NCBI GenBank assembly: GCA_964643945.1 | Contig: CAZXVN010000184.1 | Span: 1 to 18,692, forward strand | Direction: 5' to 3' | Length of the DNA stretch: 18,692 nucleotides | Origin: an uncultured Lentisphaeraceae bacterium | GTDB lineage: Bacteria > Verrucomicrobiota > Kiritimatiellia > RFP12 > UBA1067 | Translations under genes and position numbers: made by a program | Part shown: piece after piece, positions 1 to 18,692 of the stretch | Numbering within the stretch: position 1 is the stretch's first letter | How the letters are laid out: each line of letters begins with the position of its first letter | The notes under the pieces: model-generated | Told to the model about the DNA's origin: nothing | Seen by the model: only the letters and a program-made list of their open reading frames with translations | Database searches by the model: none

Positions 1-1391
1 ACCTCGTACTTGCCCACCCACAACTTGAGCGACGCCACCCAAACGAACTCCATGCCCGTTGACGGCGACGCCCACGGCTCACCCTCTGCCGGCCCACTGT
101 TTCTCACCTTGGCTGCGCTGGCCAAAGCCGCCGCGTCCGCCCTTTCCTTCGCCAGCCGCGCAGCCGCCTGCCGCTCCGCATCAGCCTTCTCCCGCTGTGC
201 CGCGAACAGCCTCGCCGCCTGCTCATTCCGGCTTCGGGCTTCTGTCTCCTGTCTCCTGTATTCTCCATACGTCCTATACGTCCCGTAAGCCAGCGCGACC
301 GCCGCAACCGCCGCCAGCCCCAGCGCCCACGCCTTCTTCTGACTCCTGACTCCCGGCTTCTGACTTCTGTCTCCCGCCAGCGCCGCCACGAAAGCGGAGC
401 AGTCGGCGAACCTCTCCCCCGGCTCCTTCGCCAGACCCCGCAGCAGCGCCGCGTTCTGCGCCTTGGTCAAAACCCCCAGGCTGTCCGGCTTCTTGTTCTC
501 CGCCGCATTGGCCATGATCACCGCATCGCCGGTGTCGAACGCGCTCGCGAACGGCACCGCGCCGCTGACCAGCTCGTAGAACAGCGCGCCCAGCGCGTAC
601 TGGTCCGCGCGCCCGTCCTGCTTCTTTCCTACCCACTGCTCCGGCGCCATGTACGGCCGCGTGCCGCTCGTGTCGCCCTTCTCCTGGCTCACCCGGCTCA
701 TGCTCGACCGGATCTCCGCCGCCAGCCCGAAGTCCAGCATCTGGACGGACAACCCCGTTCCCCTTCCGTCCCCGCTCCCCGTTCTGTCTTCTGACTTCTG
801 TCTTCTGACTTCTGTCTCTCGCGTTTCGACCATCACGTTCGAAGGCTTCACGTCCCGGTGTGCCACCCTCATGCCGTGCGCGTAGTCCAGCGCCTCCGCG
901 ACCTGCCGGCACACCTCCAGCGCCTGCGCCACCGGCACCTTGCCTTCGGAAAACTGCTTGCGCCACTTGGAGAGCGTAACCCCCGGCGCGTACGCCATCA
1001 CCATCAGGTAGTAGCCCGGCAGCACCCGCAGCGCCTGACGCACCCGCTCGTCGGCATACCGCGTCTCCTTGGCCTGATGCAGGTGCAAAGCGGCCGCGAT
1101 ATGCGGGTGGTGCAGCTTGGAGACCAGCGCGAAATTCTCCCGGATGCGCTCCAGCTCCTCGGCGTTGTTCCTCACCAAAGGCGGCAGCCCCTTCACCGCC
1201 ACCTCGATGCCCGCCACCGTGTCCCGCGCCAGGTACACCGTGCCGAACCCGCCGCCGCCCAGCTCGCGCAGCAGCTCGTACTGGTCGATGCAGCCCAGCG
1301 GAGCGCCTTCGCGGCCTGAGGTTTTCACGTCGCCCATACTCACCGGCCCGGCCCGGCGCATCGTCTCTTGATCAAAATCTTTTTCGCTCAT
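1..1391 (-). CDS. Hanks-type Ser/Thr protein kinase with TM segment and start of a C-terminal FGE-sulfatase (formylglycine-generating-enzyme-like) domain; partial, the 3' end runs off the window start
   Basis: My own translation gives an uninterrupted minus-strand frame from the ATG at 1391-1389 (RBS AAAGGAG 7 nt upstream) to position 1. It is absent from the ORF track only because no stop lies in the window. Motifs seen: LGGGGFGTVY, AVK, HRDVKPSNV, DFGLA, YMAPEQW, then TM segment WALGLAAVAAVALAY, then GMEFVWVASLKLWVGKYEV. It is a nucleotide-level paralogue of 8023-10128 (compare 400-680 with 9150-9420). It contains three in-frame heptamer-repeat insertions. Confidence 0.8.
   Translation of the reverse strand, partial: MSEKDFDQETMRRAGPVSMGDVKTSGREGAPLGCIDQYELLRELGGGGFGTVYLARDTVAGIEVAVKGLPPLVRNNAEELERIRENFALVSKLHHPHIAAALHLHQAKETRYADERVRQALRVLPGYYLMVMAYAPGVTLSKWRKQFSEGKVPVAQALEVCRQVAEALDYAHGMRVAHRDVKPSNVMVETRETEVRRQKSEDRTGSGDGRGTGLSVQMLDFGLAAEIRSSMSRVSQEKGDTSGTRPYMAPEQWVGKKQDGRADQYALGALFYELVSGAVPFASAFDTGDAVIMANAAENKKPDSLGVLTKAQNAALLRGLAKEPGERFADCSAFVAALAGDRSQKPGVRSQKKAWALGLAAVAAVALAYGTYRTYGEYRRQETEARSRNEQAARLFAAQREKADAERQAAARLAKERADAAALASAAKVRNSGPAEGEPWASPSTGMEFVWVASLKLWVGKYE
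233..267 (+). repeat. heptamer array (TYCTGWC)n, degenerate, lying in-frame in kinase 1-1391
   Basis: ttctgtc tcctgtc tcctgta ttctcc; encodes GEYRRQETEA in the kinase. Confidence 0.6.
334..378 (+). repeat. heptamer array (TYCTGWC)n lying in-frame in kinase 1-1391
   Basis: ttctgac tcctgac tcccggc ttctgac ttctgtc tcccgcc; encodes DRSQKPGVRSQKK. Confidence 0.7.
782..818 (+). repeat. heptamer array, 5 units, in-frame inside the kinase catalytic core
   Basis: ttctgtc ttctgac ttctgtc ttctgac ttctgtc; encodes ETRETEVRRQKSEDR between HRDVKPSNV and DFG. Confidence 0.8.
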
Positions 1392-1555
1392 GCGATTGCT
1401 CCTTTACATCACATCGAATGGAGCCTCGAAAGCGGGACTGCCACGATCTTCTCGGCCAGGTGGCGGATGCGCTCCATGAGCAAAAAACAATCGCCGGTCA
1501 CAGGCTCCTTCTCACGCGAATGCCCGCCTGTTTGTGGAGCGTTGGTCGTCCCGCC

Positions 1556-2014
1556 TCACTGCTTCACCTGCGCCGACGGCGAATTGGTGCCAGGGGCGGA
1601 CCACCCGGCCGTCTTGGCCTTGATGTGCTGCCACGCGCCGGAACCGGCAAGAACAATCTCTTCCCGCAGTTGCCGCGCCTTTTCGGTCGCGCGCTCCATC
1701 GCGGTCGGCTCCGGCGGCGGCTGAGGCAGCAGGTCGCCGTAGCCGGCATTGATCAGCGCGCGGCTGAGTTCGTGCCTCGCCACGGCGTCTTCCCATTTCC
1801 AGCTGCGGATGTCGGCGCATGTGCCCGACAGGGCGACAAAGCGTTTGGGCACCACCACAAGCCCTTTTCCCGTCCGCACCAGATGGTGTCCGGAGAGCCA
1901 GACCAGCGAGCCCGCAATCACGGCCGCGCCGAGCACCGTCGTCACGCCCGCCCATATCCACATCCGCATCCGGAACGACCGGCTCCGCACCACCGAGACA
2001 AAATGCGTCCTCAT
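1556..2014 (-). CDS. hypothetical membrane-anchored protein (N-terminal TM helix, ~110 aa soluble domain)
   Basis: ATG at 2014-2012 is preceded by GGAGGTGAGC. The upstream ORF's TGA stop sits 2 nt before that ATG, suggesting translational coupling. Hydrophobic segment WIWAGVTTVLGAAVIAGSLVWL. Third codon positions are GC-rich, consistent with the other minus-strand genes. Confidence 0.55.
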   Translation of the reverse strand: MRTHFVSVVRSRSFRMRMWIWAGVTTVLGAAVIAGSLVWLSGHHLVRTGKGLVVVPKRFVALSGTCADIRSWKWEDAVARHELSRALINAGYGDLLPQPPPEPTAMERATEKARQLREEIVLAGSGAWQHIKAKTAGWSAPGTNSPSAQVKQ

Positions 2015-2016
2015 GC

Positions 2017-2358
2017 TCACCTCCCGCCGTACATCAGCCAACCGGCCACACCTGCAGCGACCAGCAACACAATCACCAGAACGATCATGCCCCAGTAGCT
2101 GCGGTGGCGGCATACGCCCGCTGGCGGCAGCGCCGAATCGATGCGCGTCCGACCGGCCCGCGCGTTGTACTCCTGCTCAAGCGTTTCTTTTCGGTTCACA
2201 AATTTCTCTCTCCCCTTCTGTCTTCTGACTCCTGTCTTCTGTCTTCTGACTTCTGACTCCTGACTCCTGTCTTCTGACTCCTGTCTCCTGACTCCTGACT
2301 TCTGTCTTCTGTCTCTCAAAACACCGCCCCCAGAATCGGCGAGCCGGTCGTGCCGCAC
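2017..2358 (-). CDS. small hypothetical membrane protein; N-terminal part is encoded by heptamer-repeat array 2216-2313 (ER/K-rich) and the C-terminus is a TM helix; start uncertain (alternative GTG at 2199 with GGGGAGAG RBS)
   Basis: ORF in the track. C-terminal MIVLVIVLLVAAGVAGWLMY. It overlaps the 3' end of gene 2316-2957 by 42 nt in another frame. Confidence 0.3.
   Translation of the reverse strand: MRHDRLADSGGGVLRDRRQKSGVRRQESEDRSQESEVRRQKTGVRRQKGREKFVNRKETLEQEYNARAGRTRIDSALPPAGVCRHRSYWGMIVLVIVLLVAAGVAGWLMYGGR
2216..2313 (+). repeat. heptamer array, 14 perfect units
   Basis: Begins 3 nt after the stop of gene 2316-2957. Confidence 0.85.
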
Positions 2359-2957
2359 TCGTTCCAGAGCCCGATCTGCAGGCCGGCGCCGCTCTCGGCG
2401 TGGTTGATCAGGCCGATCTGCAGGCCGCGCAGACGCGTCGCGACATTCCAGATGCCGCCGATCTGAATGCCATTGACCGTATCCGCCCGATTGTGGATAA
2501 ACGTTACTTGAAGGGCGAGGGGCGCGTCGCCTTTAATCCGGTTATAGAGCCCTCCCACCTGGATGCCGCTGAAATCGTTGCAGATGTTGTCGAAAAAGTT
2601 GCAACTGATGCCGGCCGCATCGCCGTTGATCTCGCCGCTCACGCCGACATCAATCCCGTAGATGTCGTTGTGCCCGGCGGGCCAACCCGGCGAGCAGGCG
2701 TTCACACGAAGACCGTAGACGTTCCACCCGCGGGAGTAAGGGATACCCCACTCCAGCACCGTAATCGCGAGCGGGGTCACAGGCCCTTCGTGAGAGGTCT
2801 GCACCGATACGCCACCCGTTGCGCCCATCGGCACCGTGCCGGGCGGCACCGTCGAAGGCGGGGCCGTCTTACCCCCCGGGTTCATGTCCGTCCCGGCTGC
2901 CGCCGCGAGGGCGAGCCCCACCGCGACGCCCGCCGTCACTATTTGTTTCATCTTCAT
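2316..2957 (-). CDS. secreted Gly-rich beta-repeat protein (signal peptide; repeated G-x-Q-I/V-G-G/L-x-N units)
   Basis: Signal peptide MKMKQIVTAGVAVGLALAAAAG; AAGGA RBS upstream. Internal repeats GIQVGGLYN, GIQIGGIWN, GLQIGLINH, GLQIGLWNE. Confidence 0.65.
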   Translation of the reverse strand: MKMKQIVTAGVAVGLALAAAAGTDMNPGGKTAPPSTVPPGTVPMGATGGVSVQTSHEGPVTPLAITVLEWGIPYSRGWNVYGLRVNACSPGWPAGHNDIYGIDVGVSGEINGDAAGISCNFFDNICNDFSGIQVGGLYNRIKGDAPLALQVTFIHNRADTVNGIQIGGIWNVATRLRGLQIGLINHAESGAGLQIGLWNECGTTGSPILGAVF

Positions 2958-2988
2958 CGTTCGTTTCCTTTTTCTCTGTCTTCACTCC

Positions 2989-3876
2989 TCACCGATGGAT
3001 ATTCAGCTCCTCAATCGTGTAAAGCCGGTTGATGATTCCGTCCGGGAAACGGTCGCGGTCATACACGATCCGGGCCTGCAACGTCCTGTTGACGTTATCC
3101 GTCGCAAGGATCGTACAGTCGTAAACCCCGGCGAGCGCGCGCACCCGTTGCGTAAACAGGGTCGGGTATTCCGAGTGAGACGAGAGGAACCAGGCGTTGG
3201 CGATCGTCACCATGCAGATCTCTGCCTTGCCGCCGACCTTCACACACGCGTCCGCCAGCCAGGGCGACACGGTTGTGGCCATCTTGTCGGCCACACTCTT
3301 CAGCGCGTCTCCTGCACCACGTCCGGGCGCGCCCTGCACGTCAAACCGGTTACGCGCCACCATGTCCGTCATCACCTGTTTCGTGATGGCGTTGAACTCC
3401 GGCGAGCGGGTAACAGTCGCATCCACATCGCCCTTATAAACCACCCGCGTACCGCGCGCGTTCAGCGGTTCGCAGGTCACGCCGAGGTCCGCATAGAGCT
3501 CGGCCGGCCCGTCATAGACCACTTTGTAGTTGGCGGCCGCCAGCGCGCCTTGCACGCCGTTGCCGAGCAGCGTCGCAACCTGCGTGGCATCCTGCCCCGC
3601 AGCCACGGGACGCACCCGCACCCGTACCTGCTCCAACACCGCCGACGCCGTGGCGATCTGGGTTTGCGCCGGACGCAGATCCACCGCCGTCGGACGCGCG
3701 CCAACCCCGGTCACCTGCACCGGCTGCGGCGTCACGATCATTCCGGGACTGGCCGTCACGGACACGCCGCCGGCCGTTGTTGCGGGATAGAGCACCGTCT
3801 TCGTTTCCACCGTCCGGCAGCCTGTCATCGCCAGCGCGAGCATGCCGGCACCTGTCACAAACATCATTTTTTTCAT
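2989..3876 (-). CDS. hypothetical lipoprotein
   Basis: Lipoprotein signal MKKMMFVTGAGMLALAMTGC (lipobox LAMTGC). 16-nt gap to the upstream gene and 31-nt gap to the downstream gene. Confidence 0.65.
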   Translation of the reverse strand: MKKMMFVTGAGMLALAMTGCRTVETKTVLYPATTAGGVSVTASPGMIVTPQPVQVTGVGARPTAVDLRPAQTQIATASAVLEQVRVRVRPVAAGQDATQVATLLGNGVQGALAAANYKVVYDGPAELYADLGVTCEPLNARGTRVVYKGDVDATVTRSPEFNAITKQVMTDMVARNRFDVQGAPGRGAGDALKSVADKMATTVSPWLADACVKVGGKAEICMVTIANAWFLSSHSEYPTLFTQRVRALAGVYDCTILATDNVNRTLQARIVYDRDRFPDGIINRLYTIEELNIHR

Positions 3877-3892
3877 GATCGCTTTCCCTTTC

Positions 3893-5110
3893 TCAGCGCA
3901 CGCGGAAAATCAGCCGCGAGGCAAACCAACACACAACGAACACAATCAACAGCAGCACGATGTTGCGCAGCGTGACCAGCGCCAAAAGCTGGTCCACCAC
4001 GTTCTCCTGCAGCACATCCGGCTTGTAAATGCCGCGTCCGCTGGCGGCCGCGACGATCGCGAAGCTGTCGTTGATGTCACGGAACTTCGCGTCGAACACG
4101 ACCTCGGTGCGGATGGCGTTGGCCTTGATTGCCGTCGCCGAGCCCGTCACCGCGCCGATCCGGTCGCCGACCGGATCAACGACCGTCACGGGCGAGGCGT
4201 CCAGCACCGACACCGCGCCGGAAAGCACCGCCACCTTATCGCTGGCCGAACCTCGCTCCCCGCCGATGTCCTGATTGATCCGCTTGAGCAGAGAGTTGCT
4301 GACCTGCCGGTTCGTACCCACACGTTCGCGCAGAAAACGGGCCATCATCCGGTCGCGCACACTGCCGTTGGGGAGGTCAAGCACGCGGATGCTTTGCTCC
4401 TTGGAAAGACAGCGCAGGAAGTTCTGGGTCATGGCCCGGCCCAATGGGCCTTCCAGCGGCAGCACCAGAATCCGGTATCCCGCCAAACGCGAGAGCACCT
4501 GGCTAGCCGCATCTTCCGCCGCCTTCTCCATGGCCATGCGCGTGTTGCGGCTGACCATCTCGTTGTCCGGGCCCGGATCGTCGTAGATGCCCTCGACCGT
4601 TCCCGCCCACAGCCGCTCCGCCGTTTCAATACTGATCAGCCGTAATGAAACCCGCACGCTCGCTTTGCCGGCCCCGTCCGTCGCGTCAATCACACGTCCG
4701 ATGATGAAGGCTTCGGCCATTTTGAAAACGCCCGTTTTCGGCAGCGTCGCGGGATCATAATCGCCGAAGTCCGTGGCGGCGTCAAAGAACCGGTCGACTT
4801 CCGTCCACTCGGCCGCCTGATCCTGATGCGTCAGAAATTCAAACTCGGAAGGCGCCTGCACCAGCCCGTTCTCGAACACCGTTGCGAACTCGTTGCCTTC
4901 GGGAATCTTCGCGTTTCCCCGCATGAGTTTGACGAACGCGATGCGTTTGACTTTCACGCGGCTGTCCGTGGTCATTTGCATGACCGCCTGGAAAGCGGCG
5001 TCCTCCGCTGCGTATGAAAGCTCCCGCGGACCAGCGGTAACCGTCTGAGCGGTTGTGAGAAACCCCACGGTGCCAAGCGCGGCAACCGCGAGACCTGTGA
5101 AACGTTTCAT
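3893..5110 (-). CDS. exported protein with N-terminal signal peptide and C-terminal TM anchor; tandem domains loosely reminiscent of a CsgG/LpoB-type fold (inference)
   Basis: The internal ATG at 5110 has a strong RBS (AAAGGAG, 7 nt spacer). The track ORF 3893-5500 extends further upstream through repeat array 5275-5351, which is unlikely to be coding. Signal peptide MKRFTGLAVAALGTVGFLTTAQTVTA; C-terminal NIVLLLIVFVVCWFASRLIF. Confidence 0.6.
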   Translation of the reverse strand: MKRFTGLAVAALGTVGFLTTAQTVTAGPRELSYAAEDAAFQAVMQMTTDSRVKVKRIAFVKLMRGNAKIPEGNEFATVFENGLVQAPSEFEFLTHQDQAAEWTEVDRFFDAATDFGDYDPATLPKTGVFKMAEAFIIGRVIDATDGAGKASVRVSLRLISIETAERLWAGTVEGIYDDPGPDNEMVSRNTRMAMEKAAEDAASQVLSRLAGYRILVLPLEGPLGRAMTQNFLRCLSKEQSIRVLDLPNGSVRDRMMARFLRERVGTNRQVSNSLLKRINQDIGGERGSASDKVAVLSGAVSVLDASPVTVVDPVGDRIGAVTGSATAIKANAIRTEVVFDAKFRDINDSFAIVAAASGRGIYKPDVLQENVVDQLLALVTLRNIVLLLIVFVVCWFASRLIFRVR

Positions 5111-5163
5111 CGTGATGCTCCTTTGTTTTGTTCCCGCCGGACACCGCCGGCGGAAAGCGTTGT

Positions 5164-5188
5164 TGAAGAAGAAGTCAGAAGAAGACAG
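5164..5188 (-). repeat. reverse-orientation heptamer copy (GWCAGRA) in the spacer; inverted partner of 5275-5351
   Basis: gaagaagaa gtcagaa gaa gacagga. Confidence 0.6.
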
Positions 5189-5231
5189 GATTCGGAATCG
5201 CCGATGCCGACTGCTTTTTTCCGTCTTGCTT

Positions 5232-6179
5232 TCATTCCGGCTCCTGACATTTAATGCCCGTCTTTTCTTTCCCCTTCTGACTTCTGTCTTCTGACTCCTG
5301 GCTTCTGTCTTCCGACTTCTGTCTCCTGTCTTCTGTCTCCTGACTTCTGTCGCCCGTCTCCCCGAACCCGGCCAGCTCGGCCGCGAAATCGCCCGTGTCC
5401 CGGTCGCGCCTGCGGCCCGCGCGGTCCAGGTCTCCCACGGCGTCCTGCACCGACTCGGCGTCGCCGGTCTTGTCCTCGATGTCGTCCGCGAGCCGGTCAA
5501 TCAGGTTCTCGTCCACCTTGCCGCGCAGGCCGTGCGCGATCAGCTCCATGAAGCGCCCCTTGACCGTGAGGATCGTCTGCTCGTTCTCCGAGAGCAGCAT
5601 GAACTCGCGCTCCAGGCTCTTGTACTGCGTCATCAGCGTCTGCAGCTCGGTCTTCAACATGCGCTGGCGGACCGGCGAGGCACCCTCGTAGGCCTTCTTC
5701 TTCGAGGCGATCACCCCGTGCAGCACCTCCATCTCGGCCGACGCCTTCTCGCGCCGCGCGCGGTTCTCGTCCAGGCCGCTGTTGAGCGAACCCAGCATCG
5801 CCTCGGGCGAACGGTCCACATGGATCTTCGCCCACAGACCCTTCACGCCCGCGCCGATCTTTCCGGCCAGAACGACAGTCTCAGCCATGGCCTTCTTCGC
5901 CAGCTCCTTCGTGGCGCTGCGGACAAGCCGCTGTTCCTCCTCGCGGTTCTCGGCCCCTGTCTCATCCTTCTGACTTCTGTCTTCTGTCTTCTGACTTCTG
6001 ACTTCTGTTCCCATAACCTTCTCCTTCCATCCGTGCTCCGGACACCGCCCGTTACCTTGATTCGCATGCAACACGCAGAACGCCGCCCCGCACCCCTTCT
6101 CCGCACAGCGCCCCCCGACCGCCCAGCGGTTCGGCAGACTTTGCTCGCATATGCAACACTGTTCGCGCTTGTCATTCAT
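5232..6179 (-). CDS. zinc-ribbon protein with ER/K-rich linker and ~190-aa coiled-coil/helical domain (possible PspA/ESCRT-III-like); C-terminus encoded by repeat array
   Basis: N-terminal CCICEQ...C...C..CPEHG zinc-ribbon motif, then a helical region (RLVRSATKELAKKAMAE ... LIDRLADDIEDKTGD). Two heptamer arrays lie in-frame (5968-6009 linker, 5275-5351 C-terminus). The duplicated promoter element is ~160 nt upstream. Confidence 0.55.
   Translation of the reverse strand: MNDKREQCCICEQSLPNRWAVGGRCAEKGCGAAFCVLHANQGNGRCPEHGWKEKVMGTEVRSQKTEDRSQKDETGAENREEEQRLVRSATKELAKKAMAETVVLAGKIGAGVKGLWAKIHVDRSPEAMLGSLNSGLDENRARREKASAEMEVLHGVIASKKKAYEGASPVRQRMLKTELQTLMTQYKSLEREFMLLSENEQTILTVKGRFMELIAHGLRGKVDENLIDRLADDIEDKTGDAESVQDAVGDLDRAGRRRDRDTGDFAAELAGFGETGDRSQETEDRRQKSEDRSQESEDRSQKGKEKTGIKCQEPE
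5275..5351 (+). repeat. heptamer array, 11 units; encodes the C-terminus of gene 5232-6179
   Basis: ttctgac ttctgtc ttctgac tcctggc ttctgtc ttccgac ttctgtc tcctgtc ttctgtc tcctgac ttctgtc. Confidence 0.85.
5968..6009 (+). repeat. heptamer array, 6 units, forming an in-frame linker in gene 5232-6179
   Basis: Encodes GTEVRSQKTEDRSQKDE. Confidence 0.8.
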
Positions 6180-6235
6180 TTAATTCGTATACAATACCGT
6201 TTCCATTCTCCAGCCTCAAGCATCCCGTCTCCAAA

Positions 6236-6326
<91 letters not shown>

Positions 6327-6346
6327 TTTTTCCCTTAAACGCCGCT

Positions 6347-6376
6347 ATCTTACGTTTTGTTTACGTCTGTTGTCAA
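6347..6376 (-). promoter_or_regulatory. sigma70-like promoter (minus strand: TTGACA, 18-nt spacer, TAAGAT), copy A of a duplicated ~50-bp element; AT-rich UP-like tract at 6381-6440
   Basis: On the minus strand the sequence reads TTGACAACAGACGTAAACAAAACGTAAGAT. It is near-identical to 15977-16006 (4 mismatches over ~52 bp). Confidence 0.5.
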
Positions 6377-6482
6377 CTGCTATTATCAATTATTTTTAAA
6401 TTATTTTATTTTATCTCTGTTACTCATTACACGAACTCGAATCTTTCGCCGCTCTCGCCCCCCCATCGGACGGGCCCGCCCC

Positions 6483-7694
6483 TCACAACGTTCCCCCGGC
6501 CTCCAGCCAATCAGGAAGATACAGACGCCGCACGCCCTCGTAATCGTCGCCCGCCTCGCGGTCGAGCGTGAGCAACACCTTCGGATAGTTGTCTTTAACC
6601 GCCAGCAGCGGCGCGGTCTCCCGCTCGACCGTCGCCTTCGTCGGCAACAGATACGCGACCTGGATATACGTCTTCTTGCCCTCGCGCTCGGCCACGAAAT
6701 CGATCTCGAGATCGCCAACCCGCCCGACAGACACACGACAGCCCCTGCGCAGAAGCTCGAGACAGACCACATTCTCGAGCACTCCCCCGATATCGTCCGC
6801 ACGGTGTCCGAGCAAGGCCGTACGCAACCCCAGATCGCCGACATAGTGCTTCTCGTTCACCTCCAGATGCCGCCGGCCCTTGATATCGTACAGCAGCACC
6901 CGGTGGGTCAGGTGCGCCTCCGCGAACCACCGCATGTAATTCAGGATGGTGTCCACCCCCACGGAAAGTTTCTGACTCTTCAGAAACGCGTTGATCCGGC
7001 TGGCGTTCGTGAGATTGCCGATGTTGTCGAAAATATACCGCCCCACCTTTTCGAGCAGGGCGTAGTTCCGCACCTGATGACGCCGCACAATGTCCTTCAG
7101 CATGATCGTGTCGTAAACGCCCGTGACAAACGGCAGGAACGTCGCCTCGGCAAGCGGCCCGAACTCGTGCAGGCCGGGCAGCCCGCCATAGCGCAAGAAG
7201 GCCCTGAACGCCTCGGCTGTTTCCGTTTTCCGCAACCCGTTGAACGCCCGGAACTCCGTAAAGGAAAGCGGGTAGACCTGCACCTCCACGAACCTTCCCG
7301 CCAGCAGCGTGGCCAGCTCGCCGGAAAGCATCCGGGCGTTCGACCCGGTGATCACCACGTCCATGTCGCGCCGCCCGGACCCGTCCGCAACGATCCGCTC
7401 CCAGCCCTCGATCTCCTGGATCTCATCCACGAAAACGTGGCAGACCCCCTTGCCTTTCGGGCACGCGGCTTTCACATGCGCCGCCAGATCATGATACGTG
7501 CGGATCGCGTCGAACGCATACGACTCCTTGTCGACGTAGACGATCCGCTCCCGCCTCACCCCGTCCGCGACCAGCTTGTCGATCAGCCGGACCAGACAGC
7601 TCTTGCCCGAACGCCGCATCCCGGTGACGACCTTCACCACCGGCTTGCCCAGAAACGGCTCGATCTGCTTCACATAGAGATTTCGCTTATACAC
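6483..7694 (-). CDS. AAA_14 / DUF4143 family ATP-binding protein
   Basis: GTG start with AAGGAG RBS 8 nt upstream. Walker A GMRRSGKS, Walker-B-like HVFVDEIQ, and the long C-terminal region typical of the DUF4143 family. Confidence 0.8.
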   Translation of the reverse strand: MYKRNLYVKQIEPFLGKPVVKVVTGMRRSGKSCLVRLIDKLVADGVRRERIVYVDKESYAFDAIRTYHDLAAHVKAACPKGKGVCHVFVDEIQEIEGWERIVADGSGRRDMDVVITGSNARMLSGELATLLAGRFVEVQVYPLSFTEFRAFNGLRKTETAEAFRAFLRYGGLPGLHEFGPLAEATFLPFVTGVYDTIMLKDIVRRHQVRNYALLEKVGRYIFDNIGNLTNASRINAFLKSQKLSVGVDTILNYMRWFAEAHLTHRVLLYDIKGRRHLEVNEKHYVGDLGLRTALLGHRADDIGGVLENVVCLELLRRGCRVSVGRVGDLEIDFVAEREGKKTYIQVAYLLPTKATVERETAPLLAVKDNYPKVLLTLDREAGDDYEGVRRLYLPDWLEAGGTL

Positions 7695-7735
7695 GACAAA
7701 AACTCCTTAATGCCGATTCCTTTTGATATGGACGA

Positions 7736-7764
7736 AATATATCATAACCCGTCACCGCACACAA
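7736..7764 (-). promoter_or_regulatory. candidate promoter for 6483-7694 (minus strand: TTGTGT, 17 nt, TATATT)
   Basis: Read directly on the minus strand, about 45 nt upstream of the GTG start. Confidence 0.3.
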
Positions 7765-7771
7765 CCAGGTG

Positions 7772-7921
7772 TTACCCGGCCCGCGTCGCGTCCTCATTCA
7801 TCGTCTGCTGCCTGTTGTCCACCAACACGTTCGCTGGCTTGATGTCGCGGTGGACCACGCCCTGCCCGTGCGCGTATGCCAAAGCCTCCGCCACCTGCCC
7901 GCCCCACCACACGTCCAGCAT
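7772..7921 (-). pseudogene. relic fragment of a Ser/Thr kinase gene (subdomain VIb: [25 protein letters not shown])
   Basis: A 49-codon minus-strand [52 protein letters not shown]. The nucleotide sequence is similar to 9527-9600 of kinase 8023-10128. No N- or C-terminal kinase lobes flank it. Confidence 0.5.
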
Positions 7922-8022
7922 CGCACTCCGCTCGGGGTTCGTACCTTACCCTCGTCCCCACCGATTCCCGCAGCTCCCCTCAACTAATGCACTTCTCGCA
8001 CTAATGCAACAATACACTTCTT

Positions 8023-10128
8023 CTACTGACCTGGGAGAAGGACAGCCCGGAACCCGATCCTGGAGTCGCGGTGGTTCGGTTTGCGGCCGCCGCGGTCCGC
8101 AACCCGGCAATCGCCCGCGTAGCCGCGCCAACTGCCGCCGCGGGCCACGCGGGGCGAGCCCGACGTCGGACCTGCGGGATCAGTCACACTCCCGGACGGA
8201 TAATCGCCGTACCAGTCCTGGCACCACTCCCACACGTTGCCGAGCATGTCGTAAAGACCCCAGGCGTTCGCCTGTTTCTGCCCTACAGCATGCGTCACCT
8301 GCCCACTGTTGCCGCTATACCAGCCCATATCCAGAGCTCCTGCATACGATCCCACCGCCCCCGCTCGACAAGCATACTCCCACTCCGCCTCCGTCGGCAG
8401 CCGAAACCGTCCCCCGGGAGGGACGCGCGTCTGCGCGTCCGCCAGCTTCGCGTTCAGCTTCCTCATAAACTCCTGACAGTCCTCCCAACTCACCTTCTCC
8501 ACCGGCAAATCAGCGCTCTTAAAGTTGCTGGGGTTGGTGCCCATGACTGCCCCCCACTGCCGCTGCGTCACCTCGGTCTTCCCCATCCAAAACCCCTTAG
8601 TAAGCGTCACCCGGTGCTGTGTCTCGTCTTTAGACCGGCCCGTTTCGCTTTCGGGACTCCCCATCATAAAGCTACCCGCCGGGCACCACGCCAGCTCGAT
8701 CTTCACGCCGCCGCCGAGGTCTAAAGTCTCCGTGTCGCCAGGGTTATGTCCGGCCTTCTGCACGGCGGCGCTTGCCACCTTTAGCCTCTCGCTTTCAGCA
8801 GCCAACGCTTCCTGCTTATGCGTTTCTTCCTGCTCGGACGCCGGACGCGCAGACGCGCGTCCCTCCGAGGCGTTAACGGGAGGGTCAAGCGTCTGCTTGA
8901 CCGCAAGACGCGCCTGTATCTCATGCCGGTTCCAAAAAGCCGCGAACCCATAGGCGGTCACAGCCGCAACCGCTCCAGCCGCAACCCACAGCCACGCCTT
9001 CCTCTTTCCTCCGCCATCCGCCTTCTGGCCACCGCCCTCTGGCTCCCGACGCCCGACGCCCGACTCACGACTCTCGACTCCCTGTCTTACGACCTCCACC
9101 TTCCAGTTTCTCTCCCCCTGCCCTCCGGCACCCTTTCCCGCCAGCGCCTTCACAAATTCCCCGCAGCTCGCGAACCTCTCCCCCGGCTCTTTTGCCAGCG
9201 CCCGCAACAGCGCCGCGTTGACATGCGCCGGCACGCCTTCCAGCGGACGGGGTGCCTCTTTCAGCACCGCCTCGCGCAGCACCGCTGTGTCGTGGCCCTC
9301 GAAGGGCGGCGACCCGCCCACCAGCTCGTAGACCGTCGCCGCCAGCGCGTACTGGTCCGCGGGCGCGCCCTGCGGCCGCCCCTGCCACTGCTCCGGCGCC
9401 ATGTAGGGTCCCGTGCCGCTCGTGCCGTGGGTGGTCTGGCTCACGCGGCTCAGGCTCATGTGCAATTGCGCCGCGAGCCCGAAGTCCAGCACCTTCACCT
9501 CGCCCGCGAAGTTCACCCGCACGTTGCTCGGCTTGATGTCGCGGTGGATCACGCCCTGCTCGTGCGCGAAGTCCAGCGCCTCCGCGATCCGGTAGGCGAT
9601 GATCGTCACCTCGTCCAGCGTCAGCGGCCGGCCCTCCTCGCGCCGCCGCCGCACCCACTGCCGCACGTCGTAGCCGTCCACGCACTCCATGACCAGATAA
9701 TAGTCGCCCGTGACCGGATCCTTCTCCAGCGTGTTGACGTTGGCGATGTTCGGGTGGTGGAGCTTCGAGACCAGCCGGAAGTTCTCGCGCACCTCCTCCA
9801 TCTCGCCGCTGTTGTGCCCCACCTCCGGAGGCAGCGCCTTCAGCGCCACATCCAAGCCCGCCACCTCATCGTGGCAGCGGTACACCACGCCCATGCCGCC
9901 CTGCCCAAGCTCCCCCTCCACCCGGTAGCGCCCCAAAAGCACCTCGCCGGCCGCTAGGCGCCGCCCCGCAGGCCCCGCCCCGCCCGGCCGCATCGTCTTG
10001 ACGCTGCCTAGGCTCAAGTCATCCGCGGGTGCGCTCCCGCCATGCCGCAGGGTCGGCGAATCGCCCAGGCTGCGGTCGTCCGGCGGCTTGCCGCCCATCG
10101 TCTTTTGATTGCCGATCGAGTTATCCAT
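8023..10128 (-). CDS. Hanks-type Ser/Thr protein kinase - TM - FGE-sulfatase (SUMF1-like) domain fusion
   Basis: LGQGGMGVVY, ALK, HRDIKPSNV, DFGLA, YMAPEQW; TM segment WLWVAAGAVAAVTAYGFAAF; C-terminal FGE-like region (GSFMMGSP ... GLYDMLGNVWEW ... RGGSW). The start is uncertain because there is no clear RBS at 10128. Confidence 0.85.
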   Translation of the reverse strand: MDNSIGNQKTMGGKPPDDRSLGDSPTLRHGGSAPADDLSLGSVKTMRPGGAGPAGRRLAAGEVLLGRYRVEGELGQGGMGVVYRCHDEVAGLDVALKALPPEVGHNSGEMEEVRENFRLVSKLHHPNIANVNTLEKDPVTGDYYLVMECVDGYDVRQWVRRRREEGRPLTLDEVTIIAYRIAEALDFAHEQGVIHRDIKPSNVRVNFAGEVKVLDFGLAAQLHMSLSRVSQTTHGTSGTGPYMAPEQWQGRPQGAPADQYALAATVYELVGGSPPFEGHDTAVLREAVLKEAPRPLEGVPAHVNAALLRALAKEPGERFASCGEFVKALAGKGAGGQGERNWKVEVVRQGVESRESGVGRREPEGGGQKADGGGKRKAWLWVAAGAVAAVTAYGFAAFWNRHEIQARLAVKQTLDPPVNASEGRASARPASEQEETHKQEALAAESERLKVASAAVQKAGHNPGDTETLDLGGGVKIELAWCPAGSFMMGSPESETGRSKDETQHRVTLTKGFWMGKTEVTQRQWGAVMGTNPSNFKSADLPVEKVSWEDCQEFMRKLNAKLADAQTRVPPGGRFRLPTEAEWEYACRAGAVGSYAGALDMGWYSGNSGQVTHAVGQKQANAWGLYDMLGNVWEWCQDWYGDYPSGSVTDPAGPTSGSPRVARGGSWRGYAGDCRVADRGGRKPNHRDSRIGFRAVLLPGQ
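9044..9114 (+). repeat. degenerate heptamer-periodic array (TCCCGAC/GCCCGAC/TCACGAC/TCTCGAC...) lying in-frame inside kinase 8023-10128
   Basis: 7-nt periodicity read directly. It encodes VEVVRQGVESRESGVGRRE at the position homologous to the ER/K inserts of kinase 1-1391. Confidence 0.5.
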
Positions 10129-10151
10129 GGTGTTTGCTTGAGAAACCAGAT

Positions 10152-10165
10152 GTCAGGAGTCAGAA
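10152..10165 (-). repeat. reverse-orientation heptamer copy (gtcagga gtcagaa); inverted partner of 10191-10232
   Basis: Read directly. Confidence 0.5.
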
Positions 10166-10190
10166 TGCGTGCATCTTTCACCGCATTTCA

Positions 10191-10232
10191 TTCTGTCTTC
10201 TGACTTCTGTCTCCTGACTCCTGTCTTCTGTC
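10191..10232 (+). repeat. heptamer array, 6 units, in the Vps4-like to kinase spacer
   Basis: ttctgtc ttctgac ttctgtc tcctgac tcctgtc ttctgtc. Confidence 0.8.
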
Positions 10233-10234
10233 GC

Positions 10235-11353
10235 CTATCCGAACCGCGCCTGCCTGAACTTTTCGAACTCGCGCAGCATCGCTTCCGTGATCGAGCTGGG
10301 GACGCGCCGCCGCGCCTCCTCGAAGTCCCCTGCCGTCAAAACAGGATCGCCATCTTCAAGCACGGCGCGGCCGAGCGCAAGGCGCTTGGCCGTGTTCACG
10401 ACCGCCGCCACGTCGCTCCCGGAAAAGCCCTCCAGCGCCTCCGCCAGCGCGCCTCCATCCACCGCCTCGCCGCACACGGCGCTTCCCAGATGCTTTTTGA
10501 AAATGCCCAGCCGAGCCTCGGCGTCCGGCGGCCCGATGAAAATCTTCTCGTCGAAACGCCCCGTGCGGAACACCGCCTCGTCGATCTCCCACGGCTTGTT
10601 CGTGGCGCCCAGGATCAACAGCACGTTCTTCGTCTCGCGGAAACCGCCCACATCCGCCAGGAACTGCGTCACGATGCGGTGGTCGGCACCGGAGGTGCCG
10701 TCGTCGCGCTTGGGCAGCAGCGCCTCGACCTCGTCCAGAAACAGCACCGCCATCGGCTGCTCCTGAGCCGTGCGGATCAGCCGGCTCAGCCGCTGCTCCG
10801 ACTCGCCGTACCACTTGGACCGCAACTGCGCGCCCGAGGCATAGTAGAACGGACACTCCAGCACTCCCGCCACCGCCTTGCCCAGCATCGTCTTGCCGGT
10901 GCCGGGAGGGCCGTACACCAGCACGCCCCCGCCCGGATTCAGCCCCAGCGCCCGCGCTTTCTCGGGGCTCTTCATCGGATACACCACCATCTCGTGGATC
11001 ACGCGCTTCGCGTCGGCCATGCCCGCAATGTCGTCGAATGTCACGTCCGGCTTCTCCGCCACCAGCCACTCGTCGCCGTCGGAAGGCTCGACGCTCGACT
11101 CACGACCAGCGACGGGCGAATGCTGACCGCCGCCCGCCGACTGCCGCTTCTTTAGCTCATTCGCCAGCGCCACCCACCCCTCCGCGTCCTGCGCGTGCGC
11201 CTCGGCCACAGGCCCGCTGCTGCGCTCCGCCAGCGCGAAGCCGCACTCCGCCGCGCGCGCCGCCGCCGCCGCCGCACGCCCGTAGTCGCGCACCTTGACG
11301 AACTCCGCGCAGGCGTTCTCGTGCCCCGTTTTGATCTCAACCATCGAGCGCAT
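10235..11353 (-). CDS. Vps4-like (meiotic clade) AAA+ ATPase with ~100-aa N-terminal extension (possible MIT-like domain)
   Basis: Walker A GPPGTGKT; pore loop 1 SKWYGESE (the Vps4/spastin/katanin signature); Walker B LFLDEVEA; GATNKPWEIDEAVFRTGRFD; C-terminal helix MLREFEKFRQARFG (compare the Vps4 C-terminal ...W..EFG). The start follows the upstream gene's stop by 12 nt, with RBS GAGAGGGGA. Confidence 0.85.
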   Translation of the reverse strand: MRSMVEIKTGHENACAEFVKVRDYGRAAAAAARAAECGFALAERSSGPVAEAHAQDAEGWVALANELKKRQSAGGGQHSPVAGRESSVEPSDGDEWLVAEKPDVTFDDIAGMADAKRVIHEMVVYPMKSPEKARALGLNPGGGVLVYGPPGTGKTMLGKAVAGVLECPFYYASGAQLRSKWYGESEQRLSRLIRTAQEQPMAVLFLDEVEALLPKRDDGTSGADHRIVTQFLADVGGFRETKNVLLILGATNKPWEIDEAVFRTGRFDEKIFIGPPDAEARLGIFKKHLGSAVCGEAVDGGALAEALEGFSGSDVAAVVNTAKRLALGRAVLEDGDPVLTAGDFEEARRRVPSSITEAMLREFEKFRQARFG

Positions 11354-11365
11354 CGTTGTCCCCTC

Positions 11366-11989
11366 TCACTTCAGCATCTCGCGCACCTTCTCCTGGCCGC
11401 CGCCGATGCGGCGTTCCAGATCGGAAGAGGTCTTCGCGCTCACGCCGGAAATGTCGGCGGACACCTCCTGCTCCAGCGATTTCGTCAGCTCCTCCATGGA
11501 CGGGATGTGGTCCTGCATGTTGCCTGTCGCGCCTTCCATCTCCTTGTCGTACAGCGACGCCCAGAAGCGGTCCGCGTCCTGCTGCTCGCCCAGCAACTCG
11601 CCCGCCGTGTCGAACACGTCCTCGACCATTTCCGGATTGATGTCCGTTACCTTGTTGACCGCCGCCAGTGCGCTGGCGAACTCGGCGTCGGTCCCGGCGG
11701 TCTCCATCTTCATGAGATACTGCTCGAACACCCAGCGCTTCTGCTCCAGCTTGGTCATCAGCACCTGCGCCGCGCGGTAGCTGGTCAGGGAGCGCTGCGC
11801 GGCCGCCTTCTTTCCTTCCTTGAGCGCGTCCCGCGCCTTCTGCCAGTCCGCCTCCGCGTCCTTCTCCATACGCTTGGCGCGGTCTTTCACATCCTGCACC
11901 GCGTTCTCCGCCTGCCGGAACGCCCGCCGCCGGTCCTTGCGCACCGCCCGCTCTTTTTCCTTCTTCGTCTTGATGAATAGAAAACTCAT
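11366..11989 (-). CDS. ESCRT-III / Snf7-family (PspA-Vipp1 superfamily) protein
   Basis: 207 aa. N-terminus MSFLFIKTKKEKE resembles the CHMP/Snf7 MxxLFGK motif. Basic helical N-half (KDRRRAFRQAENAVQDVKDRAKRMEKDAE...KEGKKAAAQRSL) and acidic C-half (PEMVEDVFDTAGELLGEQQDAD...). C-terminal SSDLERRIGGGQEKVREMLK resembles a MIM1 (D/E)xxLxxRL motif. Strong RBS AAAGGAG. The next gene downstream is the Vps4-like ATPase. Confidence 0.65.
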   Translation of the reverse strand: MSFLFIKTKKEKERAVRKDRRRAFRQAENAVQDVKDRAKRMEKDAEADWQKARDALKEGKKAAAQRSLTSYRAAQVLMTKLEQKRWVFEQYLMKMETAGTDAEFASALAAVNKVTDINPEMVEDVFDTAGELLGEQQDADRFWASLYDKEMEGATGNMQDHIPSMEELTKSLEQEVSADISGVSAKTSSDLERRIGGGQEKVREMLK

Positions 11990-12008
11990 ACCATGCTCCT
12001 TTCTGAAC

Positions 12009-12043
12009 AGCAGAAGACAGAAGTCAGAAGACAGAAGTCAGAA
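12009..12043 (-). repeat. reverse-orientation heptamer array, 5 units; inverted partner of 12082-12154
   Basis: cagcaga gacagaa gtcagaa gacagaa gtcagaa. Confidence 0.8.
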
Positions 12044-12081
12044 TAAACACGTCGAGAAAGTCGCTTTTGTCGATCGTTCCA

Positions 12082-12154
12082 TTCTGATTCCTGACTCCTG
12101 ACTTCTGTCTCCCGTCTCATTCTGACTTCTGACTCCTGTCTCCTGACTCCTGCC
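12082..12154 (+). repeat. heptamer array, ~10 units, in the FHA to ESCRT-III spacer
   Basis: ttctgat tcctgac tcctgac ttctgtc tcccgtc ... ttctgac ttctgac tcctgtc tcctgac tcctgcc. Confidence 0.8.
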
Positions 12155-12157
12155 GTC

Positions 12158-13735
12158 TCACAGCCCATACTGACTAAACGTCTTGACCTCGATCTGCACG
12201 CCGCCCGCGCCGATCCGCGTGCCGGGCACCAGCCACCCCGCCGCACCCTCCGCACGCCAGGCGAACGCGCCGCGCTCGTGGCACACCGTCACCCCCTCGC
12301 ACCCCGGCAGAATGTTCCCGAGATCCAGGCAGGACCACATCACCGCATAGACCTCCGACACCGCGTCCCGGCGCCGCAGGATGACCGCAGGCGTCTTGCC
12401 GCGGTGGCACATCTTCTCGTCGCGCCCCCCGCACGCCGCGCACCGCGCCGTATCGAAAAAGCAGCCGTGCGCCGTCAGCCCGAAATCGTATGCGTCCGCC
12501 GTGCCCGCCAACCCCAGCGCGGCCACTGCGGGAAAACGGTCCGCCGGAAAGCGCTCGCTGCCCTTGACCGCCCGACCCTGCCAGAAAACCCCGCAGGCGG
12601 AGGCTTGCATCACACCGTTCTCAGTCCGCACACCGTCATGCACAATGCACTGCCCGTCGGCGTACTCCAGCGTGCAGTGAAACTTGCTGATGCGCGCGTT
12701 GCGTTCAGGAAGGGCCTCGCCGTCCGGCTCGAACAACCGCGTCACGATCTGATTGGCGCGGTTCTTGCCCAATGTGACCCGACTTCCCGCGATCAGATGC
12801 GCAATCCGGTTCCCGACGCGAAGAGTCACCCGCTCGGCCGTCGCCGCCGCAGGTGCCGCAGGCAGCGGGTGATGCAGCACCCAGCCCGACTCAAAAAGAC
12901 TCAGCCGGTGAAACGCCGGCGGCTTGGAGTGCAGCAGGTTCAGCAGTTCCTCGATCGAATGGGCCTGCCCGTTCTTGACCAGCTTGCTCACCGCCTCGGC
13001 CGCGTCCTGGTGTACACGGATATCCGCCGCATGCCCGGCCTTGATGTCGTTGTTGATGTTGAAGGTGATGTTGTCCGCGACCTGCTTGGTCGAACAGTCC
13101 GCCGGATAAACGAACAGGCATACCTCGGTCTCGTATGTGGTGGTCTTGCCGTCTTTCGTCAGCCCGAAGTAGACCGACGCCGAGAACGCGCCGTGATTCA
13201 TGGGATGCACCGGCAGGTTGATCCCGCGCGGCACCCCGAGCTTGGGGTTCGGCCAGTTGAAGGGATGCTCGACCACCTGAGAGATCCCGTTCGGCTTGAG
13301 CCACACGCGGACGTGCTGGACACCCTCGACAAGCGGCGTCAGCCGGAAGCGCACCAGCGCGCTGGCACCCGCCACGCAGAACGCCAGGGTGTCGCTTTCC
13401 ACACACAGCCACGGGCAATCCCCGAAGCCGTCATCGTCCGTGCCGACGCTCTGCGCCGCCGCAGTCCGCTCATTGACGGGTTCGGTGTTGAGCAGAATGA
13501 TCCGGGCCGGCCGCTCGTCAGGATCTGGCGTCCTGATGATCGCGGCAACCGCCGACGGCGCCTCGCCCACGGAATCGCCCGGCCTCCGCAGATAAGTCGG
13601 CTCCGGCCGGAAACCGCTCTCGGCTTCCGCAGGCGTTGCCGCCGACGGACCCGGCGCCAGCGGCGCGCCGCATCTGTCGCAGAACGAGCCCTCTACCGTC
13701 TTCCCTCCGCATGTCCGGCAACTCACCCGAGCCAT
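12158..13735 (-). CDS. zinc-ribbon + FHA-domain protein with Cys-rich C-terminal region
   Basis: N-terminal CRTCGGKTVEGSFCDRCG. FHA-like core GKNRANQIVTRL...RISKFHCTLEYADGQCIVHDGVRTENGVMQASACGV. C-terminal CAACGG...C..GCEGVTVC. RBS GAGGAG 8 nt upstream; the start lies 12 nt after the upstream stop. Confidence 0.7.
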   Translation of the reverse strand: MARVSCRTCGGKTVEGSFCDRCGAPLAPGPSAATPAEAESGFRPEPTYLRRPGDSVGEAPSAVAAIIRTPDPDERPARIILLNTEPVNERTAAAQSVGTDDDGFGDCPWLCVESDTLAFCVAGASALVRFRLTPLVEGVQHVRVWLKPNGISQVVEHPFNWPNPKLGVPRGINLPVHPMNHGAFSASVYFGLTKDGKTTTYETEVCLFVYPADCSTKQVADNITFNINNDIKAGHAADIRVHQDAAEAVSKLVKNGQAHSIEELLNLLHSKPPAFHRLSLFESGWVLHHPLPAAPAAATAERVTLRVGNRIAHLIAGSRVTLGKNRANQIVTRLFEPDGEALPERNARISKFHCTLEYADGQCIVHDGVRTENGVMQASACGVFWQGRAVKGSERFPADRFPAVAALGLAGTADAYDFGLTAHGCFFDTARCAACGGRDEKMCHRGKTPAVILRRRDAVSEVYAVMWSCLDLGNILPGCEGVTVCHERGAFAWRAEGAAGWLVPGTRIGAGGVQIEVKTFSQYGL

Positions 13736-13747
13736 AAGTTATTCTCC

Positions 13748-15418
13748 TCAATGCACGATCGTCTGCGGCTGGGCCGCCTGCCGTTTGGCAGCCTCCACCG
13801 CCGGCTCGAGCATCGTTTTCAGGTTCTTGTCCTGCCGGTCGTTGGCATCCGCGTAGAGCTTCTTCATCTCAGCCAGCAGCATCTCGGCGTTCTGCCTGGT
13901 GCGGTCGCTCATCTTGCCGAGCGCCTCCGCCGCCGCCGGGCTGCTGTGCGCCGCCTCGGCCAGGATCTGCTCGGGCGTCATCGTGCGGTTGCGCTCCACC
14001 ATCATCAGCTCGACCAGCTGACGCCGCAGGGCGGGATCGTCCACATCCGCCAGCATCTGCTCCGTGGTCATCCCCGCACGCCGCTTGGCCTCAGCCGCCT
14101 TGCGCTCCAGCTCTATCCCGTCTTTCCGGGAACGCATGTCCAGCGCCCACTCCGCCTCGGTCTTCTCCTGCTGGAACGTCTCGTTCCGGGCCTTGGCCTG
14201 CGCGTTGGCCTGCTTCACGGCAAGCTCAAGATTGTAATCGTCCCATTTGACCTTGACGCCGATCGCCTGCTCCGCCTTCTGGTTCTCGACATCGTGCCGG
14301 TGCCGCAGATCGTCCAGCTCGTTCAGATGCGCATAGCCGCGCAGCAGCACCGTCCGCTCCTGCTCGCGCTGGGCCTGCGCGATGCCGTGCTCGTGCGCGG
14401 CCTGCTCCTCGTACTCCAGCAGGTCGGTCTTGTCCTTGAACTGGGCCATCGCCTCTTTGTTCAGCAGCCCGCGCATGGCCGACGCGTACTCCAGCTCGCG
14501 CCGCTTGATGTCCACCTCGCCGAGCCGCTCCGCGTACTCCTCGTACTCGTCGCCCGTGAACTCCGCCGACGACACGCGCACCACCTGCAGGCCGTACCGC
14601 CCGATGTCCTCGCCGATCGCCCGGACCATCGTCTCCTGCAGGCGCAGCCGCCGCTCAGGATCGCGCACAAGGTCATCCAGCGTAGAGGTCACGCACAGCG
14701 CGTCCACCGCCGCGCGCACCGCCCCCTGCAGCGCCTCGGAAAGATCCTTGTACGCCAGATGACGCCGGTCCTTGAGCCCGTTCTCCAGCAGCGCCAGCGC
14801 GGCGGCCTTGTCATTGCCGAACCGCAGGATCACCTCGCCGTAGAACTCGATCGGGTGATGCTCCGCCGTACGCAGACCGGTCACGCGCAGCGGCAGCGCC
14901 ACGTCGCCGCAGTCGGCCATCACTGCCGAGCGCGGGGGCGGGTCGCCGAACCAGTTGATCTTGCGCGCCAGGCTGTCCGGGTTGTGACGGCCGCTCTCGA
15001 GGATGCCGTGGATGTGGCCGCCGTCCAGCACCACCGCCACCGTGCCCTCCTGCACCATCAGGTCGTCCTGCAAGAGCCGCTTGATGTCGCCGATCTCGAA
15101 GCGCTGCGCGAACAGCCCCGGATCCTTGCGCCACACGCCGCCGGCCATCACCGCGCGGTCTTCCGGGAAGAGCGGGGTGTTGCAGTGCGAGCAATACTGC
15201 GACGCGTTGCCGATCCACTTCTTGCACGAGGGACACTTCCACCAGCCCCCCGGCGCGGGCACGCCGCACTTGTTGCAGAAGCGCGCGGCCTTGCGCACCG
15301 AATTGCCGCAGCGCGCCCACTTCGGATCCAGTTTCGCCTGCGCCAAGGCCTCGCCGCCCAGCGCCCGCCCCGTCCGGGGGTCGATCAAAGCGTCACACCG
15401 GTCACTGAATATGCCCAT
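13748..15418 (-). CDS. zinc-ribbon + SPFH (band-7 / flotillin-like) protein with long C-terminal coiled coil
   Basis: Two CxxC pairs (CGNSVRKAARFCNKCG, CPSCKKW...CSHCNTP), then an SPFH core (QEGTVAVVLDGGHIHGILESGRHNPDS ... GLQVVRVSSAEF), then ~250 aa of E/K/R/A-rich coiled coil. RBS AAAGGCGAGGT. Confidence 0.75.
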   Translation of the reverse strand: MGIFSDRCDALIDPRTGRALGGEALAQAKLDPKWARCGNSVRKAARFCNKCGVPAPGGWWKCPSCKKWIGNASQYCSHCNTPLFPEDRAVMAGGVWRKDPGLFAQRFEIGDIKRLLQDDLMVQEGTVAVVLDGGHIHGILESGRHNPDSLARKINWFGDPPPRSAVMADCGDVALPLRVTGLRTAEHHPIEFYGEVILRFGNDKAAALALLENGLKDRRHLAYKDLSEALQGAVRAAVDALCVTSTLDDLVRDPERRLRLQETMVRAIGEDIGRYGLQVVRVSSAEFTGDEYEEYAERLGEVDIKRRELEYASAMRGLLNKEAMAQFKDKTDLLEYEEQAAHEHGIAQAQREQERTVLLRGYAHLNELDDLRHRHDVENQKAEQAIGVKVKWDDYNLELAVKQANAQAKARNETFQQEKTEAEWALDMRSRKDGIELERKAAEAKRRAGMTTEQMLADVDDPALRRQLVELMMVERNRTMTPEQILAEAAHSSPAAAEALGKMSDRTRQNAEMLLAEMKKLYADANDRQDKNLKTMLEPAVEAAKRQAAQPQTIVH

Positions 15419-15526
15419 CGTATACCTCGCCTTTCATTGATTCGAATTCAACAGTCGGATTAGCACTAATCCTTATTCAGTTTTAAACACAATACCCGAA
15501 TCCATTCATTCATGCACGAAATTACT

Positions 15527-15540
15527 AACAGAAGTCAGAA
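15527..15540 (-). repeat. reverse-orientation heptamer copy (aacagaa gtcagaa); inverted partner of 15594-15621
   Basis: Read directly. Confidence 0.5.
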
Positions 15541-15589
15541 TAGTGGAAGAATTTGCTTTCAACCGTTTGCCCGTCTTCTCTTTCCCGCC

Positions 15590-15949
15590 TCAGTCTGACT
15601 TCTGTCTTCTGACTTCCGGCTTCTTCTCCCCATGTGCCCCGCACACTCGCACGCCCTGCCGTTTCCAGCAATCGAAACAGACCGGCGCGCCGCAGACCGT
15701 GCAGGCCTGCTGCAGCGCGCCCTTGCTCCGGTAATAGGTGCCGCACGCCTCGCAGGTCCCGCCTTCGGCGGCCTCCCGCTTGCTGCGGCTCAAATAGTCG
15801 CCCAGATCCGTCCGCGAGACCCGGTACAGCTTGCCCAGGCGCGCGGCGGGCAGCTCGCCCGCGCGCACCAGCCGGTAGATGAGTTGATAGGTCACGCCCA
15901 TCTCGTCCGCTACCTCCTCCAGGCTCAGATGCTCTTTGTCCGTCGGCAT
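15590..15949 (-). CDS. HTH_17 (MerR/excisionase-family) DNA-binding protein with C-terminal zinc ribbon; putative regulator and first gene of string 1
   Basis: LSLEEVADEMGVTYQLIYRLVRAGELPAARLGKLYRV (helix-turn-helix), then CEACG...CTVCG..CFDC...C. The preferred start is the ATG at 15949 with GGAGGTG 7 nt upstream; the track's 15955 is a GTG inside the RBS. The last codons read into repeat array 15594-15621. Confidence 0.65.
   Translation of the reverse strand: MPTDKEHLSLEEVADEMGVTYQLIYRLVRAGELPAARLGKLYRVSRTDLGDYLSRSKREAAEGGTCEACGTYYRSKGALQQACTVCGAPVCFDCWKRQGVRVCGAHGEKKPEVRRQKSD
15594..15621 (+). repeat. heptamer array, 4 units, forming the C-terminus of the regulator gene
   Basis: gtctgac ttctgtc ttctgac ttccggc; encodes ...PEVRRQKSD*. 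Confidence 0.75.
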
Positions 15950-15976
15950 ATACACACCTCCTCTTAAAACGCCGCC

Positions 15977-16006
15977 ATCTTACGTTTTGTTTACTTCTGT
16001 TGTCAA
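15977..16006 (-). promoter_or_regulatory. sigma70-like promoter, copy B of the duplicated element (minus strand TTGACA, 18 nt, TAAGAT), ~25-nt leader to the regulator gene; AT-rich UP-like tract at 16011-16075
   Basis: On the minus strand the sequence reads TTGACAACAGAAGTAAACAAAACGTAAGATGGCGGCGTTTTAAGAGGAGGTGTGTATATG. Confidence 0.55.
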
Positions 16007-16081
16007 CAGCTATTTTAAAATATTTTTTATTGCTGTATTTTTATGCCTGATATAGCGTCCCTTAAACGGTTTCCCTGCTAC

Positions 16082-16107
16082 TTGAACGTTGAACTCTCAA
16101 CGTTCAA
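16082..16107. promoter_or_regulatory. perfect inverted repeat TTGAACGTTGA-N4-TCAACGTTCAA, 75-100 bp upstream of the copy-B promoter -35; candidate transcription-factor site
   Basis: Read directly: 11-bp arms with a 4-nt spacer, and each arm is also near-palindromic. No U-tract follows, so it is not a terminator. Confidence 0.4.
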
Positions 16108-16114
16108 CTTTAAA

Positions 16115-16127
16115 CTCTCAATTTGAG
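16115..16127. promoter_or_regulatory. second small palindrome TCTCAA-T-TTGAGA
   Basis: Read directly; adjacent to the 26-bp palindrome. Confidence 0.25.
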
Positions 16128-16185
16128 AAGTTACCCTCTAGTTTGTTCGCGGCGCAGCCGTGCGGTTGGCTTGTCGATCCTCTCA

Positions 16186-16199
16186 TTCTGTCTCCTGAA
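16186..16199 (+). repeat. isolated 2-unit heptamer remnant (ttctgtc tcctgaa)
   Basis: Read directly. Confidence 0.4.
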
Positions 16200-16262
16200 T
16201 TCTTCGCAAACGACTTGATTTTTTAGCGCGGTTTCTAGGCCGTAAGGCACCTAAAGCCTTCT

Positions 16263-16451
16263 TCACGGCATATCAAACCGGTAGAAGCGACCCGGATAAT
16301 TGGTCGAGGCCGTGTCTGAGAAAGTGGCCGTGCCGTTACTGAGGGTGACGGTCTCGACGGGAACCCAGACGGCACCCGTCAGATTCGTGCAGGCCTCCAC
16401 CGCGACCCTATAGAGGAGCCGCCCCAAACGCGGCCAACACGCATCCGGCAC
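16263..16451 (-). CDS. small ORF, possibly the remnant or 3' portion of a beta-sandwich-domain gene (…VETVTLSNGTATFSDTASTNYPGRFYRF)
   Basis: Track ORF (GTG start). In an adjacent frame lies a short signal-peptide-like ORF (MRLGAGCVLAAFGAAPL). No convincing RBS. Confidence 0.2.
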   Translation of the reverse strand: MPDACWPRLGRLLYRVAVEACTNLTGAVWVPVETVTLSNGTATFSDTASTNYPGRFYRFDMP

Positions 16452-16517
16452 CCAGGCGCATATTGCTTTTCACCAGCTTCTCTCCTTCTGCAGCCACTGA
16501 GCGGCTGCGGCTGTGAA

Positions 16518-17615
16518 TCACTTCTTCTTCATGAACTCCGCGGCGGTCTGCAGCCTCGGGGGATTTTTGTCGGTCTGGATGTCGGCGATCACTTTGTCGA
16601 TGGCGAGGGCGTTGGGATCTTCTTCCCCCTTCTTCTTCGGTTTGCCCAGGGCTTCGCGCATCTTCCGAAGCGCGGGAACCAGGTCGCGGGCGTTCCCGCC
16701 GTAGCGCCCCAGGCAGGCCAGGCACTTGTCAACGCGATGGCCGAAACCCCACCGGTCGGGCTCCATGACGTCCACGCACAATTGCATGCCCTCGGTGATG
16801 TGGTGTTTGGAGAGCAGATCCAGTCCTGCCAGGCGGATGCCGTCGGCGAACATCTCGTTGCTGGGCGCCATCTTCCGGACCGCCTTGATGATGGACGGCA
16901 AGAGCACCGCCACGTCGCGTTCGGTCAACTTGCCATAAATGCGCCCGAGCGATCCGCGGGCGACGCTGTCCTCATTCTCCAACACCGACAGCATGGCCGG
17001 ATAGAGCCACTGGGTGTCGACACCCTCCAGCGATTCGGCCAGGATGCTGGTGCGGGGGGTGCGACTGCCGGGGAAGGGTGAGAACAACGCCATGCAGGCG
17101 GCACGCTGGGCCATCCACCTCGGGTCGGACGGGTTGGGACTCACGGTCATGCGCAGCAGATCGTTCACGCTGGCTTTGCGGGCCTCCGGCCCCAACTCCG
17201 CCAGCGCCAGGCACGCCAGGCTCTGCAACCACGGGTCAGCCTCCTTGAGCAACGCCCGCAACTGCGGCGCGGCCGCATCGGCCCGCGGCCCCAGAAAGCC
17301 CAGCGCTTCGCAAGCCCCGTAACGGGCCTCTGGGCTGGAACCGGCCAGCAGTTTCAGCAGCGCCGGCACAGAATTTCCCTCGCACCGGCCCAGGGCCTGT
17401 GCCGAACGCTTGCGCACCGCCGGCGACCAGTTCGACAAGCCGGCCAGCAGCTGGTCAGCCGTGCGCCCGACGTAACCCTCGGTCGCAACCGAATGGGTGT
17501 AGTCGCGTCCTGCGGCGATGACCTCCGCCGTTTCTTTGGCGTTCAAAGCCGGAGCCGAGCACGGCCTCTTGCCCGTCAGACAGAGGCTCTTCAGCGGCAG
17601 CGCGTAGGCCAGCAA
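16518..17615 (-). CDS. HEAT-repeat (PBS-lyase-type) protein, main body
   Basis: Repeated ...ALG.LG....PALL.LL.D... units (VRKRSAQALGRCEGNSVPALLKLLAGSSPEARYGACEALGFLG...). It continues upstream in another frame (see 17591-17931). Confidence 0.7.
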   Translation of the reverse strand: MLAYALPLKSLCLTGKRPCSAPALNAKETAEVIAAGRDYTHSVATEGYVGRTADQLLAGLSNWSPAVRKRSAQALGRCEGNSVPALLKLLAGSSPEARYGACEALGFLGPRADAAAPQLRALLKEADPWLQSLACLALAELGPEARKASVNDLLRMTVSPNPSDPRWMAQRAACMALFSPFPGSRTPRTSILAESLEGVDTQWLYPAMLSVLENEDSVARGSLGRIYGKLTERDVAVLLPSIIKAVRKMAPSNEMFADGIRLAGLDLLSKHHITEGMQLCVDVMEPDRWGFGHRVDKCLACLGRYGGNARDLVPALRKMREALGKPKKKGEEDPNALAIDKVIADIQTDKNPPRLQTAAEFMKKK

Positions 17616-17931
17616 ATAGGCGCCCGTGGAGTCCCAGTTCGTGTATTTATTATGCTCCTCTTCCCCTGCAGGCGACCCTTGTCCACGGCTGTCACCAGAA
17701 TCTGCCTCGCTTCAGCGGTGTTGCCCGCCCAGCCATAGACCCAGCCGCGCGTGCCGGTCGGGCCCAGGTTCCAGTCGTGGTTTTCGTCCTTCTTGCCACC
17801 CTGGGTGAAATCAGGAACAGGCTGTTTTTCCTGTTTTCCTTTGGTCTGAGCGCCCGAGGCCACGATTATCCCCACATACAGCAGGACACTCAATCTGATT
17901 GCTGCATTCGAAATCCGTTTAACCCGTTTCA
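17591..17931 (-). CDS. N-terminal signal-peptide segment of the HEAT-repeat gene, out of frame with the body (frameshift near 17665-17690)
   Basis: MKRVKRISNAAIRLSVLLYVGIIVASGAQ, with RBS AGAGGA 7 nt upstream. Reading frame 1 stays plausible up to ...VTAVDKG. The HEAT frame becomes plausible from SPAGEEEHNKYTNWDSTGAY. The displayed coordinates in 17809-18060 appear 1 nt off from the ORF track. Confidence 0.45.
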
Positions 17932-18069
17932 TCTTTCGATCCTCTTTTCGTGTTGTCCGTTGCAAAGCCAGATTCCATCAGACACGCCATGCCCATCCAG
18001 TTCGTCATCTTCATCCCCTCTGTCCCCCTCCCTTTTTTTCAGGTCGCAATGACCCCTTTTTCGGTAAAT

Positions 18070-18095
18070 GTTTTAATTATCACAGGCGCGGCGTC
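18070..18095 (-). promoter_or_regulatory. candidate extended -10 promoter (TGTGATAAT on the minus strand) for the HEAT-repeat gene
   Basis: Read directly; about 150 nt upstream of the MKRVK start. Confidence 0.25.
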
Positions 18096-18274
18096 AGAAC
18101 GCAACGCCTCAAATAGGTGACAAACAGGTGACAAGGGTTGCGGGCGGCAGCCCTAAGCCCGCCGCCCGCGGAGCGGGAACAAACGAGAGGGCAACTTGCG
18201 GGAGCGATTCAGATTAGAATTGCTGGATCGCGCCGCCCGCCGGGCTTGCCCCGGTGGTGGCTCACGCTGGGCGC

Positions 18275-18657
18275 TCAGCGCGGGGCTGTGCCTGGTTGGG
18301 CCGCGGGCGACACCGGCGGAGCTGATCCGACGACCTGCCCGGCAGTCAACACCTGCCGATCCGCCAGCAGCCGCGCGCGCAACTCGGCATAGGGCACATC
18401 CTGCACGGCCACACCCCCGTCAATGGCCAGCGCCGCCGCCGTGGCTGCCGACTGGCCGAGAATCATAAATACCGGTTCCATGCGAATGGAGCCATAGGCG
18501 ATATGTGACGCCGATACACAGATCGGCACCAGCAGGTTGGCGCATTCCGCGCGGCGGGGACGAAGCGTCCGAAAGGCTATCTCGTAGGGATTCTTGAGCG
18601 CAATCTGCAGGTCGCCTTCATTTCGCACGAAGCCTTTTTCGTCCACATAGCGCTGTG
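18275..18657 (-). CDS. C-terminal fragment of an FAD-dependent oxidoreductase-family protein, truncated by the contig end and adapter
   Basis: ...[62 protein letters not shown], which resembles the conserved C-terminal region of FAD_oxidored-type proteins (from memory). The first 11 track codons ([11 protein letters not shown]) are adapter-derived. Confidence 0.55.
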
Positions 18658-18691
18658 AGATCGGAAGAGCACACGTCTGAACTCCAGTCAC
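18658..18691 (+). other. Illumina TruSeq adapter sequence AGATCGGAAGAGCACACGTCTGAACTCCAGTCAC at the contig end (contamination)
   Basis: Exact 34-nt match to the universal TruSeq adapter read-through sequence. It yields the well-known artefactual peptide GVQTCALPI in ORF 18275-18691. Confidence 0.95.
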
Positions 18692-18692
18692 C

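Follow-up and report, generated by a model that had tools for sequence, protein, structure and literature searches.

The window, an 18,692-nucleotide stretch of DNA ending in an Illumina adapter, carries about 16 tandem arrays of the heptamer TYCTGWC among genes that all lie on the minus strand; on the coding strand the unit reads GWCAGRA. The arrays were called in phase, with up to two mismatches accepted per unit, and add up to 697 nt, which is 3.7% of the window. Tandem Repeats Finder independently placed period-7 arrays at the same positions. We counted 71 units on the plus strand and 12 on the minus strand, and the two-unit pattern was observed 57 times against an expectation of 0.00 from 200 dinucleotide-preserving shuffles. 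Only unit positions 2 (T 58, C 32) and 6 (T 44, A 38) vary, while the remaining five are 91-100% fixed in the in-phase arrays. The strand-biased family of at least 16 arrays described in the original prediction is thus confirmed as real and far above chance. Since all contig genes share one strand, orientation towards transcription and orientation towards replication are inseparable here.

All arrays given below lie on the minus strand unless stated otherwise. Three of them lie inside the first kinase gene. A degenerate array of five units (226-260), encoding a peptide that contains EYRRQETEARSR, comes after the hydrophobic stretch LGLAAVAAVALA, which we read as a membrane segment, and a six-unit array with four perfect units (337-378; GDRSQKPGVRSQKK) lies in the linker immediately preceding that stretch. 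The third (782-816), with five perfect units, sits in the catalytic domain, as part of an insertion of about 22 residues (ETRETEVRRQKSEDRTG...) that separates the HRD catalytic loop from DFG. This insertion is absent from the second kinase of the window (8023-10128) and from the ortholog of that kinase in the sister contig L521. In the second kinase, a decayed, GC-enriched array (9043-9082; CTCCCGA, or TCGGGAG on the gene strand) likewise lies in the linker preceding the hydrophobic stretch.

The zinc-ribbon/coiled-coil gene (5232-6179) contains six units in the linker from the zinc ribbon to the coiled-coil domain (5968-6009; TEVRSQKTEDRSQK) and twelve units, nine of them perfect, in its C-terminal tail (5275-5358; GDRSQETEDRRQKSEDRSQESEDRSQK), where the array doubles as the 5' arm of a hairpin. 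The HTH_17 regulator has four units in its C-terminal tail (15593-15620; PEVRRQKSD), with an inverted partner downstream (13 nt, one unit at 15534-15540), so that the whole feature spans 15534-15620. The in-gene arrays encode a charged, low-complexity peptide with a seven-residue period, [D/V]R[R/S]Q[K/E][T/S][E/G], and occupy domain boundaries, a surface loop, linkers before the kinase hydrophobic stretch and C-termini. Their placement agrees with what had been proposed for both kinases, the zinc-ribbon gene, the regulator and the operon spacers, which the arrays fill. Among about 120 kinase homologs scanned, only three carry the encoded peptide. Perfect units make up 27 of 44 (61%) in genes and 46 of 52 (88%) in spacers (Fisher p = 0.003).

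The array units contain no stop in any frame of the gene strand, as claimed. Three stops counted on this strand fall at the edges of arrays or between the two blocks of 12082-12161, and include the real stops of upstream genes. For the opposite strand, the claim that two of three frames run into TGA was imprecise. With a unit of 7 nt, which shares no factor with 3, each opposite-strand frame reads TGW at every third unit; it is blocked only where the W of that unit is A, so arrays rich in TYCTGTC keep one plus-strand frame open. A spurious plus-strand ORF (5532-6338) crosses two arrays.

Between genes, the longest array consists of 14 perfect units (2216-2313) and fills the spacer from the 213-aa gene, whose stop lies at 2316, to the 60-aa gene, whose GTG lies at 2199. 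Gene 5232-6179 has thirteen perfect units (6236-6326) in its 5' leader, beginning about 20 nt past a predicted -10 box. One isolated unit with a degenerate neighbour (16186-16199; TTCTGTC TCCTGAA) lies upstream of the HTH_17 promoter box.

Four spacers combine a long sense array with a shorter inverted copy behind it, and the resulting hairpin in the polycistronic RNA has a stem of roughly 12-33 bp. The tail array of gene 5232-6179 is followed by a short plus-strand partner (5174-5190), which is the 3' hairpin arm in the minus-strand transcript. The foldback between the AAA ATPase gene and the second kinase (10152-10239) has a seven-unit purine arm (10191-10239), a 25-nt loop and a two-unit inverted arm (10152-10165), and its RNA folds with -38.8 kcal/mol (z -4.4). 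The one that separates the 525-aa gene from the Snf7-like gene (12009-12161) has an 11-unit purine arm in two blocks (12082-12116 and 12120-12161), a loop and a five-unit inverted arm (12009-12043), and reaches -66.5 kcal/mol (z -5.6). The HTH_17 tail hairpin is weak, and the z-scores of the four folds are -5.6, -4.4, -4.4 and -1.0. None of the hairpins in the window has a canonical U-tract.

We then compared the window with its relatives. The NCBI MAG contig JBAXCU010000023.1 is its reverse complement with the same arrays; outside these, the two differ by five substitution sites, one of them a 4-nt block, and one 3-nt indel. The syntenic sister contig L521 (JGI 3300010352) comes from a separate metagenome, and 10 of 12 orthologs are 77-94% identical to those of the window. 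Arrays are present at the same sites in L521, so they are not the assembly artefact that the original prediction had allowed for. Their lengths differ: 13 units in the window against 3 in L521 for the 5' leader, 14 against about 4 for the spacer of the 213-aa and 60-aa genes, 12 against about 15 for the coiled-coil tail and 4 against 4.6 for the HTH_17 tail. The zinc-ribbon linker has six units and the same length in both. Where the second kinase has its decayed linker array, the L521 ortholog has about 10 family units.

The coding arrays keep frame in the sister genome, which bears out the proposal that they are read through in frame as E/R/K/Q/S-rich seven-residue peptides. Since orthologous sites hold unlike unit numbers, the arrays behave as variable-number tandem repeats. 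Other arrays occur in just one of the two genomes. Two inverted pairs are among them: both intercistronic foldbacks, 10152-10239 and 12009-12161, are absent from the corresponding L521 spacers (56 nt long in the second case). These two foldbacks may have arisen in place or by insertion. In more distant orthologs (L122, L124 and L520) the tail arrays are missing and family arrays are few or lacking, and a stretch of L520 similar to the zinc-ribbon linker array may be a decayed copy.

We also surveyed 360 public loci from many phyla. With ORF calls that are crude, unpaired arrays were biased to the sense strand: 87 sense against 11 antisense arrays lay within genes, 38 against 17 in spacers of co-directional genes (p = 0.006) and 58 against 16 on the 3' side of genes (p = 1e-6). 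Those 5' of genes tended the opposite way (25 vs 41). In inverted pairs less than 150 nt apart, four from the window and 53 from three public collections, the purine arm came first in 57 of 57 (p = 1e-17). Adjacent arrays showed the purine-first order over the reverse in 50 vs 0 cases at less than 150 nt and in 6 vs 11 at more than 1 kb. No earlier description of this polarity was found in the literature that we searched on such repeats.

Taken together, the family is probably a lineage-amplified heptanucleotide simple-sequence repeat, kin to the STRR, TAACTGA and Geobacter metallireducens class 3 MTYCTGA repeats. Slipped-strand mispairing would expand and contract the arrays, and selection would retain arrays oriented so that the transcript carries the stop-free, purine-rich strand. 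In genes, point substitutions interrupting the repeat would stabilise the copies. The hairpins may have a post-transcriptional role in processing, in stability or in translational coupling. A free pyrimidine array, which is C-rich, G-poor and anti-Shine-Dalgarno-like, might be harmful in RNA unless paired, and the purine-first polarity may exist since a purine arm that is already transcribed can pair with it. Slippage alone is insufficient, as 16 arrays of one family in 18.7 kb need a seeding mechanism. Five near-invariant and two freely polymorphic positions are unlike neutral decay and point to sequence-specific constraint or frequent homogenisation between arrays.

One rival reading is a MITE- or REPIN-like foldback element, mobile but non-autonomous, with tandem-heptamer arms, that would insert into spacers and in frame into genes. 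A single unit family scattered over about 16 sites, an inverted-pair polarity as strictly fixed as in terminal inverted repeats and the two foldbacks missing from L521 would fit such an element, which we nevertheless consider unlikely. The foldbacks have no conserved core, their loops range from 0 to 140 nt with no common sequence by eye, no target-site duplication is visible at their edges, and no transposase or RAYT-like gene was found on the contig. Most arrays are unpaired, and orthologous sites differ in how many copies they hold rather than in having or lacking a fixed unit. The family does occur in many phyla and in viral contigs; however, composition-matched control heptamers are about equally widespread, with matches in 98 and at least 120 viral contigs, so a broad occurrence need not mean transfer. 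The earlier idea of a mobile mini-element therefore gains no positive evidence.

The fixed unit positions would also be expected of binding-site arrays for a sequence-specific protein, either a DNA-bound regulator (nucleoid or global) or a protein that binds the RNA of leaders and spacers. A 5' leader holds an array just past a conserved promoter, intercistronic spacers hold others, and TCCTGWC variants yield AGGAG/GGA motifs every 7 nt of RNA. Proteins have been proposed for comparable repeats, IHF/HU for Geobacter DNA (PMC2700814) and S1, Csp and CsrA for TAACTGA RNA (PMC4679880). This reading seems rather improbable to us, as copy number at the same site ranges from 3 to 14 among close relatives, many arrays are in coding sequence, translated and decaying, neighbouring sites, 7 bp apart, fall on different sides of the DNA helix, and no candidate binding protein was identified.

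The variation in copy number raises phase variation, in which one unit more or less would shift a kinase frame or change leader length and switch expression on or off. The unit length is not divisible by three, long perfect arrays occupy the 5' leader and adjoin start codons, and heptanucleotide phase variation is known in pathogens (PMC8262952). Contingency loci are still hard to reconcile with in-gene arrays that are interrupted or degenerate, 61% of their units being perfect as opposed to 88% in spacers, and that keep frame in the sister genome, with an internal linker array of unchanged length in L521 and with relatives none of which shows a frameshifted allele. We hold them to be quite unlikely.

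Selected peptide modules, that is ER/K-type single alpha helices serving as rigid spacers with intergenic copies as their remnants, are very doubtful, even though the encoded heptad is rich in E/R/K/Q and the arrays are located at linkers and tails. S/T, G, D and V are rare in true ER/K helices, and one or another of them is in each encoded heptad. Single-sequence AlphaFold modelled the C-terminal array as helical, but with pLDDT of only 40-45, and the linker array with pLDDT of about 30 and no helix, which speaks against the single-alpha-helix linkers suggested before. Moreover, the longest and most perfect arrays are non-coding, and tail sequences are poorly conserved between the sister genomes. 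Finally, an assembly or sequencing artefact, conceivable for a short-read MAG whose sequence here terminates in an adapter, is effectively refuted by arrays of no more than 98 nt, by in-gene copies that leave reading frames open and by related arrays at orthologous sites in separate assemblies from JGI, ENA and NCBI, one of them a single contig of 6.1 Mb.

The preferred reading, a lineage-amplified simple-sequence repeat, can be set against known systems. Rickettsia palindromic elements are in-frame repeats tolerated within protein genes, and the REP/REPIN elements of enterobacteria and pseudomonads are hairpin-forming inverted doublets that fill operon intergenic spacers. Both are palindromes whose length is fixed and whose sequence is conserved, and RAYT transposases move the REPINs. 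The repeats of the window resemble the former by lying in frame in genes and the latter by their hairpins in operon spacers, but their arms consist of tandem heptamers in variable number, and neither a conserved core nor an associated transposase goes with them.

The original prediction recognised no described repeat class; however, STRR, TAACTGA and the Geobacter metallireducens MTYCTGA sites had already been described. The cyanobacterial STRR units, CCCCAGT, TTGGTCA and CAACAGT, differ from TYCTGWC. According to the literature consulted, coding regions rarely contain units with a length not divisible by three, whereas in the window they are common there. In prokaryotic genomes rich in repeats, no class of long simple-sequence repeat is commoner than heptanucleotide tandem repeats, and those of STRR and Mrazek 2007 are, like ours, dispersed arrays with slippage as the proposed generator (both as relayed by PMC4679880). 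Dispersed families of a single unit are known from cyanobacteria (STRR) and Beggiatoaceae (TAACTGA) (PMC4679880).

TAACTGA direct repeats occur in marine Beggiatoaceae, some Cyanobacteria and Bacteroidetes (MacGregor 2015, PMC4679880). They too are one heptamer family scattered through the genome and patchy across phyla, mostly intergenic, forward-oriented and just upstream of start codons, with some copies within ORFs and a suspected post-transcriptional role. They differ in unit, in having 2-6 copies per set, in a far lower density and in showing only one inverted repeat in 169 sets.

The closest known match, in unit and in inverted-pair layout, is the class 3 "predicted global regulator binding sites" of Geobacter metallireducens (Gmet_I301-I308; Aklujkar et al. 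2009, PMC2700814), which its authors read as bound by an IHF/HU-type protein without a test. MTYCTGA equals TYCTGAM in our register, and TTCTGAC and TCCTGAC are common to both, while TYCTGTC is common in the window and class 3 often has A at the last position. Class 3 has 16 sites per whole genome, against about 16 in 18.7 kb here, and the arrays of the window are mostly unpaired, reach 14 units and are in many cases within genes and translated. Each class 3 site holds about five tandem copies, and the sites form opposite-strand pairs with listed starts 70-115 nt apart in intergenic positions, for example between proB and proA. As read from the published coordinates, the purine arm comes first in eight of eight of these pairs (PMC2700814).

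The convincing genes of the window, whose G+C content is about 63%, all lie on the minus strand. TYCTGWC units occur 71 times on the plus strand and 12 times on the minus strand, and the two-unit pattern was found 57 times over the window where sequence shuffles gave an expectation of 0.00. The arrays and their strand bias, as claimed in the original prediction, are thus real, and their placement in both genes and spacers was correct. Tandem Repeats Finder, as an independent method, returned arrays of period 7, with up to 13.9 copies, at matching sites. In-phase extension gave eleven plus-strand arrays of 4-14 units each, a decayed array at 9043-9082 and, pointing the other way, four short arrays. 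These roughly 16 arrays make up 3.7% of the window, and one further array lies in the other 4.9 kb of the same contig. The unit varies only at position 2 (T/C) and position 6 (A/T), the remaining five positions being 91-100% fixed. As expected, the array units contain no stop codons on the gene strand. For the opposite strand, the claim that two of three frames hit TGA needs a correction: each frame reads TGW every third unit, so a block depends on an A at position 6 there.

The NCBI contig JBAXCU010000023.1 (MAG GCA_037141315.1) is the reverse complement of the window, and every heptamer array is identical in the two versions. They differ at five substitution sites, one of them a 4-nt block, and by one 3-nt indel (about 7583, 7382, 14990, 15032, 16112 and 16140), which leave the arrays untouched; the indel is a CTG within the AAA_14/DUF4143 gene. 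The window is also 35 bases longer at its end (18658-18692). Since the final 33 of these (18660-18692, GATCGGAAGAGCACACGTCTGAACTCCAGTCAC) are the Illumina TruSeq adapter and the NCBI version begins just inside it, the window represents an untrimmed assembly version. We looked for a lack of the arrays in independent assemblies and this was not the case, as related arrays occupy orthologous positions in separately assembled JGI, ENA and NCBI contigs. An assembly artefact is therefore ruled out.

The nearest relative is represented by L521, a syntenic contig from a separate metagenome (JGI 3300010352), in which 10 of 12 orthologs are 77-94% identical to the window proteins and the gene order is almost unchanged. 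The 5' leader of the zinc-ribbon/coiled-coil gene carries 13 units in the window and 3 in L521, the spacer between the 213-aa and 60-aa genes 14 and about 4, and the C-terminal tail of the coiled-coil protein 12 and about 15. The linker of the coiled-coil protein has 6 units in both, and the tail of the HTH_17 regulator 4 and 4.6. The array in the kinase linker ahead of the hydrophobic stretch is decayed in the window and has about 10 units in L521. Two inverted pairs of the window, one between the 525-aa gene and the Snf7-like gene and the other between the AAA gene and the kinase, are missing from the L521 spacers. In alignments of these spacers, either insertion of the pairs or their growth in place may explain the difference. 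Tail arrays were not found in the contigs of more distant relatives (L122, L124 and L520), and L122 had no arrays of the GWCAGRA family.

L124 and L520 carry variant arrays of the GTCGGAG/GTCAGAA type (GTCGGAG, AGTCGGC, GTCAGAA) in the AAA ATPase linker and at the matching position of the kinase linker, before the hydrophobic stretch (8052-8087 and 9997-10027 in L124, 9066-9096 and 11021-11051 in L520). The G+C content of these relatives is about 55%. The variant arrays would reflect either repeated colonisation of the same protein positions or the drift of very old arrays, and the coiled-coil linker of L520 (GSRKSEMKSQDR) may be a decayed array copy. The encoded peptide was present in only 3 of about 120 kinase homologs scanned; among those with organism names, the best came from Lentisphaeria and Victivallales MAGs. 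From the ortholog sites compared, the arrays are lineage-specific, persist at their sites and change in length, and this is the behaviour of a microsatellite.

The surrounding gene cluster (8023-15955) is conserved in L122, L124, L520 and L521, with one to several kinases. Its order is HTH_17 regulator, zinc-ribbon SPFH/Band 7 protein, 525-aa protein, Snf7-like protein, AAA ATPase and Ser/Thr kinases fused to FGE-sulfatase domains. The 525-aa protein has a weak FHA match. The 207-aa Snf7-like protein has a weak, sub-threshold Snf7/ESCRT-III match (E = 4.5e-4) and no PDB sequence match, and the single-domain AAA ATPase is closest to the D2 domain of Cdc48/p97. Possibly, its proteins form a kinase-controlled bacterial module for membrane remodelling of the ESCRT-III/Vps4 type. 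Two genes, that of the HTH_17/zinc-ribbon regulator and that of the zinc-ribbon/coiled-coil protein, are each preceded on the minus strand by a conserved box of roughly 60 nt (6336-6400 and 15965-16030; counterpart at 13620-13680 in L521). The predicted promoter within the box is the same for both genes (TTGACA, 18 nt, TAAGAT), and they probably have a promoter or operator in common. Between kinase 2 (8023-10128) and the AAA_14 gene, at about 7780-7960, there is a kinase-domain fragment, a 49-aa ORF with Pkinase matches at NCBI, probably left over as a pseudogene from another paralog. Where the same contig reaches beyond the window (L519), the spacer of two further kinase genes (14540-14654) has another imperfect short repeat, GTGAGCC/GTGAGCG (GGGGTAGGA), which is not GWCAGRA, and the last kinase contains internal peptide repeats (GSSQQSA.GSQNAAD).

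Since three units equal seven codons, all three frames share one cyclic peptide, [D/V]R[R/S]Q[K/E][T/S][E/G]. The reading frames bear out that in-frame arrays encode this 7-residue periodic peptide, which we read at linkers, a loop and tails. In kinase 1 an array lies in the loop that joins the HRD catalytic loop to DFG, as an insertion of about 22 residues; kinase 2 and its L521 ortholog have no such insertion. Kinase arrays are also found in linkers directly ahead of the hydrophobic stretch, which is presumably membrane-spanning. Another in-gene array takes a linker position between a zinc ribbon and a coiled coil, and two C-termini are formed by arrays. The NCBI start of gene 5232-6179 is the internal ATG at 6014 (260 aa). 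However, L521 and L520 conserve the protein sequence of an in-frame zinc-ribbon segment upstream of 6014 (MNDKREQCCICEQ...), which argues for the longer protein; the product is probably 315 aa long, with the array at 5968-6009 as an internal linker.

These segments had been proposed to resemble single-alpha-helix linkers. In single-sequence AlphaFold models of low confidence, the linker array was non-helical (pLDDT about 30) and the tail array helical (pLDDT 40-45). No array segment gave a confident helix, so the proposal is unsupported; helix modules are a minor alternative. Disordered linkers would be the simpler reading. By a tally of in-phase units, perfect units were fewer in genes (27/44) than in spacers (46/52, p = 0.003). 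This greater in-gene degeneracy fits selection against frameshift-prone perfect tracts. Phase variation, in which the changing unit number itself would switch genes, is likewise a minor alternative.

Four spacers of the window combine a long sense array with a shorter, inverted array copy downstream of it. The RNA fold z-scores of these foldbacks are -5.6, -4.4, -4.4 and -1.0. In two of the hairpins the 5' arm is the coding C-terminus of the upstream gene, and each 3' arm gives way to the leader or ribosome-binding site belonging to the following gene. The foldbacks are not intrinsic (Rho-independent) terminators, which consist of a GC-rich stem, a 3-8 nt loop and a U-run: a canonical U-tract was absent at all four, and none of the 14 terminator-like matches of a scan (13.7 expected) coincided with a foldback. 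Rfam 15 at gathering score gave 0 matches over the whole window. The lowest permutation p for a mirror order of unit variants in paired arms was 0.08, in a test without power, which speaks neither for nor against an origin of the pairs by inverted duplication.

The three-unit or five-unit pattern was found at no fewer than 120 loci in each of the genome, viral and metagenome collections. The matches listed (L001-L120, L127-L246 and L522-L641) were taken in, and those from genomes include Cyanobacteria, Acidobacteriota, Verrucomicrobiota, Bacteroidota, Desulfobacterota, Nitrospirota, Planctomycetota and other phyla. In viral contigs TYCTGWC itself had at least 120 loci, and two composition-matched control heptamers had 98 and at least 120. 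Since the controls are about equally frequent, we dropped the idea that the wide spread is special to this unit; it reflects how abundant heptamer repeats are in general. As a control, the reversed unit CWGTCYT was unfit, since W=T with Y=T gives a cyclic permutation of TYCTGWC and some loci are shared. Some unrelated loci, among them L154, L097 and L091, equal the window in array density, and in these three the arrays appear sense to genes, judged by stop-to-stop ORFs only. With stricter ORF calls, unpaired arrays in the loci listed were sense rather than antisense within genes (87 vs 11), between co-directional genes (38 vs 17) and just 3' of genes (58 vs 16), whereas arrays 5' of genes showed the opposite trend (25 vs 41). 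These calls were used instead of looser ones, which gave 32 vs 26.

The inverted pairs follow a strict polarity. When the arms are less than 150 nt apart, the purine arm (GWCAGRA)n comes first in 53/53 pairs among the matches listed from the three collections and in 4/4 pairs of the window, so that on either strand the order is purine arm, loop, pyrimidine arm (TYCTGWC)m. Adjacent arrays among the matches listed were purine-first or pyrimidine-first in 50 vs 0 cases below 150 nt and in 6 vs 11 cases above 1 kb. Of 41 classifiable pairs listed, 31 lie between co-directional genes; the pairs usually span the spacer and end 2-30 nt from the flanking ORFs. The upstream arm was the longer one in 11/14 classifiable pairs (p = 0.03), which is only suggestive. 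One control heptamer was purine-first in 8 vs 2 cases and the other in 1 vs 1, and because of the former the order may be a general rule for repeats with purine/pyrimidine asymmetry. We regard it as possible, though rather doubtful, that the purine-first foldbacks are a widespread unnamed class of intercistronic elements, present in many bacterial phyla and in viral contigs, with a polarity enforced in the transcript. A free pyrimidine array might act as a Rho-loading or anti-Shine-Dalgarno sequence that needs co-transcriptional pairing. Alternatively, the hairpins might be processing or attenuation sites tuning expression within operons. If such a class exists, the GWCAGRA repeat would also be a ready source of new disordered protein linkers and C-terminal tails.

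Overall, we consider it fairly likely that the arrays are a microsatellite that changes by slippage and is filtered by constraints on transcripts and on coding, and whose hairpins would have a probable post-transcriptional role. Protein binding is a minor alternative; it corresponds to the guess of IHF/HU or global-regulator binding made for the class 3 repeats of Geobacter metallireducens, in a paper that itself holds no test of it (PMC2700814). Mobility, suggested earlier as a mini-element, is also minor, since the loops of 0-140 nt share no sequence by eye, the arms vary in unit number and no transposase domain was found on the contig, and thus the definition of a REP/BIME/REPIN or MITE element does not apply. 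The arrays are not CRISPR either (24-48 nt repeats with unique spacers of similar length), as their units are 7 nt long and contiguous, and the original prediction was right to set aside both REP/BIME and CRISPR.

Its claim that the arrays belong to no described class did not hold when we looked for a match. They consist of head-to-tail 7-nt copies beyond chance length, one unit family recurs at many loci (the window and the 4.9 kb of contig), and the copy number at a locus differs between the window and L521. This kind is already known from heptanucleotide long simple-sequence repeats, cyanobacterial STRRs and the TAACTGA repeats of Beggiatoa (PMC4679880). The window, from an uncultured bacterium whose kinases are most like those of Lentisphaeria, is therefore a further, unusually dense case of dispersed bacterial heptanucleotide repeats, a known but poorly understood phenomenon. 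The literature searched for the unit sequences returned primer-type noise only. Beyond the papers searched, we add direct comparative evidence that arrays are kept at orthologous sites while their copy number changes. We also add evidence that reading frames routinely take up a unit not divisible by three, in the form of linkers and tails, and that substitutions then stabilise it; new protein segments of low complexity could easily arise in this way. The third addition and most interesting result is the strict polarity rule of inverted pairs, seen in several phyla as well as in the Geobacter table as published, which makes the vague idea of a regulatory repeat directly testable.

Judged by unit and arrangement, the closest match to the window arrays is the class 3 set of G. 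metallireducens, in which the unit MTYCTGA forms opposite-strand, intergenic pairs at variable distance, with about five copies per site (PMC2700814). Unlike class 3, the window also has TYCTGTC units, and opposite-strand pairs occur at four places while the majority of its arrays are unpaired. TTCTGAC and TCCTGAC units are common to both, and the eight class 3 pairs, with the published coordinates as we interpret them, have the same purine-first polarity.

Follow-up and report, generated by a model that had tools for sequence, protein, structure and literature searches.

The locus described here raises the question of how a run of tandem repeats comes to lie inside the catalytic core of a bacterial protein kinase, between the catalytic loop and the DFG motif, and what it means for the enzyme. 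The window, as the whole stretch of 18,692 nt analysed is called below, contains the beginning of the kinase gene on its minus strand.

The kinase and its insert

The 3' end of the gene lies beyond the left edge of the window. Its full product (P0001, identical to the 649-aa protein on NCBI contig JBAXCU010000023.1) consists of a kinase domain, a transmembrane segment and an FGE-sulfatase domain, in this order. The kinase domain matches the Pfam profile Pkinase (PF00069) with 123.1 bits against a cut-off of 31.7 (E = 1.8e-35) and displays GGGGFG (45-50), VAVKG (64-68), HRDVKPSN (178-185), DFG (220-222) and APE (249-251); the Gly-loop, VAVK, HRD..N, DFG and APE elements are invariant across 71 relatives. 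The AlphaFold2 model has the bilobal kinase fold (mean pLDDT 85, pTM 0.83), and its top Foldseek matches are PknB and PknA of M. tuberculosis and Stk1 of S. aureus (E ~1e-20). Judged by profile, motifs and predicted fold, this is a Hanks-type (eukaryotic-like) Ser/Thr kinase domain. Elsewhere in the window, at 7772-7921, there is a truncated kinase remnant. The source is a short-read MAG, and untrimmed Illumina adapter is present at one window end.

The minus-strand translation reads HRDVKPSNVMVET-RETEVRRQKSEDRTGSGDGRGTG-LSVQMLDFGLA, and the string quoted in an earlier reading of the window, made from its sequence only, agrees exactly with the translation of positions 1-1391. The same reading pointed to the paralogue at 8023-10128(-) as free of the insert, and indeed this gene reads HRDIKPSNVRVNFAGEVKVLDFGLA; the insert is likewise missing from 46 of the 71 relatives. 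Its borders, however, need correction. The sequence-only reading placed it at 779-826 with a length of 25 aa, which captures the purine-rich half of the repeat, omits the G-rich half at 753-780 and includes the codons of an "ET" belonging to the conserved V-E-T motif of β7. The true insert covers 753-821 and comprises 23 aa (191-213); net, it adds 22 aa compared with the paralogue and 18 aa compared with the family ground state, a 29-aa HRD..DFGLA segment. The ER/K character ascribed to it fits the first half, which is rich in E, R and K, while the second half is rich in G, D, R and T. In the model, residues 191-213 form a low-confidence coil (pLDDT ~54-62) between β7 (186-190) and β8 (214-218), in accordance with the protruding position that had been proposed. 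The sequence-only reading expected it near the active site. By analogy with CLK1/3 (PMC2667211), the turn bearing the insert would sit above the αD/αE groove, at the top of the C-lobe and not in the cleft.

Features of the kinase gene and heptanucleotide arrays in the window (nucleotide positions of the window; aa, residues of P0001)
Feature	Position	Strand	Basis
Receptor-type Ser/Thr kinase gene, 5' 1391 nt (463 codons)	1..1391	-	translation, Pfam
Protein kinase catalytic domain, predicted PknB-like fold, aa 38-287	531..1280	-	Pfam; AlphaFold2; Foldseek
Catalytic loop HRDVKPSN, aa 178-185	837..860	-	translation; invariant in 71 relatives
β7 strand VMVET, aa 186-190	822..836	-	DSSP of model; family table
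Insert RETEVRRQKSEDRTGSGDGRGTG, 23 residues, aa 191-213, 69 nt, predicted coil	753..821	-	translation, AlphaFold2
Heptanucleotide array, sense GAGACA GAAGTCA GAAGACA GAAGTCA GAAGACA GAA, encodes ETEVRRQKSEDR	782..823	-	TRF
G-rich period-7 stretch GGGGAGC GGGGACG GAA GGGGAAC GGGG, encodes GSGDGRGTG	753..780	-	G4 motif search
β8 strand LSVQM, aa 214-218	738..752	-	model, translation
DFG motif, aa 220-222, in frame with HRD	726..734	-	translation
Second in-frame array, juxtamembrane linker, DRSQKPGVRSQKK	336..376	-	TRF, translation
Third short array, directly after transmembrane helix, EYRRQETEARSR	242..259	-	TRF, translation
Largest dispersed array, 14 units, fills spacer between two co-directional genes	2217..2314	-	TRF, gene positions
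Further heptamer arrays	5276-5345, 5956-6003, 6237-6327, 10192-10226, 12090-12148, 15594-15614		
Heptamer arrays in opposite orientation	12015-12042, 5173-5189		

Heptanucleotide repeats in the insert and in the window

The DNA of the insert is composed of two heptanucleotide (period-7) arrays, (GAAGWCA)5 and a G-rich (GGGGANC) stretch, and the period-7 score of the entire insert is 0.63. At 782-817, TRF reports 5.1 copies of period 7 with 86% match, or 2.6 copies of period 14 with 100% match, so that the perfect stretch amounts to only 36 nt. The G-rich half, GGGGAGCGGGGACGGAAGGGGAACGGGG at 753-780(-), matches, on the sense strand, the canonical G-quadruplex motif of four G-tracts with short loops; it is the sole match in the window, and none was found in 200 shuffles. 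RNA folding gives the window's insert no significant structure (MFE z = -1.1), and it has no flank-anchored palindrome, its longest stems being 4 and 6 bp. No Rfam family matched the window, the insert region at permissive E-values or 11 related loci.

The unit family of the 782..823 array, AGWCAGR, recurs throughout the window, where 12 arrays of this heptamer are spread over 18.7 kb (about 10 besides that of the insert). The 14-mer GAAGTCAGAAGACA occurs 20 times with at most one mismatch against 0.01 expected from shuffles, which bears out the repeat-derived nature attributed to the insert. In these respects the window resembles the heptanucleotide LSSRs of other bacteria, for which dispersed multi-copy period-7 arrays within one genome are described (Mrazek et al. 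2007; cyanobacterial STRR; PMC4679880; PMC4692102). Examples are TAACTGA of Beggiatoaceae (PMC4679880) and the G-quadruplex-forming GGGNATC and GGGGA(C/T)T (PMC4692102). Shared as well are the enrichment in spacers between co-directional genes and a G-rich variant with four G-tracts of the type of Rehm et al. 2015, here as a motif only. The window's array differs from heptamer LSSRs in lying within the catalytic core of an enzyme and not at protein termini or between genes, and throughout this large family of paralogues the arrays come back to a single structural position.

Variation of the turn in the kinase family

The sequence-only reading treated the insert as a one-off, whereas the comparison shows it to be one case of a family-wide hypervariable site. 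Among the 71 relatives (those with names are Kiritimatiellae MAGs), domain length is constant except at the β7-β8 turn, with a standard deviation of up to 8 aa at the turn and 0 elsewhere. Inserts of 4-45 aa, encoded mostly by period-7 DNA, occupy the turn in 25 of the 71. The metagenome loci yielded 34 distinct insert-bearing genes among 102 distinct HRD..DFG segments, and a tree of 99 kinases. All family inserts directly follow V-E-T, which thus forms a conserved left border; different inserts have no conserved residues or motifs in common in the family comparison. The β7-β8 loops make up 1.2% of 594 kb and yet contain 16 of the 47 period-7 arrays, while every HRD..DFG pair (105/105) is in frame and free of stops.

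The arrays of the window, of its orthologue L002 and of the clade-B homologue L003, the latter two from two other metagenome assemblies, align in register, and each relative has homogenised the units to its own variant (GAAGWCA, GAGGRCA or GGGAGTC). Such homologous in-register arrays imply an array older than the split of the three loci and evolving in concert. Inserts are retained in orthologues over dS ~0.8. Against L002, dN/dS is 0.13 and 0.14 on the two sides of the insert, whereas dN of the insert itself reaches 0.42-0.45. Judged by these ratios the kinase gene is under purifying selection and not decaying. Together with the full set of motifs and a 649-aa reading frame that continues intact through the transmembrane segment and the FGE-sulfatase domain, they confirm the earlier expectation that the frame is kept and the protein probably made, and the comparison with the orthologue speaks against the decaying pseudogene that the earlier reading had named as its refutation.

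Origin of the insert

From sequence and model we consider it probable that the insert arose as heptamer slippage expanded the β7-β8 turn, a tolerated and rapidly evolving change in a Hanks-type receptor kinase that would still be functional. The enzyme looks intact, and the insert probably matters little for its function. The insert would have been made, and would be kept repetitive, by DNA-level slippage of heptanucleotide simple-sequence repeats. According to Mrazek 2007, as summarised in PMC4679880, heptamers are the commonest class of long SSRs in SSR-rich bacterial genomes and are credited to polymerase slippage. Slippage or template switching would change both length and sequence, and with a unit of 7 nt, which 3 does not divide, most such changes shift the frame; those out of frame would be purged by selection, so that only in-frame combinations survive. 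Whichever of the three frames is read, a heptamer array would give an identical 7-aa peptide, so that the peptide would merely follow from the DNA repeat. The loop would jut from the top of the C-lobe, at the site where CLK and SRPK1 also carry inserts, and would leave catalysis undisturbed; insertions between β7 and β8 are known from CLK1/3 and SRPK1, and SRPK1 does not need its spacer for catalysis (PMC2667211).

A permissive-loop filter alone does not explain the constant length of all other surface loops of the domain, nor the 7-nt periodicity kept over species-level divergence. The presence of the heptamer in the inter-gene spacers, in the same orientation, could point to a function at the nucleic-acid level. 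That orthologues use different frames of one array was considered and found to carry no information, since all three frames follow one another in any heptamer array. Seeding by the likeness of the V-E-T codons to the heptamer unit was likewise considered, with no test in its support.

Palindromes in the sister clade

Unexpectedly, many inserts of a sister clade have perfect palindromes at their borders, the longest of 31 bp, in which codons next to the insert in the same gene are copied; the window's insert has none of these. The start of the insert is a perfect or near-perfect palindrome with a stem of 10-31 bp in 19 of the 34 sister-clade inserts, the 5' arm being the gene's own catalytic-loop and β7 codons. 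In 16 of the 34 the end is a palindrome as well, with the gene's own β8/D(FG) codons as its 3' arm. Heptamer arrays lie between both palindromes in the layout U-U'...D'-D, and synonymous codon differences among paralogues are copied exactly in the insert arm. The layout recalls signatures of P-nucleotide or snap-back repair.

From these palindromes one might suppose that the β7-β8 turn of the DGR-associated receptor-kinase family is a site-specific hot spot of hairpin or fold-back rearrangement and not merely a permissive loop, a proposal that we regard as unlikely. On this view the insert in the window would descend from a palindrome-bearing one and retain the repeats alone. A hairpin or mobile element as the window's insert was rejected on the folding score (z = -1.1) and the lack of a flank-anchored palindrome; it holds for L003, L002 and the sister clade.

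Rickettsia palindromic elements (RPEs) were reportedly described by Ogata and colleagues in 2000 as inserted in frame in protein-coding genes. In them as in the kinase inserts, repetitive DNA, be it selfish or neutral, is accepted in frame in the surface regions of functional proteins. RPEs, however, are discrete, mobile and palindromic, measure about 100-150 bp and have a conserved sequence, whereas the window's insert is a palindrome-free tandem SSR, and the sister-clade palindromes copy the flanking codons of the host gene and not an element consensus. The Rickettsia elements are reviewed in PMC10969869.

Alternative explanations

Selection could act on the loop itself, as a docking, insulation or autoregulatory element comparable to the CLK hairpin and hypervariable through diversifying selection among paralogous receptor kinases. 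The status of the turn as sole length-variable site of the domain, the retention of inserts in orthologues, the adjacency of several paralogous receptor kinases within genomes and the Ser/Thr in basic context within the insert (RRQKS) agree with this idea. CLK offers a precedent at this site: the β7/8 hairpin of CLK1/CLK3 and the SRPK1 spacer occupy the same position after the catalytic loop and before DFG and are compatible with catalysis (PMC2667211). That hairpin, however, is conserved and ordered and has a docking role on αD/αE (PMC2667211), whereas the kinase insert is non-conserved, of low complexity, encoded by repeats and predicted as coil. Moreover, the inserts lack common residues or motifs and 46 of the 71 relatives manage without one. 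The peptide sequence follows from DNA repeats, and for sister-clade inserts from palindromes that mirror even synonymous codon choices; this suggests that the DNA is constrained rather than the peptide. A selected loop is in our judgement distinctly unlikely.

Alternatively, the selected entity might be the heptamer array and/or the G-quadruplex in the coding sequence, acting in mRNA or DNA to modulate transcription, translation or mRNA decay. For the intergenic TAACTGA and GGGNATC heptamer repeats, a role as binding site or structure has been proposed (PMC4679880, PMC4692102). Five inter-gene spacers in the window contain the identical 14-mer, nearly always oriented so that the purine-rich strand is the sense strand, arrays of (AGWCAGR)4 are found in many phyla (Cyanobacteria, Verrucomicrobia, Acidobacteria and others), and the insert carries the canonical motif with four G-tracts, four units being preferred in heptamer repeats of the G-quadruplex type (PMC4692102). 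The orientation within coding sequence, however, is forced anyway, because the complementary strand TGACTYC yields TGA stops; heptamer LSSRs share this property of one orientation with stop codons, so that arrays in genes need the other. Such repeats are also under-represented in coding regions (PMC4692102), the units differ among orthologues, and the window's insert has neither an Rfam match nor significant structure. We think a nucleic-acid element quite improbable as the explanation of the insert.

Still more doubtful, and in our view very improbable, is a phase-variation (contingency) switch, in which adding or dropping a single 7-nt or 14-nt unit would shift the frame upstream of DFG and turn the kinase reversibly off. 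The unit length, not divisible by 3, and the position of the array upstream of essential motifs suit such a switch, and the NeuO O-acetyltransferase of E. coli K1 works in this way with its in-frame coding array (AAGACTC)n, which likewise is a non-triplet heptamer giving a 7-aa repeat in all three frames and a full-length product at certain copy numbers only (PMC13001214). NeuO differs in having 3-53 perfect units at the 5' end of the gene and in being demonstrably phase-variable, with most genomes (65.6%) OFF (PMC13001214). The kinase, in contrast, has about five imperfect units (2.6 perfect 14-mers) in an internal loop, none of 105 family genes is out of frame, and the array has one length in both assembly versions: the sequence of the insert region agrees fully between window and NCBI contig, and the SNPs and one 3-nt indel by which they differ elsewhere fall in none of the arrays.

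A decaying pseudogene or an assembly artefact, for which the short-read MAG source, the adapter and the kinase remnant might be adduced, is scarcely credible given the intact 649-aa frame with every motif, dN/dS of ~0.13 downstream of the insert and homologous inserts at the same site in independent samples.

A DGR variable region was rejected as well, since no reverse transcriptase or template repeat was found in the contig; there was no RVT match among the contig's called genes, nor among the 19 larger ORFs of the window that were scanned against Pfam. The VR/TR pair of L003 maps to the C-terminal FGE domain of a kinase-FGE gene and not to the kinase loop.

Significance

The locus is an instructive and clean natural case of a non-triplet (7-nt) SSR that keeps the frame within a catalytic core while the enzyme stays under purifying selection; on the explanation we favour, the peptide results from repeat dynamics at the DNA level. 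In the kinase domain of this large bacterial family, length varies at the β7-β8 turn alone, a parallel to the eukaryotic CLK/SRPK inserts that is of use in kinase engineering and in annotating low-complexity inserts. The sister-clade palindromes could matter more than the insert itself. If they record recurrent fold-back or hairpin repair at a defined site, a poorly understood bacterial mutational mechanism would become directly testable, and if such fold-back events are recurrent or programmed, they would constitute a second, RT-independent diversification route for these kinases.

Integrity of the kinase and its insert

Translation of the window reproduced exactly the kinase reported by the sequence-only reading, and the paralogue's own sequence (8023-10128) bears out the absence of an insert there. 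The interpretation was correct overall and the finding is real. Its span for the insert, 779-826, covers the purine-rich half, but the insert proper is wider and starts after V-E-T, because V-E-T is conserved β7 sequence. On the sense strand its DNA consists of two period-7 arrays (GAGACA GAAGTCA GAAGACA GAAGTCA GAAGACA GAAC / GGGGAGC GGGGACG GAA GGGGAAC GGGG; period-7 self-match 0.63). A 14-mer of the first array has 20 copies in the window at one mismatch or fewer, against 0.01 expected, and the G-rich array is the window's sole (G4)x4 quadruplex motif (0 in 200 shuffles).

P0001, the complete 649-aa product, bears the annotation bifunctional Ser/Thr kinase / FGE-family protein and has its nearest named homologues in Kiritimatiellae MAGs. 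Its catalytic motifs are complete and invariant across 71 relatives. AlphaFold2 predicts a PknB-like fold with confidence (pLDDT 85), with β7 at 186-190, β8 at 214-218 and the insert as coil at pLDDT about 54-62, a predicted disorder. Compared with the orthologue L002 (dS about 0.8-0.9), the sequence upstream of the insert has a dN/dS of 0.126 and that downstream one of 0.141; against the clade-B homologue L003 the corresponding figures are 0.137 and 0.315, so the flanks are under purifying selection; dN of the insert codons is 0.42-0.45. Complete motifs, confident fold and low dN/dS of the flanks therefore lead us to reject pseudogene and artefact readings.

An NCBI MAG contig (JBAXCU010000023.1, GCA_037141315.1) matches the window in opposite orientation, the sole differences being about 6 SNPs, one 3-nt indel near 7590 and a 35-nt adapter. 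The latter, the window's final 35 nt, is an untrimmed Illumina TruSeq adapter in reverse complement, a contig-end contamination absent from the NCBI copy. Elsewhere in the window a 49-aa kinase remnant ends a few codons past β7, where the kinase family has its insertion hot spot, and is directly followed by an AAA_14/DUF4143 gene.

Features of the window and of related metagenome loci (window positions unless a locus is named)
Feature	Location	Strand	Basis or remark
Kinase gene	start 1391, past left window edge	minus	translation
P0001 layout	transmembrane helix aa 355-372		N-terminal kinase domain, C-terminal FGE-sulfatase domain
Insert proper	753-821, aa 191-213	minus	translation; RETEVRRQKSEDRTGSGDGRGTG
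First (purine-rich) insert array	782-817		TRF
G-rich insert array	753-780	minus, sense strand of kinase gene	canonical G-quadruplex motif GGGGAGCGGGGACGGAAGGGGAACGGGG
AGWCAGR arrays in short spacers of co-directional genes (n=5)	2217-2314, 6237-6327, 10192-10226, 12015-12042, 12090-12148		gene calls
Remaining AGWCAGR arrays	kinase 242-259, 336-376; a 260-aa protein; last codons of HTH protein		intragenic, linkers or termini
Paralogue linker array, (GGGAGTC)n	9043-9082	minus	in frame; juxtamembrane linker VESRESGVGRREPEGGG
Kinase remnant	7772-7921	minus	49 aa
Gene cluster	10235-15418	minus	AAA ATPase (PF00004 plus lid); 207-aa protein, weak Snf7/ESCRT-III match; 525-aa protein, weak FHA match; zinc-ribbon/Band_7 (SPFH) protein
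Adapter	18658-18692		GTGACTGGAGTTCAGACGTGTGCTCTTCCGATCT
Clade A inserts/palindromes	L022:2395-2460, L031, L046, L051, L021, L078, L043, L052, L054, L057, L062		kinase β7-β8 region
L003 DGR genes	bAvd 5214-5588, RVT_1 5585-6634		
L003 DGR repeats	4952-5095 and 6645-6791		VR at C-terminus of FGE-sulfatase domain, TR downstream of RT

A hypervariable turn built from heptamers

The insert is no one-off: throughout the lineage the turn that holds it is hypervariable and repeat-driven, in a kinase domain that is rigid elsewhere. The HRD..DFGLA ground state is 29 aa in the 71 relatives, 25 of which are longer, by up to 37 residues; the additions always sit immediately after V-E-T and are unrelated in sequence. 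The standard deviation of kinase domain length reaches 8 aa at the β7-β8 turn and is 0 at all other positions. A metagenome set of 84 loci yielded 105 HRD..DFG segments (102 distinct), all 105 pairs in frame and stop-free; most of its 34 distinct insert-bearing genes belong either to clade B, that of the window, or to the larger sister clade A, with the signature 'VETL...RVRILDFG'. Most inserts have period-7 DNA, a few period 8 or 9, and β7-β8 loops hold 16 of 47 period-7 arrays in 1.2% of the 594 kb examined, counts that are non-independent as many arrays share descent. Window, L002 and L003 have homologous insert arrays, which align in register with lineage-specific units (GAAGWCA, GAGGRCA, GGGAGTC), and the array therefore predates these lineages and evolves in concert.

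The repeat family reads (YCTGWCT)n in plus-strand sequence, hence AGWCAGR in the sense direction of minus-strand genes; the 18.7 kb contain 12 of its arrays, one of which sits in the kinase core. The AGWCAGR orientation is stop-free in all frames and its complement TGACTYC has stops, which obliges coding-sequence arrays to have AGWCAGR as sense. When species-representative genomes were scanned, (AGWCAGR)4 turned up in many groups, Cyanobacteria, Verrucomicrobia, Acidobacteria and Kiritimatiellota among them. Heptamers are the commonest class of long SSRs in bacteria (Mrazek 2007, as summarised in PMC4679880); TAACTGA heptamers are candidate intergenic regulators (PMC4679880), and G4-forming heptamer repeats favour four units (PMC4692102). 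The arrays at 12015-12042 and 12090-12148, of mutually opposite orientation in a shared 168-nt inter-gene spacer, would pair with each other in a read-through transcript to give a long imperfect hairpin. In the insert-free paralogue the juxtamembrane linker contains a further heptamer array, with the same unit as the L003 kinase-loop insert.

Palindromes in the sister clade

In clade A, the catalytic-loop and β7 codons of the gene itself typically serve as the 5' arm of a perfect palindrome that opens the insert; a second palindrome, with β8/D(FG) codons as its 3' arm, e.g. TCCAGAATCCGCGTGCGGATTCTGGA, typically closes it, the heptamer arrays lying between. The upstream palindrome occurs in 19 of 34 inserts versus 2 of 68 ground-state genes, the downstream one in 16 of 34 versus 3 of 68. 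The longest stem, 31 bp, belongs to the 63-nt palindrome of L022, GCCGTCGAACGTGATGGTGGAGACGCTTCCG-G-CGGAAGCGTCTCCACCATCACGTTCGACGGC; L031 has a perfect stem of 23 bp, or 24 bp with one mismatch. Across 92 kinase genes, the HRD-DFG interval contains 26 hairpins whose stems reach 8 bp or more, versus 2-9 per 100-nt bin elsewhere.

The insert arm mirrors the β7 codon differences among paralogues (GTT/GTC/GTG, ACG/ACT, ATG/GTT/ATT), synonymous and non-synonymous alike. When 12 sequences are aligned, 91% of cells pair, with double-sided changes in 4 pairs and a covariation score equalled in 0 of 500 shuffles; sliding the partners lowers pairing to 35-51%. With 21 cells of non-wobble mismatch to 9 of G-U pairing, DNA-level templating fits better than selection for RNA structure. 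The U-U'...D'-D layout resembles, by analogy, footprints of snap-back or hairpin-end repair; fold-back repair, arm-to-arm conversion or a structural function are possible origins. Palindromes of this type are absent from the inserts of the window, L002 and L008, all of one clade; in L003 and L002 the insert folds into an imperfect hairpin made of inverted arrays. The conserved DFG-LA-AEI codons are themselves a palindrome with a 9-10-bp stem in L022, L057, L061 and L084 (GGATTTCGGC...GCCGAAATCC in L022 and L061), L084 being a kinase without an insert.

Origin and meaning of the insert

The evidence best supports a reading in which repeats have expanded a structurally permissive turn and the expansion is tolerated. 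Variation would come from slippage of the heptamer SSR, and selection on the kinase would purge frame-shifting variants; the peptide would be a by-product of the DNA repeat, because a heptamer array gives one 7-aa repeat in all three frames. We infer that slippage is the generator, that the loop is neutral and that catalytic activity is kept. The same turn holds an ordered β-hairpin insert in CLK1/3 and a roughly 250-aa spacer, dispensable for catalysis, in SRPK1 (PMC2667211).

A selected docking or insulation loop is possible, as the turn is the domain's sole variable site, but zero residues are conserved between inserts. Intergenic copies of the heptamer and the G4 motif likewise make a nucleic-acid-level function possible, against which stand the absence of an Rfam match, the non-significant fold of the window insert (z = -1.1) and repeat units that vary between orthologues. 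Phase variation as in neuO, which also has its heptamer array within the coding region, is disfavoured: the window tract is neither long nor perfect, and none of the 105 family genes is out of frame, versus 65.6% of genomes OFF for neuO (PMC13001214). A DGR variable region is rejected, the window's contig having no RT or template repeat and the L003 VR/TR pair mapping instead to the C-terminus of a kinase-FGE gene.

That complete DGR adjoins homologous kinase-FGE genes in L003, and as its VR lies in one of them, the kinase family is a DGR target in relatives. The window's gene cluster at 10235-15418, a possible membrane-remodelling module, is also conserved beside the kinases in L003.

The insert of the window kinase combines two kinds of feature that were already known, the heptamer SSR and the β7/β8 kinase insert; the palindromic architecture of the sister clade is a question of higher interest than the insert itself.

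What the first reader, a model, noticed from the sequence alone, without database searches (positions are those of the whole stretch)
5164..5351. Heptamer arrays occur as inverted pairs in operon spacers, predicting long imperfect RNA hairpins
Four times a forward array is followed 20-80 nt further along the minus-strand transcript by a short reverse-orientation copy. The pairs are 5275-5351 with 5164-5188, 10191-10232 with 10152-10165, 12082-12154 with 12009-12043, and 15594-15621 with 15527-15540. Each lies between a stop codon and the next gene's RBS. This gives 14-35-bp imperfect stems with no U-tract, so they are not canonical intrinsic terminators. They could be mRNA stability or processing elements, RNase III sites, or attenuators that set the stoichiometry of the downstream genes.
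Basis: seen in the sequence. Interest (0 to 1): 0.55.

Follow-up and report, generated by a model that had tools for sequence, protein, structure and literature searches.

The report
Inverted heptamer-repeat hairpins between operon genes
The spacers between genes in this Kiritimatiellae contig hold paired, oppositely oriented runs of a 7-base repeat that would fold into long RNA hairpins; the same arrangement, function unknown, was described in Xanthomonas, so this is real but not new.

Summary
Four minus-strand runs of GWCAGRA are each followed 25-86 nt later by a short reverse run (TYCTGWC). Three of the four spacers fold better than shuffles (z -2.8, -4.8, -5.5; the fourth is -0.3).

One detail is wrong: in pairs 1 and 4 the forward run lies inside the 3' end of the upstream ORF, not after its stop. 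Four further runs on the same contig lack a partner, and others sit inside kinase genes.

The pairs match no Rfam family and are not canonical terminators. All but one are missing from relatives: the FHA-like to Snf7-like spacer is 168 nt here and 22-56 nt in three orthologous loci (70-80% protein identity). They are therefore young and lineage-specific.

The arrangement matches Xanthomonas GGGAATC repeats (Rehm 2015): the purine-rich strand follows the stop, pairs are convergent, and function is unresolved.

New here: the same unit occurs in at least 120 loci across many phyla, and pairs are almost always purine arm first (32 to 1).

Best reading: slippage-born heptamer repeats, kept only where harmless, that are co-transcribed as intercistronic stem-loops with REP-like effects. 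The function is inferred, not shown.

The parts
5275..5351 (-). Pair 1, purine-rich arm: about 11 units of GWCAGRA. It lies inside the 3' end of ORF 5232-6179 and is translated as DRSQETEDRRQKSEDRSQESEDRSQK.
   Evidence: TRF; regex scan; sequence; gene call 12647-13429 in L121.
5164..5190 (-). Pair 1, pyrimidine-rich arm (TCCTGTCTTCTTCTGACTTCTTCTTC). It pairs with the 3'-most units of the array in a stem of about 21 bp. A second GC hairpin and the RBS/ATG (5108-5110) follow.
   Evidence: Fold, z -2.84; inverted repeats I10, I14, I15.
5255..5273 (-). Inter-arm core GGGAAAGAAAAGACGGGCA, shared with pair 4.
   Evidence: 2 matches against 0.01 expected; alignment A1.
10191..10232 (-). Pair 2, purine-rich arm: 6 units. 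It starts 2 nt after the TAG stop of the AAA ATPase gene (10235-11353).
10141..10165 (-). Pair 2, pyrimidine-rich arm (TTCTGACTCCTGAC plus extension). It ends about 23 nt before the ATG of the kinase-FGE gene (10128).
   Evidence: Fold, z -4.82; inverted repeats I5, I13, I16.
12082..12156 (-). Pair 3, purine-rich arm: two blocks, about 9 units. It starts at the TGA stop of the 525-aa gene (12158-13735).
12009..12043 (-). Pair 3, pyrimidine-rich arm: about 5 units. It ends 19 nt before the ATG of the Snf7-like gene (11989). The RBS AAGGAG is left unpaired.
   Evidence: Fold -71.1 kcal/mol, z -5.54, stem about 45 bp; inverted repeats I1-I4.
15594..15621 (-). Pair 4, purine-rich arm: 3-4 units that encode the C-terminal residues of the HTH_17 protein (stop at 15590-15592).
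   Evidence: An array at the same gene end occurs in relative L122, 2281-2308.
15527..15540 (-). Pair 4, pyrimidine-rich arm (TTCTGACTTCTGT): a perfect 13-bp stem. It aligns with the U-run side of a weak terminator-like hairpin in relatives L122 and L126.
   Evidence: Folds; spacer comparison.
15568..15586 (-). Inter-arm core GGGAAAGAGAAGACGGGCA, shared with pair 1.
2216..2313 (-). Lone array of 14 units. It starts at the TGA stop of gene 2316-2957 and has no inverted partner.
6236..6326 (-). Lone array of 13 units in a 5' leader, downstream of a promoter-like site (6347-6376). No partner.
5968..6002 (-). Array of 5 units inside the 5' part of ORF 5232-6179.
240..816 (-). Three arrays in sense orientation (240-253, 337-371, 782-816) inside a Pkinase+FGE-sulfatase gene.
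   Evidence: gene call L144 11567-13516.

Best explanation
**What it is (shown).** The four pairs are convergent inverted pairs of one heptanucleotide simple-sequence-repeat family. The unit is GWCAGRA on the sense strand. The same unit litters this Kiritimatiellae contig.

**How it arises (inferred).**
- Arrays grow and shrink by replication slippage, as proposed for bacterial heptamer repeats in general.
- They persist only where they do no harm.
  - The purine-rich strand has no stop codon in any frame, so it can sit at or inside the 3' end of a gene.
  - The pyrimidine-rich strand carries TGA in all three frames. It is C/U-rich and G-poor, and in this window it occurs only just downstream of a purine arm that can pair with it.

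**How it works (inferred).** The spacer is co-transcribed with the operon. The two arms zip into a long imperfect stem. The stem runs from the upstream stop codon to about 20 nt before the next start and leaves the RBS free. It would act as a generic intercistronic stem-loop:
- a barrier to 3'-5' exonucleases;
- a possible RNase III substrate in pairs 1-3;
- a pause or partial-termination site, favoured by the weak hybrid that the pyrimidine-rich 3' arm forms with DNA.

This is the way REP/BIME elements work in enterobacteria. The effect is a by-product that differs between lineages. It is not a conserved regulator.
For: - **One repeat family.** Period 7 accounts for nearly all strong TRF arrays in the window, all with one unit.
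- **Hairpins beat shuffles** in 3 of 4 spacers, and the RBS stays unpaired in the pair 1 and pair 3 folds.
- **Young and lineage-specific.**
  - The FHA-like to Snf7-like spacer is 168 nt here, against 56, 26 and 22 nt in L122, L124 and L125.
  - L124-L129 and 14 metagenome relatives (62-91% identity) have no GWCAGRA array. L122/L123 keep only the HTH_17-end array and one intragenic array.
- **Same layout published for another unit.** In Xanthomonas GGGAATC repeats, the G-rich strand lies 0-50 bp after the stop or overlaps it. There are 70-75 convergent pairs per genome, mostly between aligned ORFs, and most are transcribed (PMC4692102).
- **Cross-phylum recurrence.**
  - At least 120 loci carry five or more GWCAGRA units.
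  - Neighbouring opposite arrays are purine arm first in 32 cases and the reverse in 1.
  - At least 8 of these pairs fill tight co-directional spacers.
- **Rule extends to other units.** Strongly purine-skewed heptamers of other families are purine arm first 17 to 3 by my count from the table.
- **Sense-strand bias.** The sense-strand RNA fold is the more stable one in 11 of 13 co-directional pairs.
- **Arm lengths.** The sense purine arm is longer than the pyrimidine arm in 8 of 12, equal in 2 and shorter in 2.
- **Pair 4 position.** Relatives L122 and L126 have a weak hairpin plus a U-run at the same place.
Against: - There are no expression, 3'-end or cleavage data for this organism, so every functional step is inferred.
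- In pairs 1 and 4 the 5' arm is translated, so ribosomes would melt the stem.
- Four further non-coding arrays on the contig have no partner (window 2216-2313, 6236-6326; L144 13534-13561), or sit in an ORF 5' end (5968-6002).
- Arm lengths are poorly matched, which argues against strong selection on the stem.
- Pair 4's fold does not differ from shuffles.
- Slippage plus filtering does not by itself explain two things: why one unit dominates a genome, and why the same unit recurs in phyla from 31% to 68% GC.
- Lone arrays with the pyrimidine strand in sense do occur elsewhere, in 8 of 26 cases. The filter is therefore not absolute.
- Gene contexts in the cross-phylum loci come from my own crude ORF caller.
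Confidence: 0.5

Rival explanations
1. Purely neutral or selfish repeats. The arrays and their inverted partners are mutational debris from slippage and template switching between arms. They have no effect on expression, and the hairpin potential is incidental.
For: - The pairs at positions 2 and 3 are not conserved in relatives at 70-80% protein identity.
- Arm lengths are unequal.
- Many arrays are unpaired.
- Arrays also invade coding regions.
- In L032 the inverted repeat extends into unique flanks, as expected from an inverted duplication.
Against: - A 32 to 1 orientation bias across phyla needs some physical or selective asymmetry.
- So does the bias of strongly skewed units of other families (17 to 3, counted).
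- Sense-strand folds are more stable in 11 of 13 pairs.
- Stems stop short of the RBS.
Confidence: 0.25
2. A small mobile element of MITE type. Its terminal inverted repeats are heptamer arrays, and it inserts as a unit into spacers.
For: - Pairs 1 and 4 share a 19-nt inter-arm core, GGGAAAGARAAGACGGGCA (2 matches against 0.01 expected).
- The pair 3 spacer is about 110-145 nt longer than in relatives.
- The orientation of the arms is fixed, as for terminal inverted repeats.
Against: - Inter-arm sequences of pairs 2 and 3 and of the 20 cross-phylum pairs are unrelated.
- I saw no target-site duplication by eye, but made no systematic search.
- Pfam finds no transposase domain in the ORFs scanned in the window.
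- Pairs 1 and 4 both follow the first gene after a duplicated promoter region, so their similarity may come from an old segmental duplication.
- Arm lengths vary freely.
Confidence: 0.08
3. A DNA-level function. The arrays would be protein-binding iterons, or cruciform or slipped-strand structures that affect replication, recombination or nucleoid organisation.
For: - One unit is shared genome-wide and across phyla. This could reflect a conserved binding protein, an idea raised for TAACTGA repeats (PMC4679880).
- Inverted pairs can extrude as cruciforms (PMC4692102).
Against: - No candidate protein was identified.
- Arrays follow gene ends and the sense strand rather than any chromosomal pattern.
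- Sense-strand G-U pairs favour RNA over DNA.
Confidence: 0.07
4. Shine-Dalgarno and anti-Shine-Dalgarno mimicry. Purine units (CAGGAG) would hold 30S subunits after termination. Pyrimidine units (CUCCUG) would mask them or the next RBS. Together they would tune translational coupling.
For: - Of the 186 TRF period-7 arrays of the GWCAGRA family in the cross-phylum loci, 118 have a consensus unit containing GGAG.
- The arms sit exactly between the stop codon and the RBS.
- The universal 16S 3' end would explain recurrence across phyla (my inference).
Against: - In this window AGAAG units outnumber AGGAG units.
- Other heptamer families with the same layout (GGGAATC, TAACTGA) are not SD-like.
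- I made no test of it here.
Confidence: 0.05

Closest known systems
GGGAATC / GGGGA(C/T)T heptameric repeats of Xanthomonas and Nostoc (Rehm et al. 2015, PMC4692102)
   Same: - Tandem 7-nt units, 2-26 copies, and 89-93% intergenic.
- The purine/G-rich strand is on the coding strand 0-50 bp after the stop or overlapping it. It is on the non-coding strand just upstream of the next ORF.
- There are 70-75 convergent inverted pairs per genome with stem-loop potential.
- Most lie between aligned ORFs.
- Copy number varies between close species.
- Most are transcribed.
- Function is unresolved.
   Different: - The unit here is GWCAGRA, which has no G-tracts and so no quadruplex potential.
- The phylum is different (Kiritimatiellota).
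- In Xanthomonas most repeats lie between the same genes in two species. Here close relatives lack them.
Cyanobacterial STRR heptamers and Beggiatoaceae TAACTGA repeats (MacGregor 2015, PMC4679880); heptanucleotide long simple sequence repeats (Mrazek 2007, as cited there)
   Same: - Heptamer tandem arrays that are abundant in some genomes, absent from close relatives and scattered across phyla.
- They are mostly intergenic and near gene boundaries.
- Slippage is the proposed origin.
   Different: - TAACTGA arrays are short (2-6 copies) and lie in forward orientation directly upstream of start codons.
- Only one inverted set was found among 170.
- The units are different.
REP/BIME elements of enterobacteria (own knowledge: Newbury et al. 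1987; Liang, Rudd and Deutscher 2015)
   Same: - Dispersed intergenic repeats, often as inverted pairs in operon spacers.
- They are co-transcribed and fold into stem-loops.
- The stem-loops protect upstream mRNA from 3' exonucleases.
- When within about 15 nt of a stop codon they interfere with terminating ribosomes.
   Different: - REPs are palindromic units of 20-40 nt with a conserved sequence and a dedicated RAYT transposase.
- The elements here are tandem heptamers, and Pfam found no transposase domain in the ORFs I scanned.
- A separate GC-rich REP-like palindrome does occur in this clade.
Rho-independent (intrinsic) terminators
   Same: - A hairpin at a gene end with a pyrimidine/U-rich 3' side.
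- At pair 4 the relatives have a weak hairpin plus a U6-7 run.
   Different: - There is no GC-rich short stem followed by a U-tract.
- The scan reports no site at any pair.
- Stems are 13-45 bp and AU/GU-rich.
MITEs such as Correia or ERIC elements (own knowledge)
   Same: Short inverted-repeat elements inserted in operon spacers. They are transcribed into hairpins that are cut by RNase III or RNase E and alter mRNA stability.
   Different: - MITEs have a conserved full-length sequence and target-site duplications.
- Here only pairs 1 and 4 share a 19-nt core, and the arms are variable tandem arrays.

Membership tests
Heptanucleotide simple sequence repeats (long SSRs; STRR-like) | Head-to-tail tandem copies of a 7-nt unit, longer than chance allows. 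| tested here: met
   TRF period-7 arrays of 2.6-13.9 copies at ten sites, all with one unit.
Heptanucleotide simple sequence repeats (long SSRs; STRR-like) | Copy number and presence vary between close relatives. | tested here: met
   Absent from L124-L143. Only one shared position, in L122. No strain-level variation could be seen, because L145 and the NCBI record carry identical arrays.
Convergent inverted heptamer pairs (Xanthomonas type, PMC4692102) | The purine/G-rich strand is on the coding strand within 50 bp of the stop or overlapping it. | tested here: met
   Arrays start within about 6 nt of the stop (pairs 2 and 3, and 2216-2313) or overlap the ORF end (pairs 1 and 4).
Convergent inverted heptamer pairs (Xanthomonas type, PMC4692102) | A second array in convergent orientation close by, upstream of the next ORF and between aligned ORFs. 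| tested here: met
   Four pairs with gaps of 25-86 nt, all purine arm first and all between co-directional genes.
Convergent inverted heptamer pairs (Xanthomonas type, PMC4692102) | G-quadruplex potential (four or more G3 tracts). | tested here: not met
   The unit GWCAGRA has no G-tract. This feature defines the G4 subclass, not the layout.
Intrinsic terminator | A short GC-rich stem followed at once by a U-tract. | tested here: not met
   The scan reports no terminator-like site at any pair. The window total equals the shuffle expectation.
REP/BIME | A conserved palindromic unit of 20-40 nt and an associated RAYT transposase. | tested here: not met
   The arms are tandem heptamers. Pfam finds no transposase in the ORFs scanned in the window. 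The rest of the genome was not searched.
MITE | A conserved element sequence with terminal inverted repeats and target-site duplications. | tested here: inconclusive
   Pairs 1 and 4 share a 19-nt core. Pairs 2 and 3 do not. No target-site duplication seen by eye, and no systematic search was made.
RNase III substrate | About 20 bp or more of near-continuous double-stranded RNA. | tested here: inconclusive
   Predicted stems are about 21, 20 and 45 bp for pairs 1-3 and 13 bp for pair 4. Cleavage cannot be tested with these tools.
Any Rfam RNA family | A covariance-model match at the gathering score. | tested here: not met
   Only three sub-threshold microRNA-precursor matches, all on pair 3: 24-31 bits against cutoffs of 96-135.

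The most novel reading that the evidence does not exclude
The purine-first rule is nearly invariant across phyla (32 to 1) and holds for one shared unit. This could mean the pairs are made by an active, horizontally spread process and not by slippage. One candidate is a repeat-adding polymerase or reverse transcriptase that extends both 3' ends at a DNA break with (GWCAGRA)n, leaving a convergent scar. Alternatively, they could be a widespread class of U-tract-less bidirectional terminators or attenuators. These would exploit the weak hybrid that a pyrimidine-rich 3' arm forms with DNA.
Probability: 0.07. Interest if true: 0.8.

Novelty: new member of a known kind. Interest (0 to 1): 0.38.

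Why it matters
Heptamer repeats are the commonest long simple repeats in many bacterial genomes. The two detailed studies read here (PMC4692102, PMC4679880) and a 2022 Nostoc preprint left their function unresolved.

This window adds three things:
- The Xanthomonas layout (purine arm after the stop, pyrimidine arm before the next start, convergent) recurs with a different unit that cannot form quadruplexes, in Kiritimatiellota and in many other phyla.
- The layout therefore does not depend on G-quadruplexes.
- The purine-first orientation is close to a rule.

That rule gives a concrete handle for experiments. One can compare purine-first, pyrimidine-first and single-arm inserts between two cistrons, with and without RNase III or Rho activity.

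For annotation, these arrays extend ORFs artificially, break assemblies (L145 ends in arrays at both ends) and add low-complexity tails to proteins.

Tried and rejected
- **Rfam scan of the window.** Only sub-threshold microRNA-like matches to the pair 3 hairpin.
- **Canonical terminators.** No site at any pair, and no excess in the window.
- **Exact-sequence literature search** for the repeat. No paper.
- **First exact-protein lookup** (AAA ATPase). Not on record, probably because a different start codon was called. The Snf7-like protein then located the source contig.
- **Strain-level copy-number variation.**
  - L145 is 100% identical to window 2275-5996.
  - The NCBI record differs from the window by 6 SNPs and one 3-nt indel, none in an array.
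  - Nothing could be learned from either.
- **Gene calling in the cross-phylum loci.** Longest-ORF and G1-G2 heuristics failed on this high-GC window. An amino-acid-composition log-odds caller reproduced most of the deposited gene calls and was used instead. Contexts from it are approximate.
- **Strict Rho-avoidance filter.** It would predict no lone pyrimidine arrays in sense. This is weakened by 8 such arrays among 26 lone arrays.
- **CsrA-sponge idea** (CAGGA repeats as in CsrB). Dropped, because most units in this window are CAGAAG and lack GGA.
- **Segmental duplication versus mobility for pairs 1 and 4.** Only the promoter-like region (76 nt, 85.5%) and the 19-nt core are shared, so the question stays open.
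- **One contig without DNA.** P0008's contig could not be read.
Full report
**1. What is in the window**

The window is about 63% GC, and nearly all genes are on the minus strand. It matches NCBI contig JBAXCU010000023.1 of assembly GCA_037141315.1, apart from 6 SNPs and one 3-nt indel. Homologues of its proteins are labelled Kiritimatiellae.

TRF and a regex scan show that almost every strong tandem repeat has period 7 and one unit. The unit is GWCAGRA on the minus strand (TYCTGWC on the plus strand). The arrays fall into three groups:
- In pairs: 5275-5351, 10191-10232, 12082-12156, 15594-15621.
- Lone and non-coding: 2216-2313, 6236-6326.
- Inside ORFs: 240-253, 337-371, 782-816, 5968-6002.

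**2. Check of the observation**

Reverse-orientation copies lie at 5164-5190, 10152-10165, 12009-12043 and 15527-15540. Each is 25-86 nt downstream, on the minus strand, of a forward array. The window has no other reverse copy. Heptamer pairs fill most of the top of the list of longest inverted repeats.

Folded as minus-strand RNA, the four spacers give z-scores of -2.84, -4.82, -5.54 and -0.29 against dinucleotide shuffles. Pair 4 is only a perfect 13-bp stem (z -1.57 on a 121-nt segment). The terminator scan reports no terminator-like site at any pair, and the window total equals the shuffle expectation.

Two corrections are needed:
- In pair 1 the ORF 5232-6179 reads through the array and stops inside the loop. 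In pair 4 the array encodes the C-terminal residues of the HTH_17 protein. These two arrays therefore do not lie after a stop codon.
- Pairing is not general. On the whole 23.6-kb contig, about half of the arrays at or after gene ends have no partner.

**3. Comparison with relatives**

I fetched orthologous operons through the SPFH and Snf7-like proteins:
- L122/L123 (80% identity), L124 (77%), L125 (70%), L126/L127 (89%) and L128/L129 (77%).
- L130-L143 (62-91%).

None has a GWCAGRA pair in the spacers that correspond to pairs 2 and 3. The FHA-like to Snf7-like spacer is 168 nt here, against 56, 26 and 22 nt in L122, L124 and L125. In L126 it is 245 nt but holds no GWCAGRA array.

Only the array at the HTH_17 3' end is shared, with L122. 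There, and in L126, the downstream sequence forms a weak hairpin whose 3' side ends in a run of 6-7 U. That run aligns with the window's pyrimidine arm.

Some relatives carry other short tandem repeats in the same spacers, and by eye some of them form inverted pairs (L126, L131, L132). L122, L124 and L125 carry a GC-rich REP-like palindrome instead.

The pairs are therefore young and lineage-specific. The habit of filling spacers with self-complementary repeats is common in this clade.

**4. The same unit elsewhere**

They come from Cyanobacteria, Verrucomicrobiota, Acidobacteriota, Planctomycetota, Chloroflexota, Bacteroidota, Nitrospirota and others, at 31-68% GC.

- **Orientation.** All 20 opposite-orientation pairs within 200 nt had the purine arm first. 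With fuzzier detection the count is 32 purine-first and 1 pyrimidine-first, with 19 direct neighbours. This configuration reads the same on both strands, so it does not depend on the direction of transcription.
- **Inter-arm sequences.** They are unrelated to one another.
- **Context.** By my approximate gene calls, at least 8 of these pairs fill tight co-directional spacers. The purine arm starts -1 to 33 nt after the stop. In most, the pyrimidine arm ends 8-33 nt before the next start.
- **Lone arrays.** They point away from the nearer gene in 26 cases and toward it in 10.
- **Other heptamer families in the same loci.** Those with a strong purine skew are purine-first 17 to 3 by my count from the table.
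- **Sense strand.** The sense-strand RNA fold is the more stable in 11 of 13 co-directional pairs. The sense purine arm is longer than the pyrimidine arm in 8 of 12, equal in 2 and shorter in 2.

**5. Comparison with the literature**

Rehm et al. 2015 (PMC4692102) describe GGGAATC heptamer repeats in Xanthomonas:
- They are 89-93% intergenic.
- The G-rich strand is on the coding strand 0-50 bp after the stop or overlapping it. It is on the non-coding strand just upstream of the next ORF.
- There are 70-75 convergent inverted pairs per genome, mostly between aligned ORFs.
- Most are transcribed.
- A functional role 'still remains to be elucidated'.

MacGregor 2015 (PMC4679880) describes TAACTGA repeats scattered across Beggiatoaceae, Cyanobacteria and Bacteroidetes. 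That paper cites Mrazek 2007 for heptamers as the commonest long simple repeats and for polymerase slippage as their origin.

The window is thus a new member of this kind. It has a unit without quadruplex potential, and it comes from a new phylum.

**6. Mechanism**

- **Shown:** one repeat family, convergent pairs, predicted stems, absence of U-tracts, lack of conservation, and the cross-phylum orientation rule.
- **Inferred:**
  - The arrays arise by slippage.
  - The purine strand is tolerated at and inside gene ends because it has no stop codon in any frame.
  - The pyrimidine strand has TGA in all three frames and is C/U-rich. In this window it occurs only where a purine arm transcribed just before it can pair with it.
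  - The resulting stem acts like a REP/BIME-type intercistronic stem-loop: an exonuclease barrier, a possible RNase III site, and a pause or partial terminator.
- **The orientation rule** fits a physical asymmetry, because pyrimidine-rich RNA forms a weak hybrid with DNA. It also fits avoidance of unpaired C-rich RNA. Neither explanation is tested.
- **Rivals** are set out in their own section: neutral debris, a MITE-like unit (pairs 1 and 4 share a 19-nt core), a DNA-level function, and SD/anti-SD mimicry.

**7. Verdict**

The arrangement is already known in another phylum. The cross-phylum sharing of one unit and the near-absolute purine-first orientation are the parts worth following up.

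Noticed in passing
window 8023-15955 (- strand): A conserved Kiritimatiellae gene cluster. In order it holds:
- HTH_17;
- zinc-ribbon plus SPFH/Band7;
- a 525-aa FHA-like protein;
- a 207-aa Snf7/ESCRT-III-like protein (Pfam Snf7 E = 4.5e-4, below the cutoff; no PDB sequence hit);
- a single-domain Cdc48/VCP-D2-like AAA ATPase;
- a Ser/Thr kinase fused to an FGE-sulfatase domain.

The genes recur, with some rearrangement of order, in L122, L124, L125 and L129. It could be a bacterial membrane-remodelling module.
   Followed up: partly
window 240-253, 337-371, 782-816: Heptamer arrays in sense orientation inside a Pkinase+FGE-sulfatase gene. The array at 782-816 sits directly after the HRDxKxxN catalytic loop and is translated as ETRETEVRRQKSEDR. 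The paralogue at 8023-10128 is shorter at this point.
   Followed up: partly
window 8842-8903: A GC-rich REP-like palindrome (CGGACGCGCAGACGCGCGTCCCTCC / GGAGGGTCAAGCGTCTGCTTGACCG) lies inside the kinase-FGE ORF. The same repeat family fills intergenic spacers in relatives L122, L124 and L125.
   Followed up: no
window 6337-6412 and 15967-16041: A duplicated promoter-like region (85.5% over 76 nt; TTGACA-18-TAAGAT). One copy is upstream of the HTH_17 gene. The other is upstream of the 13-unit leader array and ORF 5232-6179. Both downstream genes end in the two pairs that share a 19-nt core.
   Followed up: partly
window 7772-7921: A 49-aa protein-kinase fragment is called between the kinase-FGE gene and the AAA_14/DUF4143 gene. 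It is probably a pseudogene remnant.
   Followed up: no
L126 4340-4455; L132 upstream of 1896; L131 downstream of 1127: Relatives without GWCAGRA arrays carry other short tandem repeats in the same spacers. By eye, some form inverted pairs, again with the purine-richer arm first:
- AAGATTA / TAATCTT in L126;
- GGTTCAG / CTGAACC in L132;
- TTTCCAT and TTTCGAA runs just before the RBS in L132.
   Followed up: partly
window 7587, 16140, 16112, 15032, 14990, 14987, 7382; 18658-18692: The window differs from the deposited contig by 6 SNPs and a 3-nt indel, and it extends 35 nt beyond the start of the record. No difference falls in a heptamer array.
   Followed up: yes
L145 (= window 2275-5996): An independent assembly contig of the same sequence begins and ends inside heptamer arrays. 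This shows that the arrays break short-read assemblies.
   Followed up: yes

Follow-up and report, generated by a model that had tools for sequence, protein, structure and literature searches.

A candidate sigma-70-type promoter, probably duplicated, precedes both halves of a split Snf7-like/AAA/SPFH gene cluster in a Kiritimatiellia bacterium

The window, by which we mean the whole stretch of 18,692 nucleotides that was analysed, contains two strings of genes on the minus strand, each preceded by a copy of the same AT-rich element, which raises the question what kind of signal this element is and why it occurs twice. The preliminary description had counted about four differences between the copies, and in exact register (offset 9630) positions 6337-6385 and 15967-16015 indeed differ at 4 of 49 positions. 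The similarity extends over a direct repeat of 86 nt (6337-6422 versus 15967-16052, 81% identical, family D8), and the flanks of the repeat are unrelated between the copies. Near-identity was thus correctly recognized, but a 1-nt indel at the downstream margin (TTTAAG versus TTTTAAG) shifted the range first given for copy B, 15962-16012, by about 3–5 nt relative to the exact register. When up to three mismatches are allowed, the 30-mer core is found exactly twice in the 18.7-kb window, versus 0.00 occurrences expected from 200 shuffles. The two copies are composed as follows:

6337..6422, minus strand: copy A, whole repeat, with AT-rich upstream tract, putative core promoter and first transcribed bases
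6371..6376, minus strand: copy A, -35 hexamer TTGACA (promoter scan)
6353..6370, minus strand: copy A, 18-nt spacer ACAGACGTAAACAAAACG, with the TAAACAAA motif inside at 6363..6356
6347..6352, minus strand: copy A, -10 hexamer TAAGAT (promoter scan)
6377..6422, minus strand: copy A, AT-rich upstream tract (UP-element-like), with AATAGCAG directly 5' of the -35 hexamer
15967..16052, minus strand: copy B, whole repeat, direct repeat family D8
16001..16006, minus strand: copy B, -35 hexamer TTGACA (promoter scan)
15983..16000, minus strand: copy B, 18-nt spacer ACAGAAGTAAACAAAACG, with the TAAACAAA motif inside at 15993..15986
15977..15982, minus strand: copy B, -10 hexamer TAAGAT (promoter scan)
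16007..16052, minus strand: copy B, AT-rich upstream tract (UP-element-like), within the second most AT-rich 60-mer of the window

The promoter scan agreed with the earlier reading of TTGACA-18 nt-TAAGAT on the minus strand in both copies (6376..6347 in copy A and 16006..15977 in copy B) and ranked them as the top two sigma-70-like matches in the window with 10 of 12 positions each, among 7 such sites found versus 2.2 expected. Both copies lie 5' of a gene start, are directed toward it and match the sigma-70 pattern in all six positions of the -35 hexamer, in four of six positions of the -10 hexamer and with a spacer of 18 nt. In a window with 63% GC, no other 60-nt stretches are as AT-rich as the islands that had been noticed by eye behind both promoters (6355-6414 with 82% AT and 15985-16044 with 80% AT). 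Over the 40 nt 5' of the -35 hexamer, the AT content is 88% in copy A and 80% in copy B; the match to the UP-element consensus is partial (AAAATAGCAG), with an AT composition of 80–88%. We consider it likely that each copy is a strong housekeeping (sigma-70-type) promoter and that copy A, as a duplicate of copy B, keeps the two halves of a split cluster co-expressed. A -10 hexamer with only four of six matches and a suboptimal spacer of 18 nt count against this reading. The palindrome CTGTTGaCAACAG over the -35 hexamer was considered as an operator, but it is perfect in copy B only, and it was rejected because nothing beyond TTGaCAA is conserved in the orthologues.

The genes and leaders downstream of the two copies, and the gene that lies between the strings, are:

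15590..15949, minus strand: first gene of string 1, encoding a 119-aa regulator with HTH_17 and a C-terminal zinc-binding domain with 8 Cys/His
15950..15970, minus strand: copy-B 5' UTR of 21 nt, with +1 predicted at G15970 (read from the sequence)
5232..6179, minus strand: first gene of string 2, ZnCC (Zn-ribbon coiled-coil), 315 aa, no Pfam match
6180..6340, minus strand: copy-A 5' UTR of about 161 nt, with +1 predicted at G6340, 7 nt after the -10 hexamer
6483..7694, minus strand: AAA_14/DUF4143 ATPase gene between the strings (Pfam; PADLOC PDC-S01, E 9e-138)

RNA polymerase would start at about G15970 and G6340 and proceed leftward on the minus strand, the position of G6340 being deduced from hexamer geometry only. 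The exact regulator protein is recorded on NCBI contig JBAXCU010000023.1 with the start codon ATG 15949, which differs from the GTG at 15955 in the ORF list. The -10 hexamer of copy B ends 27 nt before this ATG, and the leader comprises a GC-rich discriminator (GGCGGC) and a Shine-Dalgarno sequence (GGAGG at 15961..15957). Between copy A and the ATG of ZnCC at 6179, a distance of 167 nt, TRF located an array of heptamers at 6236-6328; it has 12 units in the window and 3 in L001 and is missing from L045 and L016. The length and sequence of the copy-A UTR vary among relatives, and in the window it is unstructured (z = -0.31). An Rfam search of the whole window and of both intergenic regions returned nothing relevant at the gathering threshold or at E<=1, and a cis-regulatory RNA (riboswitch or leader) was rejected as candidate, with no match to an Rfam family and a 5' UTR devoid of a stable, conserved fold. 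A possible leader ORF proposed in this region (MLEAGEWKRYCIRIK, 6230-6183) did not hold up, since none of the orthologous copy-A regions contains it in this form: L001 is devoid of its start, and in the other loci small ORFs are either different or missing.

Comparison with related loci lends the promoter reading its main support. In 451,637 bp from 32 related loci (L012-L044, both strands), the strict pattern TTGACA-N17/18-TAnnnT matched 24 times, 21 times directly 5' of the HTH_17 regulator gene, once 5' of a ZnCC orthologue at the head of a permuted cluster (L016) and twice at unrelated places; in L001-L011 the strict pattern is confined to these promoter places. In 30 genomes, a -35/-10 pair with a spacing of 16–18 nt is present 5' of the orthologous regulator within otherwise diverging sequence. 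TTGACA is complete in 25 of these 30 promoters and TTG is present in all of them, the spacer measures 17 nt in 16 cases, 18 nt in 13 and 16 nt in one, and an extended TGn precedes the -10 hexamer in 14. The -10 hexamers conform to TAnnnT (TAAAAT, TAATAT, TATAAT, TAAACT), and their variable positions follow the preference of TATAAT. The fixed -35/-10 spacing in about 30 genomes supports the shared promoter function that had been proposed for the two copies, and the primary sigma factor of Kiritimatiellia-type bacteria very probably reads the canonical TTGACA/TATAAT code. Between genomes the element is 73–93% identical, compared with about 50% for the next 80 nt upstream and 47–69% for synonymous third positions of the adjacent regulator gene. 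Judged by these identities, the element is under purifying selection and evolves more slowly than the synonymous sites of the regulator gene.

Copy A precedes ZnCC in the window and in L001, L016, L045, L046, L048 and L049; at the orthologous sites of these loci its -35 hexamer is unchanged, and the -10 hexamer reads TAAAAT, TAATAT or TAAGAT. Copies A and B have subclade-specific traits outside the hexamers in common, namely AAAATAGCAG before the -35 hexamer, the spacer, a GCGGCGTTT(T)AAG discriminator and the early leader, and they are therefore regarded as paralogues and not as convergent consensus promoters. In a search for concerted evolution or gene conversion between A and B within genomes, some derived states proved to be shared by both copies, with TAAGAT in the window, TAAAAT in L012/L045 and ACAAACATAAACAAA in L014/L048. 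In the matrix of A–B identities, the within-genome diagonal ranges from 0.65 to 0.93 versus 0.56 to 0.85 off the diagonal, with no consistent within-genome excess. The pattern TTGACAN6GTAAACAAAACGTAAGAT had no match in representative genome contigs, a set that does not include the source genome. The source genome itself was scanned within the 18.7-kb window; further copies elsewhere in it, in front of unrelated genes, would mean a generic strong promoter and not a dedicated pair.

The spacer is nearly invariant across the subclade in both copies, which goes beyond what the polymerase hexamers need. It is conceivable, although we do not favor it, that the 50-nt core is kept chiefly as an operator, with direct repeats of the GTAAAC type over the spacer and the -10 hexamer that would be bound by the HTH_17 protein of the first gene. 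The regulator would then autorepress or remodel both promoters, which adds to the promoter reading and does not exclude it. The conserved spacer motif has the form GTAAACAAAAC-GTAAnAT, and TAAACAAA is specific to these promoters: it occurs 31 times within 250 nt 5' of regulators versus 8 times elsewhere in about 1 Mb, and in 21 of 28 AT-rich islands 5' of regulators versus 3 of 17 other AT-rich islands. The starts of TAAACAAA cluster at -56, -46, -36, -26, -16 and +13 relative to the -35 hexamer, and in distant relatives the motif is phased every 10 nt 5' of the -35 hexamer, in one orientation and in variable number. The operator reading also draws on the protein: its HTH_17 domain (Pfam E 1.4e-11) is nearly invariant in the family alignment. 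The 8 Cys/His of the C-terminal domain are fully invariant in this alignment. In an AlphaFold model (pLDDT 81.5), the N-terminal fold is nearest to proteins that bind direct repeats, with Foldseek TM scores to the target of 0.79 for Pukovnik Xis (4j2n), 0.81–0.82 and 0.75 for BldC (6amk and 6ama) and 0.67–0.69 for RdfS (8dgl); BldC binds direct repeats head-to-tail (PMC5859096). A profile match to 4j2n had an E-value of 0.0018. Against an operator speaks that the Foldseek E-values are modest (2e-3 to 4e-2) and that each copy in the window holds just one full TAAACAAA and a half motif, GTAAGAT, 11 nt later, with degenerate TAAACAAA repeats upstream of the -35 hexamer. Moreover, phased A-rich tracts 5' of strong promoters can act by DNA curvature or alpha-CTD contacts without a dedicated factor.

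The spacer motif and the phased TAAACAAA repeats may be candidate sites of the Xis/BldC-like regulator, and on such sites the regulator would exert autoregulation and provide one switch for both strings. The phased A-rich motif could equally represent intrinsic curvature or an UP element. A further-reaching proposal, which we regard as doubtful in its entirety, is that the phased TAAACAAA repeats are the operator of an Xis/BldC-like winged HTH protein with an 8-Cys/His zinc domain, which would bind as head-to-tail oligomers. In most Kiritimatiellia, the array would lie 5' of the -35 hexamer on one helical face, as expected for an activator or an architectural protein, and in the subclade of the window a pair of repeats would have moved into the spacer and the -10 hexamer, a repressor position, and been duplicated together with the promoter, so that one protein could switch both halves. 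If this were true, it would place a BldC-type regulator with a new effector domain outside the Actinobacteria, and a single protein would switch both halves of a Snf7-like/AAA/SPFH membrane system.

Envelope-stress and membrane-remodelling systems are often under sigma-E or ECF control, and the resemblance of the cluster to such systems, a spacer of 18 nt that is above the optimum and a MerR-superfamily-like HTH encoded by the first gene would suit a twisted promoter of the MerR type or one read by an alternative sigma factor, either an ECF factor or some other stress sigma. We consider both improbable, as the hexamers are canonical TTGACA/TAnnnT with an extended TGn in relatives. A GGAAC...CGT pair 16–17 nt apart, as for ECF factors, is absent, and distant orthologues lack the CGT that is present in the spacer. 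MerR-type promoters have spacers of 19–20 bp with a dyad operator, whereas the spacers here measure 17–18 nt and contain no dyad, and the CTGTTGaCAACAG dyad over the -35 hexamer is not conserved.

The reading of the copies as duplicated housekeeping promoters gains from the history of the cluster, which comprises, in this order, the HTH_17/Zn-finger regulator, an SPFH/Band7 protein, a Zn-ribbon FHA-like protein, a Snf7-like protein, an AAA ATPase, ZnCC, exported proteins and a kinase. The Snf7 assignment was below the Pfam threshold, and the AAA ATPase was closest to the D2 domain of p97/Cdc48 in a PDB sequence search. PADLOC gave domain-level matches only (mad1, PD-T4-6, IetA), and a known defence system was rejected as identity of the cluster. 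The cluster is conserved across Kiritimatiellia and Lentisphaerota-type genomes. In distant relatives, all genes form one contiguous cluster behind a single promoter of this kind, which supports the earlier notion that strings 1 and 2 belong together. In L021, L026, L027 and L029, no AT-rich island separates AAA from ZnCC, whose start adjoins or overlaps the AAA stop, and in L009 the orthologues of string 2 are inside the single operon. The second promoter copy is limited to the subclade in which kinase or AAA_14 genes intervene, and in one permuted relative (L016) the promoter precedes whichever gene heads the cluster. The AAA_14/DUF4143 gene is missing at the corresponding position in the distant relatives in which AAA abuts ZnCC; this accessory gene and the kinase gene at 8023-10128 part the two halves of the cluster.

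Copy B would accordingly represent the ancestral head promoter of the conserved cluster, kinase and AAA_14 genes would have come between the AAA ATPase and ZnCC in the subclade of the window, and ZnCC would now be preceded by copy A, about 85 nt long and duplicated from the head promoter. With this duplicate in place, both halves are proposed to start from the same signal and therefore to stay co-expressed, and co-regulation is the inferred role of the duplication. Whether the cluster was split or fused is judged by parsimony on about 35 loci without a species tree. No terminator was predicted in the window between string 1 and copy A, so that string 2 could also be transcribed by read-through, which might make copy A redundant in part. 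Comparison at the sequence level establishes how the elements are built, that they are conserved at orthologous sites, that A and B are paralogues and how the gene order has changed.

The preliminary description had attributed the two strings to a probable segmental duplication of a whole promoter and operon unit, followed by divergence. The terminal kinases are indeed paralogous, as it had stated (43% over 303 aa, E 2e-65 in an all-against-all BLASTP of the window proteins), and so are the promoters. Besides the two kinases, no similarity between proteins of different strings was detected in this BLASTP, and the genes of string 2 are orthologues of genes that elsewhere are contiguous after or inside string 1 in the single cluster, and not diverged copies of string-1 genes. 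The repeat covers only about 86 nt with unrelated flanks, and the paralogy of the kinases says little because kinases of the same type are tandemly expanded in relatives. A segmental duplication of the strings is thus very improbable. Hardly credible at all is a MITE- or REP-like repeat of small size, mobile or spread by gene conversion, without promoter role. In its favor, the element is short, occurs twice in intergenic regions and belongs to a genome in which short repeats are clearly tolerated at dispersed places, as the heptamer arrays show. Against it, the element occupies orthologous positions in 30 or more genomes, with the same orientation and a fixed distance to the gene start across the whole class, evolves more slowly than synonymous sites, has neither terminal inverted repeats nor target duplications and amounts to two copies in 18.7 kb, with no match of a degenerate core in viral contigs and two matches only in a DNA-pattern scan of metagenomes, both orthologous.

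As a duplicated sigma-70-type promoter, the element would provide a comparatively supported promoter for Kiritimatiellia-type PVC bacteria, a phylum-level group not known to have mapped promoters; our literature search for mapped promoters in Kiritimatiellae found none and was uninformative. The promoter itself is ordinary and mechanistically unsurprising. It defines a putative transcriptional unit for a widespread uncharacterised cluster of regulator, SPFH, Zn-ribbon, Snf7-like, AAA ATPase and exported proteins, and it offers a probable natural example of promoter duplication accompanying the split of an operon. The pair of cis-motif and regulator (TAAACAAA and the HTH_17/Zn-finger protein) is a candidate switch for the system.

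The sigma-70 promoter of E. coli consists of a -35 hexamer TTGACA, a spacer of 17±1 nt, a -10 hexamer TATAAT, an optional extended TGn and an A/T-rich UP element at -40 to -60. The elements described here resemble it in the perfect -35 hexamer, the spacer of 17–18 nt and a -10 hexamer with the critical T-12, A-11 and T-7, and their AT tract of 80–88% ends in AAAATAGCAG, similar to a proximal UP subsite. The GC-rich discriminator is reminiscent of stringently controlled promoters. Unlike in the E. coli model, the spacer sequence is conserved here, and the upstream tract of the relatives holds a specific phased 8-mer instead of generic A/T. Class I activator-dependent promoters carry, for example, CRP sites with their centres at -61.5, -71.5 and -81.5, and curved DNA can act as upstream activating sequence. 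The TAAACAAA positions 5' of the -35 hexamer in the relatives are similarly spaced in 10-nt steps on one face of the helix, whereas in the subclade of the window the motif is in the spacer, a position typical of repressors.

BldC of Streptomyces and Xis of mycobacteriophage Pukovnik are small winged HTH proteins, MerR-like or excisionase-like, whose operators are direct repeats occupied head-to-tail. With these operators, the system has in common that the N-terminal domain of the regulator superposes on Xis, BldC and RdfS and that, in the relatives, the candidate sites are AT-rich direct repeats with C/G, about one helical turn apart and in one orientation. It differs in the additional C-terminal zinc-binding domain with 8 Cys/His and in the repeat unit, which is TAAACAAA with a period of 10–11 nt versus AATTnnnnC in BldC. 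No recombinase is encoded nearby, and therefore the candidate regulator is not regarded as part of an excision module. The psp and lia envelope-stress operons combine effectors of the PspA/ESCRT-III superfamily with a dedicated regulator (PMC7619361, PMC11237479). Similarly, the cluster described here has a dedicated regulator behind one promoter together with an SPFH/Band7 protein and a protein of weak similarity to Snf7, but psp depends on sigma-54 with PspF, whereas the present cluster has a sigma-70-type promoter and an Xis/BldC-like regulator.

The window's DNA corresponds to the NCBI MAG contig JBAXCU010000023.1 (GCA_037141315.1), and all genes of interest lie on the minus strand:

15590-15949, minus strand: regulator with HTH_17 domain and Cys-rich tail (string 1)
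13748-15418, minus strand: SPFH/Band7 protein with double zinc ribbon (string 1)
12158-13735, minus strand: Zn-ribbon protein with weak FHA similarity (string 1)
11366-11989, minus strand: 207-aa protein with sub-threshold Snf7 match (string 1)
10235-11353, minus strand: single-domain AAA ATPase (string 1)
8023-10128, minus strand: Ser/Thr kinase with FGE-sulfatase domain (string 1)
6483-7694, minus strand: AAA_14/DUF4143 gene, after string 1 and before copy A
5232-6179, minus strand: Zn-ribbon coiled-coil protein, ZnCC (string 2)
within 3893-5500, 2989-3876, 2316-2957 and 1556-2113, minus strand: exported or lipoproteins (string 2)
running off the window start, minus strand: second kinase (string 2)

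The preliminary description placed one near-identical promoter-like element at the head of both strings, and this observation holds. A direct repeat of 86 nt (copy A, 6337-6422; copy B, 15967-16052) is 81% identical, with mismatches at only 4 of 49 positions where 6337-6385 and 15967-16015 run in exact register; the coordinates first reported captured the repeat, although an indel of 1 nt at its downstream end put copy B a few bases off register. Each copy, read on the minus strand, gives TTGACA, 18 nt and TAAGAT (6376 to 6347 in copy A, 16006 to 15977 in copy B). They were the top two of seven sigma-70-like sites found by a promoter scan of the window (2.2 expected), matching 10/12 positions each, and their 30-nt core, allowing up to 3 mismatches, occurs exactly twice in the window (0.00 expected). 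Composition also bears out that the neighboring islands are the most AT-rich of the window, which has 63% GC: the top 60-mers, 6355-6414 (82% AT) and 15985-16044 (80% AT), are the tracts directly upstream of the two -35 hexamers. Outside the 86-nt repeat, the surroundings of copies A and B gave no alignment. Transcription would start at G15970 and G6340, 7 nt after the -10 hexamers. Upstream of copy B, the window differs by a few bases from L003, the NCBI record of the same DNA. Some 80-110 nt before the copy-B -35 (16082-16107) lie a perfect inverted repeat of 11 bp, TTGAACGTTGA-actc-TCAACGTTCAA, and another small palindrome, CTCAAatTTGAG. Neither has a T-run; they may serve the HEAT-repeat gene upstream as terminator or insulator, or may be bound by a protein.

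Regulator loci of relatives labelled Kiritimatiellae/Kiritimatiellia, Lentisphaerae or Victivallales were gathered by protein search with contig look-ups and by a scan of GTDB species representatives (33 loci). The strict pattern TTGACA-N17/18-TAnnnT was confined to copy-A- or copy-B-type places in loci L001-L011, and among its 24 occurrences in L012-L044 (451,637 bp, both strands), 21 were directly upstream of a regulator, one upstream of a ZnCC orthologue and two unrelated. Five more genomes carry a near-consensus form, e.g. TTGACG, TTGGCA or TTGCAA with TGnTAnAAT, and in a metagenome scan the core pattern hit two contigs, one with a copy-A orthologue before ZnCC and the other with a copy-B orthologue before the regulator. 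Across 30 genomes, the -35 begins with TTG in 30/30 and is TTGACA in 25/30, an invariance that is partly due to how the sites were picked; the spacer measures 17 nt in 16, 18 nt in 13 and 16 nt in one, the free -10 positions favor A/T as in TATAAT, and 14/30 have an extended TGn. What is informative is that nearly every genome has a promoter-like site at the regulator head and that such sites are nearly absent from other places. The element shows 73-93% identity between the window and five relatives, compared with 47-69% at synonymous third positions of the adjacent regulator gene and about 50%, the background level, in the next 80 nt upstream. This pattern is what a primary-sigma promoter would be expected to leave, and the comparison strongly supports the reading of both copies as probable promoters. 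In sequence, the element has every feature of a sigma-70-type promoter with a UP-like tract. It does not have the 19-20 bp spacer with dyad of MerR-type promoters, nor the characteristics of an ECF-type promoter, a mobile repeat or a cis-RNA.

The preliminary description's proposal that the two strings form one regulon is supported by the gene-order map, which was built by tblastn of the window's proteins on all loci. In the distant relatives L021, L026, L027 and L029, the order is regulator, Band7, Zn-FHA, Snf7-like, AAA, ZnCC, p535, p295, p213 and (kinase), the AAA stop codon touches or overlaps the start of ZnCC, without an AT-rich island between these two genes. String-2 orthologues are likewise inside a single operon in L009 and others, and each of these single-cluster relatives has one strict promoter, which heads the cluster. 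The subclade of the window (the window, L012 with L045, L004 with L046, L014 with L048, L006 with L049, and L001; regulators 79-86% identical) has kinases and/or an AAA_14 gene upstream of ZnCC, and there ZnCC is immediately preceded by a second element copy. The cluster of L016 is permuted (ZnCC, p535, p295, p213, p185, regulator, Band7 and onward) and has the element before ZnCC and none in the GC-rich region before the regulator, indicating that the promoter tracks the head of the transcription unit, whatever gene stands there. Beyond the hexamers, copies A and B have subclade-specific features in common, namely AAAATAGCAG before the -35, the spacer, and the GCGGCGTTT(T)AAG discriminator with the early leader, and are thus true paralogues. 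Shared control of two halves of one system is therefore supported. The suggestion that the strings arose by segmental duplication followed by divergence had to be abandoned: among the window's proteins, only the terminal kinases, rightly described as paralogous (43% over 303 aa), are similar across strings, no other cross-string pair showed similarity, and kinases of this type are tandemly multiplied in relatives. As an instance of a promoter duplicated where an operon is split, the locus is unusually clean. In some relatives, the cluster is followed by 2-4 very large kinase/FGE-sulfatase genes in a row.

Most of the 161-nt leader predicted downstream of copy A is a heptamer array (GGAGACA/GAAGACA, 12 units). 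The leader has no significant fold (z = -0.31) and no match to an Rfam family, and the leader ORF considered possible before the ZnCC ATG was discarded, as the small ORF is not conserved in orthologous loci. The array comprises 12 units in the window, 3 in L001 and none in L045 and L016, its length thus varying even among close relatives, and is hence a lineage-specific insertion into the leader and not part of the promoter. Arrays of this kind, the leader array at 6236-6328 among them, have GGAGACA/GAAGTCA/GAAGACA units on the minus strand and are located as follows:

785-817, 2215-2315, 5274-5359, 5967-6008 and 6236-6328: tandem heptamer arrays
10191-10232, 12083-12152 and 15594-15624: tandem heptamer arrays
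12011-12043: tandem heptamer array in opposite orientation

They occur at almost every gene junction of the window and within coding regions as well, giving rise there to low-complexity tails or linkers of the EVRRQK type, including the last ~10 residues of the regulator in this genome. Arrays are restricted to the source lineage: L001, L002 and L045 have short ones, and the other relatives lack them. Intergenic DNA of several relatives shares a GC-rich repeat, GGCTCGCCCGGCGGTCG(A/G)GC(C/A)CTAC (L002, ~1060-1130; the ZnCC 5' UTR of L046 and L047), which in L046 falls within the 330-nt leader that follows copy A. In L014 and L048, copies of a different repeat, GCAGACAGGAATGTCTG(C/T)GCCACC, stand beside both promoters.

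Several further features of the locus deserve mention. The AAA_14/DUF4143 ATPase (6483-7694) matches the PADLOC candidate defence family PDC-S01 (E 9e-138), and the differing positions of its homologue within the clusters of L045 and L049 suggest an accessory gene that inserts repeatedly. The public ZnCC annotation (P0122, 260 aa) begins at an internal Met and lacks the N-terminal zinc ribbon (CCxC...C...C...H), which is encoded upstream of the called starts in all orthologous loci, so that databases hold many entries of this family with a truncated N-terminus. The 170-nt gap between regulator and Band7 (15419-15589) ranks third in the window for AT-richness (15432-15491, 68% AT) and includes a small hairpin, GGATTAgtgcTAATCC, that lacks a T-run; this could act as an attenuator, or as an internal signal that uncouples expression of the effectors from that of the regulator. 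At 18658-18692, the minus strand reads GGTGACTGGAGTTCAGACGTGTGCTCTTCCGATCT, which we take to be an Illumina TruSeq adapter remnant. L003 starts exactly after this stretch, and the first residues (12 letters) of ORF 18275-18691 would be adapter-derived.

The description of string 1 as an ESCRT-III/Vps4 set is not secure. The Snf7 match of the 207-aa protein (11366-11989) reached 20.4 bits at a Pfam threshold of 27.3, a PDB sequence search with this protein gave no match, and the AAA ATPase (10235-11353) was closest by PDB sequence search to p97/Cdc48/VCP D2 domains rather than to Vps4. In L009 (16934-17923) and also in L010, a Peptidase_C14 (caspase-like) gene lies between the Snf7-like and AAA genes. 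According to reviews, a Vps4-like ATPase appears to be absent from bacteria (PMC7619361), while another survey describes VPS4-like ATPases transferred to bacteria (PMC11237479). The biology driven by the promoter may be more interesting than the promoter, which itself is ordinary and of the known sigma-70 kind.

The element nevertheless points to a testable regulator-operator pair. Its spacer, ACAGAnGTAAACAAAACG, is kept in both copies and across the subclade, beyond the needs of the polymerase, and the spacer 8-mer TAAACAAA is repeated upstream of the -35 in distant relatives. In ~1 Mb, this 8-mer was found 31 times within 250 nt upstream of regulators and 8 times elsewhere, two of the latter belonging to the L016 head promoter. 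Within AT-rich islands, it was present in 21/28 upstream of regulators and in 3/17 others, so the enrichment is not mere composition. Its starts relative to the -35 cluster with 10-nt phasing at -56/-57, -46/-47, -36/-37, -26/-27, -16/-17 and +13. Promoters with 18-nt spacer have TAAACAAA in the spacer in 10/13 cases, and 10/16 with 17-nt spacer have TGn instead. In the Victivallales MAG locus L042 (~240-310, minus strand), two TAAACAAA repeats followed by TTGACA lie on the opposite strand with no obvious downstream ORF before the contig end, and the L042 regulator is without a strict promoter of its own. Alternatively to serving as an operator, the repeats may work as curved DNA or as a UP element. 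The HTH of the regulator is nearly invariant across the family, and eight Cys/His residues are invariant in the C-terminal part, which is similar to the RING-type zinc finger of SLX1 (E 0.002). The AlphaFold model of the regulator (pLDDT 81.5) matches mycobacteriophage Pukovnik Xis (4j2n, also found by sequence search with the regulator profile), BldC-DNA complexes (6ama, 6amk), RacA and RdfS, with best TM to target of 0.75-0.82, giving a layout of an Xis/BldC-like winged HTH followed by an eight-Cys/His domain. Head-to-tail multimers of BldC bind to AT-rich direct repeats (PMC5859096), which together with the shared fold makes binding of the phased repeats by the regulator plausible. We tentatively propose, as one possibility, that the first gene product, like BldC, binds the phased TAAACAAA repeats as a candidate operator and regulates both promoters.

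Follow-up and report, generated by a model that had tools for sequence, protein, structure and literature searches.

At euryarchaeal ESCRT-III/Vps4 loci there are also genes for FHA proteins, for membrane kinases and for an SPFH protein that combines a zinc ribbon and a coiled coil, and B. subtilis PspA is localised by the SPFH protein YdjI (PMC10936438). Here we examine the window, 18,692 nt of DNA from an uncultured bacterium of the PVC group, in which six co-directional ORFs on the minus strand encode HTH_17, SPFH, FHA, ESCRT-III, AAA and kinase proteins (Table 1). All six are where the original prediction had placed them. The cluster extends past 8023, where it had been proposed to end: a second unit, headed by the gene X1, lies further on. 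We found no published description of this cluster in the literature.

Table 1. Features of the cluster and their positions in the window
Feature	Coordinates	Strand	Description
Second Ser/Thr kinase	1..1391	-	TM helix and FGE domain; cut by window end
X5 and X6, small single-pass membrane proteins	1556..2199	-	X5 2199..2016, X6 2014..1556
X4 secreted protein	2316..2957	-	GxQIG repeats
X3 lipoprotein	2989..3876	-	Lipobox LAMTGC
X2	3893..5110	-	Secreted/periplasmic; signal peptide, C-terminal TM anchor
X1, 315 aa	5232..6179	-	N-terminal zinc finger, linker, long alpha-helical hairpin domain
Promoter P2	6330..6400	-	Second copy of P1; ~75 nt alike
AAA_14/DUF4143 ATPase gene	6483..7694	-	Interloper; position differs between loci
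Kinase gene remnant	7775..7925	-	NCBI call is a 49-aa ORF
Hanks-type Ser/Thr kinase	8023..10128	-	HRD, DFG, APE present; Pkinase, FGE-sulfatase-like extracytoplasmic domain
Intergenic hairpin	10129..10234	-	Inverted heptamer arrays
Classic-clade AAA+ ATPase, single-cassette, 372 aa	10235..11353	-	AAA E 2.9e-35
Snf7-type ESCRT-III protein, 207 aa	11366..11989	-	Five helices
Intergenic long hairpin	11990..12157	-	Inverted GWCAGRA heptamer arrays
FHA protein, 525 aa	12158..13735	-	Zinc ribbon, linker, middle domain, FHA, conserved Cys-rich C-terminal domain
SPFH/Band_7 protein, 556 aa	13748..15418	-	Double zinc ribbon, long coiled coil, no TM helix
HTH_17/excisionase-type DNA-binding protein	15590..15949	-	C-terminal Cys-rich zinc finger
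Promoter P1	15960..16030	-	AT-rich upstream tract, -35, 18-nt spacer, -10, GGCGGCG discriminator

By analogy, the cluster is best read as resembling the euryarchaeal ESCRT loci that are associated with FHA, kinase and SPFH genes. With the Halo_FHA, 'Main' and Meth_adaptin clades (Makarova et al. 2024, PMC10936438) it shares an ESCRT-III gene adjoining that of a single-cassette AAA protein, an FHA protein, membrane-associated Ser/Thr kinases and a zinc-ribbon coiled-coil SPFH protein, a likeness of gene content. However, the host here is a diderm PVC bacterium, the MIT domain is undetectable, the window contains no phosphatase gene, and we could not identify wH (ESCRT-II-like), adaptin-like or Cas2-like partners. 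In place of a CdvA-like tail, the FHA protein has a Cys-rich domain at its C-terminus, and its N-terminus is a zinc ribbon; X1, the HTH_17 regulator, the FGE-type kinase ectodomains and the periplasmic and lipoprotein partners are additional. Crenarchaeal CdvABC and eukaryotic ESCRT-III/Vps4 have in common with the cluster the Snf7/CdvB-type fold and family and an ATPase gene directly after the ESCRT-III gene, and X1 is fixed beside the ESCRT-III/AAA pair much as CdvA is beside CdvB. In contrast to these systems, the cluster lacks ESCRT-I and ESCRT-II components and any link to ubiquitin, and the ATPase lies under all Vps4/CdvC thresholds; nor does X1 have detectable similarity to CdvA or ESCRT-III.

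In bacteria, PspA/Vipp1 (Psp) systems with SPFH/flotillin proteins (PMC11237479) share the ESCRT-III superfamily, the inner-membrane setting, a Band_7/SPFH partner and a regulon of stress type under a regulator of its own. The protein here is of Snf7 type rather than PspA_IM30, however, PspB, PspC, PspF and Toastrack are all absent, and the ATPase belongs to the classic AAA clade and is no PspF-type bEBP. Archaea-derived Vps4-like ATPases, single-cassette like the present one, have been reported among bacteria, Verrucomicrobia included (Opitutus ACB74714.1; Ravi et al. 2024), but in those operons a TPR-6TM protein replaces snf7, whereas here the ESCRT-III gene is kept, adjacent to that of the ATPase.

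The ESCRT-III protein of the window scores under the Pfam Snf7 cutoff (20.4 vs 27.3); Snf7 was matched by all 21 family members tested (best E 4.4e-9) and PspA_IM30 by none. Its top PDB profile match is the yeast Snf7 core, and the top 17 Foldseek matches of its AlphaFold model are CdvB2, Asgard ESCRT-IIIB, CdvB, CHMP1B, Snf7 and IST1. The proposed ESCRT-III-like identity is thus upheld, with the correction that the protein is Snf7/CdvB-type and not 'PspA-type'. It carries an N-terminal hydrophobic/basic motif, MSFLFIKTKKEKER. We could not find a convincing MIM motif in the protein, and a 193-aa subgroup of the family entirely lacks the C-terminal tail.

The AAA+ ATPase has a conserved helical N-domain of ~68 aa followed by a low-complexity linker, and a catalytic cassette that is intact, including Walker A and B, with a conserved aromatic pore loop (SKWYGESEQ). 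Its gene starts 12 nt past the Snf7 stop codon. It had been called Vps4-like, a label that is partly supported: it rests on architecture and position, namely a single-cassette classic AAA beside ESCRT-III, without Vps4-specific sequence features. No MIT domain could be recognised by sequence in any of 26 orthologues, there was no sequence match to Vps4_C, the CdvC model gave 191 bits against a cutoff of 650, and the C-terminal part best matches p97/Cdc48/VAT D2, ahead of any Vps4 chain. Pairing of SPFH proteins with AAA machines is an established theme, and the cluster might serve membrane-protein quality control, as do HflK/C-FtsH or prohibitin-m-AAA, with the Cdc48-D2-like ATPase extracting phospho-marked, FHA-recognised substrates and the Snf7-like protein being an accessory scaffold rather than a substrate of the ATPase. 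The undetected MIT domain, an ATPase as close to Cdc48/p97/VAT D2 as to CdvC, or closer, and the plausibility of substrate choice by FHA would all suit this. We nevertheless regard it as quite improbable, given that the ATPase has neither a TM segment nor a protease domain, that the cluster has no conserved protease, and that the tightest and commonest neighbour of the ATPase gene is the ESCRT-III gene (12-32 nt away in several genomes), whereas no locus has the SPFH gene beside it.

The HTH protein, whose true start is probably the ATG at 15949, combines an HTH_17/excisionase domain (Pfam E 1.4e-11; TIGR01764 50 bits) with a Cys-rich tail behind it. Homology links its zinc finger to the N-terminus of X1 (hhalign probability 96%, E 4.5e-9), and the protein is presumed to regulate both units. 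The SPFH protein exceeds the Band_7/SPFH cutoff (31.3 vs 23.6 bits), the orthologues in L001-L008 also match Band_7, and the gene is present in 18 of the 24 loci whose upstream flank reaches 8 kb or more. For the FHA protein, the window copy falls under the FHA cutoff (16.9 vs 20.7), with FHA matched in 22 of 24 orthologues (best E 4.7e-12), and the canonical phosphate-binding Arg is replaced by Lys. Zinc-ribbon FHA proteins were found by tblastn in 14/24 loci, with four further divergent copies in L019, L043, L045 and L046. The top PDB profile match (E 3.3e-7) is Sulfolobus ArnA, a partner of Hanks kinases, which likewise has an N-terminal zinc ribbon, a linker and FHA in a kinase-linked context; the FHA protein here, however, is twice as long, with additional middle and C-terminal Cys-rich domains, and ArnA is a transcription regulator of motility and DNA-damage genes with no ESCRT link. 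The ESCRT-III, FHA, SPFH and Hanks-kinase assignments are borne out.

TM helices are lacking in the HTH, SPFH, FHA, Snf7, AAA and X1 proteins and present in the kinases, X2, X5 and X6; X3 and X4 have signal peptides. The complete kinase has one TM helix (~residues 380-398), and the second kinase is 649 aa long in the full contig. Kinases were found in 16 of the 20 loci with enough flank and are the least fixed part of the cluster, with 0 to 6 copies at varying positions; the divergent locus L004 has none within 10 kb. The AAA_14/DUF4143 gene, which interrupts the Snf7-AAA pair in L008-L010 and occupies other positions in L032 and L035, is probably not part of the system.

Besides X1 and the second kinase, the second unit, behind P2, encodes four envelope and two small TM proteins. 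X1, which the NCBI call truncates to 260 aa without the zinc finger, adjoins the gene of Snf7 or of the AAA protein in 24 of the 26 genomes that are informative. It is a core component and partner of Snf7 and the AAA ATPase that had been overlooked, and it could be tied to none of the adaptor families. Relatives of X6 lie directly 5' of Snf7 in L004 and L031.

The promoter predicted at 15977-16006 is present, with -35 TTGACA (16006-16001) and -10 TAAGAT (15982-15977), and is the sole sigma-70-like site on the minus strand between 7500 and 16600 (16006..15977, TTGACA-N18-TAAGAT, 10/12). Short inverted repeats lie over the -35 (CTGTTG/CAACAG) and either side of the -10 (AAAACG-N11-CGTTTT), and the ~55-nt block is kept 5' of the HTH gene in L001, L008, L013 and L014. 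In 11 related loci, sigma-70-like promoters are found 58-71 nt 5' of the HTH gene and none 5' of the SPFH, FHA, Snf7 or AAA genes; promoter-like sites are confined to the 5' side of HTH and, in loci with a detached X1, of X1. The proposed single promoter covers only half of the system, since a copy, P2, heads the second unit. The P2 30-mer (6376..6347) differs from P1 at one position, one left free by the search pattern, which had 2 matches against 0 expected.

Both junctions said to be coupled have 12-nt gaps with ribosome-binding sites (13748/13735, GAGGAG; 11366/11353, GAGGGG). The larger gaps had been described as holding heptamer hairpins and no promoter; two do hold heptamer arrays, with strong predicted folding (12157-11990, dG -70.5 kcal/mol, z -5.9; 10234-10129, dG -37.7 kcal/mol, z -4.8), but the HTH/SPFH gap, which shrinks to 18-60 nt in relatives, offers no more than a weak 13-bp stem (z -1.2). 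Neither heptamer hairpin has a U-tract, and terminator-like matches, which lie inside coding sequence, show no excess (7 vs 5.4 +/- 2.5 by chance). The two hairpins could act in attenuation or processing of the transcript. We infer that the string is transcribed as a single unit and phospho-regulated.

The neighbourhood, with the same co-directional set of genes, is kept in 39 of 185,579 species-level genomes, which supports the proposed functional linkage; conservation in no related genome, which would have spoken against it, is not what was found. Assigned matches all belong to Kiritimatiellia, Lentisphaerae/Victivallales or Verrucomicrobiota, and all are uncultured MAGs, with no cultured strain. 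The AAA gene is present in 26 of the 30 loci with at least 2.5 kb downstream of Snf7, and is the gene immediately 3' of Snf7 in 22 loci. A Cdv/ESCRT-like core of ESCRT-III protein, AAA ATPase and coiled-coil adaptor-like protein, encoded alongside envelope proteins in a superphylum known for unusual membrane biology (PMC2799638), could point to a dedicated scission machine for cell division, budding of outer-membrane or intracellular vesicles, or endomembrane dynamics, and would then be a true functional equivalent of archaeal Cdv/ESCRT. This seems unlikely to us: so few genomes, all of those assigned being uncultured MAGs, make an essential division role improbable, and there is a single clear ESCRT-III paralogue.

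The distribution is patchy and the flanking genes are unlike between close relatives, which fits an accessory rather than a housekeeping function. This would also suit an anti-phage or other conflict system, in which infection or an attack on the envelope would be detected by the variable sensor kinases, and the membrane would be sealed, or purposely disrupted in an abortive-infection-like manner, by the ESCRT-III/AAA/SPFH module. The kinase-FGE paralogues have expanded to as many as 4-6 per locus and have been shuffled, the mobile-looking AAA_14/DUF4143 gene has varying insertion points, Peptidase_U49 (Lit-like) genes lie within the cluster in L005 and L006, the latter also with a PDDEXK_3 gene, and PADLOC gave matches to mad1, PD-T4-6 and IetA. 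These PADLOC matches, however, are to generic domains (HTH_17, Hanks kinase, AAA) and not to a system-specific model, the U49 gene is found in only 2 of ~45 loci, no conserved gene encodes a nuclease, a toxin or an NTP-depleting effector, and nothing was found on viral contigs. With core genes that are conserved (Snf7 54-92% identical), unlike those under diversifying selection, a conflict role is doubtful.

The explanation we favor, with a probability of roughly 0.55, is a phospho-regulated machine for inner-membrane remodelling or repair from the cytoplasmic face, built around the Snf7-type ESCRT-III polymer and encoded by a two-unit regulon. Both units, which have copies of one promoter/operator, would be transcribed from these under control of the HTH_17 zinc-finger protein. 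One or more membrane Ser/Thr kinases may sense an envelope or extracellular cue via the FGE-sulfatase-like ectodomains and phosphorylate threonines of cytoplasmic targets, and the zinc-ribbon FHA protein would read these and relay the signal to the machine. Judging from conserved adjacency, the TM-less zinc-ribbon SPFH/coiled-coil protein may be an oligomeric membrane scaffold, and the zinc-finger coiled-coil protein X1 an adaptor or nucleator. The ESCRT-III protein, given its fold and family, would polymerise on the inner membrane via its hydrophobic/basic N-terminus, and the adjacent, translationally coupled AAA+ ATPase would pull out subunits, as Vps4/CdvC do, so that the polymer is remodelled or recycled. 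Through its periplasmic, lipoprotein and small TM products, the second unit may link the process to the envelope.

The cluster is a conserved one that unites a Snf7-type ESCRT-III protein, of the kind found in eukaryotes and archaea, with an AAA+ ATPase, a flotillin-like protein, a phospho-threonine reader and membrane kinases. According to reviews of the field, bacteria lack such a combination.

The window, which belongs to contig JBAXCU010000023.1 of the MAG GCA_037141315.1, has a G+C content of 56-70%, and nearly all of its genes lie on the (-) strand. The original prediction had described a co-directional string joining an ESCRT-III/Vps4 pair to flotillin, FHA and Ser/Thr-kinase genes; all six of its open reading frames were found where it had placed them (see table), and the observation held overall for reading frames, promoter site, coupled junctions and gaps. 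The TTGACA-N18-TAAGAT site from which the string was said to be transcribed (P1) is the only sigma-70-like site on the (-) strand between positions 7500 and 16600. At the two short junctions, for which translational coupling had been proposed, the gaps are 12 nt and carry the RBSs GAGGAG and GAGGGG, which overlap or directly abut the upstream stop codon. The larger gaps are, as claimed, free of promoter-like sequence: those between the FHA and Snf7-type genes and between the AAA and kinase 1 genes hold inverted arrays of the heptamer GWCAGRA that form long hairpins (dG -70.5 kcal/mol, z -5.9, and dG -37.7, z -4.8, respectively), neither with a U-tract, and the HTH/SPFH gap holds a weak stem and nothing more. 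Terminator-like matches occurred at chance level, within genes, and the window gave no match in Rfam or in a tRNA scan.

Features of the window and of related loci from other genomes (L numbers), each in the numbering of its own locus
Locus	Feature	Position	Strand	Composition or setting
Window	Promoter P1	16006-15977	-	TTGACA-N18-TAAGAT, before HTH gene
Window	Inverted repeat	15997-16009		CTGTTG-A-CAACAG, overlaps -35 of P1
Window	Inverted repeat	15966-15988		AAAACG-N11-CGTTTT, flanks -10 of P1
Window	HTH protein	15590-15949	-	HTH_17/excisionase domain, Cys-rich tail
Window	SPFH protein	13748-15418	-	double zinc ribbon, Band_7/SPFH, long coiled coil
Window	FHA protein	12158-13735	-	zinc ribbon, FHA
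Window	ESCRT-III protein	11366-11989	-	Snf7
Window	ATPase	10235-11353	-	AAA, AAA_lid_3
Window	Kinase 1	8023-10128	-	Pkinase, one TM helix, FGE-sulfatase
Window	Kinase gene remnant	7775-7925	-	third Ser/Thr kinase, between kinase 1 stop and AAA_14; 49-aa ORF at NCBI
Window	AAA_14/DUF4143 gene	6483-7694	-	between kinase and X1
Window	Promoter P2	6376-6347	-	copy of P1, before X1
Window	X1	6179-5232	-	first gene of second unit
Window	X2	3893-5110	-	periplasmic, C-terminal anchor
Window	X3	2989-3876	-	lipoprotein
Window	X4	2316-2957	-	secreted
Window	X5, X6	1556-2199	-	small TM proteins
Window	Kinase 2	1-1391	-	
Window	GWCAGRA tandem arrays	242-259, 336-376, 782-817, 2215-2315, 5274-5359, 5967-6008, 6236-6328, 9043-9082, 10191-10232, 12011-12043, 12084-12152, 15594-15624	-	(-) strand reading
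L008	AAA_14/DUF4143 genes	10943-12061, 18018-19208		between Snf7 and AAA genes, as in L009 and L010
L032	AAA_14/DUF4143 gene	4824-6005		upstream of HTH gene
L035	AAA_14/DUF4143 gene	7376-8410		upstream of X1
L005	Peptidase_U49 (Lit-like) gene	13537-14565		inside cluster
L006	Peptidase_U49 (Lit-like) gene	5035-5961		inside cluster
L006	PDDEXK_3 gene	12117-12566		in cluster
L001	Kinase-FGE paralogue run	15256-20624		flanks cluster
L006	Kinase-FGE paralogue runs	551-2419, 6110-8272, 16158-20603		flank cluster
L014, L025, L027, L035	Kinase-FGE paralogue runs			around cluster

Sequence and fold evidence concur in assigning the Snf7-type protein to ESCRT-III. All 21 family members matched Snf7 (PF03357) at E<=0.1, with a best value of 4.4e-9, so that the match is firm at the family level even though the window protein alone is sub-threshold (20.4 versus a cutoff of 27.3 bits); the top PDB profile match was the yeast Snf7 core (E 0.04). 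An AlphaFold2 model of moderate confidence (21 sequences, pLDDT 69) shows three shorter helices after a long alpha1/alpha2 hairpin, and when it was compared with the PDB by Foldseek, ranks 1-17 were all ESCRT-III proteins (CdvB2, Asgard ESCRT-IIIB, CdvB, CHMP1B, Snf7 and IST1), with PspA and Vipp1 below them. The link to PspA-type proteins that had been drawn earlier was not borne out, as none of the 21 members matched PspA_IM30; Psp partner domains were likewise absent from the window. The N-terminus, with the consensus MxFLFFKTKKERER, looks like a putative hydrophobic/basic membrane-binding motif. Most members also share a conserved C-terminal motif, L..R...GQ.RVK.LL, which falls outside the MIM1 consensus and is missing from a 193-aa subgroup of the family.

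The ATPase carries just one AAA+ cassette, of the classic clade, with matches to Pfam AAA (E 2.9e-35) and AAA_lid_3. Its Walker A and B motifs are intact (GPPGTGKT, DEVE), and these and the pore loop SKW[YH]GESEQ are kept in all single-cassette orthologues except the most divergent (L049, with SKWVGESQK). Upstream of the cassette there is a conserved helical N-domain of ~68 aa and then a low-complexity linker. No MIT match to this N-domain was obtained, either in a Pfam scan of 26 orthologues (E<=10) or by PDB profile search, and Vps4_C gave no match at E<=0.01. NCBIfam scores were nearly equal for CDC48, CdvC and PAN (211, 191 and 188 bits) and all far under the cutoffs, which for the CdvC equivalog is 650 bits. 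With a profile of the C-terminal 110 aa, the best 60 PDB matches were all Cdc48-type (p97/Cdc48/VAT, AFG2, NVL and NSF), and no Vps4 or CdvC chain was among these 60. A search of 1.84 billion representatives with the ATPase was swamped by multi-cassette AAA proteins, which dominate the list because scores sum over cassettes; the full-length PDB search was swamped likewise. The ATPase gene starts 12 nt past the ESCRT-III stop codon, and an ESCRT neighbour is the second criterion for Vps4 of Makarova et al. (2024). The single cassette and the ESCRT neighbour speak for the earlier label "Vps4-like", whereas the lack of a Vps4_C match and the CdvC score speak against it, and on sequence grounds we could not demonstrate that the ATPase is a Vps4 orthologue. 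The Cdc48-type matches also allow for an SPFH-AAA quality-control module, whose Cdc48-like ATPase would not be dedicated to ESCRT-III; with the AAA gene right after Snf7 in 22 loci (a kinase gene in nine), we consider this quite improbable.

The ESCRT-III label and the other domain labels of the string, SPFH, FHA and Ser/Thr kinase, were all upheld. The SPFH protein matches Band_7 at 31.3 bits (Pfam threshold 23.6), and its orthologues have this domain too. No hydrophobic segment that could be an N-terminal membrane anchor of the stomatin, flotillin or HflK/C type was detected in it; a double zinc ribbon stands at its N-terminus instead, and by sequence this zinc-ribbon part alone was matched in the PDB (LapB-like). 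The FHA call is firm at the family level, with 22 of 24 orthologues matching (best E 4.7e-12), though the window protein alone is sub-threshold (16.9 versus 20.7 bits). Its loop residues G323, S350, H353, S379 and G382 are conserved (pattern G-R ... S-x-x-H ... S/N-G), and the canonical Arg is replaced by K in the window protein. Residues ~430-525 of this protein make up a conserved Cys-containing end domain (C..C...C..G..P.L.LRR.DG..E...LWSCF.LG ... GWL.PG), for which no Pfam or PDB match was found. Kinase 1 matches Pkinase at E 4.7e-42 and has the motifs HRDIKPSN, DFG and APE. In several related loci, the cluster is flanked by runs of up to four to six kinase-FGE paralogues, which points to a lineage-specific expansion of the sensor kinases.

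The original prediction had depended on the neighbourhood being conserved in related genomes, and we found that it is. Among the species-level loci with enough flanking sequence, 26 of 30 have the AAA gene, 16 of 20 a kinase on the same strand, 18 of 24 the SPFH gene and 14 of 24 the HTH gene; tblastn detected the zinc ribbon-FHA gene in 14 of 24, and at least four more have a divergent version of it at that place. With these counts, chance co-location can be rejected. Clustered at 90%, the relatives of the Snf7-like protein number 709, nearly all of them metagenomic proteins without a name, and the protein was found in 39 of the 185,579 genomes scanned (one genome per species). The taxon-assigned matches are all Kiritimatiellia, Lentisphaerae/Victivallales or "Verrucomicrobia" MAGs, one of them a 6.1-Mb closed chromosome. 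Only four relatives were obtained when the most divergent member was used as a query toward outgroups, and no relatives of the cluster were found on viral contigs. Such rarity speaks against an essential role, and we think it unlikely that the cluster is a true scission machine serving cell division or the budding of vesicles.

Conservation extends past the kinase to three more genes downstream of it. The first, X1, occurs in 24 of the 26 informative loci and so ranks as a core component; in most genomes it either immediately precedes Snf7 or immediately follows the AAA gene. In the window, the kinase, the kinase remnant and the AAA_14/DUF4143 gene lie between the AAA gene and X1. In the X1 protein, a zinc finger at the N-terminus is joined by a variable linker to a long helical hairpin domain (confident model, pLDDT 80). 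The public call (260 aa, WCK89_02665) begins at an internal Met and leaves out the zinc finger, whose Cys/His positions are conserved in the family and which only one of the 26 aligned orthologues lacks. The HTH protein ends in a homologous zinc finger (hhalign probability 96%, E 4.5e-9). The possibility that X1 is a second ESCRT-III paralogue was not supported: hhalign against the Snf7-like family gave a probability of 0.4%, the PDB profile search gave just CHMP4B (E 3.4), and Foldseek with the X1 model brought up coiled-coil hairpins of a generic kind, led by HP0958, with Vipp1 at ranks 30/35 and ESCRT-IIIB at rank 42. The cytoplasmic core proteins (zinc ribbon-SPFH, zinc ribbon-FHA, X1, Snf7-type ESCRT-III and AAA+ ATPase) are all free of TM helices, and zinc-binding modules occur in three of them and in the HTH regulator. 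The membrane is spanned by the kinases and the proteins of the second unit. Pfam gave nothing significant for X2-X6; X2 had a single match, LpoB-like (E 0.04).

The AAA_14/DUF4143 gene varies in position between genomes, which hints that it is mobile or was inserted repeatedly. Peptidase_U49 (Lit-like) genes were seen inside the cluster of two loci and a PDDEXK_3 gene in that of one, and a link of these genes to phage exclusion is possible. A conflict or anti-phage system would be in keeping with the patchy distribution and non-syntenic flanks of the cluster, its expanded kinases and the Lit-like peptidase genes found now and then. However, there is no specific PADLOC match, no toxic effector is conserved and no copies were found on viral contigs, making this interpretation improbable. 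The PADLOC-DB v2 matches were to generic domains only (mad1 HTH, PD-T4-6/mad6 kinase and IetA AAA), with nothing for SPFH, FHA, Snf7, X1, X2, X3 or X6.

The earlier proposal of one promoter may hold for unit 1 (HTH-SPFH-FHA-Snf7-AAA-kinase), which has the sole site P1, but not to the locus as a whole, because a copy, P2, heads unit 2 (X1-X2-X3-X4-X5-X6-kinase 2). The P1 30-mer has these two matches where none is expected, and ~75 nt around them are alike. As X1 has its own copy, the system here consists of two units with one promoter/operator type. The exact 30-mer has no match in 49 related loci; in alignment, the promoter block is kept with substitutions before the HTH gene in four related genomes and before a detached X1 in L008. 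Across loci, sigma-70-like sites lie 58-71 nt 5' of the HTH gene in 11 cases, and none was found before the SPFH, FHA, Snf7 or AAA genes. The inverted repeats at the promoter, partly kept in P2 and in relatives, are candidate operators for the HTH protein. The GWCAGRA arrays are both intergenic and intragenic, the latter in the HTH gene tail, X1 (two sites), kinase 1 and kinase 2 (three sites), where they encode low-complexity R/S/Q/K/T/E/D stretches. With a stricter regex for at least three tandem units, there are 11 arrays in the window versus 0-1 per related locus, suggestive of a microsatellite expansion that is specific to this genome and strongly biased in strand.

The best-supported reading is that of a machine for membrane remodelling or repair, to which we give a probability of roughly 55%. 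What this computational analysis of MAG sequences establishes is the identity of the domains, the ESCRT-III fold and the linkage of the genes; all of the interactions in this scheme are our inference. The kinases, with their FGE-like domains facing outward, would report an envelope cue, and the FHA protein would read the resulting phospho-threonine mark. SPFH and X1 might organise the site at which ESCRT-III would polymerise, and the ATPase would turn the polymer over.

Among described systems, the nearest are the ESCRT loci of Euryarchaeota reported by Makarova et al. (2024), in which ESCRT-III and Vps4 are found with FHA proteins and membrane Ser/Thr kinases, and in one clade also with an SPFH protein that has a zinc ribbon and a coiled coil (PMC10936438). 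The accessory proteins here are of the same kinds, likened by domain type. The abstract of that paper states that ESCRT components are not identifiable in bacteria (PMC10936438). Reviews present Snf7-type ESCRT-III as archaeal and eukaryotic, and bacteria as having PspA/Vipp1 only, with a Vps4-like partner apparently missing (PMC7619361, PMC8281802, PMC10936438); the last of these points is made in a 2025 review. Ravi et al. (2024) reported Vps4-like genes transferred to Verrucomicrobia and other bacteria, where a TPR-6TM gene displaces snf7, and some further cases in bacteria of Snf7/PspA being associated with AAA+ proteins that have two cassettes (PMC11237479). In contrast to that transfer, in which snf7 is lost, the Snf7-type protein and the AAA+ ATPase stay paired here. 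No published description of such a locus was found in the open-access full text searched, and we rate the locus as a variant of an ESCRT-III plus AAA+ system, not as categorically new.

More tentatively, the locus could encode a genuine ESCRT machine in a PVC lineage (Kiritimatiellia, Lentisphaerae and relatives), with a Snf7-type filament former, a Vps4-equivalent ATPase, X1 and the zinc ribbon-SPFH and -FHA proteins as adaptors, and Ser/Thr-kinase control. It would then share ancestry with the euryarchaeal FHA/kinase/SPFH ESCRT systems, through whole-module transfer or older inheritance, and would carry out ATP-driven scission or repair.

A conserved bacterial locus that keeps a Snf7-type protein and an AAA+ ATPase together offers a bacterial system in which the co-operation of ESCRT-III with an unfoldase can be tested, as can a link between Hanks-kinase/FHA signalling and membrane remodelling. 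It is also a test case for the inter-domain transfer of a whole membrane-remodelling module, and it brings a new element to the debate on the eukaryote-like membrane biology of the PVC superphylum.

Follow-up and report, generated by a model that had tools for sequence, protein, structure and literature searches.

Does a bacterial genome encode a Snf7-type ESCRT-III protein together with a Vps4-like ATPase of its own? Makarova et al. (2024, PMC10936438) report no ESCRT components in bacteria other than PspA/Vipp1, and a review (PMC7619361) describes bacteria as having no Vps4-like ATPase acting on ESCRT-III. The question is raised by two neighbouring genes in the window, by which we mean the whole 18,692-nucleotide stretch analysed here, for which the original prediction proposed an ESCRT-III/Vps4 pair. 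Both open reading frames were found where expected, on the minus strand and 12 nt apart (Table 1), and the spacer, GAGGGGACAACG, looks from its sequence like a ribosome-binding site for the ATPase gene. The 207-residue product of the first gene begins, as foreseen, with MSFLFIKTKK and ends in ...SSDLERRIGGGQEKVREMLK. The public annotation of this contig (GCA_037141315.1, JBAXCU010000023.1) is in agreement, but places the ATPase start three codons later; the upstream Met is kept in homologues. In two relatives, L040 and L045, the spacer gives way to a 4-nt overlap. Elsewhere in the window, the ORF at 274-966 is spurious, being another frame of an overlapping kinase gene, while no Pfam family matches those at 12278-15463(+) and 6357-8468(+), which are antisense shadows.

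Table 1. Features of the window, listed in the direction of transcription.
Feature	Position	Strand	Evidence
Promoter-like site ahead of HTH_17 gene	16006-15977	-	Promoter scan, 10/12 matches
HTH_17 protein (winged-helix type) with Cys-rich C-terminus, first cluster gene	15590..15955	-	HTH_17 E 1.4e-11
Double zinc ribbon + SPFH/Band 7 + long coiled coil, 556 aa	13748..15418	-	Band_7 E 2.7e-7 (above GA), DZR E 3.5e-5
Zinc ribbon ... FHA protein, 525 aa	12158..13735	-	FHA E 0.009 (weak)
FHA/Snf7-like intergenic spacer, inverted heptamer arrays, long hairpin	11995..12157	-	RNA fold -66.5 kcal/mol, z -5.56
Snf7-type ESCRT-III-like protein, 207 aa	11366..11989	-	Pfam Snf7 family matches, AF2 model, Foldseek, charge split
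12-nt spacer, Snf7-like stop TGA to ATPase ATG	11354..11365	-	Sequence, RBS-like
Single-cassette AAA ATPase, 372 aa	10235..11353	-	Starts 12 nt after Snf7-like stop
ATPase N-domain, residues 1-72, predicted three-helix bundle	11138..11353	-	AF2, conservation
ATPase linker, residues 73-95, low-complexity, variable length	11069..11137	-	AF2, alignment
Classical AAA cassette + lid + C-terminal helix, residues 96-372	10235..11068	-	PF00004 E 2.9e-35, AAA_lid_3
Heptamer-array hairpin directly 3' of ATPase stop codon	10130..10234	-	RNA fold -37.4 kcal/mol, z -4.45
Ser/Thr kinase fused to FGE-sulfatase domain, 701 aa	8023..10128	-	Pkinase E 4.7e-42, FGE-sulfatase E 7.3e-44
AAA_14/DUF4143 ATPase	6483..7694	-	Pfam; PADLOC PDC-S01 E 9e-138
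Zn-ribbon + coiled-coil protein, 315 aa	5232..6179	-	No Pfam family
Secreted protein, signal peptide + C-terminal TM helix, 405 aa from MKRFTG, conserved distal member	3893..5110	-	Weak LpoB-like region, E 0.043
Predicted lipoprotein, LAMTGC lipobox, 295 aa, distal member	2989..3876	-	Sequence; 11 loci
Secreted protein, G-x-Q-x-G-x-x-N repeats, 213 aa, distal member	2316..2957	-	Sequence; 5 loci

The 207-residue protein is a bacterial member, from the PVC superphylum, of the Snf7 branch of the ESCRT-III superfamily. The Pfam Snf7 model (PF03357) matches it with an E-value of 4.5e-4 and 20.4 bits, below the GA of 27.3; in the wider family, 27 of 28 members match the same model at E <=0.01, consistently over the same region and with Snf7 as the only family matched, and PF03357 is already present on many relatives in precomputed annotation. 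PspA_IM30 (PF04012) matched neither the window protein (E up to 0.1) nor any of the 28 relatives (E up to 0.01). The best matches of the family profile in the PDB were yeast Snf7 and the Heimdall (Asgard) ESCRT-IIIB. In the AF2 model (pLDDT 73) helices span residues 8-56, 60-95, 100-114, 121-133, 138-149 and 164-205, giving the long α1-α2 hairpin and the shorter α3-α5/6 helices of the ESCRT-III fold. A Foldseek search with the protein yielded members of the ESCRT-III superfamily as all of its top 21 matches, the probabilities for CdvB2, ESCRT-IIIB, CHMP1B, IST1 and Snf7 lying above those for PspA (0.77) and Vipp1 (0.30). The original prediction of a true Snf7-type protein is thereby borne out.

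The distribution of charge is equally characteristic of CdvB and other ESCRT-III proteins, with which the PVC protein shares a basic core and an acidic tail. The hydrophobic-basic N-terminus, MSFLFIKTKKEKER, is followed by the basic helical hairpin and then by the acidic C-half: residues 1-95 have a net charge of +13 and a pI of 10.4, residues 96-207 a net charge of -15 and a pI of 4.2. This division, noticed already in the original prediction, recurs across the 28 relatives, with N-halves of +9 to +15 and C-halves of -12 to -22. The suggestion that the C-terminal DLERRI serves as a MIM1 was rejected, since that motif is not conserved among relatives. The element that is kept in the tail is the basic G-x-x-R-V-K-x-L-L (also written G-Q-E-K/R-V-R/K-x-L/M-L), not a canonical MIM1 or MIM2; a 193-residue subgroup of the family is without the conserved tail.

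Judged by its motifs and its model, the partner is a classical AAA ATPase whose single cassette is catalytically intact and has an aromatic pore loop; a flexible linker joins the cassette to a small helical N-domain. Its core carries Walker A (GPPGTGKT), the pore loop K180-W181-Y182-G183, Walker B residues D207-E208, the sensor-1 residue N252, arginines R263/R266 and a C-terminal helix at 357-371, and none of the catalytic and pore residues varies among 33 relatives. In the AF2 model, three helices at the N-terminus are followed by a disordered linker, then by the AAA domain and the C-terminal helix. The Vps4/spastin/katanin signatures attributed to it, SKWYGESE, GATNKPW...FRTGRFD and EFEKFRQARFG, are all present, but two of them are shared with Cdc48 D2: SKW.GESE, since Thermoplasma VAT D2 has SKWVGESEK as its pore loop, and the C-terminal helix, which aligns with p97 D2 ...SVSDNDIRKYEMFAQT.

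Vps4_C (PF09336) reached E 0.063 and 13.7 bits (GA 21.3) and was not among the families recurring in the 33 relatives. The NCBIfam CdvC model NF041006 scored 191 bits (cut-off 650), below the CDC48 model TIGR01243 at 211 bits (cut-off 803). A whole-sequence PDB ranking headed by p97 was set aside in favour of per-domain scores, because yeast Vps4 itself reaches 314-344 bits with those two-cassette chains. By phmmer, p97 D2 then scored 187.4 bits, VAT D2 178.3, yeast Vps4 168.7 and p97 D1 151.2, and it is to p97 D2 that the C-terminal half is closest. For comparison, Foldseek identities were 31-32% to M. sedula Vps4 and 33-37% to p97. The arginine-finger region (SRH) of the window family, AVFRTGRFDEK, has the length of RPGRFD in p97, VAT and FtsH, and the Vps4 form (..RRRF.., with adjacent arginines and two residues shorter than in Cdc48/FtsH) is not found in it; a second PVC subfamily, of L040 type, has an SRH shorter by two residues, but with a single Arg.

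The per-domain scores, SRH length, SKW.GESE and C-terminal helix motif liken the enzyme to the D2 cassette of Cdc48/p97/VAT. Unlike those proteins, which have two tandem cassettes and a double-psi-barrel N-domain, it has a single PF00004 stretch, no D1 and a helical N-domain. In neighbour-joining trees, none of which contained archaeal Vps4, the family never fell inside Cdc48 D1 or D2; it was sister to Vps4+katanin+spastin and outside that clade, with support of 85% for 18 taxa, 38% for 48 and 32.5% for 40. The neighbour clades for these trees came from a representative-library search. Since scores add up over cassettes, its 150 best matches were without exception multi-cassette Cdc48-like proteins; it was uninformative on single-cassette relatives and was used for no other purpose. 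In these trees the ATPase, whose phylogeny the original prediction had called for, stands beside the meiotic clade and not inside Vps4, a placement that is not robust.

The N-terminal extension, envisaged as some 100 residues that could be a MIT-like domain, proved to be about 95 residues long, with three predicted helices (4-20, 24-43 and 47-71; pLDDT 60-85) and a linker in which residues 74-95 are predicted to be disordered (pLDDT <50), but no sequence comparison found a MIT domain in it. Searches by phmmer and hmmsearch against the PDB gave no MIT match, Pfam scans of 21 N-domains gave none to MIT (PF04212) even with E-values as high as 10 allowed, and a comparison with the yeast Vps4 MIT by hhalign was negative. 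As modelled, the N-domain would be compatible with MIT in fold class alone, that of three helices. Its residues E12, C15, A27, A28, A31, A35, L41, R44, G47, A52 and W60 are invariant. MIT is the top match of a related tandem-AAA protein, P0254 (E 0.014, below GA), and a family variant, P0261, has TM helices in place of the N-domain.

Of the proposed cognate Vps4, therefore, the architecture stands: a single cassette with aromatic pore loop 1, a helical N-domain with linker and an ESCRT-III gene alongside. The MIT and Vps4_C results, the CdvC model and the SRH length speak against the name, and the tree position is not robust. Vps4-like in architecture and in context is the most fitting description of the enzyme, which belongs to a separate bacterial AAA clade that these sequence comparisons file neither under Vps4/CdvC nor under Cdc48 D2.

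The pair is only the middle part of a conserved cluster, some ten genes in all, that goes beyond what was first described: HTH_17, Zn-ribbon-SPFH, Zn-ribbon-FHA, Snf7-like, AAA, Zn-ribbon coiled-coil, envelope and Ser/Thr kinase proteins. The HTH_17 gene heads the cluster in 17 loci. The Zn-ribbon-SPFH gene lies upstream of the Snf7-like gene in 21 of 40 loci, and is present also in L044; the Zn-ribbon-FHA gene is likewise found in 21 of 40, and five of six orthologues of its product match FHA above GA (best E 4.6e-12). The Zn-ribbon coiled-coil gene is the third most conserved neighbour (27 of 40 loci), usually directly after the ATPase or directly before the Snf7-like gene. Four orthologues of its product matched no Pfam family, and the idea that it is a second ESCRT-III paralogue was rejected on an hhalign probability of 0.5% against the Snf7-like family. 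The gene for the 405-residue secreted protein occupies the same position in L008, L018, L022, L023 and L044. Kinases recur at varying positions, flanking the cluster in L044 and L045; in the window a second one extends from about 1440 to 1 and runs off the end. The AAA_14/DUF4143 gene was judged to be an insertion rather than part of the system, given a GC dip to 0.56 and its absence from the uninterrupted L044 cluster; a paralogue is inserted elsewhere in L001. Rfam returned nothing for the core genes.

The locus resembles known ESCRT loci. As in archaeal CdvB/CdvC and eukaryotic ESCRT-III/Vps4, a Snf7-family gene stands directly upstream of one for a single-cassette classical AAA ATPase, which shares with CdvC/Vps4 the small helical N-domain, flexible linker, K-W-x-G pore loop and C-terminal helix. 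Unlike CdvC/Vps4, the PVC enzyme has no detectable MIT, no Vps4 beta-domain and no significant Vps4_C, and the SRH of the window subfamily is of Cdc48 length; unlike Cdv and ESCRT, the system is bacterial and without CdvA or ESCRT-I/II. The euryarchaeal ESCRT loci termed Halo_FHA, Main and Meth_adaptin contain SPFH with Zn ribbon and coiled coil, FHA and STK (Makarova et al. 2024, PMC10936438). The PVC cluster parallels them in its FHA, Ser/Thr kinase, SPFH-Zn-ribbon-coiled-coil and zinc-ribbon proteins and its winged-helix head gene, a comparison of domain content with the text of that paper which does not imply orthology. It differs in that no adaptin-like Ig/TBP proteins were seen, and in having further genes, for periplasmic proteins and lipoproteins, that would fit a diderm envelope.

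Among bacterial systems, PspA-PspF and the B. subtilis PspA-YdjGHI (with the SPFH protein YdjI) also link an ESCRT-III-superfamily protein to SPFH, and for Psp to an AAA+ protein as well; PspF, however, is a sigma-54 activator, whereas the PVC ATPase is of the classical clade. Unlike PspA/Vipp1, the PVC protein matches Snf7 and never PspA_IM30, and has no PspB, PspC or Toastrack partners. A survey of PSP systems (PMC11237479, Text S2.2) proposed that some bacterial Snf7/PspA-clade proteins act with AAA+ proteins in ATP-dependent membrane remodelling. Its examples are of two kinds: in one, seen for instance in Opitutus, a VPS4-like ATPase occurs with a TPR-6TM protein in the place of snf7; in the other, ABC transporter genes and a two-domain ATPase accompany PspA or a divergent, membrane-anchored Snf7. 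The survey does not contain the soluble Snf7-type protein, single-cassette ATPase and SPFH/FHA/kinase cluster of PVC bacteria, and our literature search found no paper on this PVC system.

We consider it probable that the pair lies at the heart of a conserved PVC cluster for an ESCRT-like membrane-remodelling module, with a Snf7-like polymer and an AAA partner. The Snf7-like protein would polymerise on the cytoplasmic face of the inner membrane, binding lipid through its FLF-basic N-terminus and basic hairpin, and its acidic C-half would be autoinhibitory. Helix 3 of the N-domains of an ATPase hexamer would dock on the Snf7-like C-terminal tail, whereupon that protein would be threaded through the K-W-Y-G pore and the polymer remodelled or disassembled, as by Vps4/CdvC. 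The SPFH protein might act as scaffold of the membrane site, and kinases and FHA protein could provide phosphorylation-dependent recruitment. The process served may be repair, vesicle or invagination formation, or division.

Physical linkage bears on whether the ATPase acts on the Snf7-like protein at all. The host genomes are MAGs labelled Kiritimatiellia, Lentisphaeria, Verrucomicrobiota and Planctomycetota, and a survey of the kind originally suggested found the two genes on one strand in 30 of 40 species-level PVC genomes. Seven of the ten genomes without the ATPase have <2.6 kb downstream, leaving 30 of 33 informative loci; in the other three it is missing despite 8 kb. The ATPase might instead act on another cluster product (SPFH, FHA, Zn-ribbon coiled-coil or a kinase substrate) or as a general unfoldase, adjacency reflecting a shared operon only. 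Consistent with this, other genes, often kinases, intervene in 10 loci (a kinase does so in L022), the order is inverted in two, neither MIT nor MIM is recognisable by sequence, and the closest solved relatives, p97 and VAT, are general unfoldases. Yet the pair is immediately adjacent (<=800 nt) in 18 loci, overlapping in the two noted above, and the pairing outlasts replacement or divergence of the AAA core: it is kept in the second ATPase subfamily, where core identity is 31-38%, N-domain identity 28-44% (36-44% in three of four comparisons) and that of the Snf7-like partner 43-59%. Furthermore, a basic Snf7-like tail (median net charge +2) accompanies an acidic N-domain helix 3 (median -1) in 23 loci, while in eight an acidic tail, ...LEKEL (-2), accompanies a basic helix 3, SWRxLAKKL (+1). 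This complementary swap suggests direct contact, as far as sequences can indicate it, although it is confined to one clade and may represent a single evolutionary event. A substrate other than the Snf7-like protein is therefore rather unlikely, and the remodelling module remains the preferred reading.

Less probable still is a role of the cluster in anti-phage defence or abortive infection, with its kinases as sensors of infection and its ESCRT-III-like and SPFH proteins acting on the membrane. The Ser/Thr kinases do match the PADLOC PD-T4-6 and mad6 models, the DUF4143 ATPase, of candidate system PDC-S01, lies inside the cluster, HTH_17 stands at its head, and accessory content and insertions differ among genomes. 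The kinase matches are, however, generic kinase-domain matches; the Snf7-like, SPFH, FHA, Zn-ribbon coiled-coil and envelope proteins have no match in PADLOC, and for the AAA ATPase the matches are confined to general AAA-ATPase models (IetA, E 2.8e-30, and TRIP13). Moreover, the 40 species-level genomes keep the gene order at 44-92% identity, a pattern that looks more like vertical descent than patchy spread, no relative occurs on 2.9 million viral contigs, and the window has no integrase or transposase.

That the 207-residue protein is a generic helical hairpin or coiled coil with no ESCRT-III-like polymer role, its Snf7 matches being compositional, is highly improbable in view of family matches to Snf7 alone that extend down to E 4.4e-9, the Foldseek ranking and an N-terminal motif, helix order and charge split that are typical of ESCRT-III.

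The membrane-remodelling module would bring to bacteria a Snf7-type protein with a dedicated and apparently co-evolving AAA partner, a pairing previously held to be limited to archaea and eukaryotes, and one conserved across at least 40 PVC species as regards the Snf7-like locus, with the ATPase in 30. The date of the ESCRT-III/unfoldase partnership becomes testable, as do the possibility that Vps4 arose from a Cdc48 D2-like single-cassette enzyme already serving ESCRT-III and the manner in which an ESCRT-like machine works in a diderm bacterium. The predicted interface between basic tail and acidic helix 3 has a natural charge-swapped clade and is open to simple mutants. More tentatively, PVC bacteria might possess a complete, vertically inherited ESCRT-like machine, comprising winged-helix, SPFH and FHA/kinase control, a Snf7-type ESCRT-III and a Vps4-like unfoldase, with the ATPase at the base of the Vps4/katanin/spastin clade. 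If so, the ESCRT-III/AAA partnership would not be an archaeal invention, and would either predate the split between archaea and bacteria or have been exchanged between domains as a whole module. With this cluster, membrane remodelling in the PVC superphylum has a concrete molecular candidate, and such a machine could drive the long-debated membrane invagination and vesicle formation of PVC cells.

The pair under study comprises the gene for a 207-aa Snf7-type ESCRT-III protein and, 12 nt (GAGGGGACAACG) after its stop codon, the gene for an AAA ATPase. The window corresponds to contig JBAXCU010000023.1 (GCA_037141315.1), whose public annotation is consistent with our own gene calls. All results are computational, with structure models of moderate confidence. 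In a scan sample of one genome per species, the Snf7-like gene is present in 40 genomes, all of them MAGs of PVC bacteria with the labels Kiritimatiellia, Lentisphaeria, Victivallales or Verrucomicrobiota, and is accompanied by a same-strand ATPase gene in 30. Seven of the ten genomes without the ATPase have less than 2.6 kb of downstream sequence; only at three loci (L006, L015 and L017) is it absent despite 8 kb being available. The gap between the two genes is 800 nt or less at 18 loci, and at ten more they are separated by an insert of 1.1-5.6 kb, for example a TM Ser/Thr kinase (locus L022) or a DUF4143 ATPase (locus L001).

The pair is the conserved centre of a larger cluster, whose recurring members are listed in the table. 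Locus L044 has the order unbroken: two STK-FGE genes, HTH_17, DZR+Band_7, a 524-aa protein, the 207-aa Snf7-like protein and the AAA ATPase, followed by proteins of 303, 274, 383 (LpoB-like) and 221 aa and then bPH_2. In the window this order is broken by a kinase, a kinase remnant and a DUF4143 ATPase. The repeat protein, the lipoprotein and the TM-anchored LpoB-like protein are the cluster's periplasmic arm; the first, of 213 aa, carries four G-[IL]-Q-[IV]-G-[GL]-x-x-N repeats and matches no Pfam family. Immediately upstream of the cluster lies a HEAT-repeat gene, not found in the related loci, and the region's best sigma-70-like site precedes the HTH_17 gene.

Features of the window and of related loci (window positions unless a locus is named)
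Feature	Position	Strand	Loci	Remarks
Snf7-like gene	11366-11989	-		207 aa, MSFLFIKTKKEKER...GGGQEKVREMLK
AAA ATPase gene	10235-11353	-		372 aa
HTH_17 protein			17	recurring neighbour
Double-Zn-ribbon SPFH coiled-coil protein			21	recurring neighbour
Zn-ribbon ... FHA protein			21	recurring neighbour; FHA above GA in 5/6 orthologues, best E 4.6e-12
Zn-ribbon coiled-coil protein			27	recurring neighbour
Secreted LpoB-like protein	3893-5110	-		recurring neighbour; TM anchor
Lipoprotein	2989-3876	-	11	recurring neighbour
Secreted repeat protein	2316-2957	-	5	recurring neighbour
Ser/Thr kinases	vary			recurring neighbours; frequently FGE-sulfatase fusions
HEAT-repeat protein	16518-17615	-		HEAT_2 E 2.5e-20
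Sigma-70-like site	15977-16006	-		TTGACA-18-TAAGAT
Kinase	8023-10128			
Kinase remnant	7817-7897	-		27 aa; public call, 49-aa ORF
AAA_14/DUF4143 ATPase	6483-7694	-		PADLOC candidate PDC-S01, E 9e-138
Second Ser/Thr kinase-FGE gene	~1440 to 1	-		42% identical
Heptamer arrays	239-369, 782-817, 2215-2315, 5274-5359, 5967-6008, 6236-6328, 10191-10232, 12083-12152, 15599-15611			
Heptamer array	12011-12043	+		
RNA hairpin	10130-10240	-		inverted heptamer arrays; -37.4 kcal/mol, z -4.45
RNA hairpin	12005-12154	-		inverted heptamer arrays; -66.5 kcal/mol, z -5.56
Second-subfamily ATPase	L040 5726-6871			
Second-subfamily ATPase	L044 7001-8119			
Second-subfamily ATPase	L045 7001-8113			

The DUF4143 gene, which lies inside a local GC dip, looks insertion-prone, a paralogue being inserted elsewhere in L001 (8904-10058), where it separates the ATPase from the Snf7-like gene. 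The kinase remnant, which matches residues 180-206 of the kinase beside it at 67% identity, sits between that kinase and the DUF4143 gene, which suggests that a kinase gene was disrupted by the insertion. The second kinase-FGE gene extends past the left end of the window, and an ORF at 274-966 was rejected as a spurious shadow of it. That the whole cluster is a defence system seems improbable: PADLOC gives no match for the Snf7-like, SPFH, FHA, Zn-ribbon coiled-coil or envelope proteins and matches the AAA ATPase to general AAA-ATPase models only (IetA, TRIP13), no relatives occur on viral contigs, and gene order appears vertically conserved.

Tandem heptanucleotide arrays of WCAGRAG (coding strand; this includes AGGAG) occupy nearly every cluster spacer in the window, where 55 matches to the two-unit pattern were observed against 0 expected. 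Some continue in frame inside ORFs to give 7-aa repeats of the 'RSQKTED' type; in the 5232-6179 product, for example, such repeats separate the Zn ribbon from the coiled coil. Of the 45 loci fetched, L001 alone matches the two-unit pattern, and does so once; it has a different, period-14 array (GAGGTCGGAGATCA) in the same place upstream of the Snf7-like gene. The arrays have no Rfam match. The two predicted RNA hairpins flank the pair on both sides, and may be processing, stability or attenuation elements that separate it within the operon.

All motifs cited in the original prediction were found in the window proteins, and the basic N-half and acidic C-half that it ascribed to the 207-aa protein are borne out (residues 1-95 net +13, residues 96-207 net -15), the split being kept in 28 relatives (+9 to +15 and -12 to -22, respectively). 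Taken alone, the window protein has Snf7 as its sole Pfam match (E 4.5e-4), its 20.4 bits falling short of the gathering score (27.3). The family is large, with 709 database clusters at E <=1e-3, and Snf7 is matched by 27 of 28 aligned members, the best (E 4.4e-9) reaching about 37 bits as inferred from the E-value ratio, above the gathering score; none of the 28 matches PspA_IM30. Compared with solved structures, the family profile has as its best matches the yeast Snf7 core (E 0.044), Heimdallarchaeal ESCRT-IIIB and full-length Snf7. In the AlphaFold model (pLDDT 73), helices 8-56 and 60-95 form a long hairpin and four shorter helices come after it, an ESCRT-III fold, and its first 21 Foldseek matches are ESCRT-III-superfamily structures, ahead of any unrelated protein, in the order CdvB2, Asgard ESCRT-IIIB, CHMP1B, IST1, CdvB, Snf7, then PspA and Vipp1. 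Since the Foldseek E-values are weak (at least 0.056), the Snf7-type identity is based on concordance, with no lone score decisive: the HMM matches, the fold ranking, the order of the helices, the N-terminal motif and the charge split agree. This evidence disfavours the rival view of the protein as a generic coiled coil.

The ATPase contains a single PF00004 cassette (E 2.9e-35) together with AAA_lid_3, and Walker A, K180-W181-(Y)-G183, D207-E208, N252, R263 and R266 are invariant across 33 relatives. In its model (pLDDT 66), N-terminal helices 4-20, 24-43 and 47-71 (pLDDT 60-85) are joined by a disordered linker (74-95) to the AAA fold, and helix 357-371 is terminal, a predicted layout that is the Vps4 architecture. 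The N-terminal extension had been proposed as MIT-like, and does form three helices in the model, but four kinds of sequence test gave no MIT signal. The motifs taken as Vps4/spastin/katanin signatures proved common to Cdc48 D2 too (VAT D2 has SKWVGESEK), and the supposedly Vps4-like terminal helix also aligns with p97 ...SVSDNDIRKYEMFAQT. The Vps4_C score (E 0.063) does not recur across the family; among NCBIfam models, CdvC gives 191 bits (cut-off 650) and CDC48 211. Per-domain phmmer scores are 187.4 bits for p97 D2, 178.3 for VAT D2, 168.7 for yeast Vps4 (its sequence checked as identical to 5uie_A) and 151-153 for D1 domains. The arginine-finger region (SRH), AVFRTGRFDEK, has the Cdc48/FtsH length, that of Vps4, katanin and spastin being shorter by two residues, and Foldseek identities to p97 (33-37%) and M. 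sedula Vps4 (31-32%) indicate about equal closeness. The ATPase is thus Vps4-like in architecture and context, but belongs to Vps4 by no curated model, with MIT, Vps4_C, the CdvC model and SRH length all against membership. In one family variant, P0261 (696 aa, Logan), about 410 residues with several hydrophobic TM-like segments replace the three-helix N-domain, a region compatible with action at a membrane.

Neighbour-joining trees were built from the AAA cassettes of a few verified references, archaeal Vps4 not among them: the sequences of human VPS4B, spastin, katanin and E. coli FtsH were checked with PDB chains, and printed alignments supplied the p97 and VAT domains. The 18-taxon tree makes Vps4+katanin+spastin the sister group of the PVC family, with 85% bootstrap; support for this position is lower in bigger trees, at 38% (48 taxa) and 32.5% (40 taxa). 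In none does the family fall inside D1 or D2. Its grouping with uncharacterised tandem-AAA proteins receives 88% with 48 taxa versus 10% with 40.

A second ATPase subfamily, typified by that of locus L040 (34% core identity to the window ATPase), comprises about 29 clusters, one labelled Planctomycetota, and has an SRH shorter by two residues with a single Arg. Its gene directly follows one from the same Snf7-like family (hhalign probability 100%, 43-59% identity), with a 4-nt overlap at L040 and L045; the L045 cluster also holds a caspase-like (Peptidase_C14)-Sel1 protein. Between the subfamilies, N-domain identity is 36-44% in three of four comparisons and 28% in the fourth, and core identity 31-38%. 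Conservation of an accessory domain about as strong as that of the catalytic core is unusual, and points to a binding partner of the N-domain that is itself conserved.

A candidate partner is provided by comparing charges at 31 loci with both genes, tail charge being that of the last 14 residues. At 23 of these the Snf7-like protein ends in a basic G-x-x-R-V-K-x-L-L (median net +2, range 0 to +3), and helix 3 of the ATPase is acidic around an invariant Trp (..AEGWLEIAEKL; median -1). At the other eight the Snf7-like protein is cut short, with ...LEKEL as its acidic end (-2 to -3), and helix 3 is basic in all eight ATPases (..SWRxLAKKL; median +1). These eight form one group, mainly rumen and gut Kiritimatiellae, so that the swap possibly reflects one evolutionary event. 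The pattern is a lead that the Snf7-like tail may touch helix 3 of the N-domain. Together with the tight coupling of the two genes, this covariation disfavours another protein of the cluster as the ATPase substrate.

A 2025 review of bacterial and archaeal ESCRT-III states that a Vps4-like ATPase 'appears absent in bacteria' (PMC7619361), and Makarova et al. 2024 found ESCRT homologues not identifiable among bacteria (PMC10936438); no description of the PVC system was found in the literature searched. Euryarchaeal ESCRT loci contain FHA proteins and Ser/Thr kinases together with an SPFH protein that has a coiled coil and a zinc ribbon (PMC10936438); by domain content the accessory set of the PVC cluster is the same. 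A PSP survey described bacterial VPS4-like ATPases with a TPR-6TM gene replacing snf7, and PspA or a membrane-anchored divergent Snf7 alongside two-cassette ATPases, and suggested ATP-dependent remodelling (PMC11237479); these are a partial precedent for the idea, and none for the PVC system. One of the tandem-AAA proteins that grouped with the PVC ATPase at 88%, P0254 (locus L041, 5223-10115, Logan SRR14863687, from a low-GC organism), has an N-domain whose best Pfam match is MIT (E 0.014). Upstream of its gene are encoded a protein with Band_7_1 and a double Zn ribbon, a small TM protein and a pair of helical proteins, each about 200 aa long. One of this pair begins MGIF..., ends DDEISRIKKMLD and matches the Snf7-like family with an hhalign probability of 19%. 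The combination of an SPFH-Zn-ribbon protein, small ESCRT-III-like proteins and an AAA ATPase may be a broader theme among bacteria.
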